Shown here: piece by piece, positions 1 through 64,000 of the stretch
Layout of the letters: each line of letters opens with the position of its first letter
Numbering within the stretch: the first letter of the stretch is position 1
NCBI RefSeq assembly: GCF_016432865.1
Contig: NC_067403.1
Span: 258,602,001-258,666,000, forward strand
Origin: Antechinus flavipes
Taxonomy: Eukaryota
Length of the DNA: 64,000 nt
Direction of reading: 5' to 3'
Notes under the pieces: generated by a model
What the model was told of the DNA's origin: nothing
Seen by the model: the letters and a program-made list of their open reading frames with translations, nothing else
The model's database searches: none
Translations under genes and position numbers: made by a program

Positions 1-19
1 TTTGCTATTTCTTTGCTAA

Positions 20-190
20 TCCATTTTACTGATGAGGAAACTGAGGCAAAAGTTAGGTGAATTGCTCAGTCACACAACTGGCGTCTCAGGCCAGATCTGA
101 ACTCATTTCTTCCTATTCCAGGTCCTGGAGCTCTATCTTCGGCACTACCCAACTGCCTGGCACACAGTAGCCACCTAATAAATGTTTATT
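20..190 (-). mobile_element. MAR1/MIR-type SINE fragment plus L2-type tail
   Basis: ccattttactgatgaggaaactgaggc...tcacacaact...caggccagatctgaactc; homologous to 13640-13810. Confidence 0.65.
185..190 (-). terminator. Proximal AATAAA ~150 nt after the pseudogene stop, inside an L2-type tail
   Basis: aataaatgTTTATT here; the young units read aataaat(g/a)TTTGCT at the same site. Confidence 0.35.
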
Positions 191-338
191 TATCATTTAG
201 AATTGAAGACCTAGGCACTGATGTAAGGAGTGGAAGGGGGGATCCTTGTTGCTCTCCCAGGGAGGTGGAAAGGGGCTGCAGTTAGACTTGGGGCAGGAGG
301 CTCATTTCAAGGGTCTCATGATTATGTTATTCTTAGCC

Positions 339-1226
339 TCAGAATGATGTCTCAGGGCTGTTGGTGAGAGTGTTCCTCTCTCCACTTTCCACCTCTTGCT
401 CATCCCCCAGGATGCTCTGCAGGACTACCTTGAGGGCCTCCCTTCTTTATTGCCTTTGGCCGCCCAGGAAGAAGTAAAAGAGGCTTTTGCAGGCAAAAAG
501 CCAAGAAATGTAAGCCCAAATGCCAGCTTTCACCTTTGACTCCCATAAGTAGGCCCCGGAGCAGGACCAGGAGGTAGAGCCTGCGGGGCCGCCGGTGCCG
601 GGAGCTGCACTGGACCCTCAGCTGCAGAGTCAGGCTGGACACGCCCATCACACACGTGAGGAGGAGGAAGCACAGGGACTGGATGAAGAAGAAATCATGA
701 CAGAAAAGGTGATGGTACCCATGTGAACAGCAACAAACTGTTACCTCCAGCAGAGTCGCTAAACCCAGAGCCCAGCGCAGACCGCAGCAGACGCGTTCTA
801 GGGGCGGAGACATGGGGACCAGATGCGGAAGAGCGCGGATAAACAGCGCCCGGTGCTGATCGCCGCCAGGAGGCTCAGGTCCGCAGCGCAGAACATGAAT
901 TTGGGGCAGATCGTTAGCAAGTACCTGAAAGGATTATTTAAGTACTTAAATAATGTGTTCCTGGAGATAAGTAAAGAGTAACAAAGAAAGAGGGCGTCGG
1001 CCCCCACCAAACTGAGGATGTTCTTTTGGATGCGGAAGCCCAGGAGCCACAGGACGGTGCTGTTCCCCGCCAGCCTAGCCAGGGTAATGAGAAGTAAGGG
1101 GAGCCGCATCCATTCATCTAAAGTCGAAATCATCAGTTGTCAAAGGGGCTGAAGTTTCATTTGTGGTACTCTCAATTTCATGGTCATAAACATATACCCA
1201 TTGCTCACGTGGGAGGGCACAGTCAT
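339..1226 (-). pseudogene. MRGPR-family pseudogene (older, divergent paralog of G1-G4)
   Basis: Fragments GNSTVLWLLGFRIQ, GADALFLC, LSLLAAISTGRCLSALF and SSLTLQLRVQCSSR..RLYLLVLL occur in ORFs 798-1133 and 400-813. The ATG at 1226 is homologous to the G1 start. Lesions: in-frame TGA at 1140-1142, TAG at 798-800, frameshifts, in-frame deletions (PFSVY and TVLVFLL missing), and the splice acceptor AG changed to GG at about 1270. Confidence 0.95.
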
Positions 1227-2019
1227 GGAGGTTAGTTCCAGCCCCAGGAAGCTCCGCCCCCCTCACACACCGGGATACAAAAATATAGAAAAACATCAGG
1301 GAGTTTTTCCAGAGATTTACTCCCATCTCCACTTTCAAGAGTCAGAACCTCCTCTTCCTCACTATATTCCTCTAGGGTGCAGTTAGGTGGCGCCACAGTG
1401 CGCAGAGAGTGAGAAATAAATTAAAATCTAGTCTCTGATATTCACTAGTGAGAGAAAGAATTCTTTCATTCATATTAGTAACCAATTATTCAATTAGGAT
1501 TAAGACTTTCCCTTCTTATTTCCTCATTTAGAAGCTATTGGTTATTCAGTCAGTCTCTGGAGGACATTGCTGATGGATGAGATTGTCCAAGAACTCTGGG
1601 TACATGATTTTCCATCGTGAATGGGACCCCACCTAAGTAGATCTTACAAAGAGCATCTTACAAAGACTTTACAAAGGTGTTATTCTTCCGCCATCATTGT
1701 TCGTGGTTGTTGACTGAGTAGAGATGCATGCCTTTGTTCAGATACCTGGGGCAGCTGAACCTCCTCATGGCCTCAGAAGGTGGAGATGAAGGCTTACAGT
1801 CCAACTTCTTGTCCACCCCTTCATTGATTGTCAACCAATCAGAGCTGATTTCCATCTGAAGGTGTCACACCCACTTTTCTAAAGACTTTTTAAGCATTCA
1901 GTGCTCTCCACGGAGCATCTTTAGCTTTCAACTGAGACACTAACCTCAATCTCTTATTTGCTAGCCATTATTAATAAACTGATTATTAATTACCCAGAAA
2001 TTATGTCTCCAGGATTTTT

Positions 2020-2185
2020 CATGAGTCAAATTAGCTGTGTAATTCTGGAAAAGTCACTTAATATACTTAACTGTAACCAATAATAGCACCAACATCACAG
2101 GGTTCTTCAGAGGATGAAATGAGATAATATTTGTAAAGTATTTTAACACAGTGCCTGATGCAGAATAGGCCCTTAAAAATCTTGT
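2020..2185 (+). mobile_element. MIR fragment
   Basis: aagtcacttaa...gaggatgaaatgagataatatttgtaaag...acagtgcctg matches the MIR core/tail. Confidence 0.6.
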
Positions 2186-2188
2186 TTT

Positions 2189-2345
2189 GGGGAAGCTAGG
2201 TGCCTAAGTGGATAAAGCACCAGCCCCGAAGTCAGGAGGACCTGAGTTTAAATCTGGCCTCAGACACACTTCCTAGCTGTGTGATTGATCCTGGGCAAGT
2301 CACTTAACCCCAACTGCCTCCGTAAACAAACAAGCAAAACCAAAA
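2189..2345 (+). mobile_element. WSINE1-like tRNA-derived marsupial SINE
   Basis: ggggaagctaggtg..tggataaagcaccagccc.gaagtcaggaggacctgagtt.aaatctggcctcagacac...gggcaagtcacttaacccc plus an A-rich tail; unique to unit A. Confidence 0.85.
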
Positions 2346-4458
2346 AATTTCCTATTCTCATCTAAAGTGGGGGTGTCACACCTGGGAAGCCAGCAAAGCC
2401 CCAGAGCATGCTCCTATACATATGGCATTGCTTTGCTAGATGGGTATTGAGTTGTGTACCTGAAAATAGTGGGGTAAAATGCATGTTCCTCACTTCTCTG
2501 TGCTTAAGGGCAGGATTTGGGGGATTTAGAGATGTTTGAGTCCTCAGTATTCCAGAGGGGACTAAAGTAATGTCTGTCTAAGATTTAAAAAGCACCCTTT
2601 TCTCTGCATTGTTCCTGTCTCCGTGCTTGCTTTTCTGCAGGTTTGTTTCGTTTTCACAATTCAAACTTTTCAAGAGATTTCTTTAACAAATTAAAAGAGC
2701 GAGGAAATGATGAGCTCTTCAACAGTAGCTGTGGCCAAGGAATTGATCCCGAGGCAGACAGGGAGAAGGCGCCGATGGAGATCAGTTTAGCTCCATGGTC
2801 CCACCCTCTGTCACCCAGTCCAAAAATCCAAGTTATAGTAAACTCCTGAGTCCCACCCTTGGTAGAGGTCTCCAGGAGTCTCGTCTTCCCATGCCTTGTC
2901 ACAGATCCCAGTCATGTCCCCGAGGTTAAATTTTCCCTATAAAACCTATTTACAAGCCATCCTATGGCTGCTGTCTTCCTTTGGGTCAGTCTTCCAGGGC
3001 ACTCTGTCTCATGATGTCTTTTTCTCTATCCTTCCCCCATGTCACATGGGATCTCTCCCAACTCCAGCATTCTTAAAGCTACTTCTCCTCCTCACAGCTA
3101 GCTAACTCTTTTGGGGAGCTATGGCATGCTGCAGTTTCATGGGATGTCTCCTTTCTCTCTTTTACTAGGGAACATGCCCTTTCCATGATTAATTGTTATG
3201 CTCTCCCAGCTCTATTTCATATCTACTATTTCTGGTATCCATTGCATCCCTTCATTTGATCTTCCCTAAATAAAGCTCCTTTTTTCCAAAGAGAATGGCC
3301 ATTGTGAATTCTTCCTTGTCCACCCCTCCCTTTTTGTACCCATCATCATCTGGTGTCTACATCACCCACATTATTTTGGTTCTTGAACCACATAATTGGT
3401 GCCAAATCCCACATCCCAAACCACATCATGAGGGAACCCCAGGCCCTTTAATAAACTGCCATTGGCTCAGAGCTTTCCCTCAGTCTATCTTATTGCAGGT
3501 TGGACATTTGAAATCTCCACATCACCACAACTAACCATCACATGATCTAAATCCAATTTTCACATCCTTAGACAACCACTTCTAAAAAGGAGAGAAGGAA
3601 GTGAAACAAGCTCTTCACTGATTTTCTTTGTCAAACTGCAATAAATATTTGCTGAGTACCTACATCTTGGAGATTCTGGGCCCAGACTCATTTGTACCAC
3701 TAGGCTTGGTGTAGGAATACAAAGACAGTGAAACTGTCCTTATCCTGAAGTAGCTGATACCTTACTGAGAGGAGGCAGAGGGCAGCAGGATGCAGCCCCA
3801 GGTGTTTGCCTCCTGCCAAACCAGGTAATTGGCCAGAATAGAACATGACTGACAGCAGATATCTGAATTGGTGATTTCTATGGTTTCAGTTTCTCCTTGT
3901 TGACAAATGATGAGTTTTAGGGGCAAATGTCTGTTTACCCAGATCAAGAAGAGGGGAAAATCAAGGAGATGTAGGGTCCACTCAGCCTGAACCAGAGGGA
4001 CTGGGAATAAGATCTTACAAATCCTTGGTGTTTAGAGGTTTCTGAACATTCCAAACACACTCTCACTCATTACTGGAGGGCCCTATTACAAAATATCTGA
4101 AGGTCGGGGGCTATTCGTCCCCTTCTGGAGTAAAAGAAAATATGAAAACACAACAGCAGAAACTTCTGGAGTTCCCTACTTCCCTGACTGATATTTCCCA
4201 ACTATGAGCAAATGTATAAAGAAAGAGTTAAACTCACCAAAATATTCAGTAAATCCAAGGATGACAAATAACGATGAGGAAAGGCCCCAGAATCTGAACT
4301 TCCCTTTTTCCTCCTCAAGTTCCTAATGCCTCCTGTGCCTGGTCTTGATGTTAATGCATGTAACTGTCTTTCTCACTGAGGCATGAGGGTGGGATTAGGA
4401 GCAGGATTCAGGCAGTTTCTTCCTTACCATTATATTCTGCCCCTCCCTTCTCCCAGTT

Positions 4459-4487
4459 ACATACATACATACACACACACACACACA
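4459..4487. repeat. (TACA)n(CA)n microsatellite
   Basis: Read directly; unit A only. Confidence 0.85.
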
Positions 4488-5088
4488 AATTTTAAAAATT
4501 CTATTTGCTTTTAGATAGAAAGGGTGTAGATTTCCCAGACACCAACCTCAGGTGATGAACTCCCCAAAGCCTTCAAGTGCAGATAAAGCTTCCTAAATAG
4601 TGTTGCTCTGGGAAAGACTTTGATTCTCTGTAAACACCAACCTGTACTCTAGGACTTAAGAGGAATTACTGTTAGATTGATGTGCCCATTATTCCCAATG
4701 CACTGATTTTTCCCATTATCCTGGCATGTTTATCAATCATGGTAGCTACATTTTGAGGAAAAAAATATTCCCTGTGGTCCACCTGGTTCATGAGATCCCT
4801 CCCAATGATCACAGAACTTTTCTGAAAGAGAAATTGTGTATTCTCCGATTACCAGAGCTCTCTATAGAGTCTGAGACTTCCCTAAACTACAAGGGGATAT
4901 GAAGTAAGACTTGAACTGGCTGGAGTTCTGGATTTCAAGGTGCAAATCAGAAAACATATATATACAGTTATGAAGACAGATATATACAGTTACATCCACA
5001 CATATGTTTCTTTATTCATAGAATATACATGTACAATATATATATCTGTAAGAACATATGGGAATATACACCCATAAATATACAATAT

Positions 5089-5464
5089 TGTTGAGGTTCA
5101 AAAGTAGACCCCAAAAGGATGAAGTTGTAGAATGGAGTCATAAGGTATCTCAACAGAATGTGAAGATTTGAACCCATCTCCCAGTCAAGGGGCAAAGTTT
5201 ATTATAATTGTAACACCAATTGCAGTGGACTAAGTTCCAAAGGATTTAGCAAAGCACCAGAAGCAAGAAGATAAATTTGTAGGAACCGACAGAGATTCAG
5301 TTCTTCATGTCACTGATCTGCTAATTTTATGGCTTAGAGATAGAACTGAAGCATGGTCTGGTATGCCCTGCAATATTGAATTTTATGGTGTAGAGGTGGG
5401 GCTGAGGACTAGTCTGGTGTGCACCTCATCATTTGTCTCAGAAACCCTGTCATCCTGATCAACA
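5089..5464 (-). mobile_element. LTR-like element (paralogs about 20675-21046, 37454-37816, 54037-54406)
   Basis: TGTTGA...TCAACA inverted termini; minus-strand AATAAA at 5198-5203 followed by a U5-like tttgccccttgac; no clean TSD. Confidence 0.5.
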
Positions 5465-8119
5465 GATAGTTATCTGGTAGTCAACAATGTTTGCAAGACT
5501 CTGCTATAGTATTCCTAAGACCAGGAGACTTTAAAATCACCAACAAACAGATTATTAGAACAATAGCAATTCTAAAGTGGGGAGACCTCAGGATTACTGC
5601 TATATTTCCCCTAGAAACGTCAACCTATCAATCTGCTCTCAAGCAGTTTGTAGCCTAAATTAATTTGTGATAAAGGGAGAAAAGTTGCATCTTCTGGAGC
5701 TGTTTCAGGCTGATAAGGATTGTAGACCTGGCCTTGTCTAGTGGGGTCCAGACTGAGGAGGGGAGACACATGACTCAAAGGCAGTGACAGCAGTACCCAG
5801 GGAATGTTGAGTGTCAGAGTCAGGTATGAGGTCAGCCAAGTAGTTGAAATTTCATTATTTGGAGTCTGGAAGAAACGATGTCCACAAGTAGATTAAAAAC
5901 GCAAGGATCAAAAGTGAGCAAAAAAAAAAGAGTAAACAAAAGTAAGTTAGTATGGGGGTTAAGGGAGAGTAACCAGGAACCCCACCCAGAGGAAGAGTGT
6001 ATGTGTGGGGGAGAATAGACGAGGTTATCATGAGTGTCTCACATCCAGACAGCTTTTCCTAGGATAAATACCAAAGAACATTTTCCCCAATCCCTGCTTC
6101 TGTCTCCTCAAAGGAATAGGTTAATGGAAGGAACAGCGGCATTATACAGAGTGAAAGGAGTGCTGAGGTGACCTAGGATGCAGGGACCATAATGTTGAAA
6201 AGGCATTAGGCATTGGGTAGAGAAGATAACATGCAATGTGGAGATCATAATTAATCATAAGTGCCTTGGCCACAACTTGGGTTATTTGAGAAGTGAAACT
6301 GGGCTAATGACACTCTACAAAGAACTGGGCAGGCCAAAATGAGGCAAGATTTCCTTTAGCCTTATAAAGGATGGCTTCTGTTCAATTAGTAAAGATGCCA
6401 ACAAAAACCAAAAGCAGTTTGACTTTCCTTCGTGTGGGGGGCATCTGTGTAAAAGCTTTGATGAGGGGAGAGTTTGGCCCTCTGAGCAGAGGTTTCAGGG
6501 GGAGAGTGACTTAGACTCCAAGGTGCTATTGAGACTCACCACAGAGTAACCTGCCTTCCTTTGTCCATTTTCAAGAAAACTGCACCCATCAGTAAGTCAT
6601 TCACTGACTGGGTTTTGAGAAGAATGTTCTGTTTTCCTAATGTTCCCAGATTCTTAAATCTTCTCTTAACACAGTCAGTGCAAATAGACTATGATTTACA
6701 CATCCCTTTAGTGGGCTTTGATTAGAGCTCCTTTAAAACTGCTTATACTGTCATATCCCAAATAACAAATTTCAGAGAACTGAGTATTGTTTCTTTCTGT
6801 TCCCCTCACCCCTTCATCTATGTATCCCTCCTCCAGTCATGGAAGAGGGAAGGAGGAAGAAAGAGAAAGAGACTTTCTTTCCTTTATCAGTGTCCTCTTA
6901 GTCTTGGGGAGGCCTTCATCTAGTCGAATTTGCTTCCAAATTACTTGACACACACCCAAAAATCATTTGTCTCAACAATGTCATTGTATGTTGGTCATAT
7001 CGAAAAATCGATACGAAGATATCAAATATGAAGCAATTATATATCATAAAGCAGTGAACATTCATATTGCATTTGTTTTATGCTAAGCACTTTTGCAATC
7101 ATGTGATCGTCACAACAACAATCATTATTTCTCTTTACAAATCAGAAAACTGGACACAGAGAAAATAATTTGCCAGAAATTACACAGCTAATACATATCC
7201 CAAACTGCAATAGAGAACAGTGGACTTACCAAATGCAGAGCTTGAGTGGCTTTCTCATCTTACACTGCCTGTTGAACACTGCCAGAGGCACTCAGATTCT
7301 TCTCAGGAAGTTGCTGGACAGAAGCTGCTGAAGGTTGGGGCAGTTGGTGCCAGGATCTCCCTTTGATGGTAGTTTCAAGTGCCAGGATGGAGGGAATGCT
7401 GACCATGGTCCTGACCTCTATTTCCTCAAGCTGCATTGGCAAGGTGTTTGGATAAGGTATATGGGGTCTCCATGGCTGTTGCTGCATCAGTCTTGTTAGC
7501 AATCTCCACCACTGAGATACACTTAAGACTCCAGGGAGTGGAGCATGCTCAATGATCAGGTTTCTGGGATACTTTCCCAATGCAACAGAAGGGACTTCAG
7601 ACAAGATAGAAATCAAGGAAGAATAAGCAAAAAGTTACATTTTAATTTTTTTTTTACTCCCTTCTTTCAGAATGGGGCAAATTCCAGGAATTATCCCTAA
7701 TGTTTCAAGAATTTTTCTTGCAATCTTAAAATGACTAATTGCCAAGGTGCTTAACTGTTGCTCTCAAAACCTTGAGAATCTGCTAAGACATTATTTGGCA
7801 GTTCTATAATTTTAATTAGCTAATTTTATGTCTGTACACTTGGGCAGAGCTGGGATCCAAAGGAAAAAGTCAGGCTTTTTCTCCTTTTAAGGCGAGAGTC
7901 AAGAATGTTAAAAAGTTTTCCTAGCATTCAAACTACATTATACAAGTTTTTTTCTTGCTGGCTGTATTTTAAATCTTTCCAGGTAACAGAATCTAGCTCA
8001 CAGAACAAACCTGATGGAGACATTCTGTACAGAAACATCAACATAGAAAAAAGACATGGAAGAACTGTCCCATTTTTTGAGACAAAAAGTTAAGATATGT
8101 AAACCCTAATATTTTCTTA

Positions 8120-8718
8120 CTTCTCATCTAAAGCGGGGATGTCACAGTTGGGAACCACTTTGGTCACTGAGTAGTGAGTAATGGACCTGAAAATAAGGAG
8201 GTCAAACGAATAACCCCACTTCTCTATGGCTAAGGGTAGCTTTTTGGGTTTTTAGAGGTGTTTGAGTCCCCAGTGTTGCAATAGTAATGCCTGTCCATCT
8301 AAAATTTTAAAAATGTACTTTTCTCTATATTATTCCTGTCTCTGTGCTTTCATTTTTTTTTTTTTTTTGCTAGACCCAGTTTGCCTTATCTTTGCAATTG
8401 AAACTAACCTGAACTTTTCCTAAGTTAATTTTTTGTCCTTGAAGGAGAGATTCAAGGTCCAAGACTGTCCTGATTAGATTGCCTCCTTAATGATAAAGGA
8501 TCTCTGCAGCTTGGAGTTATGTCCAGCCTCTCTAAATGTGTGATAGGCTCCCCCAAACTCTTTCCTCATGTCCTGGTGTTAGCCTCAGTTTCCCTCTAGA
8601 TGGGGAATTTCTGTGTCCCCAACTTCCCAAGTCCTAAAATCCTCTTGTGATCCCAAATACAAAGAAGGGTGTATCTCTTTCAGCTTCTCCTCAGGAAATA
8701 CTTCCCCCCCCCCACCTC

Positions 8719-8769
<51 letters not shown>

Positions 8770-8950
8770 TCTCACTCTGTCTCCCCGTCTCTCTCTATTT
8801 CTCTCTGTCTCTATCTCTATCTCTGTCTCTGTCTCTGTCTCTGTCTCTCTCTGTCTCTATCTTGATAGAGTTTGCCTCCAAGTGGCTTGGGAAACTCTGG
8901 GAACCATTTTTACCTGAAATTTTCCCTTTCCTTCCAAATTAATAGGCCAT
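8120..8950 (+). mobile_element. Possible old LTR (PPT-like AAAGCGGGGA then TGTCAC), related to 2357-2670; contains the (CT)n tract
   Basis: Shared ~300-bp homology with 2357-2670 starting at tctcatctaaag(c/t)gggg; boundaries unclear. Confidence 0.3.
8720..8861. repeat. Compound (CT)n/(CTCTGT)n microsatellite
   Basis: Read directly from the sequence. Confidence 0.95.
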
Positions 8951-9509
8951 AGAATCTATGATTCCTTAAATCAGGAAAATGGGACAGAATTGCATCCAAT
9001 AAATAATTTGTTCCACTAAATAAACTTTTGCAGCCAAAGTAGTTTATTTTGAATGAGGAAGGATAGAAGTAGTCTTTTGTATATATTTTATAACAATATA
9101 TTTTATAATATTTTGCCACTGATAAACATACATCCATGCCTTAGAAATATCATAAATATTTTAGCCTTTCAAATTAATTCTGAAAAAAACTAATTCTCAG
9201 TTGATAATTTAAGTATTTTAAGTTGATTTTCAATCATTCTGCTTAAATTCATTTAGAACTAACTTTAATTAAGCTGTAGATTTGGGATCTTTAATGTAAA
9301 TTCAACTAATTTTTCAGTTCATCATTTTAGCATTGAATGACTATTTCTCCCTTTTCCATTGAAAATTTTAATCTTCTTCCATATGGATTTCCAGGGAATA
9401 ATCCCATAGATGAAGCAACACAACCCTGAAATTGGCCAAGTGTTTTAAATCTGAGATCCTCCCTGGATAGTCAAATATACTCTTGCTGACATTTAATGGA
9501 AAGTCATCC

Positions 9510-9925
9510 TGTAGAGGGCTGGAAGGATTGCAGAGGACTGGAACTCTGAAAAGGTGTACTTGAATCCAAGACAGCAGAGTACTTAAGGCTAAGTGGCTAC
9601 TCAATGTGAGATAATGGTTCTATAAACATATACTTAGGTGATAATGGTGATATGATGGATCTCCTCACAATTAGAGCTTGCTGAATGTGTTGTGGTGAGG
9701 TAATCCTAGGAAGGATTGGATGGCTGAGGGAGAAATTCAGAGTCTCTCTACCACAGGTTGCTCAAGACTTCAGGCTCCAGACTTCAGAGTACAGGATCCA
9801 TCCTTGACCAGACACATGGCAGCTTGCCTACCTCCTTCATTTCTCCTCCTAAAAACCCAGGATTGTGATTGATCCTGACTTTGACTGATCCTGAGGCCCT
9901 CCAGAAAGCTATCCCGGACATTACA
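9510..9925 (+). mobile_element. Solo ERV LTR (TG...CA, 6-bp TSD TCATCC), unit A
   Basis: tgtagagggctgg...ggacattaca, flanked by tcatcc / gcatcc; resembles dasyurid LTRs as recalled. Confidence 0.8.
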
Positions 9926-10812
9926 GCATCCAATTTAAATGAGGGCTTCCACTAAAACAGCAAATACAGAATGGAAATTTCCAATTTCATTATGGCTGAG
10001 TCCTCCCTTGGATGCTGCTATTTCTGATGCTTAAATACTGACTTTCCAAAATTATTATTACTAATTCATCTCTAAGAAATCACAGTGACCATTCATTGTT
10101 GATGGGATTTTAGTGGCATATTAGTAATGATAATGAAAAATGAAAACTTACTGCATCCTAAGTTTCTAGGATAAGTCCTTGCCATGTGTCCAGAAAGGTA
10201 GTTCTCTTTTATGTAAGATGTGTTTTAGTTGTAGAATATAAACTTTATCCACCTGATGAATGACAGCCCTTTCCAGCTGGAAGCAGAAAATTCCAGCAGA
10301 AGACAGAGATTTACAGCCCTCGTCCCCAGAATTTCTGCTCCCCAGGAGATAGAAAAGGTGGGTCACAGCCCAGGGACTACTGTCTAATAAAGAATTGTGA
10401 AGCAATTAAAATCTTTTTGCTCCTGATTTGTCTGCAAGAAAACCCCTATCCTACCTTATCTTCCTTAACTCTCTTTTACCACTTTGTAGGCTATTAAGAA
10501 TTGCTAGGTAAGTGCTAAATTTCAAATTGCTAGTGTGCTAGATCTTCAGGTCTAGCAAACCTGCTGGCCTCCTTCCTCTAAAGATAAGAAGGTTCCCCAA
10601 TTTAAGGCCCACTTTTTCAGAGTAGCATGTTCTCCAGGAAAGCTCAGTTTCTTTCCTGGGGTGCAGGGTGCTATTGGTTGGATTTATTTGGGGACTCCTT
10701 AGATAGATCTTTTCCTTTTGCATCGACTCTACTTTTCTGGGATGCTGGGATTGTGAAAGACAGATATTGAGGATTGGGACTGGAACTTTCCTGTCAAAAG
10801 TATTTTTAGTAG

Positions 10813-11138
10813 TGTGTGTGGGATCTGGTGCAAAACCCCATTTCCCAATTAATTAATCAGAGACATCATCAGATACAAAGAGAAAGCATTTATTTACTTC
10901 TTTCAGGGAGAGACCCACACACTGCTGGGAGCTATCCCAACTCCCCCATGTGCTCCTGAAACCTGGCCAGCTTCTGGCTTGTCCAAGACGTAAAAAAGCA
11001 AAAGACCCAAGCATTTTCATTGGATAGACTGAAGGATATAACCATCCTTGATCAATGGTCACCAATTGAGAACAGTGGTCTATGTCTTTATCCCTCAATT
11101 CTTCTAAGGTTTGTGCTTGTGCTTCAGTATCTTTGACA
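10813..11138 (-). mobile_element. LTR-like element with adjacent PPT (paralogs 27530-27855, 44035-44361, 59998-60322)
   Basis: TG...CA ends; minus-strand AATAAA at 10889-10894; minus-strand purine run AAAATGGGGGGAGCA directly before TGTCAAAG. Confidence 0.55.
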
Positions 11139-11264
11139 TGCTCCCCCCATTTTTGACATGAGGGATGGAGTAGTCACTGGTCCACAGACCTGTAGTAGGA
11201 TACCTGGGTCCAAATTTTTCCAACCTTTTCCCCCCAGGGTCCTAAAGTATGCCAATGTCTTTTT

Positions 11265-11650
11265 TTTTTAAATTAAAGCTTTTTATTTTTCAAAGTACAT
11301 GCATAGATAATTTCCCAACATTGACTCTTGCAAAACCTTGTATTTCAAATTTCCCTCTCCTTTCCTTCACCCCCTCCCCTAGATGGTAAGTAAGCCAATA
11401 TATATGAAACATGTTAAAATATGTTAAATCCAATATATATGAGTATATATATATGTATATATACACAAACATACATTTATGCAATCATCATACTGCACAA
11501 GAAAAATCAGATCAAAAAAGAAAATAAGGAGAGAAAGCAAAATGCAAATAAACAACAACAAAAAAGGAAACTGCTATGTTGTGACCCACACTCAGTTCCC
11601 ACAGTCCTCTCTCTGAGTGCAGATGGCTCTCTTCATCACAGGATCACTGG
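11265..11650 (-). mobile_element. Old L1 3'UTR fragment, antisense (paralogs about 27985-28375, 44490-44850, 60450-60810)
   Basis: T-tail, cttgcaaaaccttg...cccctcccctagatgg...ctcagttcccacagtcctctctctg..gcagatggctct, typical of a marsupial L1 3' end. Confidence 0.85.
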
Positions 11651-11813
11651 AACTGGTGTCCACTAATTTCTTAAAGCCCTGTGGATGGATTGGAAAGGGC
11701 AGGTTTCTGTCACCTTAAACTTTGAGGCTGTGTTTAGTTTAAATTGGAATCATTATTCTGAAATTGAATAAGATCATTACTATTAACTACTGAATGCTAA
11801 ACTTGTGAACTTG

Positions 11814-11819
11814 TTTATT
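11814..11819 (-). terminator. First AATAAA shared by all units downstream of the MRGPR stop (paralogs 28532, 45016, 60972); implies a ~2.1 kb 3'UTR
   Basis: tttatt on the plus strand, conserved in four units; no earlier shared canonical hexamer was seen. Confidence 0.4.
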
Positions 11820-13394
11820 GTGGTATAAGACTTTAGAAATATATGTGCATTGAAGTATTGTTACTAGGCATTTTAATCCATATTTAATTTGATTTTCAGT
11901 TCAAATTTTTTTTGGTTCTCTTGTAACTTACCTGAAGAGGTCACATGTTTACATCTTCTAATTAGATGAAAAACATGGGGAAAATAGGAGGACCCATATT
12001 CCAGGTATAATTTTGTGACAATTCATTCAAAAGTTTGGAGAGGCAGCTTCTAGAAATACTTGAGGGAGTGAAGAGCTTTATCTGCCCCTTTAGAATATGG
12101 ACAGGGATTCCTTGAGAAGGTCTTCTTGACTTACGGTAGGATGATGAAATTCCCTTTTTTTTGCTGGTGTCTACATTAGTACAAGGCAGAGCACACTGTG
12201 CATGCTATGAATAGTCGGCTCATTTTCAAGCTACACAAAGTTGTTTGCAAACCTTTTTGTTACTTACAATTATTTTACTGAGGTAAAATGTTTATCTCAT
12301 TACCAAAATGCTTTTCAGAAACCCTGTTAATGCAGCTACACCACCATCCTGAGCAATTTCCTGATCTCTTTCTTGTCGATCAGCATCCCTCTGCTAACCT
12401 CTCCACCTTGGTCAAACATTCCCTTTTGTGTTCCGATGTTCAAATAAATTCATTGCTCCTGTGCTCCCCTTCCAACAGGAACCTTTATATACATTGTCCA
12501 TTATGACTGAGGGGAAGTTATACAAGGAATATTGAAATGGTTTAATATAAAGAAAAATATCAGCATAGTTGATCACATGGATAATAAAAGTTAAGAAGAA
12601 CCATGAGTTTACACCATTTGGTGTCTGAACCAAGTATAATATGGAACTTGAAATCACTAAGAAAAAAGGTCATTGTCACTTGAGGAATCAAATGGGGCTG
12701 AATGATTTTCCCAATTGAGATATTACCTAGGAAATGGTTCTTGAGTGTATATGTGTGTGTTTCCTGTGTGGTATGCATATTGTATATATTTGTGTGAAAT
12801 GATGTGTCTCCTTGTACTGGTCTCATTAGTTTGTGCCCTGTCATATATCACCCCTACAACACCTGCATTCATCAGGAACTGGGGCATGAAGAGTGAGGAG
12901 AGATTGGAATAGAGTCAGAGAAACCCAGAGAGACCTGGACAGAGAGGACACAAGAAAGAATGCTGAGCCAGTCTTGCCCTTTATCTAAGAGAAAAGGATT
13001 TGGCTCAGCTGAGAGAGGAAGGGTGGGGAGAAGAGAAAGGAGTCCTGGCAGGGAAGGGAGGGGGAACAGAGGATAGAGTTGGAGTAGGTACCCAGAGGCC
13101 TGAAGGAACCTAGTGGATCAAATCTGAGAGGAGACCAGGTGGGCGGGTCATAGTTCCTAGAACCTTGAAGAGTCTGACCTGAATCCATGCCTTCATTTAC
13201 AAAATGACAGGTTGGCCTGGGCCCTTCGAGGATGGATTCCTTCTTCCTGTACTGTTTAGGACAAGGGCCATTTCTTGTAGAAGTTTCCTCTGGGTTGGTG
13301 GCAGGTGAGACCCTGGACCTCACTTCCTAGGTAAAGAAGCCTCCAGCAAGCTAGAGGGCTTCAAAGAGCACAGAGCAGAGGGCCTGGGTCAAGA

Positions 13395-13535
13395 AGATCT
13401 GAATTCCAATCCAGTCTCACATACACTGAATCTCTTCCTGCCTCAGTTTCCTCAAGTGTAAAATGGATATCCTTAGAGCACTTACCTCTCAGGTATATTG
13501 TGAGGATTAAATGAGATATTTGTAAAGCACACAGG
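13395..13535 (+). mobile_element. MIR fragment (paralogs about 30190-30320, 46755-46885, 62650-62780)
   Basis: cctcagtttcctcaagtgtaaaatgg...tgtgaggattaaatgagatatttgtaaagcac. Confidence 0.7.
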
Positions 13536-13559
13536 AGGGTTCCTGGTATAATTTTGTTC

Positions 13560-13790
13560 TGCAATCATGTGAGTCTTTGTCAATGCATTTGGAGTTTTCT
13601 TGGCAGAGAATGGAGTGTTTTGCCATTTCTGTCTCTAGCTCATTTTACAGATGAGCAAATTGAGGTAAACAGAGTTAAGTGATTTGCCCAGGGTCACAAA
13701 GTTGGCAAGTGTCTCAGGCCAGATCCCAGTTGTTCCCATTCCAGATCCTGGAGCTCTACCTTCTGCCATCCCCACCTGCCTGGCTTACAC
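13560..13790 (-). mobile_element. MAR1-like SINE in the MRGPR 3' flank (paralogs about 30350-30560, 46910-47135, 62820-63035)
   Basis: ggagttttcttggcagaga.tggagtgttttgccatt...agctcattttacagatgag...gcccagggtcaca. Confidence 0.7.
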
Positions 13791-13950
13791 CTAATAAATG
13801 TTTGCTCATCCCTTAGAATGGAAACTCTGGACATAAAGCTAAAGAATGACAGAGGAAATTGTGCTTTTCATGGCAGGGAGGTGGGAAGGGGCTGCAAGTG
13901 GCCTGGAGCAGGGGCTTATTTCTTAGGCTTCATCTGTGGGCTTCTTGTTC

Positions 13951-14916
13951 TTAGCCTCCTGATGAAGTCTCCTGGGTGTTGGTGTGGGGGATGTCCCTCA
14001 TCCCACCTCCCACCTCCTGCTCCTCCCCCAGGGCTCTCTGCAGGATCAGCCTGAGAGACTCCCTCCCTTTATGCCCTTGTTTTCCCAGGAAGAAGTAAAT
14101 GAAGGGGTTCACGCTGCTGTTCACACAAGCCAGGGAATGAGGGAGGATATCTGGCATAAGTTCTATTCTGAAGCGATCATTTATGAAACCTTCGATCCCC
14201 CAGGGCAGGCCGCAGAGCAGGAACACAAGGACTGTGAGCAGGACCAGGAGGTAGAGTCTGGGGGGCCGCCGGCGCCGGGAGCTGCACTGGACCCGCAGCA
14301 GCAGAGTCAGGCTGGACACGCACAGGATGCAGGTGAGGAGGACGAAACACACAAAATAGATAGTGAGGAAGTTGCAGAAACGGCGAGGGGCCAAATAATT
14401 CCGAGTGACAAACTCTGTGACTTCGATCACTCCGGCCTGAGCCCAGAGCCCGGCGCAGACCGCGGCCGACGTGTGCTTGGGGCGGCGACATCGGTACCAG
14501 AGGGGGAAGAGTGCGGAGAGACAGCGCTCGGTGCTGATCGCCGCCAGGAGGCTCAGGCCCGCAGTGTAGGACATGCATTGGAGGTAGAGCACGACCATGT
14601 ACATTATATAATAAAAACAGGTAGCAAGTCTTCTCAAGGAGATCAGAAAAGAGCAGCACAGGAAGAGGGCGTCGGCCCCCGCCAGGTTGAGGATGTAGAC
14701 AGAATAGGGGGTCCTCCTGATGCGGAAGCCCAGGAGCCACAGGACCGTTCCGTTCCCCAGCAGCCCAAGGGAGGTAACAAGCAGAGAGAACACGTCCATC
14801 CAGTCATAAGAATGAAATCCTCCAGGTGTCCCAGAAGCCTCACTCTCATTTAGCCTTCCCTCCGTAGCACTGCCATTACCATATTCCTGTTGCTGGGGTG
14901 TAGGGGACACAGCCAT
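13951..14916 (-). CDS. G1: Mas-related G protein-coupled receptor (MRGPRX/D-like), 321 aa, intact
   Basis: 7 hydrophobic segments; GLLGNGTVLWLLGF (TM1), YILNLAGAD (TM2), SY.AGLSLLAAISTERC (DRY variant), LCGLP (Gly at 6.48), NPFIY, helix-8 SLRLILQRAL; N-glycosylation sequons N14 and N23; Kozak CCACCATGG. Orthology to a specific human member cannot be assigned. Confidence 0.96.
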   Translation of the reverse strand: MAVSPTPQQQEYGNGSATEGRLNESEASGTPGGFHSYDWMDVFSLLVTSLGLLGNGTVLWLLGFRIRRTPYSVYILNLAGADALFLCCSFLISLRRLATCFYYIMYMVVLYLQCMSYTAGLSLLAAISTERCLSALFPLWYRCRRPKHTSAAVCAGLWAQAGVIEVTEFVTRNYLAPRRFCNFLTIYFVCFVLLTCILCVSSLTLLLRVQCSSRRRRPPRLYLLVLLTVLVFLLCGLPWGIEGFINDRFRIELMPDILPHSLACVNSSVNPFIYFFLGKQGHKGRESLRLILQRALGEEQEVGGGMRDIPHTNTQETSSGG

Positions 14917-14961
14917 GGTGGGGGGTCCCAGCCCCAGAAAGCCCTGTTCCTCTCAGATGCC

Positions 14962-14986
14962 CTGGGGATGCAGAGACAGAGAAGGG
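14962..14986 (-). promoter_or_regulatory. Splice acceptor of the G1 coding exon (45 nt upstream of ATG)
   Basis: Minus strand cccttctctgtctctgcatccccAG|GGCATCTGA; an in-frame TGA follows, so the upstream exon(s) are non-coding. Conserved at 31713 (G2) and 48315 (G3), 45 nt from the ATG in each. Fits the known MRGPR layout of 5'UTR exon(s) plus one coding exon. Confidence 0.8.
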
Positions 14987-16045
14987 CTTACTCCCATCTC
15001 CGCCTTCAAGAGTTAGAGCCTCTCCTCCCCACAAGTGTAGGTCAAAGGTAAGCAATGAATAATATTCTAGTCTCACTTACTAGTGAGAGAAAGGGTTATT
15101 TCACTCATATTGGTAACCAATTGTTCAATTAGAATGAAGACTTTTTCATTCCTATTTACTCATTCAGAAACCAGCCTCTTGTAGGTTATTAAATAAGTTT
15201 CCAAAGGACATTGCTGATACATGAGATACATGGGATTTTATTGATCTATCTCTCAAGATCAGTTTAGAACATTGCTAAACTCTGCATCATTCTCATTTTT
15301 TCTTCCTGTGGTTACACTTGGGCAAAAAGTCTAGAGAATGGAAATTTAGCCAGCTCTTCTATATACTAGAGATTGAACCAAAACAGCGCTTTCAATGGGT
15401 GAATCCATTTGGCAAATTTGACTAAAGCAATTTTGTTCCTCAATTACATCTTTTGATAAGACTCTAAAAGAATTGTTTCATAAAATACATCCTGATTAAT
15501 TGATTGATAGAGAAAGGATTATCTCTTAACTCTGGCTTTGTTCTGGGATTTCTTTGGGTAACTGAAAGAAACAAGGAAGCAGTACTGAGAGGGTGGGAGA
15601 GTAATCATGAATTTATATTCTAAATATAAGCAACAAAAAATAATGGAAACATGTGCACTGAGATTTAGTTATTGTCACTAATCATTTTAAATCAAAATTG
15701 ATTGTGTTGAAAATATTGTAATGGGAGGAAATTAGATAACTAAATGAGTCTTTATATGTACAAAAGGAATAAAATATATTTGCACCTATTTTCCAGGAGT
15801 AAGATCTGAAGGGACCACAGACCCTTTAATAAACTGTCATTGGCTCAGAGCTTTCCCTCAGTCTATCTTATTGCAGGCTGGACATTTTAAATCTTTACAT
15901 CACCACAACTAACTATCACATGAGCTAAATTCGATATGTTCCACATCCTTAGTCAACCACTTCTAGAAAGGAGAGAAGGAAATGAAACAGTTTCTTCCCT
16001 GATTTTTCTGTGTCAAACTGCAATAAACATTTGCTCGGTACTTAC

Positions 16046-16146
16046 CTCTTGGAGATTCTGGCTCCAGACTCATTTTTACCACTGAGCTTGGTGTTGGAAT
16101 ACAAGGACAATGAAATCATCCCTATCTTGAAGTAGCTGCTGTCCTA
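16046..16146 (-). other. Candidate 101-nt 5'UTR cassette exon in an antisense L2-like relic (paralogs 3664-3764, 32795-32895; donor lost near 49395)
   Basis: Minus strand ctgctctcccctgcctcctctcAG|...ccaagAG|GTAAGT; same 101-nt length in three units. The plus strand reads like an L2 3' end (aataaacatttgct..gtac.tac). Confidence 0.45.
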
Positions 16147-17849
16147 CTGAGAGGAGGCAGGGGAGAGCAGAATGCAACCCCAGGTGTTCACCTTATGCCA
16201 AACCAGATAATTGATCAGCACAGAATATGCCTAACAGTAGACATATGGGATTGTTGATTGCTATGGCTTCAGTTTCTCTTTATTGACAAATGATGAGATT
16301 TAGGGCCAAATGTCTGGGAAAGGATACATCAGTTAACTCAGACTAAGAATAGGAAAAAATTAAGGAGATGTGGGATTCACTCATATCCTGAGCCAGAACC
16401 TGCATCTGGAGGATTGGGAACATGATCTTTCATGGCCTTGTTCAGAGACTACTTAAGGGCTCCAAACTGATTCTCCCTCCCAGCTGGGGGCCATATTACA
16501 AAGAGTTTGAAGGTTGGATGTTGTTTTTGCCCTCCAAGGGGAAAAGAAAGCATAAGACCTCAGACGCAGAATTTTCTGCTGCTCCCCACTTCCCAGGCTA
16601 ATGTTTTCCAGCTGTGCACACAAATTTATAAAGAATTAAACTCACCAAAATCTTCAATTGATTCGACGAAGACAAATAATGATGAAGAAAGGGTCCAGAC
16701 TCTAAACTTCCCTTTTTCCTTCCCAGATTCCTGTCCCTGATACTGCAATTGAGGCATGTATCTGTTCTCACTGGGACATGAGAGTGAAGATAGGAGCAAG
16801 ATTCAGGATAGTTCCTCTCTTTCCATTATATACAGTCCCCTCCCCTTCTCCCAGTTATACTTACCTAGTCTAAAAGACTTTCTATTTGCTTTCTTACTGG
16901 AGAGATGAAGATTTTTTCCAAACTCTGATGTCAGGTAATAAATTCCCTAAAGCTTTCAAGTGCAGATAAAACTTCCTGAATGGTGTTGCTTTGGAAAAGA
17001 CTTTGATTCTCTGTTAACACTGACCTTTACAGTAGGACTTAAGAGGAATAATATGTTAGATTGATCTGGCCCATTATCCCCAATTAACTGGTCTTTCCCA
17101 TTATCCTTGCATGTATTTCAGTCATGGTAGTTACACTTGAGGGAAAGAAAAAAACATTCCCTATTGTTCACAGGTCCATTAGGTCCTTTTCAAGCTCTTA
17201 CAGAACTTTTCTGAAAAGAAATTGTGTATTCTCTTGTTGCCAGAGTTTTATACAGATTGAAGAGGCTCAGGTTTTTTCAAACTACAAGTAGGTATTGGAA
17301 TGAGGCTTTGAGTGGCTGGATCCATGGATTTCAAGGTTCCAATAAGGAAAAATGTATATACAGTTATGAAGACACATATAGACATATAAATATATATGTG
17401 TGTTTGTGTGTGTACATTTCCTCATTCACATAATATATAATACATCATACATATATTTACAAGAATGTACAGTAATATACACAAATAAGCACACAGTGAA
17501 ATGTACCTTTTTATAACCACTTATTTTTATAATTTCTTATTTTTCTAAATAATAGCTTTATTGTTAAGGACCATGCCTAAGTGTGAAGGGACAGGTGGAT
17601 TCTCCAAGGGCCCCCACATCTGTGAATATAACCCACTTGAAGGAATTGCAAAGCAGCCTTGACTGATGCAGATGTGGCTTGTGAATTAGAGAATGAAATA
17701 CATTGGAGGCAAGAAGGCAGAGGGGAGAGGTCACAGAATGCAACTGCCTCTCGGTCTCCTTGTATCCTTATCTTCCTCTCACATGAAAGGATCATTCTGC
17801 TGGTCAGAATTAGATCCCCAGCAGCCACAAGCAGGTGGCTCCCATAATA

Positions 17850-18200
17850 CTTTATATCTTCAAAATATATGCAAATGTATTTTTCAACGATCTTCCTTGC
17901 AAAACCTTGTCTCCCAAAATTTTCTCCCTCTGTTTCCTCTCTCTCCTCCCTTTGACAGCAAGTAATCCAATATATGTTAAACATATGCCATTCTTCTATA
18001 TGTATTTCCACATATAGCACTTGGCACAAGAAAAATCAGATCAAAAAGAGGAAAAAATTAGAAATTTAAAAGGCAAGCAAACAACAACAAAATGGGGAAA
18101 ATACTAAGTTATGGTCCTCATTTCAGTCCCCACAGTCCTCTGTCTGGATGCAGATGGCTCTCTCGATCACAAGTCTATTAGAATTATCCTGAATCACCTC
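17850..18200 (-). mobile_element. Old L1 3'UTR fragment, antisense (paralogs about 34600-34945, 51220-51545)
   Basis: Same L1 3'UTR motifs, from a different subfamily than 11265. Confidence 0.8.
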
Positions 18201-19691
18201 CATGAGCTCTTATTTCCAAATCCAGTAGCCTATTCTTAATCCTCATTCTCTTTGCATTCTCACCTCTCTAGATTTTTGAGTAACCTCTCCTTGTTGTACT
18301 TTTACATATCTGACCGTTCCTTCTCAGTATCCTTTCTTAGATCTTCATCCAGGTAGTACCATCTAACCATGATTAACCTTTTGGGTTTCTTTTTTATTCC
18401 CATAGTGCCTGGCATACAGAAAGTACTTAATAAATGGCTACTGCCTTCCTCACCGACTGTTGATACCACCAGGACTGTAGACAAAGGTCATCCATATAAT
18501 TCTGGCTGGAACTATTATGAGGTTTTGTTTAAGAACCTGAAACTTATGTTTTGGCAACTGAAATCTACCTGGGTCCTGACCTGTTATGAGGCTCAAATGA
18601 AATAATGGAGATATCACTTTTGGTAAGGTACTTTTATAATATTTAAAGTACTATATAAATGCCAATTAAAGTAATAATATATGATTGTCTGGTGATGATG
18701 ATGATGATGAGGGTTTAGTCACCCACCTTCCCTTTTCTTTATGTTCTCTTTCTTGGAGAGGAAGTTGATTTACCTTCTGTGAATATGCTGGAACTATAGT
18801 CATTACTATAATTGCTGTTCCAGTTTACTCCAAATCATACATGACCATTCTATTCTAGGTGCTAGAAAGAAATTAATAGCTGTGTATGAGGACTCAAAGT
18901 GGGGTTACCAAGCATAAGAATGCGTAGCATATGTGAGACTGGGCAGATGATGTCGCATTGGGAGGTTCAGAAAAGTATCTTTCTTGTGGTACTTGCACAG
19001 TTCTGGAAATGAATATTTTTCAATTACTGATTTCTGAAGTGGTGAATATGTGTGGAACTGACACATTATACCCACTTTCACAGAGTGAATAAAAAAGTAA
19101 AATCAAAGTAATCTGAGATCAGGACTAATCAGACATCAGGAGATTTGATATGTGGCTGTACTTTAGTTCTAGTATCTTGTTAGGATTTGTATCTCAAAGC
19201 AACATCAGATCAAACATCTCTTGACCATAGCTCTTTGTTGTTGAGATTGTTTATGCCTTTGATACCCCCCTTTCAAGGGAGATTATTGACCATTCTGTAT
19301 TCTATATTTGGATAATCTTCATCTAGATGCCCCAATGCCATATTTTCTTTCTCCTCTCCTCCTATCTTCCTTTCCTTTATCACTTTAATGAACATGGGAT
19401 CTCTAAGCTTGGCTTTCTTTTTTTCCCTCAAAAATTCTTTGGCAAGATTGGACAAAAAGTCCAGAGAAATAGAATTTCAGTTGGCTCTTCTGCATACTAG
19501 AGAGTAAACAAAATATCACTCTAAATGGGTGAATCCAAGGGGAAAATTTGATCAAAACTATTTTGTATTGTTGCCACAAATTGTTACCAAAATTACATTT
19601 TTTAATAACTCTAAGAGAATTAGTAAAATTAGGGGGGGGGGAAGAATTCTCTTAGGCTGAAAACCTAAACCTTAGCTACAAAATGGTGATG

Positions 19692-20016
19692 TGTGGGATG
19701 GGAAGACCCCTACCCAAAATGACTACTTAGAGATCACTCAAAGGAGAAAGCAGAAAGATTGTTTATTATGTCATGAGCATCTAATGAGAGGCAGGGCAGT
19801 CCAGCTGTGAGAGATAAAGGAAAATGAAAGTACTCATAGCATCAGGGCCAAAGAATTAGTGAATATGCACAGCTTTTATAGATTTTGTTACAAGAGATTA
19901 CATCACAAGTAAGAGAGCACCAAGGGGGGTGTATCTAATTGGTTGTTGCTGTCCCAAGGGATTGGAATGGATAGTTTCTGGCTTAGGCCTTCAGGCTTTA
20001 GATAATCGAGCTTACA
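19692..20016 (-). mobile_element. LTR-like element (paralogs about 36463-36790, 53049-53376; absent from unit A)
   Basis: Minus-strand CTATAAAAG (19873-19881) lies ~110 nt before AATAAA (19762-19767), the U3-R-U5 spacing; the right boundary is uncertain. Confidence 0.5.
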
Positions 20017-20334
20017 GTTGTCAAGCTCATAGACTAGATATCAATAATTGTCAAACACTGATAAATGTCACCAACTTAGATTAAATAAATATGCCTTTAA
20101 CTAACTAAGGTTTAAGTAAATATAGGCCTGCACATATTGTACTTATGCAGGTCATATGGAAACACAGAAATAAGGAAAATCAAGAAAAAGAATTCACACA
20201 TTACTCTAAGTTCTTCATCTCTCCATTCCATACAGGGATGAGGCAGTCACTGGGCCACAGAGTTGTAGCAGGATACCTGGGTCCAAATTTTTCCAACCTT
20301 CTTCCCTCAGGGTTTTAAAGTATGACAATTTATT

Positions 20335-20505
20335 TTTTTTAATTAAAGCTTTTCATTTTTCAAAGCATATTCATAGATAATTTTTCAACATTGACTCTTG
20401 CAAAACCTTGTGTTTCAAATTTCTCTCTCCTTTCCCCCACCCCCTCCCCTAGATGGCAAGTAAGCCAATATATATTAAACATGTTAAAATATGTTAAATC
20501 CAATA
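20335..20505 (-). mobile_element. L1 3' tail fragment, antisense (paralogs about 37105-37280, 53695-53870)
   Basis: Near-identical to 11265-11435, including the upstream non-L1 flank. Confidence 0.8.
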
Positions 20506-22828
20506 CATACTAATTTAAATAATCATCATGCTGCAAATAAGAAAGCTTATATATACAGTTATGAAGATAGATATATACATTTACTTCTATACACATTTTT
20601 TCTTTATTCATGGAATATACTTGTACAATATACATATGTGTAAGAACATATGGGAGTATACACTTATAAACAGAGGTTCAAAAGTAGACCACAAAAAGAT
20701 GAGGTTGCAGAATGGTGTCATGAGGTGACTCAAAAGAATTTGAAGGCTTGAACCCATCTCCAAATCAAGGGACAATGTTTATTATAATTGTAACACCAAT
20801 GGAAGTGGACTAAGTTCCAAAAGGATTTAGCAAAGCACCAGGAGCAAGAAGATAAATTTGTAGCAACTGACAGAGATTCAGTTCTTCATGTCACTGATCT
20901 GCTAAGTGTATGGCTTAGAGGTAGAACTGAGGCGTGGTTTGATATGCACTTCAATATTGAATTTTCTGGTTTAGAGGTGGGGCTGAGGACTAGTCCGGCG
21001 TGCACCTGACCATTTGTCTCAGAAACCCTGTCATCCTGATCAACAGATTGTTATCATAGTCAACAATGTTTGCAGGACTCCACTATAGTATTCCTAAGGC
21101 CCAGAGATTTTAAAATCATCAACAAACAGGTTGTTAGAACAATAGCATTCCTAAGGTCTGGGGTCCTCAGGATTACTGCTATATTTCCCCTAGAATCTGT
21201 ACCCTATCAATCTGCTCTCAAGAAGTTTGTAGACCAAATGAATGACAAAGGGGAAAAAGGTTACATTTTCTGGAGCTGCTTTAGGCCTATAAGGACTGTA
21301 GATCTGGCCTTGTCTAGTGGGACCCAGACTGACGAGGGAAGACACATGACTCAAAGGTGGTGGCAGCAGTATCCAGAGGGTGTTGAGTGTCAGAGTCAGG
21401 TATGAGGTGATATTCTGGTCAGCCAAGTATTTGGAATTTCATTATTTGGAATCCGGAAGAAACAACTTTCACAAGTAGATTAAAAATTCAAGGACCAAAA
21501 GTGAACAAAAAAAAATAAACAAAAGTAATTTAGTATGGGGGTTACCCCATACCAGGAACCCCACCCAGAGGAAGAGTGTGTGTTGGGGGAGAATAGACGA
21601 GGCTATCATGAGTGTCTCACATCCACCCAGCTTTTCCTAGGAAAAATACCAAAGAACATTTTCCCCAATTCCCTGCTTCTTTTTCCTCAAAGGAGTAGGG
21701 TCAATGGGAGGAATAGCAGCAGCATACACAGTGCAAGGAGTGCTCAGGTGACCTAGGATGCAAGGACCATAATGTTGAAAAGGCATTAAGACATTAAGCA
21801 TTGGGTAGAAAAAATAACATGCAGTGTGGAGATCATAATTAATCTTAAGTGCCTTGGCTGCAGCTTGGGTTATTTGAGAAGTGAAATTGGGCTAATGATA
21901 CTCCATAAAGAACTGGGCAGGCCAAAATGAGGCAAGATTTCCTTTAGCAAAAAAAGCAGTCTTTTCAGTCTTACAAAGGAAGGCTTCTATCCAATTAGTA
22001 GAGGTGCCAAGAAAAACCAAAAGCAGTTTAACCCTCCTTCGTGTGGGGGGCATCTGTGTAAAAGCTTTGATGAGGGGAGAATTTGGCCCTCTGAGCAGAG
22101 ATTCCAGGGGAGAGAGCCTTAGCCTCCAAGGTGCTATTGAGATTCACCACAGAGTAATCTGCCTTCCTTTGTCCATTTTCAAGAAAATTGCACCCATCAG
22201 TAAGTCATTCACTGTCTGGGTTGTAAGAAGAATGTTCTGTTTTCCTAAAGTTCCCAAATTCTTAAATCTTCTGTTAACACAGTCAGTGCAAATAGACTAT
22301 TACATATTCCTTTACATATTCCTTAGTGGGCTTTGATTAGAGCTCCTTTAAAACTGCTTATACTATCATATCCCAAATAACAAATTTCAGTGAATTGAGT
22401 GTACTTTCTTTCTCTTCCTCTCACCCCTTCATCCATGTATCCCTGCTCCAGTCATGGAAAGAGGGAAGGAGGAAGAAAGAGAAAGAGACTCTCTTTCCTC
22501 TATTCACTATCCTCTTAGTCTTGGGGAGCCCTTCATCTAGTCGAATTTGCTTCTAAATTACTTTACGCATACCCCAAAATCATTTGTCTCAACAATGGCA
22601 TTGTATGTTGTTCATATTGAAAAACCCATGTAAAGATATCAAATATGAAGCAATTAAATACCATAAAGCAGTGAACATTCACATTGCATTTGTTTTATGC
22701 TAAGCACTTTTGCAATCATGTGATCTTACAACAACAATCATTATTTCTCTTTAAAATCAGAAAACTGGGCTGAGGTAATACACAGTTAATTACATATCCC
22801 AAACTGCAATAGAGAATAGTAGACTTAC

Positions 22829-23250
22829 CAAATGCAGAGCTTGAGTGGCTTTCTCACCTTACATTGCCTGTTGAACACTGCCAGAGGCACTCAGATTCCT
22901 CTCAGGAAGTTGCTGGACAGAACCTGCTGAAGGCAGTTGGTGCCAGGATCTCCCTTTGATGGTAGTTTCAAGTACCAGGGATGGAGGAAATGCTGACCAT
23001 AGTTTCAAGTGTCAGGATGGAGGGAATGCTGACCGTGGTCCTGACTTCTATTTCCTCAAGCTGGATTGGCGAGCTGTTTGGATAAGGTATATGGGGTCTC
23101 CATGATTGTTGCTGCATCAGTCTTGTTAGCAATCTCCACCACTGAGATACACTTAAGACTCCAGGGAGTGAAGTATGCTTAATGATCACGGTTGTGGAAA
23201 GGGTCCTTTAATATTTTCTGGGATACTTTCCCAATACAACAGAAGGGATT
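22829..23250 (-). other. Candidate upstream 5'UTR exon ending at the donor TTG|GTAAGT (paralogs end at 7230, 40238, 56208)
   Basis: Consensus donor conserved in all four units; the block is more GC-rich than its flanks; the 5' boundary is uncertain. Confidence 0.45.
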
Positions 23251-24369
23251 TCAGAAAAAAACAGAAATCAAGAAAGGATGAGCAAAAAATTTGCTTTTTC
23301 TTAATTTTTTTCACCCCTTTCTTTCAGAAGGGTGTAAATTCCCGGAATTATCCCTAATCTTTCAGTAATTTATCTTGCAATCTTAAAATGACTAATTGCC
23401 AAGGTATGTTGCTCTCAAAACCTTGAGAATCCGCTAAGATATTATTTGGCAGTTCTACAATTTTAATTAGCTAACTTTATTTCTGTAAACTTGGCTAGAG
23501 CTGGAGTCCAAAGGAAAACGTCAAACTTTTTCTCCTTTTAAGGTGAGAGTCAAGGATGTTAAAAGCTTTTCCTAGCATTCTAACTACAGTATCCAAGTTT
23601 TTCCTTGCTGGCTGTATTTTAAATCTTTCCAGGTAACAGAATCTAGCTCACAGAACAAACTTGATGGAGACATTCTGTACAAAAATGTGGACACAAAAAA
23701 AAGACATGGAAGAAAACTGTCCCTTTCTTTGAGACAAAAAGGAATATATATAAACGCTAATATTTTTCTTACTGATCATCTAAGTCAGGGATGTCACAGT
23801 TGGGAACCACTTTGCTCACTGGGTAGTGAGTAATGGACCTGAAAATAAGGGGGTAAAATGTACAACCCCACTTCTCTATGCTTAAGGGTAACATTTTGGG
23901 TTTTTAGAGGTATTTGAGTCTCCAATGTAGCAAAGGGAACTAGTGTAATATCTGTCATCTCAGATTTTTAAAATGTACTTTTCTCTCTATTATTCCTGTC
24001 TCTGTGCTTTCTTTTTTCTTTCTTTCTTTTTTTTTTTTTTTGCCAGACCCAGTTTGCCTTGTCTTTGTAATTGAAACTAACCTGAACTTTTTCTAAATTA
24101 ACCTTTTGTCCTTGGAAGAGAGATTCGAGGTCCAAGACTGTCCTGATTAGATTGCCTCCTTAATGATAAATGATCTCTGCAGCTTGGAGTTATGTCCAGT
24201 CTCTCTAAATGTGTGATAGGCTCCCCAAAACCCTTTCCCCATATCCTGGAGTTAGCCTCGGTTTCCCTCTAGATGGGGACCTTCTATGTCCCCAATTTCC
24301 CAAGTCCTAAAATGTTCTCAGGACCCCAAATACATAGAAAGGTGTACCTCTTTCAGCTTCTCCTCAAAA

Positions 24370-24372
<3 letters not shown>

Positions 24373-24447
<75 letters not shown>
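24373..24447. repeat. Pure (TC)37 microsatellite
   Basis: Read directly; paralogous site of 8720-8861. Confidence 0.97.
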
Positions 24448-24450
<3 letters not shown>

Positions 24451-25086
24451 ATTGCCTCCAAGTGGCTTGCGGAACTCTGGGAACCATTTTTACCTGAACT
24501 TTCCTCTCTCCTTCCAAAGAAATAGGCCATGGAATATATGATTCCTTAAAAGAGGAAAATGGGACAGAATTGTATCCAACAAATAATTTGTTCCATTGAA
24601 TAAACTTTTGCAACCAAAGTAGTTTATTTTGAATGAGGGAAGATAATAGTCTTTTATATATTTTTACAACACAATATATTTTAAAATATTTGCCACTGAT
24701 AGACATACATCCATGCCTTAGAAATATCAGAAATATTTTAGCCTTTCAAATTAATTCTGAAAAAATCTAATTCTCAGTTGATAATTTAAGTATTTTAAAT
24801 AGATTTTCAATCATTTTGCTTAAATTCGTTTAGAACTAACCCTAATTAAGCTGTAGATTTGGGATCTTTAATGTAAATCCGGCTAATTTTTCAGTTCATC
24901 ATTTTAGCTTTGAATGACTATTTCTCCCCTTTCCACTTAAAATTGTAATCTTGTTTCATATGGATTTTCAGGGAATAATCACATAGATGAAGCAACATAA
25001 CTCTGAAATTGGCCAAGTGTTCTATATCTGAGATCCTCCCTGGATAGTCTCATGAGCTCTTGCTGACATTTAATGGAAAGTCATCC

Positions 25087-25489
25087 TGTAGAGGGCTGGA
25101 ATTCTGAAAGACCTACCTGAATCATAAGACAGCAGAGTACTTAAGGCTAAGTGCCTACTCAATGTGAGATAATGAGTCTATAAACATATACTTAGATGAT
25201 AATGGTGATATGATGGATGTCCTCACAATTGAGCCTGTTGAATGTGTTGTGGTGAGGTAATCCTAGAAGGATTGGAGGGCTGAGGGAGAGATTCAGAGTC
25301 TCTCTGCCACAGCTCTCTCAAGCAGGAAAGACTTCAGGCTCCAGACTCCAGAGTCCAGGATCCATCTTTCACTAGCCACATGGCAGCTTGCCTGCCTCCT
25401 TCACTTCTCCTCCTAAAGACCAAAGACTTTTACTGATCCTGACTCTGACCTCTCCTGAGGCCTTCCAGAAAGCTATCCTGGACATTACA
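25087..25489 (+). mobile_element. Solo ERV LTR, unit B
   Basis: Same termini; flanks tcatcc / tcattc; lacks the 5' 19-bp duplication seen in A, C and D. Confidence 0.8.
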
Positions 25490-26070
25490 TCATTCAGCTT
25501 AAATTAGGGCTTCTATTAAAGCCCCAAATACAGAATGGAAATTCCCGATTTTATTATGGCTGAGTTCTCCCTTGGACACTGCCATTTCTGATGCTTAAAT
25601 ATTGACTTTCCAAAATTATTATTACTAATTCATCTCTAAGAAATCACAGTGTTGGTGGGATTTTAGTAGCCATATTAGTAATGATAATGAAAAATGAAAA
25701 CTTAATGCATCCTAAGTTTCCAGGATAAGTCCTTGCCATGTGGCCAGAAAAGTAGTTCTCTTTTATGTAAGATGTGTTTTAGTTCTAGAATATAAACTTT
25801 ATCCACATGATGAACTGCACCCTTTTCCAGCTGGAAGCAGACAGTTCCAGTGGAAGACAGGGATTTCTAGCCCTTGTCCCCAGAATTTCTGCTTCCCAAG
25901 AAATAGAAAAGGGGGAAATGGTGGGTCACAGCCCAGGGACTACTGTCTAACCAAAAATTGTAAAGCAATTAAAATCTTTTTGCTCCTGATTTGTCTGCAA
26001 GAAAAGCCCCATCCTAACTTATCTTCCTTAACTCTCTTTTACCACTTTGTAGGCTATTAAGAATTGCTTG

Positions 26071-27173
26071 TAAACTGGGAAAACATTTTTATAATCAAAG
26101 GTTCTGATAAAGGTCTCATTTCCAAAATATATAGAGAATTGACTCTAATCTATAAGAAATCAAACTATTCTCCAATTGATAAATGGTCAAAGGATATGAA
26201 CAGACAATTCTCAGATGAAGAAATTGAAACTATTTATAGACATAAGATAATATGCTCCAAATCATTATTAATCAGAGAAATGCAAATTAAGACAACTCTA
26301 AGATACTACTACACATCTGTCAAATTGGCTAGAATGACAGGGAAAGATAATGGGGAATGTTGGAGGGGATGTGGGAAAACAGGGACACTGATACATTGTT
26401 GGTGGAATTGGGAACACATCCAGCCATTCTGGAGAGCAATTTGGAACTATGCTCAAAAAGTTATCAAACTGTGCATACCCTTTGATCCAGCAGTGTTTCT
26501 ACTGGGCTTATACCCCAAAGAGATACTAAAGAAGGGAAAGGGACCTGTATGTGCCAAAATGTTTGTGGCAGCCCTGTTTGTAGTGGCCAGAAACTGGAAA
26601 ATGAATGGATGCCCATCAATTGGAGAATGGCTGGGTAAATTGTGGTATATGAATGTTATGGAATATTATTGTTCTGTAAGGAATGACCAGCAGGATGAAT
26701 ACAGAGAGGACTGGCGAGACTTACATGAACTGATGCTGAGGGAAATGAGCAGAACCAGGAGATCATTATACACCTCAACAATGATACGGTTTGAGGATGT
26801 ATTCTGATGGAAGTGGATCTCTTCGATAAGGAGAGCTTTAATTGATCAAAGATGGACAGAAGCAGCTACACCCAGAGAAAGAACACTGGGAAATGAATAT
26901 AAACTGCTTGCATTTTGGTTTTTCTTCCCGGGTTATTTCTACCTTCTGAATTCAATTCTCCCTGTGCAACAAGAAAACTGTCTGGTTCTGCACACATACA
27001 TTGTATCTAGGATATCCTGTAACCCATTCAACATGTCAAGGACTGCTTGCCATCTGGGGGAAGGGGTGGAGGGAGGGATGGGAAAAATCGGAACAGAAGT
27101 AAATGCAAGGGATAATCCTGTAAAAAAATTACCCTGGCATGCGTTCTATCAATAAAAAAGTTATTTTAAAAAA
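26071..27173 (+). mobile_element. Young 5'-truncated LINE-1 (ORF2 C-terminus + 3'UTR + polyA), unit-B specific
   Basis: ORF 26064-26807 encodes the L1 ORF2 C-terminus (REMQIKTTLRY, CWRGCGKTGTLIHCWW, LCIPFDPA). G-rich 3'UTR, AATAAA and A tail. 12-bp TSD AAGAATTGCTTG at 26059-26070 and 27174-27185; TT/AAGA endonuclease site; empty sites at about 10496, 43695 and 59665. Confidence 0.97.
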
Positions 27174-30100
27174 AAGAATTGCTTGGTAAGTGCTAAATTT
27201 TAGAATTGCTAGTGTGCTAGATCTTCAGGTCTAGCAAACCTGCTGGCCTCCTTCCCCTAAAGAAAAGAAGGTTCCCTAATTTAAGGCCCACTTTTTCAGA
27301 GTAGCAGGGCCCCCAGGAAAGCTCAGTTTCTTTCCTGAGGTGCAAGGTGACCCAATAGTGAACCGGGTACTATTGGTTGGATTTATTTGGGGACTGCTCA
27401 GATAGATCATTCCATTTTGCATCGACTCTACTTTTCTGGGATGCTGGGATTGTGAGAGTCAGATATTGAGGATTGGGACTGGAACCTTCCTCTCAAAAGT
27501 GCCTACACACTACACACTACAAAAGGTAGTGTGTGAATGGGATTGGGTGCAAAACCCCATTTCCCAATTAACTGATCAGAGACATCATCAGGTACAAAGA
27601 GAAAGCATTTGTTTAATCCCCGCAGGGAGAGAACCACACATATCTGGGAGCTATCCCAACTCCCCCATGTACTCCTGGAATCTGGCCAGCTTCTGGCTTG
27701 TCCAGGACTTAAAAGCAAAAGACCCAAGCATTTTCATTGGGTAAACTAAAGGATGTAACCATCCTTGACCAACGGTCACCAATTCAGAACAGTGGTCTAT
27801 GTCTTTATCTCTCAATTCTTCTAAGGTTTGTGCCTGTGCTTCAGTATCTTTGACATGCTCCCCCCCATTTCTGGCATGAGGGATGGGGTAGTCACTGGTC
27901 CACAGACCTGTAGTAGGATACCTGGGTCCAAATTTTTCCAACCCTTTCCCCCCAGAGTCCTAAAGTATGCCAATGTCTTGTTTTAATTAAAGCTTTTTAT
28001 TTTTCAAAGCACATGCATAGATAATTTTTCAACATTGACTCTTGCAAAACCTTGTATTTCAAATTTCCCTCTCCTTTCCTTCACCCCCTCCCCTAGATGG
28101 CAAGTAAGCCAATATATATTAAACATATTAAAATATGTTAAATCCAATATATATATATATATACACGTATATGTATATATACACACATATATTTATACAG
28201 TTATTGTGCTGCACACACACAAACAAATTCAAAAAAGCAAAAATGAGAGAAAACAAAATGCAAGTGAACAACACCAAAAAGAGGGAAAATGCTATGTTGT
28301 GATCTACACTCATTTCCCACAGTCCTCCCTCTGAGTGCAGATGGCTCTCTTCATCACCGGATCACTGGAACTGATGTCTGCCAATTTCTTAAACCCTGTG
28401 GATGGACTGGAAAGGACAGTTTTCTGTCACCTTAAACTTTGAGGCTGTGTTTATGTTTAAATTGGAATCATTATTCTGAAATTGAATAAGATCATTACTA
28501 TTAACTATTGCATGCTAAACTTGTGAACTTGTTTATTGTGGTATAAGACTTTAGAAATATATGTGCATTGAAGTATTGTTACTAGAAATTTTAATCCATA
28601 TTTGATTTGATTTTCAGTTCAAATTTTTTTTGGTTCTCTGGTAACTTACCTAAAGAAGTCACATGTTTATATCTCCTAATTAGATGAAACACATGGGAAA
28701 AAGGAGGACCCATATTCCAGGTATAATTTTGTGACAGTTCATTCAAAAGTTTGGAGAGGCTGCTTCTAGATGTACTTGAGGGAGTGAAGAGCTTTATCTG
28801 CCCCCTTTAGAATATGGACAGGGATTCCTTGAGAGGGTCTTCTTGACTTCTGGTAGGATGATGAAATTCCCTTTTTTTGCTGGTGTCTACATTGGTACAA
28901 GGCAGAGCACACTGTGCATGCTATGAGTACTCGGCTCATTTTCAAGCTACACAAAGTTGTTTGCAAACCTTTTTGTTACTTACAATTATTTTACTGAGGT
29001 AAAATGTTTACCAACTTTTTACCAAACTGCTTTTCAGAAACCCCTTTTATGCTGCAACAACATCATGCTGAGCAATTTCCTGATCTCTTTCTGGTCGATC
29101 AGCATCCTTCTGCTAGCCTTTCCACCTTGGTCAAACATTCCCCTTTGTGTTCCAATGTTCAAATAAATTCGTTGCTCCTGTGCTCCCCTTCCAACAGGAA
29201 CCTTTATATACATTTTCCATTATGACTGAGGGGAAATTATACAAGGAATATTGAAATGGTTAAACATAAAGAAAACTATCAACATAGTTGATCACATGGA
29301 TAATAAAAGTTAAGAAGAACTATGAGTTTACACCACTTAGTGTCTGAACCAAGTATAATATGGAACTTGAAACCACTGAGGACAAAATAAGATCATTGTC
29401 ACTTATGGAATCAAATGGGGCTGAATGATTTTCCCAATTGAGATATTACCTAGGAAATGGTTCTTGAGTATATATGTGTGTGTTTCCTGTGTTGTATGCA
29501 CATTGTATATGTTTGTGTGGTGTATGTGATATATATATGTGTGAAATGATGTGTCTCCTTCCCTTGTATTGGTCTCATTAGTTTGTGCCCTGTCATATAT
29601 CACCCCTACAATACCTGCATTCATCAGGAACAGGGTCATGATTGACCTGGAATGGGAGATTGGAATAGAATCAAAGAAACCCAGAGAGACCTGGACAGAG
29701 AGGACATAAGCAAGGATGCTGAGCTCCAGTCTTGCCCTTTATCTAGAGAAAAAGATTTGGCTCAGCTGGGAGAGGAAGGGGTGGGGGGAAAGGAAAGGAG
29801 CCCTGGCAGGGAAGGGAGGGGGACATGACTAAGCTGAACTCTATTTTCAGGACAGAGGATATGCTTGGGGTAGGGACCCAGAGGCCTGAAGAACCTTGTG
29901 GATCAAGTCTGAGAGGAGACAAGATTGGCAGGGTCATAGTTCCTAGAACCTTGAAGAGTCTGACCTGAATCCATGCCTTCATTTACAAAATGACAGGGTG
30001 GCCTGGGCCCTTCAAGGATGGATTTCTTCTTCCTGTACTGTGTAGGACAAGGGCCATTTCTTGTAGAAGTTTCCTCTGGGCTGGTGCCATGTGAGACCCT

Positions 30101-30683
30101 GGACCTCACTTCCTAGATAAAGAAGCCTCCAGCAAGCTAGAGGGCTTCAAAGAGCACAGAGCACAGGGCCTGGGTCAAGAAGATCTGAATTCCAGTACAG
30201 TCTCACATACACAGAATCTCTTCCTACCTCAGTTTCCTCAAGTGTAAAATGGATATCCTGAGAGCACTTATTTCTCAGGTATATTGTGAGGATTAAATGA
30301 ACTATTTGTAAAGCACACAGGAGGGTTCCTGGTATAATTTTGTCCTGCAGTCATGTGAGTCTTTGTCAATGCATTTGGAGTTTTCTTGGCAGAGAATGGA
30401 GTGTTTTGCCCTTCTGTCTCTAGCTCATTTTACAGATGGGTAAATTGAGTCAAACAGTTAAGTGATTTGCCCAGGGTCACAGAATTAGCAAGTGTCTCAG
30501 GCAGATCCTAGTTCTTCCCATTCCAGACCCTGGAGCTCTTATCTTCTGCCATCCCACACCTAATAAATATTTGCTCATCCCTTAGAATGGAAACTCTGGA
30601 CACAAACTTAAAGAATGACAGAGAGAATTGTGCTTTTCATGGCAGGGAGGTGGGAAGGGGCTGCAGTGGCCTGGAGCAGGGGC

Positions 30684-31667
30684 TTATTTCTTGGGCCTCT
30701 TGTTCTTAGCCTCATGATGAGGTCTCCTGGGTGCTGGTGTGGGGGATGTCCCTCTTCCCGCATCCCACCTCCTGCTCCTCCCCCAGGGCTCTCTGCAGGA
30801 CCAGCCTGAGAGACTCCCTCCCTTTATGCCCTGTTTGCCCACGAAGAAATAAATGAAGGGATTCATGCAGCTGTTTACACAAGCCAGGGGCTGAAGGAGG
30901 CTATCAGGCATGAGGTCTATTCTGAAGCGAATATTTATGAAGCCTTCGATCCCCCAGGGCAGGCCGCAGAGCAGGAACACAAGGACTGTGAGCAGGACCA
31001 GGAGGTAGAGCCTGGGGGGCCGCCGGCGCCGGGAGCTGCACTGGACCCTCAGCAGCAGAGTCAGGCTGCACACGCACAGGACGCAGGTGAGGAGGAGGAG
31101 CCACACGAAATAGATAATGAGGAAGCAGAAACGGCGAGAAGCCCAATACTTCCCAGTGACAAACTCTGTGACTTCGATCACTCCGGCCAGAGTCCAGAGC
31201 CCGGCGCAGACGGCGGCCGACGTGTGCTTGGAGCGGCGACATCGGTACCAGATGGGGAAGAGCGCGGAGAGACAGCGCTCGGTGCTGATCGCCGCCAGGA
31301 GGCTCATTCCCGCAGTGTAGGACATGTATTGGAGGTGGACCACGACCGTGTATATTATAGGAAAAAAACAGGTAAGAAGGTTCATTAAGGACAACAGAAA
31401 GGAGCAGCAGAGGAAGAGGGCGTCGGCCCCCGCCAGGTTGAGGATGTAGACGGAGAAGGGGTTCCTCCGGATGCGGAAGCCCAGGAGCCACAGGACCGTG
31501 CCGTTCCCCAGCAGCCCAAGGGAGGCAACAAGCAGCGAGAACACGTTCATCCAAACATAAAAAGGCAATCCTCCAGGTGTCCCAGAAGCCTCACTCTCAT
31601 TTATCCTTCCCTCCGTAGCACTGTCATTACCATATTCCTGTTGCTGGGGTGTAGGGGACACAGCCAT
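30684..31667 (-). CDS. G2: MRGPR paralog, 7TM intact, 1-bp frameshift after NPFIYFFVGKQG gives a new 47-aa tail
   Basis: Same motifs as G1. The plus strand reads atgccctgtttgccc at about 30826-30840, versus atgcccctgtttgccc in G3 and atgcccttgttt in G1/G4. The homologous TGA is still present out of frame at 30712-30714. Confidence 0.88.
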   Translation of the reverse strand: MAVSPTPQQQEYGNDSATEGRINESEASGTPGGLPFYVWMNVFSLLVASLGLLGNGTVLWLLGFRIRRNPFSVYILNLAGADALFLCCSFLLSLMNLLTCFFPIIYTVVVHLQYMSYTAGMSLLAAISTERCLSALFPIWYRCRRSKHTSAAVCAGLWTLAGVIEVTEFVTGKYWASRRFCFLIIYFVWLLLLTCVLCVCSLTLLLRVQCSSRRRRPPRLYLLVLLTVLVFLLCGLPWGIEGFINIRFRIDLMPDSLLQPLACVNSCMNPFIYFFVGKQGIKGGSLSGWSCREPWGRSRRWDAGRGTSPTPAPRRPHHEAKNKRPKK

Positions 31668-31712
31668 GATGGGGGTCCCAGGCCTCAGAAAGCCCTGCTC
31701 CTCTCAGACGCC

Positions 31713-31738
31713 CTGGGGATGCAGAGACAGAGAAGGGC
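31713..31738 (-). promoter_or_regulatory. Splice acceptor of the G2 coding exon
   Basis: Polypyrimidine tract plus CAG, 45 nt upstream of the ATG at 31667. Confidence 0.8.
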
Positions 31739-34700
31739 TTACTCCCATCTCCATCTTCAAGCGTTAGAGCCTCTCCTCCCCACAAGTGTAGGTCAAGGGT
31801 AAGCAATGAAAAATATTCTAGTCTCACTTACTAGTGAGAGAAAGGGTTATTTCACTCATATTGGTAACCAATTATTCAACTAGGTTGAAGACTTTTTCAT
31901 TCCTATTTTCTCATTCAGAAACCAGCCCCTTGTAGGTTATTAAATCAGTTTCCAAAGGACGTTGCTGATAGATGAGATATATGGGATTGTATTGATCAGT
32001 CTCCCACCATTAGCATAGAACATTGCTAAACTCGGCATCATTCTCATTTTTTCTTCCTGTGGTTACACTTGGGCAAAAAGTCTAGAGATATGGAAATTTA
32101 GCCAGCTCTTCTACATACTAGAGATTGAACCAAAACAGCGCTTTCAATGGGTGAATCCACTTGGCAAATTTGACTAAAGCAATTTTGTTGCCCAATTACA
32201 TCTTTTGATAAGAGTAAAATAATTGTTTCATAAAATATACTCTAATTAACTGATTGATAGAGAGTACATTATCTCTTAACTCTGGCTTTGCTCTGGGATT
32301 TCTTTGGGTAACTGAAAGAAACAAGCAAGCAGTAATGAGAAGGTGGGAGAGTCACCATGAATTTATAGTCTAAATATAAGCAACAAAATAATGGAAACTT
32401 ATGTGCACTGAGATTTAGTTATTATCAGTAATCATTATAAATCAAAATTGATTGTGTTGAAAATATTGTAATGGGAGGAAACTAGGGAACTAAATAAGAC
32501 CTTATATGTACAAAAGGAATAAAATATATTTGCGCCTATTTCCCAGGAGTAAGATCTGAGGGGACCACAGACCCTTTAATAAACTGCCATTGGCTCAGAG
32601 CTTTCCCTCAGTCTATCTTATTGCAGGCTGGACATTTAAAATCTCCACATCGCCACAACTAACCATCACATGAGCTAAATTCGCTATGTTCCACATCTTT
32701 ACTCAACCAGTTCTAGAAAGGAGACAAGGAAATGAAACAATTTCTTCACTGATTTTCTTTGTCAAACTGCAATAAACATTTGCTCAGTACTTACCTCTTG
32801 GAGATTCTGGCCCCAGACTAATTTTTACCACTAAGCTTGGTGTTGGAATACAAGGACAATGAAATCGTCTCTACCCTGAAGTAGCTGGTATCGTACTGAG
32901 AGGAATCAGAGGGGAGCAGGATGCAGCCCCAGGTGTTCACCTTGTGCCAAACCAGATAATTGATCAGCACAGAACATGCCCAACAATAAATGTCTGGGAC
33001 TATGGCTTCAGTTTCTCTTTATTGACAAATGATGAGATTTAGGGTCAATTGTCTGGGAAAGGATACAACAGTTAACTCAGACTAAGAATAGGAAAAATTT
33101 AAGGAGATGTGGGACTCACTCATACCCTGAGTCATAACCTGCATCTGGAGGATTGGGAACATGATCTTTCACGCATTTGTTCAGAGATTTCTTAAGCGCT
33201 CCAAACTCATTCTCCCTCCTAGCTGGGGGCCATATTTCAAAGAGTTTGAAGGTTGGGTGTTGCTCTTGCCCTCCAAGGGAAAAAGAAAGCATAAGACCTC
33301 AGAAGCAGAAATTTCTGCTGCTCCCTACTTCCCAGGCTAATGTTTTCCAGCTGTGCACACAAATTTATAAAGGATTAAACTCACCAAAATCTTCAGTTGA
33401 TTCGAGGATGATGGATAATGATGAAGAAAGGGTCCAATCTCTGAACTTCCCTTTTTCCTCCCCAGATTCCTGTGCCTGGTTCTGCTGTTGATGCATGTAT
33501 CTGTCCTTCTCGCTGGGAAATGAGAGTGGAGATAGGAGCAGGATTCAGAATAGTTCCTCTCTTTCCATTATATTCTGTCCCTTCCCCTTCTCCCAGTTAC
33601 ACTTATCTAGTCAAAAAGATTTTCTATTTGCTTTCATACTGGAGAGGTGGAGATTTTCCAAACTCTGATGCCAAGTAACAAATTCCCTAAAGCTTTCAAG
33701 TGCAGATAAAGCTTCCTGAATGGTGTTGCTTTGGAAAAGACTTTGATTCTCTGTAAACACTGACCTTTACAGTAGGACTTAAGAGGAATAATGTTAGATT
33801 GATCTGGCCCATTATCCCAAATTAACTGGTCTTTCCCATTATCCTTGCATGTTTTTCAGTCATGGTAGTTACAACTTGAGGGAAAGAAAAAAAAACATTC
33901 CTTATTGTTCACATGGTCCATTAGGTCCTTTTCGAGCTCTTACAGAACTTTTCTGAAAAGAAATTGTGTATTCTCTTGTTGCCAGAATTTTATACAGATT
34001 GAAGAGGCTCAGGTTTTTTCAAACTACAAGTAGGTATTGGAATGAGGCTTTGACTGGCTGGAACCATGGATTTCAAGGTTCAAATAAGGAAAAATGTATA
34101 TACAGTTATGAAGACACATATAGACATATAAATATATATGTGTGTTTGTGTGTATACATTTCCTCATTCACAAAATATATACATACTATATACATATATT
34201 TACAAGAACATATAGTAATATACACAAATAAGCATACAGTATAAAGTACCTTTTTATAACCACTTATTTTTATAATTTCTTATTTTTCTAAAAAACAGCT
34301 TTATTGTTAATGTCCATGCCTAAGTGTGAAGGGACAGGTGGATTCTCCGAGGGTCCCCACATCTGTGAATATAACCCACTTGAAGGAATTGCAAAGCAGC
34401 CTTTACTGATGCAGATGTGGCTTGTGAATTGGAGAATGAAATAAATTGGAGGCAAAAGGGAAGAGGGGACAGATCACAGAATACAACTGCCTCTCAGTCT
34501 CCTTGTATCCTTATCTTCCTCTCACATGAAAGGATCATTCTGCTGGTCAAATTAGATCCCCAGCAGCCACAAGCAGGTGGCTCCCATAATACTTTATATC
34601 TTCAAAATATATGCAGAGGTAATTTTCAACGATCTTTCTTGCAAAACCTTGTCTTCCAAATTTTTTTCCCTCTGTTTCCCCTCTCTTCTCCCTTTGATAG

Positions 34701-37700
34701 CAAGTAATCCAATATATGTTAAACATATGCCATTCTTCTATATGTATTTCCACATTTATCATGTGGCACAAGAAAAATCAGATTAAAAAGAGGAAAAAAT
34801 TAGAAATTTAAAAAGCAAGCAAACAGCAACAAAATGGTGAAAATACTAGGTTATGGGCCACATTTCAGTCCCCACAGTCCTCTGTCTGGATGCAGATGGC
34901 TCTCTCGATCACAAGACTATTGGAATTGTCCTGAATCGCCTCCATGAGTGCTTATTTCCAAATCCAGTAGCCTTTTCGTAATCCTCATTCTCTTTGCATT
35001 CTCACCTCTCTAGATTTTTGAGTAACCTCTCCTTGTTATACTTTTACATATCTGACCGTTCCTTCTCAGTATTCTTTCCTAGATCCTCATACCGATATTA
35101 TCATCTAACCATGCTTAAGCTTTGGGGATTCTTTTTTATTCCCACAGTGCCTGGCACACAGAAGGTACTTAATAAATGGTTACTGATTTCCTGACTGACT
35201 GTTGATGCCATCAGGAGTGTAGACAAAGATCATCCATATAATTCTGGCTGGAACTACTATGAGGTTTTGTTTTGGGAACCTGAAACTTATGTTTTGATAA
35301 CTGAAATATACCTGGGTCCTGAGGTGTTATGAGGCTCAAATGCGATAATAGAGGTGTAACTTTTGGTAAGGTACTTCTATGATATTTGAAGTATTATAGA
35401 AATGCCAATTAAAGTAATAATATATAATTGGTGATGATGATAATGCTGCTGCTGCTTTTGTCACCCGCCCTCCCTTTTCTTTATGTTTTCTTTCTTGGAG
35501 AGGAAGTTGATTTACCTTAACTATGGATATGGTTGAACTATATTCATTACTATAACTGCTGTTCCAGTTTACTCCAAATCATACATAACCATCCTATTCT
35601 AGGTGCTAGAAAGGAATAAATAGTTTGCATGAGGACTCAAATTGGGGTTACCAAGATTAAGAATGTGTAGCCCATGTGAGGCTGGGCAGATGATGTCACA
35701 TTGGGAGGTTCTGAAAAGTATCTTTCTTGTGGTACTTGCACAGTTCCGGAAATGAATATTTTTCAATCACTGACTTCTTAAATGGTGAATATGTGTGGAA
35801 ATGACATATGATACCCACCTTCACAGAATGAATAAAGAAGTAAAATCAAAGCAATCTAAGATCAGGACTAATCAGACATCAGGAGATTTGATATGTGGCT
35901 GTACTTTAGTTCTAGTATCTTGTTAGGATTTGTATCTCAAAGCAACATCAGATCAAACATCTCTTGACCATAGCTATTTGTTGCTGAGATTGTTTATGCC
36001 TCTGATACCCCTCTTTCAAGGGAGATTATTGTCCATTATTGACTAATCTTCATCTATGATACCCCAATGCCATATTTTCTTTCTCCTCTCCTTCTATCTT
36101 CCTTTCCATTTTCACTTTAATGAACATGGGATCTCTAAGCTTGGCTTTCTTTTTTCTCCCCAAAAATTTTTTTGGCAAGATTGGACAAAAAGTCCAGAGA
36201 AATAGAACTTTAGTCAGCTCTTCTGCATACTAGAGAGTAAACAAAATAGCACTCTAAATGGGTGAATTCAAGTGGAAAATTTGATCAAAACTATTTTGTA
36301 TTTTGTATTTGATCAAAACTATTTGTATTTGTATTTTGTATTTGTATTTATACAAATTGTTACCAAAATTACATTTTTTGATAACTCTAAGAAAATTAGT
36401 AAAATTAGGGGGGGAAAAGAATTCTCTTAGGTGAAAACCTAAACCTTAGCTACAAATGATGATGTGTGGGATGGGGAAGACCCCTACCCAAAATGACTAC
36501 TTAGAGATCACTCAAAGGACAAAGCAGAAAGATTGTTTTATGTCATGAGCATCTCATGAGAGGCAGGGCAATCCAGCTGTGAGAGATAAAGGAAAATGAA
36601 AGTACTCATAGCAGCAGGGCCAAAGAATTAGTGAATGTGCACAGCTTTTATAGATTTTGTTACAAGAGATTACATCACAAGTAAGAGAGCATTGGGGGGG
36701 GGGTATCTAATTTGTTGTTGCTGTCCCAACAGATTGGAATGGATAGTTTCTGGCTTAGGCCTCCAGGCTTTAGATAATGGAGCTCACCGTTGAAAAGCTC
36801 ATAGACTAGATATCAATAATTATCAAACTGATAAATGTCACCAACTTAGGTTAGATAAATATGCCTGTAATTAACTAAGGTTTAAATAAATATAGGCCTG
36901 CACATATTGTACTTATGCAGGTCATATGGAAACACAGAAGTAATGAAAATCAAGAAAAAGAATTCACACATTACTCTAAGTTCTTCATCTCTCCATTCCA
37001 TACAGGGATGAGGCAGTCACTGGGCCACAGAGTTGTAGCAGGATACCTGGGTCCAAATTTTTCCAACCTTGTTCCCCCAGGGTTCTAAAGTATGACAATT
37101 TCTTTTTTTTAAAATCAAAGCTTTTCATTTTCCAAACCATATGCATAGATAATTTTTCAACAATGACTCTTGCAAAACCTTGTGTTTTAAATTTCTCTCT
37201 CCTTTCCCCAACCCCCTCCCCTAGATGGCAAGTAAGCCAATATATATTAAACATATTAAAATATGTTAAATCAAATACATACTAATTTAAACTATTATCA
37301 TGTTGCAAATAAGAAAACCTACATATACAGTTATGAAGATAGATATAGACATTTACTTCTATACATCACATATTTCTTTATCCATGGAATATACTTGTAC
37401 AATATAAATATGTGTAAGAACATATGGGAATATACACCTATAAACAGACAATATTGTTGAGACCGCAAAAAGATGAGGTTGCAGAATGGTGTCACAAGGT
37501 GACTCAAAAGAATTTGAAGGCTTGAACCCATCTCCAAATCAAGGGACAATGTTTATTATAATTGTAACACCAATGGAAGTGGACTAAGTTCCAAAAGGAT
37601 TTAGCAAAGCACCAGGAGCAAGAAGATAAATTTGTAGCAACTGACAGAGATTCAGTTCTTCATGTCACTGATCTGCTAATTGTATGGCTTAGAGGTAGAA

Positions 37701-38651
37701 TGAGGCGTGGTCTGATATGCACTTCAGTATTGAATTTTCTGGTTTAGAGGTGGGGCTGAGGACTAGTCCTGTGTGCACTTCACCATGTCTCAGAAACCCT
37801 GTCATCCTGATCAACAGATTGTTATCATAGTCAACAATGTTTGCAGGACTCCACTATAGTATTCCTAAGGCCAGGAGACTTTAAAATCATCCACAAACAG
37901 ATTGTTAGAACAATAGCATTCCTAAGGTCTGGGCGCTTCGGGATTACAAGCAGTTTGTACGCCAAATGAATTTGTGACAAAGGGAAGAAGGTTACATTTT
38001 TTTGGAACTGCTTCAGGCTGATAAGGGCTGTAGAGCTGGCCTTGTCTAGTGGGGTCCAGACTGAAGAGGGGAGAGACATGACTCAAAGGTGGTGGCAGCA
38101 GTATCCAGGGAGTGTTGAGTGTCAGAGTCAGGTATAAGGTAATATTCAGGTTAGCCAAGTATTTGGAATTTCATTCTTTGGAATCTGGAAGAAACAACTT
38201 TCACAAGTAGATTAAAAATTCAAGGACCAAAAGTGAACAAAAAAAAATAAACAAAAGTAAGTTAGTATGGGGGTTACCCCATACCAGGAACCCCACCCAG
38301 AGGAAGAGGGTTTGTTGGGGTAGAATAGATGAGGCTATCATGAGTGTCTCACATCCAGCCAGCTTTTCCTAGGAAAAGTACCAAAGAACATTTTCTCTAA
38401 TTCCCTGCTTTTTTCTTCTCAAAGGAGTAGGGTCAATGGAGGAATAGCAGCATTATACACAGTGCAAGGAGTGCTCAGGTGACCTCGGATACAAGGACCA
38501 TAATATTGAAAAGGCATTAAGACATTAAGTATTGGCTAGAAAAAATAAAATGCAGTGTGGAGATCATAATTAATCTTAAGTGCCTTGGCCGCAGCTTGGG
38601 TTCTTTGAGAAGTGAAACTGGGCTAATGACACTCTATAAAGAATTGGGCAG

Positions 38652-39303
38652 AAGGGAAAGGGACCTGTATGTGCCAAAATGTTTCTGGCTGCCCTGTTTG
38701 TAGTGGCTAGAAGCTGGAAAATGAAAGGATGCCCATCCATGGGAGAATGGCTGGGTAAATTGTGGTATATGAACGTTATGGAATATTATTGTTCTGTAAG
38801 AAATGACCAGCAGGATGACTACAGAGAGGACTGGCGAGACTTACATGAACTGATGCTAAGTGAAATGAGCAGAACCAGGAGATCATTATATACATCAACA
38901 ATGATACTGTTTGAGGATGTATTCTGATGGAAGTGGATCTCTTCGAGAAAGAGAGCTAATTCAGTTTCAATTGATGAAAGATGGGCAGAAGCAGCTACAC
39001 CCAAAGAAAGAACACTGGGAGATGAATATAAACTGTTTACATTTTTGTTTTTCTTCCCGGGTTATTTCTACCTTCTGAATTCAATTCTCCCTGTGCAACA
39101 AGAGAACTGTTCGGTTCTGGACACGTATATTGTATCTAGGATATTCTGTAACCTATTCAACATATAAAGGATTGCTTGCCATCTGGGGGAAGGGGTGAAG
39201 GGAGGGCGGGGAAAAATCGGAAAAGAAGTGAGTGCAAAGGATAATGGTGTAAAAAAATTACCCTGGCATGGGTTCTGTCAATAAAAAGTTAAAAAAAAAA
39301 AAA
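38652..39303 (+). mobile_element. Young 5'-truncated LINE-1 (~650 bp), unit-C specific
   Basis: ORF2 tail (ORF 38679-38927), 3'UTR and 16-nt polyA. 14-bp TSD AAAGAA(T/C)TGGGCAG at 38638-38651 and 39304-39317; empty sites at about 6319, 21907 and 55273. Confidence 0.97.
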
Positions 39304-41735
39304 AAAGAACTGGGCAGGCCAAAATGAGGCAAGAATTCCTTTAGCAAAAAAAAACTCAGTCTTTTCAGTCTTACAAAGGAATGCTTCTATCCAATTAGTA
39401 AAGGTGCCAAGAAAAGCCAAAAACAGTTTGACCCTCCTTCATGTACGGGGCATCTGTGTAAAAGCTTTGATGAGGGGGGAGTTTGGCCCTCTGAGCAGAG
39501 ATTCCAGGGGGAGAGAGACTTAGCCTCCAAGGTGCTATTGAGACTCACCACAGAGTAACCTGTCTTCCTTTGTCCATTTTCAAGAAAACGCCACCCACCA
39601 GTAAGTCATTCACTGACTGGGTTTTGAGAAGAATGTTCTGTTTTCCTAAAGTTCCCAAATTCTTAAATCTTCTGTTAACAGTCAGTGCAAATAGACTACA
39701 ATTCACATATCCCTTTAGGGGGCTTTGATTAGAGCTCCTTTAAAATTGCTTATACTATCATATCCCAAATAACAAATTTCAGTGAACTGAGTGTAGTTTC
39801 TTTCTCTTCCTCTCACCCCTTCATTCACATATCCCTGCTCCAGTCATGGAAAGTGGGAAGGAAGAAGAAAGAGAAAGAGACTCTCTTTCCTCTATTCACT
39901 ATCCTCTTAGTCTTGGGGAGGCCTTAATCTAATTGAATTTGCTTCCAAATTACATTATGCACACCCAAAAATCATTTGTCCCAACAATGGCATTGTATGT
40001 TGTTCATATTGAAAAACCCATGTAAAAATATCAAATATGAAGCAATTAAATACCATAAAGCAGTGAACATTCATATTGCATTTGTTTTTGCTAAGCACTT
40101 TTGCACTCATGTGATTGTCACAACACCAATCATCATTTCTCTTTACAAATCAGAAAACTAAGCTGAGATAAAATAATTTGCCAGAAATTACACAGTTAAT
40201 ACATATCCCAAACTGCCATAGAGAATAGTGGACTTACCAAATGCAGAGCTTGAGTGGCTTTCTCACCTTACACTGCCTGTTGAACACTGCCAGAGGCATC
40301 AGATTCTTCTCAAAAAGGCTGAACAGAACTTGCTGAAGGTTGGGGCAGTTGGTGCCAGGATCTCCCTTTGATGGTAGTTTCAAGTGCCAGGATGGAGGGA
40401 ATGCTGACTATGGTCCTGACCTCTATTTCCTCAAGCTGGATTGGCGAGCTGTTTGGATAAGGTATATGGCGTTTCCATGGCTGTTGCTGCATCAGTCTTG
40501 TTAGCAATCTCCACCACTGAGATACACTTAAGACTCCAGGGAGTGGAGCATGCTCAATGATCAGGTTTCTGGGATATTTCCCCAATGCAACAGAAGGAAC
40601 TTCAGACAAGATAGAAATCAAGAAAGGATAAGCAAAAAGTTACTTTAAATTTTTTTTTCTTTTTTCACGCCCTTCCTTCAGAACAGGGTAAATCCCAAGA
40701 ATTATCCCTAATGTTTCAAGAATTTTTCTTGCAATCTTAAAATGACTAATTGCCAAGGTGCTTAACTGTTGCTCTCAAAATCTTGAGAATCTGCTAAGAT
40801 ATTATTTGGCAATTCTATAATTTTAATTAGTTAACTTTATTTCTGTACACTTGGCCAGAGCTGGGGTCCAAAGAAAAAAGTCAGGTTTTTTCTCCTTTTA
40901 AGGTGAGAGTCAAGGATGTTAAAAAGTTTTTCCGAGCATTCCAACTGCAGTATACAAGTTTTTTTTCCTTGCTGGCTGTATTTTAAATCTTTCCAGGTAA
41001 CAGAATCTAGCTCACAAAACAAAACTGATGCAGACATTCTGTATAGAGATGTGGACATAGAAAAAAAGTCATGAAAGAAAACTGTCCCATTTTTTTTTTT
41101 GAAACAAAAAGTAAGATATGTCAACCCTAATATTTTCATCCTGCTCATCTAAAGCAGGGATGTCACAGTCGGTAACCACTTTGCTCACTGGGTAGTGAGT
41201 AATGGACTTGAACATAAAGGGGTAAAATGTACAACCCCACTTCTCTATGCTTAAGGGTAGCATTTTGTGTTTTTAGAGGTGTTTGAGTCCCCAGTGTTGC
41301 AAAGGGAACTAGTGTAAATGTCTGTCCATCTAAGATTTTAAAAATGTACTTTTCTCTCTATTATTCCTATCTCTGTGCTTTCATTTTTTTTTTTTTGCCA
41401 GACCCAGTTTGCCTTGTCTTTCCAATTCAAACTAATCTGAACTATTGCTAAGTTAACCTTTTGTCCTTGGAGGAGAGATTCAAGGTCCAAGACTGTTCTC
41501 CTTCATGATAAAAAATCTCTGCAGCTTGGAGTTATGTCCAGTCTCTCTGAATGTGTGATAGGCTCTCCTAAACCTTTTCCCCATATCCTGGAGTTACCTC
41601 ATTTTCCTTTAGATGGGGAATTTTCTGATTTAGAAGTGGGTTTGAGGACTAGTCTGCTATGTACCTCACCATTTGTCTCAAGTCCTAAAATACTCCTGTG
41701 ACCCCAAATACATAGAAGGTTGTATCTCTTTCAGC

Positions 41736-42067
41736 NNNNNNNNNNNNNNNNNNNNNNNNNNNNNNNNNNNNNNNNNNNNNNNNNNNNNNNNNNNNNNNNN
41801 NNNNNNNNNNNNNNNNNNNNNNNNNNNNNNNNNNNNNNNNNNNNNNNNNNNNNNNNNNNNNNNNNNNNNNNNNNNNNNNNNNNNNNNNNNNNNNNNNNNN
41901 NNNNNNNNNNNNNNNACCCCCTCTCTCCTTCNNNNNNNNNNNNNNNNNNNNNNNNNNNNNNNNNNNNNNNNNNNNNNNNNNNNNNNNNNNNNNNNNNNNN
42001 NNNNNNNNNNNNNNNNNNNNNNNNNNNNNNNNNNNNNNNNNNNNNNNNNNNNNNNNNNNNNNNNNNN
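41736..42067. other. Assembly gaps (N at 41736-41915 and 41932-42067) at the (CT)n site of unit C
   Basis: N runs flanked by the same sequence as the (CT)n tracts of units A and B. Confidence 0.97.
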
Positions 42068-42699
42068 CTCCAAGTGGCTTGGGGAACTCTGGGAATCATT
42101 TTTACCTGAACTTTCCCCTTTCCTTCCAACTTAATAGGCCATGGAATATATGATTCCTTAAATCAGAAAAATGAGACAGAATTGTATTCAACGAATAATT
42201 TGTTCCACTGAATAAACTTTTGCAGCCAAAGGAGCTTACTTTGAATGAGGAAGGATAGAAGTAGCCTTTTGTATATTTTTATAATGCAATATATTTTAAA
42301 ATATTTTTCCACTGATAGACATACATTTGTGCCTTAGAAATATAAATATTTTAGCCTTTCAAATTAATTCTGAAAAGAGCTAATTCTCAGTTGATAATTT
42401 AAGTATTTTAAGTTGATTTTCAATCATTCTGCTTAAATTCATTTAGAACTAACCCTAATTAAGCTGTAGATTTGTGATCTTTAATGTAAATTCAACTAAT
42501 TTTTCAGTTCATCATTTTAGCTTTGAATGACTATTTCTCCCCTTTCCACTGAAAATTGTAATCTTCTTCCATATGGATTTCCAGGGAATAATCCCATAGA
42601 TGAAGCAACACAACCCTGAAATTGGCCAAATGTTCTAAATCTGAGATCCTCCCTGGATAGTCTCATGTGCTCTTGCTGACATTTAATGGAAAGTCATCC

Positions 42700-43114
42700 T
42701 GTAGAAGGCTGGAAGAATTGCAGAGGACTGGAACTCTGAAAAGGTGTACTTGAATCCAAGACAGCAGAGTATTTAAGGCTAAATGGCTACTCAATGTGAG
42801 ATAATGGTTCTATAAACATATACTTAGATGATAATGGTGATGTGATGGATCTCCTCACAACTGGAGCCTGCTGAATGTGTTGTGGTGAGGTAATCCTAGG
42901 AAGGATTGGAGGGCTGAGGGAGAGATTCAGAGTCTCTCTGCCACAGCTTGCTCAAGACTTAGGCTCCAGACTTCAGAGTCCAGGATCCATCCTTGACCAG
43001 ACACATGGCAGCTTGCCTACCTCCTTCATTTCTCCTCCTAAAAACCAAGGATTGTGATTGATCCTGACTTTGACTGACCCTGAGGGCCTCCAGAAAGCTA
43101 TCCCGGACATTACA
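42700..43114 (+). mobile_element. Solo ERV LTR, unit C
   Basis: Same termini; flanks tcatcc / gcatcc. Confidence 0.8.
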
Positions 43115-45977
43115 GCATCCAATTTAAATTAGGGCTTGCACTAAAACAGCAAATACAGAATGGAAATTCCTGATTTTATTATGGTTGAGTTCTCCCTTGG
43201 ACACTGCTATGTCTGACGCTTAAATATTGACTTTCCAAAATTATTATTACTAATTCATCTCTAAGAAATCACAGTTACCATTCATTGTTGATGGGATTTT
43301 AGTAGCCATATTAGTAATGATAATGAAAAATGAAAACTTACTGCATCCTAAGTTTCTAGGATAAGTCCTTGCCATGTGTCCAGAAAGGTAGTTCTCTTTT
43401 ATGTAAGATATGTTTTAGTTGTAGAATATAAATTTTATCCACATGATGAACGACACCCCTTTTTAGCTGGAAGCAGACAGTTCCAGCGGAAGAGAGAGAT
43501 TTCCAGCCCTTGTCTCCAGAATTTCTGCTCCCCAGGAGACAGAAAAGGGGGAAATGGTGGGTCACAGCCCAGGGACTATTGTCTAATAAAGGACTGTGAA
43601 GCAATTAAAATCTTTTTGCTGCTGATTTGTCTGCAAGAAAACCCCCTTCCTAACTTATCTTCCTTAGCTCTCTTTTACCACTCTGTAGGCTATTAAGAAT
43701 TGCTAGGTAAGTGCTAAATTTTCAAATTGTTAGTGTATTAGATCTTCAGGTCTAGCAAACCTGCTGGCCTCCTTCCCCTAAAGATAAGAGGGTTCCCCAA
43801 TTTAAGGCCCACTTTTTCAGAGTAGCATGTTCTCCAGGAAGGCTCAGTTTCTTTCCTGGGGTTCAGGGTGACTTAACAGTGAACTGGGGTGCTGTTGGCT
43901 GGATTTATTTGGGAACTCCTCAGATAGATTGTTTGCTTTTGCATTGACTCTACTTTTCTGGGACTCTGGGATTGTGAGAGGCAGATATTGAGGATTGGTA
44001 CTGGAACCTTCCTTTCAAAAGTACCTTTTGATAGTGTATGTGTGGGGTCTGGTGCAGAACCCCATTTCCCAATTAACCAATCAAAGACATCATCAGATAC
44101 AAAGAGAAAGCATTTATTTACTTCTTTCAGGGAGAGACCAACACACACCTGGGAGCTATCCCAACTCCCCCATGTGCTCCTGGAACCTGGCCAGCTTCTG
44201 GCTTGTCCAGGACTTAAAAGCAAAATACCCAAACATTTTTACTGGATAGACTAAAGGATGTAACCATCTTTGATCGATGGTCACCAATTGAGAACAGTGG
44301 GTCTATGTCTTTATCCCTGAATTCTTCTTGGATTTATGCTTGTGCTTCAGTATCTTTGACATGCTCCCCCCATTTTGGACATGAGGGATGGAGAGGTCAC
44401 TGGTCCACAGACCTGTAGCAGGATACCTGGGTCCAAATTTTTCCAACCTTCTTCCCCCAGGGTCCTAAAGTATGACAATTTCTCTTTTTAATTAAAGCTT
44501 TTTATTTTTCAAAGCACATACATAGATATTTTCCCAACATTGACTCATGCAAAACCTTGTATTTCAAATTTCCCTCTCCTTCCCCTCACCCCCTCCCCTA
44601 GATGGCAAGTAAGCCAATATATATTAAACATGTTAAAGTATGTTAAATCCAATATATATATGTATATACACACACATATATTTATACAATTATTGTGCTG
44701 CACAAGCAAAATCAAAAAAGCAAAAATGAGAGAAAACAAAATGCAAGTAAACAACATCAAAAAGAGGGAAAATGCTATGTTGTGATCCACACTCAGTTCC
44801 CCCAGTCCTCTCTCTGAGTGCAGATGGCTCTCTTCATCACAGGATCATTGGAACTGCTGGCTGCCAATTTCTTAAAGCCCTGTGGATGGACTGGAAAGGG
44901 CAGGTTTCCATCACCTTAAACTTTGAGGCTGTGTTTATATTTAAATTGGAATCATTATTTTGAAATTGAATAAAATCATTACTATTAACTATTGCATGCT
45001 AAACTTGTGAACTTGTTTATTCTTGTATAAGACTGTAGAAATATATGTGCATTGAAGTATTGTTACTAGAAATTTTAATCTATATTTGATTTGATTTTAA
45101 GTTAAAAATTTTTTGGTTCTCTGGTAACTTACCTAAAGAAGTCACATGTTTACATCTCCTAATTAGATGAAAAACACGGGGAAAATAGCATCACCCATAT
45201 TCCACATATGATTTTGTGAAAATTTATTCAAAAGTTTGGAGAGGCTGCTTCTAGATGTACTTGAGAGAGTGAAGAGGTTTATCTGCTCCCTTTAGAATAT
45301 GGACAGGGATTCCTTAAGAGGGTTTTCTTGACTTCTGGTAGGATGATGAAATTCCTTTTTTTTTTTTTTTTTTTTTTGGTGTCTGGTGTCTGGTGTCTAC
45401 ATTAGTACAAGGCAGAACACACCATGCGTGCTATGAGTACTTGGGTCATTTTCAAGCTACACAACATTGTTTGCAAACCTTTTTGTTACTTACAATAATT
45501 TTACTGAGGTGAAATGTTTAACAACTTTTTACCAAACTGTTTTCAGAAACCCTGTTAATGCAGCAACACAACCATCCTGAGCAATTTCCTGGCCCCTCTC
45601 TGTTCCATCAGCATCTGTCTGCTAGCCTCTCCCCCTTGGTCAGACACTCCCCTTTGTGTTCAGATTCCTAAATAAATTCGGTGCTCCTTTGCTCCCCTTC
45701 TTAATAGGAACCATTATATACATTGTACATTATGACTGAGGGGTAGTTATACCAGAAATGTTGAATTGGTTTAACATAAAGAAAAATATCAACATAATCG
45801 ATCACATGAATAATAAAAGTTAAGAAGAATCATAAGTTTATATCATTTGGTGTCTGAACGAAGTATAATATTGAACTGGGAACCACTGAGGAAGAAATAA
45901 GACTATTGCCACTGGAGGAATCAAATGGGGCTGAATGATTTTCCCAATTGAGATAATACACAGGAAATGGTTGGTCA

Positions 45978-45983
45978 GTGTGT

Positions 45984-46033
<50 letters not shown>

Positions 46034-46047
46034 CTTTGTGTGTGTGT
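45978..46047. repeat. (GT)n microsatellite in the predicted 3'UTR of G3
   Basis: Read directly; 61918-61948 in unit D; only short remnants at about 12750 and 29470. Confidence 0.95.
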
Positions 46048-47306
46048 ATTTCCTGTGTTGTATGCATGTTGTGCGATATGTTTGTGTGGTGTGGGTGCTA
46101 TGTATGTGTGTGAAATGATGTGTCTCCTTCCCTTGTATTGGTCTCATTAGTTTGTGCTCTGTCATATATCACCCCTATAATATCTGCATTCATCAGGAAC
46201 TGGGGCATGAAGAGTGCAGAGAGATTGGAATAGAGTCAGAGAAACTCAGAGAGACCTGGACAGAGAGGACACAAGAAGGGATGCTGAGCTCCAGCCTTGC
46301 CCTTTATCTAGAGAAAAGGATTTGGCTCAGCTGGGAGAGGAAGGGTGGGGGGAAGGGACAGGAGCCCTGGCAGAGAAGGGAGGGGGACATGGCTAAGCTG
46401 AAATCTCTTTTCCTGGCAGAGCACAGAGTTGGGGTAGGAACCCAGAGGCCTGAAGGAACTTAACTGGATCAAATCTAAGAGGAGACCAGGTCGGCAGGGT
46501 CATAGTTCCTAGAAGGGTGAAGAGTCTGACCTGAATCCATGCCTTCATTTACAAAATGACAGGATGGCCTGGGGCCTTCAAGGATGGATTTCTTTTTCCT
46601 GTACTGTTTAGGACAAGGGTCATTTCTTGTAGAAGTTTCCTCTGGGCTGATGGCATGTGAGACCCTGGACCTCACTTCCCAGGTAAAAACTCTCCAGCAA
46701 GCTAGAGGGCTTCAAAGAGCACAGAGCACAGGGCCTGGGTCAAGAAGCTCTGAATTCAAATCCAATCTCACATACACTTAATCTCTTTCTGCCTCAGTTT
46801 CCTCAAGTGTAAAATGGATATCCTGAGAGCACTTACCTCTCAGGTATATTGTGAGGATTAATTGAGCTATTTGTAAAGCACACAGGAGGGTTCCTGGTAT
46901 AATTTTGTCCTGTAGTCATGTGAGTCTTTGTCAACTCATCTGGAGTTTTCTTGGCAGAGAATGGAGTGTTTTGCCATTTCTGTCTGTAGCTCATTTTACA
47001 GATGAGTAAACTGAGGCAAAGAGAGTTAAGTGATTTGTGCAGGGTAACAGAGTTGGCAAGTGTCTCAGACCAGATTCCAGTTCTTCCCATTCCAGACCCT
47101 GGAGCTCTACCTTCTGCCATCTCCACCTGCCTGGCTTACACCTAATAAATGTTTGCTCATCCCTTAGACTGGAAACTCTGGACACAAAGCTAAAGAATGA
47201 CAGAGGAAATTGTGCTTTTCCTGGAGGGAGGTGGGAAGGGGCTGCAGGTGGCCTGGAGCAGGGGCTTATTTCTTAGGCTTCATCTCTGGGCTTCTTGTTC
47301 TTAGCC

Positions 47307-48269
47307 TCATGATGAGGTCTCCTGGGTGTTGGTGTGGGGGATGTCCCTCATCCCACCTCCCACCTCCTGCTCCTCCCCCAGGGCTCTCTGCAGGATCAGC
47401 CTGAGAGACTCCCTCCCTTTATGCCCCTGTTTGCCCACGAGGAAGTAAATGAAGGGGTTCATGCAGCTGTTCACACAAGCCAGGGGCTGAGGGAGGCTAA
47501 CTGGCATAAGTTCTATTCCCAAGCGAGTATATATGAAACCCCAGGCCCCGATGGGCAGGCCGCAGAGCAGGAACACGAGGACCGTGAGCAGGATCAGGAG
47601 GTAGAGCCTGGGAGGCCGCCGGCGCCGGGAGCTGCACTGGACCTTCAGCAGTAGAGTCAGGCTGGACAAGCACAGGACGCAAGTGAGGAATAGAAACCAC
47701 AGGAAATAGATAATGAGGAAGTTGTCACAGAAGGGTTGAGGAGCCACATACAACACAGTGACAAACTCTGTGACTTCGATCATCCCTGCCAGAATCCAGA
47801 GCCCGGCGCAGACCACAGCAGACAAGTGCTTGGGGCGGTGACATCGGTACCAGATGGGGAAGAGCACGGAGAGACAGCGCTCGGTGCTGATCGCGGCTAG
47901 GAGGCTCAGGCCCACGGTGTAGGACATGCATTGGAGGTAGACCACGACCGTGTATATTATAGGAAAAAAACAGGTAACAAGTCTCATTAAGGACAACAGA
48001 AAGGAGCAGCAGAGGAAGAGGGTGTCGGCCCCCGCCAGGTTGAGGATGTAGACGGAGAAGGGGTTCCTCCGGATGCGGAAGCCCAGGAGCCACAGGACCG
48101 TGCCGTTCCCCAGCAGCCCAAGGGAGGCAACAAGCAGCGAGAACACGTGCATCCAATCATAAGAATGAAATCCTCCAGGTGTCCCAGAAGCCTCACTCTC
48201 ATTTATGCTTCCCTCCGTAGCACTGTCATTACCATAGTCCTGTTGCTGAGGTGTAGGGGACACAGCCAT
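47307..48269 (-). CDS. G3: MRGPR paralog, 320 aa, intact
   Basis: Full ORF with all MRGPR motifs (TERC, LCGLP, NPFIY, helix 8) and Kozak CCACCATGG. Confidence 0.96.
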   Translation of the reverse strand: MAVSPTPQQQDYGNDSATEGSINESEASGTPGGFHSYDWMHVFSLLVASLGLLGNGTVLWLLGFRIRRNPFSVYILNLAGADTLFLCCSFLLSLMRLVTCFFPIIYTVVVYLQCMSYTVGLSLLAAISTERCLSVLFPIWYRCHRPKHLSAVVCAGLWILAGMIEVTEFVTVLYVAPQPFCDNFLIIYFLWFLFLTCVLCLSSLTLLLKVQCSSRRRRPPRLYLLILLTVLVFLLCGLPIGAWGFIYTRLGIELMPVSLPQPLACVNSCMNPFIYFLVGKQGHKGRESLRLILQRALGEEQEVGGGMRDIPHTNTQETSS

Positions 48270-48314
48270 GGTGGGGGGTCCCAGCCCCAGAAAGCCCTGC
48301 TCCTCTCAGACGCC

Positions 48315-48340
48315 CTAGGGATGCAGAGACAGAAAAGGGC
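48315..48340 (-). promoter_or_regulatory. Splice acceptor of the G3 coding exon
   Basis: Polypyrimidine tract plus TAG, 45 nt upstream of the ATG at 48269. Confidence 0.8.
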
Positions 48341-51300
48341 TTACTCCCATCTCCACCTTCAAGCATTAGAGCCTCTCCTCCCCAGAAGTGTAGGTCAAGG
48401 GTAAGCAATGAAAAATATTCTAGTCTCACTTACTAGTGAGAAAAAGGGTTATTTCACTCATATTGGTAACCAATTATCCAATTAGGACGAAGATTTTTCA
48501 TTCCTATTAACTTATTCAGAAACCAACCCCTTGTAGGTTATTAAATCAGTTTCCAAAGGAAGTTGCTGATAGATGAGACATACGGGATTTTATTGATCAA
48601 TCTCCCACCATCAGCTTAGAACATTGCTAAACTCTGCATCATTCTCATTTTTTCTTCCCTTGGTTACACTTGGGCAAAAAGTCTAGAGATATGGAAATGT
48701 AGCCAGCTCTTCTCTACTACAAATTGAACCAAAACAGCGCTTTCAATGGATGAATCCACTTGGCAAATTTGATTAAAGCAATTTTGTTACTCAATTACAT
48801 CTTTTGATAAGACTCTAAAAGAATTGTTTCATAAAATACATGCTAATTAATTGATTGATAGAGAAAGGATTATCTCTTAACTCTGGCTTTGCTCTGGGAT
48901 TTCTTTGGGTAACTGAAAGAAACAAGGAAGCAGTACTGAGAGGGTGGGAGAGTCACCATGAATTATATAATTATATATATATGCAACAAAAAGTAATGGA
49001 AACTTACTTGCAATGAGATTTGGTTATTGTCACTAATCATGATAAATCAAAATTGATTGTGTTGAAAGTATTGTAATGGGAGGAAATTAGAGAACTAAAT
49101 GAGCCCTTATATGTATAAAAGGAATAAAATATATTTGCACCTATTTCCCAGAATTAAGATCTGAGGGGACCACAGACCCTTTAATAAACTGCCATTGGCT
49201 CAGAGCTTTCCCTCAGTCTAACTTATTGCAGGCTGGACATTTAAAATCTCCACATCACCACAACTAACCATCACATGAGCTAAATTCTATATGTCCCACA
49301 TCCTTAGTCAACCACTTCTAGAAAGGAGAGAAGGAAATGAAACACTTTCTTCCCTGATTTTTCTGTGTCAAACTGCAATAAGTATTTGCTCAGTACTTAT
49401 TTGGAGATTCTGGTCCCAGACTCATTTTTACCACTGAGCTTGGTGTTGGAATACAAGGACAATGAAATCGTCTCTACCCCGAAGTAGCTGGTATCGTACT
49501 GAGAGGAATCAGAGGGGAGCAGGATGCAGCCCCAGGTGTTCACCTTGTGCCAAACCAGATAATTGATCAGCACAGAACATGCCCAACAATAGATGTCTGG
49601 GACTATGGCTTCAGTTTCTCTTTATTGACAAATGATGAGATTTAGGGTCAAATGTCTGGGAAAGGATACATCAGTTAACTCAGACTAAGAATAGGAAAAA
49701 ATTAAGGAGATGTGGGACTCCCTCATACCCTGAGCCAGAATCTGCATTTGGAGGATTGGGAACATGATCTTTCATGCCCTTGTTCAGAGACTTCGTAAGC
49801 GCTCCAAACTCATTCTCCCTCCTAGCTGGGGGCCATATTTCAAAGAGTTTGAAGGTTGGGTGTTGCTTTTGCCCTCCAAGGGAAAAAGAAAGCATAAGAC
49901 CTCAGAAGCAGAAATTTCTGCTGCTCCCTACTTCCCAGGCTAATACCCAGCTGTGCACACAAATTTATAAAGGATTAAACTCACCAAAATCTTCAGTTGA
50001 TTCGAGGATGAAGAATAATGATGAAGAAAGGGTCCAGTTTCTGAACTTGCCTTTTTCCTCCCCAGATTCCTGGCCCTGGTTCTGCTGTTGATGCATGTAT
50101 CTGTCCTTCTCACTGGGAAATGAGAGTGGAGATAGGAGCAGGATTCAGGATAGTTCCTCTCTTTCCATTATATTCTGTCCCTTCCCCTTCTCCCAGTTAC
50201 ACTTATCTAGTCAAAAAGATTTTCTATTTGCTTTCATACTGGAGAGATGGAGATTTTTCCAAACTCTGATGTCAGGTAATAAATTCCCTAAAGCTTTCAA
50301 GTGCAGATGAGCTTCCTGAATGGTGTTGCTTTGGAAAAGACTTTGATTCTCTGTAAACACTGACCTTTACAGTAGGACTTAAGAGGAATAATATGTTAGA
50401 TTGATGTGGCCCATTATCCCCAATTAACTGGTCTTTCCCATTATCCTTGCATGTTTTTCAGTCATGGTAGTTACAACTTGAGGGAAAGAAAAAAAAAACA
50501 TTTCTTATTGTTCACATGGTCCATTAGGTCCTTTTCAAGCTCTTACAGAACTTTTCTGAAAAGAAATTGTGTATTCTCTTGTTGCCAGAGTTTTATACAG
50601 ATTGAAGAGGCTCAGGTTTTTTCAAACTACAAGTAGGTATTGGAATGAGGCTTTGAGTGGCTGGGACTATGGATTTCAAGGTTCCAATAAGGAAAAATGT
50701 ATATACAGTTATGAAGACACATATAGACATATAAATATATATGTGTGTTTGTGTGTGTACTTTTCCTCATTCACAAAATATATAATGCAACATACATATA
50801 TTTACAAGAACGTATAGTAATATACACAAATAAGTACACAGTGTAATGTGCCTTTTTATAACCACTTATTTTTATAATTTCTTATTTTTCTAAATAATAG
50901 CTTTATTGTTAAGGACCATGCCTAAGTGTGAAGGGACAGGTGGATTTTCCGAGGGCCCCCACATCTGTGAATATAACCCACTTGAAGGAATTGCAAAGCA
51001 GCCTTTACTGATGCAGATGTGGTTTGTGAATTGGAGAATGAAATAAATTGGAGGCAAGAAGGAAGAGGGGAGAGGTCACAGAATGCAACTGCCTCTCGGT
51101 CTCCTTGTATCCTTATCTTCCTCTCACATGAAAGGATCATTCTGCTGGTCAGAATTAGATCCCCAGCAGCCACAAGCAGGTGACTCCCATAATACTTTAT
51201 ATCTTGAAAATATACGCAAATGTAGTTTTCAACGATCTTTCTTGCAAAACGTTGTCTTCCAAAATTTTCTCCCTCTGTTTCCCCTCTCTCCTTCCTTTGA

Positions 51301-54300
51301 TAGCAAGTAATACAATATATGTTAAACATATGCCATTCTTCTATATGTATTTCCACATATAGCACGTGGCACAAGAAAAATCAGATCAAAAAGAGGAAAA
51401 AATTAGAAATTTAAAAGGCAAGCAAACAACAACAAAATGGTGAAAATACTAGGTTATGGGCCACATTTCAGTCCCCACAATCCTCTGTCTGGATGCAGAT
51501 GGCTCTCTCGATCACAAGTCTATTGGAATTGTCCTGAATCACCTCCATGAGCTCTTATTACCAAATCCAGTAGCCTTTTCTTAATCCTCATTCTCTTTGA
51601 CATTCTCACCTCTTTAGATTTTTGAGTAACCTCTCCTTGTTGTACTTTTACATATCTGACCGTTCCTTCTCAGTATCCTTTCTTAGATCCTCATCCAGGT
51701 AGTACCATCTAACCATGATTAACCTTTTGGGTTTCTTTTTTATTCCCATAGTGCCTGGCATACAGAAAGTACTTAATAAATGGCTACTGCCTTCCTCACT
51801 GACTGTTGATACCACCAGGACTGTAGACAAAGGTCATCCATATAATTCTGGCTGGAACTATTATGAGGTTTTGTTTAAGAACCTGAAACTTATGTTTTGG
51901 CAACTGAAATCTACCTGGGTCCTGACCTGTTATGAGACTCAAATGAAATAATGGAGGTATCACTTTTGATAAGGTACTTTTATAATATTTAAAGTACTAT
52001 AGAAATGCCAATTAAAGTAATAATATATGATTGCCTGGTGATGATGATGATGCTGATGCTGATGCTGATGGTTTAGTCACCCACTCTCCCTTTTCTTTAT
52101 GTTCTCTTTTTTGGAGAGGAAGTTGATTTACCTTCTGTGAATATGCTGGAACTATAGTCATTATTATAACTGCTGTTCCAGTTTACTCCAAACCATACAT
52201 GACCATTCTATTCTAGGTGCTAGAAAGAAATTAATAGCTGTGTATGAGGACCCAAAGCGGGGTTACCAAGGATAAGAATGCGTAGCATATGTGAGGCTGG
52301 GCAGATGATGTCGCATTGGGAGGTTCAGAAAAGTATCTTTCTTGTGGTACTTGCACAGTTCTGGAAATGAATATTTTTCAATCACCGACTTCTGAAGTGG
52401 TGAATATGTGTGGAACTGACATATTATACCCACTTTCACAGAGTGAATAAAAAAGTAAAATCAAAGTAATCTAAGATCAGGACTAATCAGACAGCAGGAG
52501 ATTTGATATGTGGCTGTACTTTAGTTCTAGTATCTTGTTAGGATTTGTATCTCAAAGCAACATCAGATCAAACATCTCTTGACCATAGCTCTTTGTTGCT
52601 GAGATTGTTTATGCCTCTGATACCCCCCTTTCAAGGGAGATTATTGACCATTCTGTATTCTATATTTGGATAATCTTCATCTAGATGCCCCAATGCTATA
52701 TTTTCTTTCTCCCCTCCTCCTATCTTCCTTTTCATTATCACTTTAATGAACATGGGATCTCTAACCTTGGCTTTCTTTTTTTTTCCCTCAAAAATTCTTT
52801 GGCAAGATTGGACAAAAAGTCCAGAGAAATAGATCTTTAGTCAGCTCTTCTGCATACTAGCGAGTAAACAAAATATCACTCTAAATGGGTGAATCCAAGG
52901 AGAAAATTTGATCAAAACTATTTTGTATTGTTGCCACAAATTGTTACCAAAATTACATTTTTTTGATAACTAAGAGAATTAGTAAAATTAGGGGGGGGGA
53001 AGAATTCTCTTAGGCTGAAAACCTAAACCTTAGCTACAAAATGGTGCTGTGTGGGATGGGAAGACCCCTACCCAAAATGACTACTTAGAGATCACTCAAA
53101 GGACAAAGCAGAAAGATTATTTATTATGTCATGAACATCTCATGAGAGGCAGGGAAATCCAGCTGTGGGAGATAAAGGAAAATGAAAGTACTTATAGCAG
53201 CAGGGCCAAAGAATTAGTGAATGTGCACAGCTTTTATAGATTTTGTTACAAGAGATTACATCACAAGTAAGAGAGCATTGAGGGGAGTGTATCTAATAGG
53301 TTGTTGCTGTCCCAAGAGATTGGAATGGATAGTTTGTGGCTTAGGCCTTCAGGCTTTAGATAATCGAGCTTACAGTTGTCAAGCTCATAGACTAGATATC
53401 AATAATTGTCAAACACTGATAAATGTCACCAACTTAGATTAAATAAATATGCCTTTAACTAACTAAGGTTTAAGTAAATATAGGCCTGCACATATTGTAC
53501 TTATGCAGGTCATATGGAAACACAGAAGTAATGAACATCAAGAAAAAGAATTCACACATTACTCTAAGTTCTTCATCTCTCCATTCCATACAGGGATGAG
53601 GCAGTCACTGGGTCACAGAGCTGTAGCAGGATACCTGGGTCCAAATTTTTCCAACCTTCTTTCCCCAGGGTCCTAAAGTATGACAATTTATTTTTTTTAA
53701 TTAAAGCTTTTCATTTTTCAAAGCATATGCATAGATAATTTTTCAACATTGACTGTTGCAAAACCTTGTGTTTCAAATTTCTCTCTCCTTTCCCCGACCC
53801 CCTCCCCTAGATGGCAAATAAGCCAATATATATTAAACTTGTTAAAATATGTTAAATCAAATACATACTAATTTAAATAATTATCATGCTGCAAATAAGA
53901 AAACCTACATATACAGTTATGAAGATAGATATATACATTTACTTCTATACATATGTATTTCTTTATTCATGGAATATACTTGTACAATATACATATGTGT
54001 AAGAACATATGGGAGTATACACTTATAAACAGAAAGGTTCAAAAGTAGGCCACAAAAAGATGAGGTTGCAGAATGGTGTCATGAGGTGACTCAAAAGAAT
54101 TTGAAGGCTTGAACCCATCTCCAAATCAAGGGACAATGTTTATTATAATTGTAACACCAATGGAAGTGGACTAAGTTCCAAAAGGATTTAGCAAAGCACC
54201 AGGAGCAAGAAGATAAATTTGTAGCAACTGACAGAGATTCAGTTCTTCATGTCACTGATCTGCTAACTGTATGGCTTAGAGGTAGAACTGAGGCATGGTC

Positions 54301-57300
54301 TGATATGCACTTCAATATTGAATTTTCTGGTTTAGAGGTGGGGCTGAGGACTAGTCCGGTGTGCACCTCACCATTTGTCTCAGAAACCCTGTCATCCTGA
54401 TCAACAGATTGTTATCATAGTCAACAATTTTTGCAGGACTCCACTATAGTATTCCTAAGGCCCGGAGACTTTAAAATCATCAACAAACAGGTTGTTAGAA
54501 CAATAGCATTCCTAAGGTCTGAGGTCCTCAGGATTACTGCTATATTTCCCCTAGAAACTATACCCTATCAATCTGCTCTCAAGCAGTTTGTAGCCCAAAT
54601 GAATTTGTGACAAAGGGAGGAAGGTTAGATTTTCTGGAGCTGCTTTAGGCCTATAAGGACTGTAGATCTGGCCTTGTCTAGTGGGACCCAGACTCAGGAG
54701 GGGAGACACATGACTCGAAGGTGGTGGCAGCAGTATCCAGGGGGTGTTGAGTGTCAGAATCAGGTATGAGGTGATATTCTGGTCAGCCAAGTATTTGGAA
54801 TTTCATTATTTGGAACCTGGAAGAAACAACTTTTGCAAGTAGATTAAAAATTCAAGGACCAAAAGTGAACAAAAAAAAAATAAACAAAAGTAATTTAGTA
54901 TGGTGGTTACCCCATACCAGGAACCCCACCCAGAGGAAGAGTGTGTGTTGGGGGAGAATAGACGAGGCTATCATGAGTGTCTCTCATCCAGACAGCTTTT
55001 CCTAGGAAAAATACCAAAGAACCTTTTCCCCAATTCCCTGCTTCTTTTTCCTCAAAGGAGTAGGGTCAATGGGAGGAATAGCAGCAGTATACACAGTGCA
55101 AGGAGTGCTCAGGTGACCTAGGATGCAAGGACCATAATGTTGAAAAGGCATTAAGACATTAAGCATTGGCTAGAAAAAAATAACATGCAGTGTGGAGATC
55201 ATAATTAATCTTAAGTGCTTTGGCCGCAGCTTGGGTTATTTGAGAAGTGAAATTGGGCTAATGATACTCCATAAAGAACTGGGCAGGTCAAAATGAGGCA
55301 AGATTTCCTTTAGCAAAAAAAAACGCAGTCTTTTCAGTCTTACAAAAGAAGGCTTCTATCCAATTAGTAGAGGTGCCAAGAAAAACCAAAAGCAGTTTGA
55401 CTTTCCTTCGTGTGGGGGGCATCTGTGTAAAAGCTTTGATGAGGGGAGAGTTTGGCCCTCTGAGCAGAGATTCCAGGGGGAGAGAGGCTTAGCCTCCAAG
55501 GTGCTATTGAGACTCACCACAGAGTAACCTGCCTTCCTTTGTCCATTTTCAAGAAACTGCACCCATCAGTAAGTCATTCACTGTCTGGGTTGTAAGAAGA
55601 ATGTTCTGTTTTCCTAAAGTTCCCAAATTCTTAAATCTTCTGTTAACACAGTCACTGCAAATAGACTACACTTTACATATTCCTTAGTGGGCTTTGATGA
55701 GAGCTCCTTTAAAACTGCTTATACTATCATATCCCAAATAACAAATTTCAGTGAATTGAGTGTAGTTTCTTTCTCTTCCTCTCACCCTTTCATCCATGTA
55801 TCCCTGCTCCAGTCATGGAAAGAGGGAAGGAGGAAGAAAGAGAAATAGACTTTCTTTCTTCTATTCACGATCCTCTTAGTCTTGGGGAGGCCTTAATCTA
55901 GTCCAATTTGCTTCCAAATTACATTACACACACCCAAAAATCATTTGTCTCAACAATGGCATTGTGTGTTGTTCATATTGAAAAACCCCATGTAAAGATA
56001 TCAAATATGAAGCAGTTATATACCATAAAACAGTGAACATTCACATTGCATTTTTTTATGCTAAGCACTTTTGCAATCATGTGATCTTCACAACAACAAT
56101 CATTATTTCTCTTTACAAATCAGAAAACTAGGCTGAGATAAAATAATTTGCTAGAAATTACACAGTTAATACATATCTCAAACTGCAATAGAGAATAGTG
56201 GACTTACCAAATGCAGAGCTTGAGTGGCTTTCTCATCTTACACTGCCTGTTGAACACTGCCAGAGGCATCAGATTCTTCTCAGGAAGTTGCTGGACAGAA
56301 CCTGCTGAAGGTTGGGGCAGTTGTGCCAGGATCTCCCTTTGTTAGTAGTTTCCAGTGCCAGGATGGAGCAAATGCTGACCATGGTCCTGACCTCTATTTC
56401 CTCAAGCTGGATTGGCGAGCTGTTTGGATAAGGTATATGGGGTCTCCATGGCTGTTGCTGCATCAGTCTTGTTAGCAATCTCCACCACTGAGATACACTT
56501 AAGACTCCAGGGAGTGGAGCATGCTTAATGATCAGGTTTCTGGGATATTTTCCCAATGCAACAGAAGGGACTTCAGACAAGATAGAAATCAAGGAAGGAC
56601 AAGCAAAAAGTTACTTTAAATTTTTTTTTCTTTTTTCATGCCCTTCCTTCAGAACAGGGTAAATCCCAAGAATTATCCCTAATGTTTCAAGAATTTTTCT
56701 TGCAATCTTAAAATGACTAATTGCCAAGGTGCTTAACTGTTGCTCTCAAAATCTTGAGAATCTGCTAAGATATTATTTGGCAGTTCTGTAATTTTAATTA
56801 GTTAACTTTATTTCTGTAAACTTGGCCAGAGCTGGGGTCCAAAGAAAAAAATCAGGCTTTTTCTCCTTTTAAGGTGAGAGTCAAGGATGTTAAAAAGTTT
56901 TTCCTAGCATTCAAACTACATTATACAATTTTTTTTCTTGCTGGCTGTATTTTAAATCTTTTCAGGTAACAGAATCTAGCTCACAAAACAAACCTGATGC
57001 AGGCATTCTGTACAGAGATGTGGACACAGAAAAAAGACATGGAAGAAAACTGTCCCTTTTTTTTTTGAGATAAAAAGTAAGATATGTAAATCCTAATATT
57101 TTCATCCTGCTCATCTAAAGCAAACACTTTGCTTACTGGGTAGTGAGTAATGGATCTGAAAATAAGGGGGTAAAAGGAATAACCCCACTTCTCTATGCTT
57201 AAGGGTAGCATTTTGTGTTTTTAGAGGTGTTTGAGTCCCCAGTGTTGCAAAGGGAACTAGTGTAATGTCTGTCCATCTAAGATTTTTAAAATGTACTTTT

Positions 57301-57651
57301 CTCTATATTATTCCTATTTCTGCTTTCATTTTTTTTTTGCCAGACCCAGTTTGCCTCGTCTTTCCAATTCAAACTAACCTGAACTATTCCTAAGTTAACC
57401 TTTTGTCCTTGGAGGAGAGATTCAAGATCCAAGACTGTCCTGATTAGATTGCCTCCTTAATGATAAAAGATCTCTGCAGCTTGGAGTTACGCCCAGTCTC
57501 TCTGAATGTGTGATAGGCTCCCCCAAACCCTTTCCCCATATCCTGGAGTTAGTCTCGGTTTTCCTTTAGATGGGGACCTCCTGTGTCCCCAACTTCCCAA
57601 GTCCTAAAATACTCTTATGACTCTAAATACATAGAAGGGTGTATCTCTTTC

Positions 57652-58041
57652 NNNNNNNNNNNNNNNNNNNNNNNNNNNNNNNNNNNNNNNNNNNNNNNNN
57701 NNNNNNNNNNNNNNNNNNNNNNNNNNNNNNNNNNNNNNNNNNNNNNNNNNNNNNNNNNNNNNNNNNNNNNNNNNNNNNNNNNNNNNNNNNNNNNNNNNNN
57801 NNNNNNNNNNNNNNNNNNNNNNNNNNNNNNNNNNNNNNNNNNNNNNNNNNNNNNNNNNNNNNNNNNNNNNNNNNNNNNNNNNNNNNNNNNNNNNNNNNNN
57901 NNNNNNNNNNNNNNNNNNNNNNNNNNNNNNNNNNNNNNNNCTCTTTCCATCTCTCTATCTTTCTCTGTCTTTCTTTCTGTGTCTCTGTCTCTGTTTGTCT
58001 CTGTCTCTCTCCCTCTCTTTCTCTCTCTCCCTCTCTCTCTA
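57652..58041. other. Assembly gap (N at 57652-57940) plus residual (CT)-rich repeat, unit D
   Basis: N run followed by a CT-rich tract. Confidence 0.97.
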
Positions 58042-58690
58042 GATGGAGATTGCCTCCAAGTGGCTTGGGGAACTCTGGGAATCATTTTTACCTGAACTTT
58101 CCCCTTTCCTTCCAAATTACCAGGCCATGGAATCTATGATTCCTTAAATCAGGAAAATGGGACAGAATTGTATTCAGTGAATAATTTGTTCCATTGAATA
58201 AACTTTTGCAGCCAAAGTAACTTACTTTGAATGAGGAAGGATAGAAGTAGTCTTTTGTATATTTTTATAACACAATATATTTTAAAATATTTTACCACTG
58301 ATAGACATACATCCACGCCTTAGAAATGTCATAAATATTTTAGCCTTTCAAATTAATTCTGAAAAAAGATCTAATTCTCAGTTGATATTTTAAGTATTTT
58401 AAGTTGATTTTCAATCATTCTGCTTAAATTCATTTAGAACTAACTCAAATTAAGCTGTAGATTTGGTATCTTTAATGTAAATTCAACTAATTTTTCAGTT
58501 CATCATTTTAGCTTTAAATGACTATTTCTCCCCTTTCCACTGAAAATTGTGATCTTCTTCCATATGGATTTCCAGGGAATAATCCCATAGATGAAACAAC
58601 ACAACCCTGAAATTGGCCAAGTGTTTTAAATCTGAGATCCTCCCTGGATAGTCAAATATGCTCTTGCTGACATTTAATGGAAAATCATCC

Positions 58691-59085
58691 TGTAGAGGGC
58701 TGGAAGGATTGCAGAGGGCTGGAACTCTGAAAAGGTGTACTTGAATCCAAGACAGCAGAGTATTTAAGGCTAAGTGGCTACTCAATGTGAGATAATGGTT
58801 CTATTAACATATACTTAGATAGATGGATCTCCTCACAATTAGAGCTTGCTGAATGTGTTGTGGTGAGGTAATCCTAGGAAGGATTGAAGGGTTGAGTGAG
58901 AGATTCAGAATCTCAGCTTGCTCAAGACTTCAGACTCCAGACTTCAGAGTACAGGATCCATCCTTGACCAGACACATGGCAGCTTGCCTACCTCCTTCAT
59001 TTCTCCTCCTAAAAATCCAGGATTGTGATTAATCCTGACTTTGACTGATCCTGAGGCCCTCCAGAAAGCTATCCCGGACATTACA
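58691..59085 (+). mobile_element. Solo ERV LTR, unit D
   Basis: Same termini; perfect TSD tcatcc / tcatcc. Confidence 0.82.
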
Positions 59086-61912
59086 TCATCCAATTTAAAT
59101 CAGGGCTTGCACTAAAACAGCAAATACAGAATGGAAATTCCCGATTTTATTATGGCTGAGTTCTCCCTTGGACGCTGCTATGTCTGATGCTTAAATATTG
59201 ACTTTGCAAAATTATTATTACTAATTCATCTCTAACAAATCACAGTGACCATTCATTGTTGATGGGATTTTAGTAGCCATATTAGTAATGATGATGAAAA
59301 ATGAAAACTTACTGCATTTTAAGTTTCCAGGATAAGTCCTTGCCATGTGGCCAGAAAGGTAGTTCTCTTTTATGTAAGATGTGTTTTAGTTGTAGAATAT
59401 AAACTTTATCCACATGATGAATGACACCCCTTTCCAACTGGAAGCAGACAGTTCTGGCAGAAGAGAGAGATTTCCAGCCCTTGTCCCCAGAATTTCTGCT
59501 CCCCAGGAGATAGAAAAGGGGGAAATGGTGGGTCACAGCCCAGGGACTACTATCTAACCAAAGATGGTGAAGCATTTAAAATCTTTTTGCTCCTGATTTG
59601 TCTGCAAGAAAACCTGCATCCTAACTTATCTTCCTTAACTCTCTTTAACCATTTTGTAGGCTATTAATTGCTAGGTAAGTGCTAAATTTTCAAATTGCTG
59701 GTGTGCTAGATCTTCAGTCTAGCAAACCTGCTGGCCTCCTTCCCCTAAAGATAAGAGGGTTCCCCAATTTAAGGCCCACTTTTTCAGAGTAGCATGTTTT
59801 CCAGGAAAGCTCAGTTTCTTTCCTGGGGTGCAGGGTAACTTAATAATCAACTGGGGTACTGTTGGTTGGATTTATTTGGGGACTCCTCAGATTGTTTCCT
59901 TTTGCATCAACTCTACTTTTCTGGGTCTCTGGGATTGTGAGAGGCAGATCTTGAGGATTGAGACTGGAACCTTCCGGTCAAAAGTACCTTTTGGTAGTGT
60001 GTGTGGGGGGTCTGGTGCAAACCCCCATTTCCCAATTAACTAATCAGAGACATCATCAGGTAGAAAGAGAAAGCATTTATTTAATCCTTGCAGAGAGAGA
60101 CCCATACACAGCTGGGAGCTATCCCAACTCCCCCATGTGCTCCTGGAACCTGGCCAGCTTCTGGCTTGTCCAGGACTTAAAAGCAAAACACCCAAGAGTT
60201 TTCATTGGATAGACAAAACGATATAACCATCCTTGACCAATGGTGACCAATTGAGAACAGTGGTCTATGTCTTTATGCCTCAATTTTCTGGGATTTGTGC
60301 TTGTGTTTCAGTATCTTTGACACACTCTCCCCATTTCTGGCACGAGGGATGGGGTAGTCATTGGTCCACAGACCTGTAGCAGGATACCTGGGTCCAAATT
60401 TTTCCAACCTTCTTCCCCCAGGGTCCTAAAGCATGCCAATTTCATTTTTTAAATTAAAGCTTTTTATTTTTTTAAAGCATATGCATAGATAATTTTTCTA
60501 CACTGACTCCTGCAAAACCTTGTGTTTCAAATTTCCCTCTCCTTCCCCTCACCCCCTCTCCTAGATGGCAAGTAAGCCAATATATATTAAACATGTTAAA
60601 ATATGTTAAATCCAATATATATGTATACACACATATATTTATACAATTATTGTGCTATACAAGCAAAATCAAAAAAGAAAAAATGAGAGAAAACAAACTG
60701 CAAATAAACAACACCAAAAAGAGGGAAAATGCTATGTTGTGATCCACACTCAGTTCCCACAGTCCTCTCTCTGCGTGCAGATGGCTCTCTTCATCACAGA
60801 TCATTGGAACTGCTGTCTACCAATTTCTTTAAGCCCTGTGGATGGACTGGAAAGGGCAGGTTTCTGTCACCTTAAACTTTGAGGCTGTATTTATGTTTAA
60901 ATTGGAATCATTGTTTTGAAATTGAATAAGATCATTACTATTAACTACTGCATGCTAAACTTGTGAACTTGTTTATTCTAGTATATAAGACTTTAGAAAT
61001 ATATGTGCATTGAAGTATTATTACTAGAAATTTTAATCCATATTTGATTTGATTTTAAGTTAAAATTTTTTTTGGTTCTCTGGTAACTTATCTAAAGAAG
61101 TCACATGTTTACATCTTCTAATTAGATGAAACACATGGGGAAAATAGTAGCACCCACATTCCAGGTATAATTTTGTGACAATTCATTCAAAAGTTTGGAG
61201 AGGCTGCTTCTAGATGTCCTTGAGAGAGTGAAGAGCTTTATCTGCCTCTTTTAGAATATGGACAGGGATTCCTTGAGAGGGTCTTCTTGACTTCTGGTAG
61301 GATGATGAAATTCCCTTTTTTTGCTGGTGTCTACATTGGTACAAGGCAGAGCACACTGTGCATGCTATGAGTACTTGACTCATTTTCAAGCTATACAAAG
61401 TTGATTACAAAACTTTTGTTACTTACAATTATTTTACTGAGGTAAAATGTTTAACAACTTTTCACCAAACTGCTTTTCAGAAACCCCTTTTATTCAGCAA
61501 CAACATCATGCTGAGAAATTTCCTGGCCCCTCTCTGTTCCATCAGCATCCTTCTGCTAGCCTCTCCCCCTTGGTCAAACACTCCCCTTTGTGTTCAGATT
61601 TCCAATTAAATTCGGTGCTCCTTTGCTCCCCTCTTAACAGGAACTGTTATATTATGACTGTACATTATGACTGAGGGGAAGTTATACCAGAAATGTTGAA
61701 TTGGTTTAACATAAAGAAAAATATCAGCATAATTGATCACATGAATAATAAAGGTTAAGAAGAACCATGAGTTTACACCATTTGGTGTCTGAACCAAGTA
61801 TAATATGGAACTGGAAACCACTGAGGAAGAAGTAAGGTCCTTGTCACTTGAGGAATCAAATGGGGCTGAATGATTTTCTGAATTGAGATATTACACAGGA
61901 AATGGTTCTTCA

Positions 61913-61917
<5 letters not shown>

Positions 61918-61948
<31 letters not shown>
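61918..61948. repeat. (GT)n microsatellite
   Basis: Read directly. Confidence 0.95.
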
Positions 61949-61950
<2 letters not shown>

Positions 61951-63185
61951 TTCCTGTGTTGTATGCATGTTGTGCGATATGTTTGTGTGGTGTGGGTGCT
62001 ATGTATGGGTGTGAAATGATGTGTCTCCTTCCCTTGTATTGATCTCATTAGGTTGTGCCCTGTCATATATCACCCCTACAACACCTGCATTCATCAGAAA
62101 CTGGGGCATGAAGAGTGCAGAGAGATTGGAATAGAGTCAGAGAAACTCAGAGAGACCTGGACAGAGAGGACACAAGAAGGGATGCTGAGCTCCAGCCTTG
62201 CCCTTTATCTAGAGAAAAGGATTTGGCTCAGCTGGAGAGGAAAGGATGGGGAGAAGGGAAAGAGCCCTGGCAGGGAAGGGAGGGGGACATGGCTAAGCTG
62301 AAATCTCTTTTCCTGGCAGAGCACAGAGTTGGGGTAGGAACCCAGAGGCCTGAAGGAACTTAGTGGATCAAATCTGAGAGGAGACAAGGTTTGCAGTCAT
62401 AGTTCCTAGAATCATGAAGAGTCTGACCTGAATCCATGCCTTCACTTACAAAATGACAGGGTGGCCTGTCCACCAAGGATGGATTCCTTCTTCCTGTACT
62501 GTTTAGGACAAGGGTCATTTCTTGTAGAAGTTTCCTCTGGGCTGATGGCATATGAGACCCTGGACCGCACTTCCTAGGTAAAGACGCCTCCAGCAAGCTA
62601 GAGGGCTTCAAAAAGCACAGAGCACAGGGCCTGGGTCAAGAAGCTCTGAATTCCAGTCTAGTCTCACATACACTGAATCTCTTCCTGCCTCAGTTTCCTC
62701 AAGTGTAAAATGAATATCCTGAGAGCACTTACCTCTCAGGTATATTGTGAGGATTAAATGAGATATTTGTAAAGCACACAAGAGGTTTCCTGGTATTTTT
62801 TCTGGTAAGTTTGTTCTTCAGTCATATGAGTGACTCATCTGGAGTTTTCTTGGCAGAGAATGGAGTGTTTTGCCATTTCTGTCTCTAGCTCATTTTTCAG
62901 ATGAGCAAATTGAGGCAAACAGAGTTAAGTGATTTGGTCAGGGTCACAGAGTTGGCAAGTGTCTCAGGCCAGATCCCAGTTGTTTCCATTCCAGATCCTG
63001 GAGCTCTACCTTCTGCCATCCCCACCTGCCTGGCTTACACTTAATAAATGTTTGCTCATCCCTTAGAATGGAAACTCTGGACACAAACCTAAAGAATGAC
63101 AGAGGGAATTGTGATTTTCCTGGCAGGGAGGTGGGAAGGGCTGCAGGTGGCCTGGAGCAGGGACTTATTTCTTGGGCCTCTAGCC

Positions 63186-64000
63186 TCATGATGAGGTCTC
63201 CTGGGTGTTGGTGTGGGGGATGTCCCTCATCCCACCTCCCACCTCCTGCTCCTCCCCCAGGGCTCTCTGCAGGACCAGCCTGAGAGACTCCCTCCCTTTA
63301 TGCCCTTGTTTGCCCACAAAGAAATAAATGAAGGGGTTCATGCAGCTGTTCACGCAAGCCAGGGACTGAAAGAGGCTAAAAGGCATGAAATCTATTTTGA
63401 AGCGATCATTTATGAAATCTTGGAGCCCCAGTGGCAGGCCGAAGAGCAGGAACACAAGGACTGTGAGCATGACCAGGAGGTAGAGCCTGGGGAGCCGCCG
63501 GCGCCGGGAGCTGCATTGGACCCTCAGCAGCAGAGTCAGGCTGGACACGCACATCACACAGGTGAGGAGGAGAAACCACAGGAAGTGGATGATGAAGAAG
63601 TTGGGACAGAAGGAGTGAGGAAACACATAATTCCGAGTGACAAACTCTATGACTTCTGTCATGCCGGCCAGAGCCCAGATCCCAGAGCAGACCTTGGCCG
63701 ACATGTGCTTGGAGCGGAGACATTGGTACCAGATGGGGAAGAGCACGGAGAGACAGCGCTCAGTGGTGATCGCGGACAGGAGGTTCAGGCTCGCAATGTA
63801 GAACATGTATTGGAGGTAGGCCACTACGTTGTACGTTATAGGATAAACACAGGTAAGAAGGTTCATTAAGGACAACAGCAAGGAGCAGCAGAGGAAGAGG
63901 GTGTCGGCCCCCGCCAGGTTGAGGATGTAGACAGAGAAGGGGGTCCTCTGAATGCGGAAGCCCAGGAGCCACAGGACCGTGCCGTTCCCCAGCAGCCCAA
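63186..64000 (-). CDS. G4: MRGPR paralog, N-terminus beyond the window end
   Basis: The frame is open from 63998 (GLLGNGTVLWLLGFRIQRTPFSVYILNLAGADTLFLCCSLLL...) to TGA at 63186. The ORF track start at 63881 is an internal TTG. Confidence 0.93.
   Translation of the reverse strand, partial: GLLGNGTVLWLLGFRIQRTPFSVYILNLAGADTLFLCCSLLLSLMNLLTCVYPITYNVVAYLQYMFYIASLNLLSAITTERCLSVLFPIWYQCLRSKHMSAKVCSGIWALAGMTEVIEFVTRNYVFPHSFCPNFFIIHFLWFLLLTCVMCVSSLTLLLRVQCSSRRRRLPRLYLLVMLTVLVFLLFGLPLGLQDFINDRFKIDFMPFSLFQSLACVNSCMNPFIYFFVGKQGHKGRESLRLVLQRALGEEQEVGGGMRDIPHTNTQETSS

What the first reader, a model, noticed from the sequence alone, without database searches (positions are those of the whole stretch)
13951..64000. 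Lineage-specific MRGPR array whose paralogs are conserved inside the cell and hypervariable around the ligand pocket
Seen: G1, G3 and G4 have essentially the same C-tail (GEEQEVGGGMRDIPHTNTQETSS) and ICL3 (VQCSSRRRR.PRLYLL). They differ heavily at ECL1 (LISLRRLATCFYYIMYM / LLSLMNLLTCFFPIIYT / LLSLMRLVTCFFPIIYT / LLSLMNLLTCVYPITYN), ECL2 (RNYLAPRRFC / GKYWASRRFC / VLYVAPQPFC / RNYVFPHSFC) and TM6-ECL3-TM7 (WGIEGFINDRFRIELMPDILPHS / IGAWGFIYTRLGIELMPVSLPQP / LGLQDFINDRFKIDFMPFSLFQS). Established: MRGPRX/A/B receptors of mast cells and itch/nociceptive neurons expand lineage-specifically and show positive selection at extracellular sites. Inference: this is an independent marsupial expansion diversifying ligand recognition (antimicrobial peptides, venoms, microbial or parasite products) on a fixed signalling module.
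Basis: partly seen in the sequence, partly recalled or inferred. Interest (0 to 1): 0.7.

Follow-up and report, generated by a model that had tools for sequence, protein, structure and literature searches.

The report
Marsupial itch-receptor array with shuffled pockets
A carnivorous marsupial carries a tandem run of genes related to mammalian itch and mast-cell receptors but on a marsupial-only branch; the parts predicted to form the ligand pocket change faster than neutral DNA, are partly shared in patches between copies and lack a cysteine pair that the human receptors need, which likely gives a separately evolved set of sensors whose ligands and expression are untested.

Summary
Confirmed. 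The window holds four Mas-related receptor genes (G1-G4) and a pseudogene in ~16.5-kb repeat units; G1 equals an Antechinus flavipes protein. A fifth copy and a second array lie nearby. Across 24 paralogs the predicted pocket segments have dN/dS 2.2-2.5 (p about 1e-16) and the core 0.33-0.42; 32 of 35 selected sites lie in the pocket. This survives multi-nucleotide and recombination controls. For G1-G5 alone it is weaker (1.6-2.0; not significant with multi-hit changes). Additions and corrections: pocket segments are shuffled by gene conversion (G3 shares TM4-ECL2-TM5 with G5); the identical tail likely reflects conversion as much as constraint; the genes form a marsupial-only clade beside MRGPRD/F, not at the MRGPRX site; the family's TM4-TM5 cysteine pair is missing in G1-G5 and in 78 of 135 clade members; G2's frameshift is absent from another individual. 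Ligands and expression are untested. The pattern is known from human and mouse MRGPRX/A/B, and this scan noted it before in lizard arrays. Ten literature searches found no marsupial study. A new variant of a known kind; moderate interest.

The parts
13951..14916 (-). G1 coding exon, 321 aa Mas-related receptor, intact
   Evidence: 100% identical to NCBI XP_051822888.1, Antechinus flavipes; model matches MRGPRX1/X2 structures
16046..16073 (-). Upstream short exon of G1 with GT donor, about 1.1 kb above the main exon
   Evidence: matches the N-terminal extension of the NCBI model
14575..14652 (-). G1 pocket segment 1 (TM2 outer - ECL1 - TM3 outer, 2.57-3.33)
   Evidence: dN/dS 2.9 over 24 paralogs, p 4e-9; 3.7 in G1-G5 with its own tree, p 0.02
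14350..14427 (-). G1 pocket segment 2 (TM4 outer - ECL2 - TM5 outer); keeps E4.60, lacks C4.64 and D5.38
   Evidence: dN/dS 1.9 over 24 paralogs, p 1.5e-4; 1.2 in G1-G5, not significant; residues
14134..14202 (-). G1 pocket segment 3 (TM6 outer - ECL3 - TM7 outer)
   Evidence: dN/dS 2.1 over 24 paralogs, p 2e-5; 2.2 in G1-G5, p 0.10
13960..14073 (-). Helix 8 and tail tract nearly identical in DNA among G1, G3, G4
   Evidence: 1-2 differences in 114 bases; 2 variable columns against a flank mean of 14.6
30684..31667 (-). G2; 1-base deletion near 30830 shifts the tail in this assembly; likely intact in other individuals
   Evidence: a 160-base contig of run X2 matches G2 at 30814-30972 with no other letter but has the extra base; G2 differs from G1 and from G3 at 18 codons there
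47307..48269 (-). G3 coding exon, 320 aa, intact; mosaic
47697..47837 (-). Tract of G3 (codons 145-190, TM4-ECL2-TM5) shared with the next-door gene G5 outside the window
   Evidence: 2 differing codons in 46 against 76 over the whole gene; run of 30 polymorphic sites, 0 of 2000 permutations
63186..64000 (-). G4, cut by the window end; intact 325-aa ORF starting 163 bases beyond it
517..1115 (-). Older MRGPR pseudogene with stops and frameshifts, 66-68% identical to the G1-G4 regions

Best explanation
G1-G4 are recent tandem copies in a marsupial-only branch of the Mas-related receptor family whose predicted ligand-pocket segments show positive selection and are likely re-assorted between copies by gene conversion, while the core is under purifying selection, which would give receptors with a common G-protein face and different ligands. 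Shown: the array, the clade, dN/dS above 2 in the pocket and below 0.45 in the core, conflicting genealogies along the gene, loss of C4.64. Inferred: duplication by unequal crossing-over between 16.5-kb units; short conversion tracts that copy one loop cassette (G5 to G3, direction inferred because G5's ECL2 is identical to its devil orthologue) and homogenise conserved stretches with a GC bias; a loosened TM4-ECL2-TM5 rim after loss of the disulfide. By analogy only: expression on mast cells or sensory neurons, Gq/Gi coupling, and cationic peptide ligands for G1-G5, which all carry E4.57 and E4.60.
For: 24 paralogs: pocket dN/dS 2.15-2.53, LRT 62-81; core 0.33-0.42; synonymous tree lengths alike (pocket 2.9-3.0, core 2.8-3.5). 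M2a vs M1a LRT 293; 32 of 35 sites with posterior above 0.95 fall in the 74 pocket columns of 314 (hypergeometric 6e-20), among them 2.60, 3.26, 3.29, 4.60, 5.38, 6.55, 6.59, 6.60, which line the MRGPRX1 pocket (PMC10286997, passages) or are selected in human MRGPRX (PMC3221663, passages). Controls: 39 gap-free helix columns 1.9-2.3; multi-nucleotide model 2.5, p 3e-14, and 2.0 on the strict columns; 20 neutral simulations with heavy recombination gave 0.85-1.19; 12 genes of the second array alone 3.0. G1-G5: M2a LRT 40 on one tree; pocket with a tree per segment 1.96, p 0.017, and M2a LRT 24, core LRT 0. Conversion: PHI-type test 0 of 2000 in the CDS, G3/G5 tract; best tree differs by segment. 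Clade and position.
Against: For G1-G5 alone the pocket estimate falls to 1.63, p 0.12, when double and triple changes are allowed, ECL2 alone is 1.2, and a whole-gene M2a with free branch lengths per segment gives LRT 3.9. Six older paralogs (L006, L007, L011, L012, L020, L024) give 1.43, p 0.057. Between Antechinus and devil orthologues the pocket is often hardly faster than the core (0.12 vs 0.10, 0.09 vs 0.07, 0.14 vs 0.07, 0.13 vs 0.09), so selection is likely episodic. Core dS is not lower than pocket dS after correction, so wholesale homogenisation of the core is not shown. Posteriors are naive empirical Bayes from my own code with fixed relative branch lengths. No ligand or expression datum.
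Confidence: 0.72

Rival explanations
1. Bursts after duplication, then stasis: each copy was tuned to a stable ligand (for example a host peptide or metabolite) and then held, rather than running an arms race with foreign molecules. This differs from the best explanation in tempo and ligand class, not in the fact of selection.
For: G5 and devil P0003 are identical in ECL2 (0 of 27) and ECL3 (0 of 23) segments; in 4 of 6 Antechinus-devil pairs of array genes the pocket differs by 0.09-0.14 against a core of 0.07-0.10.
Against: ECL1 of the same pair differs at 9 of 26; L010 and L021 pairs differ by 0.24 and 0.32; G1-G4 have no one-to-one devil partner and differ from the nearest ones by 0.28-0.51 in the pocket. 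Both arrays hold several broken copies, so turnover continues.
Confidence: 0.35
2. No selection: loops are unconstrained, and conversion from distant paralogs, multi-base mutations and misalignment inflate dN/dS.
For: Recombination is strong; the G1-G5 signal loses significance under a multi-hit model; loops have indels; even conserved MRGPRF has a somewhat faster pocket (0.13 vs 0.09, 0.25 vs 0.13).
Against: Relaxation gives 1, not 2.2-2.5; gap-free helix columns, the multi-hit model and recombination simulations leave the 24-gene result standing; first and second codon positions in the pocket differ by 0.19-0.20 against 0.089 in flanks.
Confidence: 0.08
3. The array is the marsupial co-orthologue of eutherian MRGPRX/A/B: one ancestral gene, expanded separately, with the eutherian copy moved to another site.
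For: In the best tree the array and eutherian X are sisters, support 54/80; G1 scores highest against MRGPRX-type chains among named human receptors.
Against: The alternative, single-copy L029 as sister of X, is only 2.05 log units worse (AU p 0.43), and L029 keeps E4.60, C4.64, C5.34 and D5.38 with MRGPRX2 as best hit. Five lineages form an open fork. No rodent A/B/C, human or monotreme rows were in the tree.
Confidence: 0.4
4. Assembly artefact: the copies or their mosaics are mis-joined haplotypes.
For: G2's frameshift is absent from an independent contig; L013 and L014 encode the same protein.
Against: Units differ by 7-10% over kilobases; the devil has matching genes; the G3/G5 tract is short and still differs at 2 codons; contigs of other runs match parts of G2 and G3 exactly. 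No contig bridges a whole tract junction.
Confidence: 0.03

Closest known systems
Primate MRGPRX1-4 and rodent MrgprA/B/C expansions
   Same: Coding sequence almost wholly in one exon, tandem lineage-specific expansion (PMC12937618, PMC2117022, passages), positive selection at 2.60 and 3.29 (PMC3221663, passages; Choi and Lahn 2003 and Zylka 2003 recalled, not readable here), G6.48, Y3.36, no C3.25, same fold (rmsd 2.0 A to MRGPRX1), E4.60 in G1-G5.
   Different: Separate clade; sits beside MRGPRD/F and, for the second array, beside an oxysterol-binding-protein gene, with no MRGPR match near the SAA genes; lacks C4.64 and D5.38; no ligand or expression known.
MRGPRD, MRGPRF (conserved single-copy members)
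   Same: Same family; immediate neighbours, 38-52 kb from the window start.
   Different: They keep the TM4-TM5 cysteine pair and MRGPRF changes slowly with no GC3 contrast.
Clustered protocadherins (regional gene conversion)
   Same: Tandem paralogs in which similar regions have high GC3 and specificity regions low GC3 (PMC1852091, passages); here GC3 tracks local paralog identity, rho 0.85 over 32 windows.
   Different: Unrelated proteins; in protocadherins the converted part is about 99% identical, whereas here core dS is not reduced after correction.
Lizard MRGPR-like arrays noted earlier in this scan; 'locally duplicated' sauropsid group of PMC6504862
   Same: Reported fast outer face, segment swapping and loss of the same bond (unchecked AI notes).
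   Different: Other lineage; not examined here.

Membership tests
Mas-related GPCR family (MRGPR/MAS) | Class A 7TM receptor, sequence and fold closest to MRGPR/MAS | tested here: met
   Pfam 7tm_1 in 4 of 4; the top 17 of 53 PDB sequences are MRGPR/MAS; the top 28 fold matches are MRGPR/MAS
Mas-related GPCR family (MRGPR/MAS) | Nests among MRGPRD/E/F/G/X in a tree rooted on MAS1 | tested here: met
   (100/98 and 100/97 nodes)
Mas-related GPCR family (MRGPR/MAS) | No C3.25; small residue at 6.48; Y3.36 | tested here: met
   G1 Y106, G236, Y117 in the alignment; features from PMC10286997 and PMC9287403 (passages)
Mas-related GPCR family (MRGPR/MAS) | TM4-TM5 disulfide C4.64-C5.32/5.34, described as conserved in the family and needed for folding or signalling | tested here: not met
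   C4.64 absent in 11 of 11 G-clade rows counted; 78 of 135 array-clade rows have fewer than two Cys there; present in 38 of 39 eutherian X-like rows. Sister genes keep it, so this is secondary loss; hence filed as a variant
MRGPRX / MrgprA/B/C subfamily | Falls inside the eutherian X clade | tested here: not met
   X-like rows form their own clade 100/100; array clade 100/99. Rodent A/B/C and human rows not in the tree
MRGPRX / MrgprA/B/C subfamily | Sister (co-orthologue) of the X clade | tested here: inconclusive
   54/80; alternative AU p 0.43
MRGPRX / MrgprA/B/C subfamily | Acidic pair E4.60 and D5.38 (D5.36 in one numbering) | tested here: not met
   E4.60 in G1-G5, D5.38 in none; both in 34 of 39 X-like rows by column count and in the L029 clade (9 and 11 of 11)
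MRGPRX / MrgprA/B/C subfamily | Location beside SAA/LDH/PTPN5 genes (human synteny recalled) | tested here: not met
   SAA family at C6 209.6 Mb, no MRGPR match near it among 79 (lower bound); array beside MRGPRD/F and a carnitine acyltransferase gene
MRGPRX / MrgprA/B/C subfamily | Expression in mast cells or dorsal-root-ganglion neurons | not testable with these tools
   no RNA holder listed
MRGPRX / MrgprA/B/C subfamily | Activation by cationic peptides through Gq/Gi | not testable with these tools
   needs assays

The most novel reading that the evidence does not exclude
Marsupials built their own itch/mast-cell-type sensor repertoire from a different ancestral Mas-related gene than placental mammals, repeatedly discarding the disulfide thought essential for the family and generating new specificities by swapping three loop cassettes on a scaffold kept uniform by GC-biased conversion, so that ligand specificity is modular and transferable loop by loop.
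Probability: 0.25. Interest if true: 0.65.

Novelty: new variant of a known kind. Interest (0 to 1): 0.42.

Why it matters
Fast pocket evolution in MRGPR arrays is established for humans and mice, so the main pattern will not surprise a specialist. What this adds is a replicate in a separate mammalian lineage, with selection at some of the same pocket positions. It also offers natural chimeras (G3 with G5's ECL2 cassette) that test which loop sets specificity, and apparently intact receptors that lack a bond whose removal cripples MRGPRX1 and MRGPRD. It warns that NCBI's 'X1/X2/X4/A-like' names for these genes do not imply orthology, and it points to single-copy L029 as an alternative MRGPRX counterpart in marsupials.

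Tried and rejected
Rewired disulfide between the ECL1 cysteine of G1-G4 and the lone TM5 cysteine: 6 of 8 G-clade rows with a lone Cys have it, but across 135 rows there is no association (10 of 26 vs 29 of 109, Fisher p 0.24), and the fold tool gives no coordinates; not claimed. Wholesale homogenisation of the core: raw dS is lower in the core (0.22 vs 0.47) but equal after composition correction. The GC3 mosaic is real (pocket 0.39-0.59, core 0.76-0.90 in 29 of 29 rows), yet single-copy MRGPRD and L029 show it too and MAS1 weakly, and a test of shared silent codons with distant members was inconclusive; cause left as likely, not shown. The first recombination simulation failed because the optimiser did not move, and its pairwise mismatch count was unreliable; both were discarded and the simulation redone. 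Expression: no RNA holder listed, no evidence either way. Holes in contig cover of G3 prove nothing. A Pfam search for MRPL21 found no match; the DHHC search could not single out ZDHHC13. The protein atlas gave no answer. Choi and Lahn 2003, Zylka 2003 and Noonan 2004 were not held and are cited from recall and reference lists. No complex prediction was run: no partner is known.
Full report
What is there. Four minus-strand ORFs encode class A receptors: G1 13951-14916, G2 30684-31667, G3 47307-48269 and G4 from 63186 to 163 bases past the window end. Each gene lies in a unit of about 16.0-16.7 kb, 85-92% identical to its neighbours, and an older pseudogene lies at 517-1115. G1 is 100% identical to an NCBI protein of Antechinus flavipes; of the best 120 of 725 relatives listed, all 118 that bear a name are marsupial. 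A short upstream exon with a GT donor lies about 1.1 kb above G1. G2 has a 1-base deletion near 30830. A 160-base contig of run X2 matches G2 without another difference but carries the base, in a stretch where G2 differs from G1 and G3 at 18 codons each, so the break is likely an allele or an assembly error.

Surroundings. The genome search gave 79 matches (a lower bound) in two arrays on contig C6, at 258.55-258.76 Mb and 260.74-261.45 Mb. The window's array abuts MRGPRD (best PDB hit 8e-76) and MRGPRF (90% to wombat MRGPRF), with a carnitine acyltransferase gene about 110 kb beyond them. The second array ends near an oxysterol-binding-protein gene, beside two genes that I label MRGPRE and MRGPRG from recalled motifs only (one search did not confirm E). 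SAA genes lie at 209.6 Mb with no MRGPR match near them. That human MRGPRD/F lie by CPT1A, MRGPRE/G by OSBPL5 and MRGPRX by SAA is recalled.

Family position. A FastTree of 208 rows (L014, P0173, P0177 and database copies of Antechinus proteins left out) and an IQ-TREE of 66 of them put the array genes in a marsupial-only clade (31 rows, 100/99; 94/93 with L028), apart from eutherian X-like genes (100/100). G1-G5 group with devil genes (100/99), so the subfamily predates the split of those genera; no dunnart member appeared among the hits listed. The fork joining the array, eutherian X, an afrotherian-xenarthran-marsupial lineage, the L029 lineage and E/G is open. Array plus X has 54/80 support, and L029 plus X is not rejected (AU p 0.43). 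No human, mouse A/B/C or monotreme rows were available. L029 is single-copy, 65-92% identical across ten marsupial hits, and keeps the MRGPRX pocket signature. So the expansion is independent; its orthology is unresolved.

Selection. Pocket segments were set by helix numbering (2.57-3.33, 4.56-5.43, 6.51-7.40); the AlphaFold model (pLDDT 81.7) gives the same helices and matches MRGPRX1 at rmsd 2.0 A. The set of 24 comprises G1-G5 (G2 cut at its frameshift) and 19 of the 20 loci L006-L025 (L014 duplicates L013); L026-L030 and broken copies were left out. With my own codon-model code, dN/dS is 2.15-2.53 in the pocket (LRT 62-81 against 1), 0.33-0.42 in the core, 1.5-1.7 in the N-terminus and 0.7-0.8 in the tail (not different from 1); synonymous tree lengths are alike, 2.3-3.5. 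ICL1, ICL2, ICL3 and helix 8 give 0.12, 0.40, 0.36 and 0.56. M2a beats M1a by 293, and 32 of 35 sites above 0.95 lie in the 74 pocket columns of 314. They include positions that contact ligand in MRGPRX1 (PMC10286997, passages) and 2.60 and 3.29, selected in human MRGPRX (PMC3221663, passages). The result holds on 39 gap-free helix columns (1.9-2.3), with double and triple changes allowed (2.5; 2.0 on the strict columns), and against 20 neutral simulations with recombination (0.85-1.19). For the five close genes alone: pocket pN 0.20, core 0.07, flanks 0.089; M2a LRT 40 on one tree; 1.96, p 0.017, with a tree per segment, and pocket-only M2a LRT 24. Against this: 1.63, p 0.12, under the multi-hit model, LRT 3.9 for the whole gene with free segment lengths, and 1.43, p 0.057, in six older paralogs. 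Antechinus-devil orthologue pairs often differ little more in the pocket than in the core, which suggests bursts after duplication.

Shuffling. Informative sites give incompatible genealogies in blocks (0 of 2000 permutations in the CDS; also significant in both flanks). G1 pairs with G5 over TM1-ECL1, while G3 pairs with G5 and G1 with G2 over TM3-TM5. G3 and G5 differ at 2 of 46 codons over codons 145-190 against 76 over the gene. G5's ECL2 segment is identical to that of its devil orthologue, so G3 is the likely recipient. Helix 8 and tail of G1, G3 and G4 differ at 1-2 of 114 bases, less than any flank window of that size. Constraint alone is not excluded for these three genes.

Base composition. 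Third-position GC is 0.76-0.90 in the core and 0.39-0.59 in the pocket in 29 of 29 rows, against flanks near 0.40. It follows local paralog identity (rho 0.85, 32 windows), unlike in F, E, G and MAS1 (rho -0.21 to 0.23), but like in D and L029 (0.59, 0.72). A non-stationary model gives equilibrium GC3 0.68 for the core, 0.51 for the pocket and 0.39 for the N-terminus; a singleton count gives 0.27 for flanks; the core is currently decaying from about 0.92. GC-biased conversion among similar segments, as argued for protocadherins (PMC1852091, passages), is the likely cause, but core dS is not reduced and the single-copy exceptions are unexplained.

Pocket chemistry. The C4.64-C5.3x disulfide is described as conserved in the family, and its loss nearly abolishes MRGPRX1 signalling and lowers MRGPRD surface expression (PMC10286997, PMC9287403, passages). 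It is possible in 38 of 39 eutherian X-like rows, 13 of 13 in the afrotherian-xenarthran lineage and 10 of 11 in the L029 clade, but in 0 of 11 G-clade rows counted; 78 of 135 array-clade rows have fewer than two cysteines there. Losses fall in separate clades of opossums (23 rows), bilby (2) and dasyurids (12, 33 and 2 at one open fork), plus single rows. G1-G5 all carry E4.57 and E4.60 but not D5.38, a hint of cationic ligands bound differently from MRGPRX2; this is inference.

Mechanism. Shown: tandem copies, marsupial-only clade, selection on the pocket, purifying selection on the core, mosaic ancestry, loss of C4.64. Inferred: unequal crossing-over makes copies, conversion moves loop cassettes and evens out conserved stretches, and selection favours new pocket residues, giving receptors with a shared G-protein face and different ligands. 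By analogy only: cell type, coupling and ligand class.

Prior knowledge. Expansion and pocket selection are established for eutherian MRGPRs (PMC12937618, PMC2117022, PMC3221663, PMC11910321, passages; Choi and Lahn 2003 and Zylka 2003 recalled). Ten full-text searches showed no study of marsupial MRGPR arrays or of gene conversion in MRGPRs. PMC6504862 (passages) names only a marsupial MRGPRH group and a locally duplicated sauropsid group; PMC12002115 (passages) uses an MRGPRH-like gene as a sugar glider mast-cell marker. The library lacks most subscription papers, no supplements were read, and genome papers may list this expansion there. Three unchecked notes of this scan report the same pattern in lizards; my reading, including the disulfide loss, was reached before I saw them.

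Verdict. Observation confirmed, interpretation partly supported. A real and well-supported case of a known evolutionary pattern in a separate lineage, with cassette shuffling and repeated disulfide loss as the variant features. Interest 0.42.

Noticed in passing
L029 (G000:C6:260918985-260919788): Single-copy MRGPR conserved across marsupials (65-92%) with E4.60, C4.64, C5.34 and D5.38 and MRGPRX2 as best PDB hit; a candidate MRGPRX counterpart, not resolved by the tree.
   Followed up: partly
P0131-P0139, P0141, P0145, P0158, P0163: A well-supported MRGPR lineage (100/99) shared by marsupials, afrotherians and xenarthrans, with no boreoeutherian row among the hits listed; possibly lost in that group. 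L041, frameshifted here, was not placed.
   Followed up: partly
PDB 8yfs_R / 9ust, named MRGPRE: Best PDB sequence hit of G1 (3e-63) but a poor match to the gene I take for marsupial MRGPRE (1e-44); its source species was not looked up.
   Followed up: no
window 49400-49425; G2 and G5 upstream exons: The upstream exon has lost its GT donor in G3 and its ATG in G2 and G5; two AG acceptors lie just above each main exon. The main-exon ATG still gives a full receptor.
   Followed up: partly
window 26061-27174: A 1.1-kb insert in the second unit with a reading frame that resembles the LINE-1 ORF2 end (resemblance recalled); part of it recurs at 38650-39306.
   Followed up: no
L013, L014, L017 (G000:C6:261.09-261.17 Mb): Three copies with identical or nearly identical proteins in the second array; very recent duplication or assembly duplication.
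   Followed up: no
L033 (G000:C6:258582876-258583751) and L040: Divergent intact MRGPR-like ORFs beside the arrays with no close relative in the trees.
   Followed up: no
L044-L047 (G000:C4:350.09-350.17 Mb): MAS1 and three MRGPRH-like genes (labels recalled) with lower GC3 than the C6 genes.
   Followed up: partly
window 13951-14916 and 47307-48269: Coding exons have CpG observed/expected 0.45-0.51 against 0.09 in flanks.
   Followed up: partly
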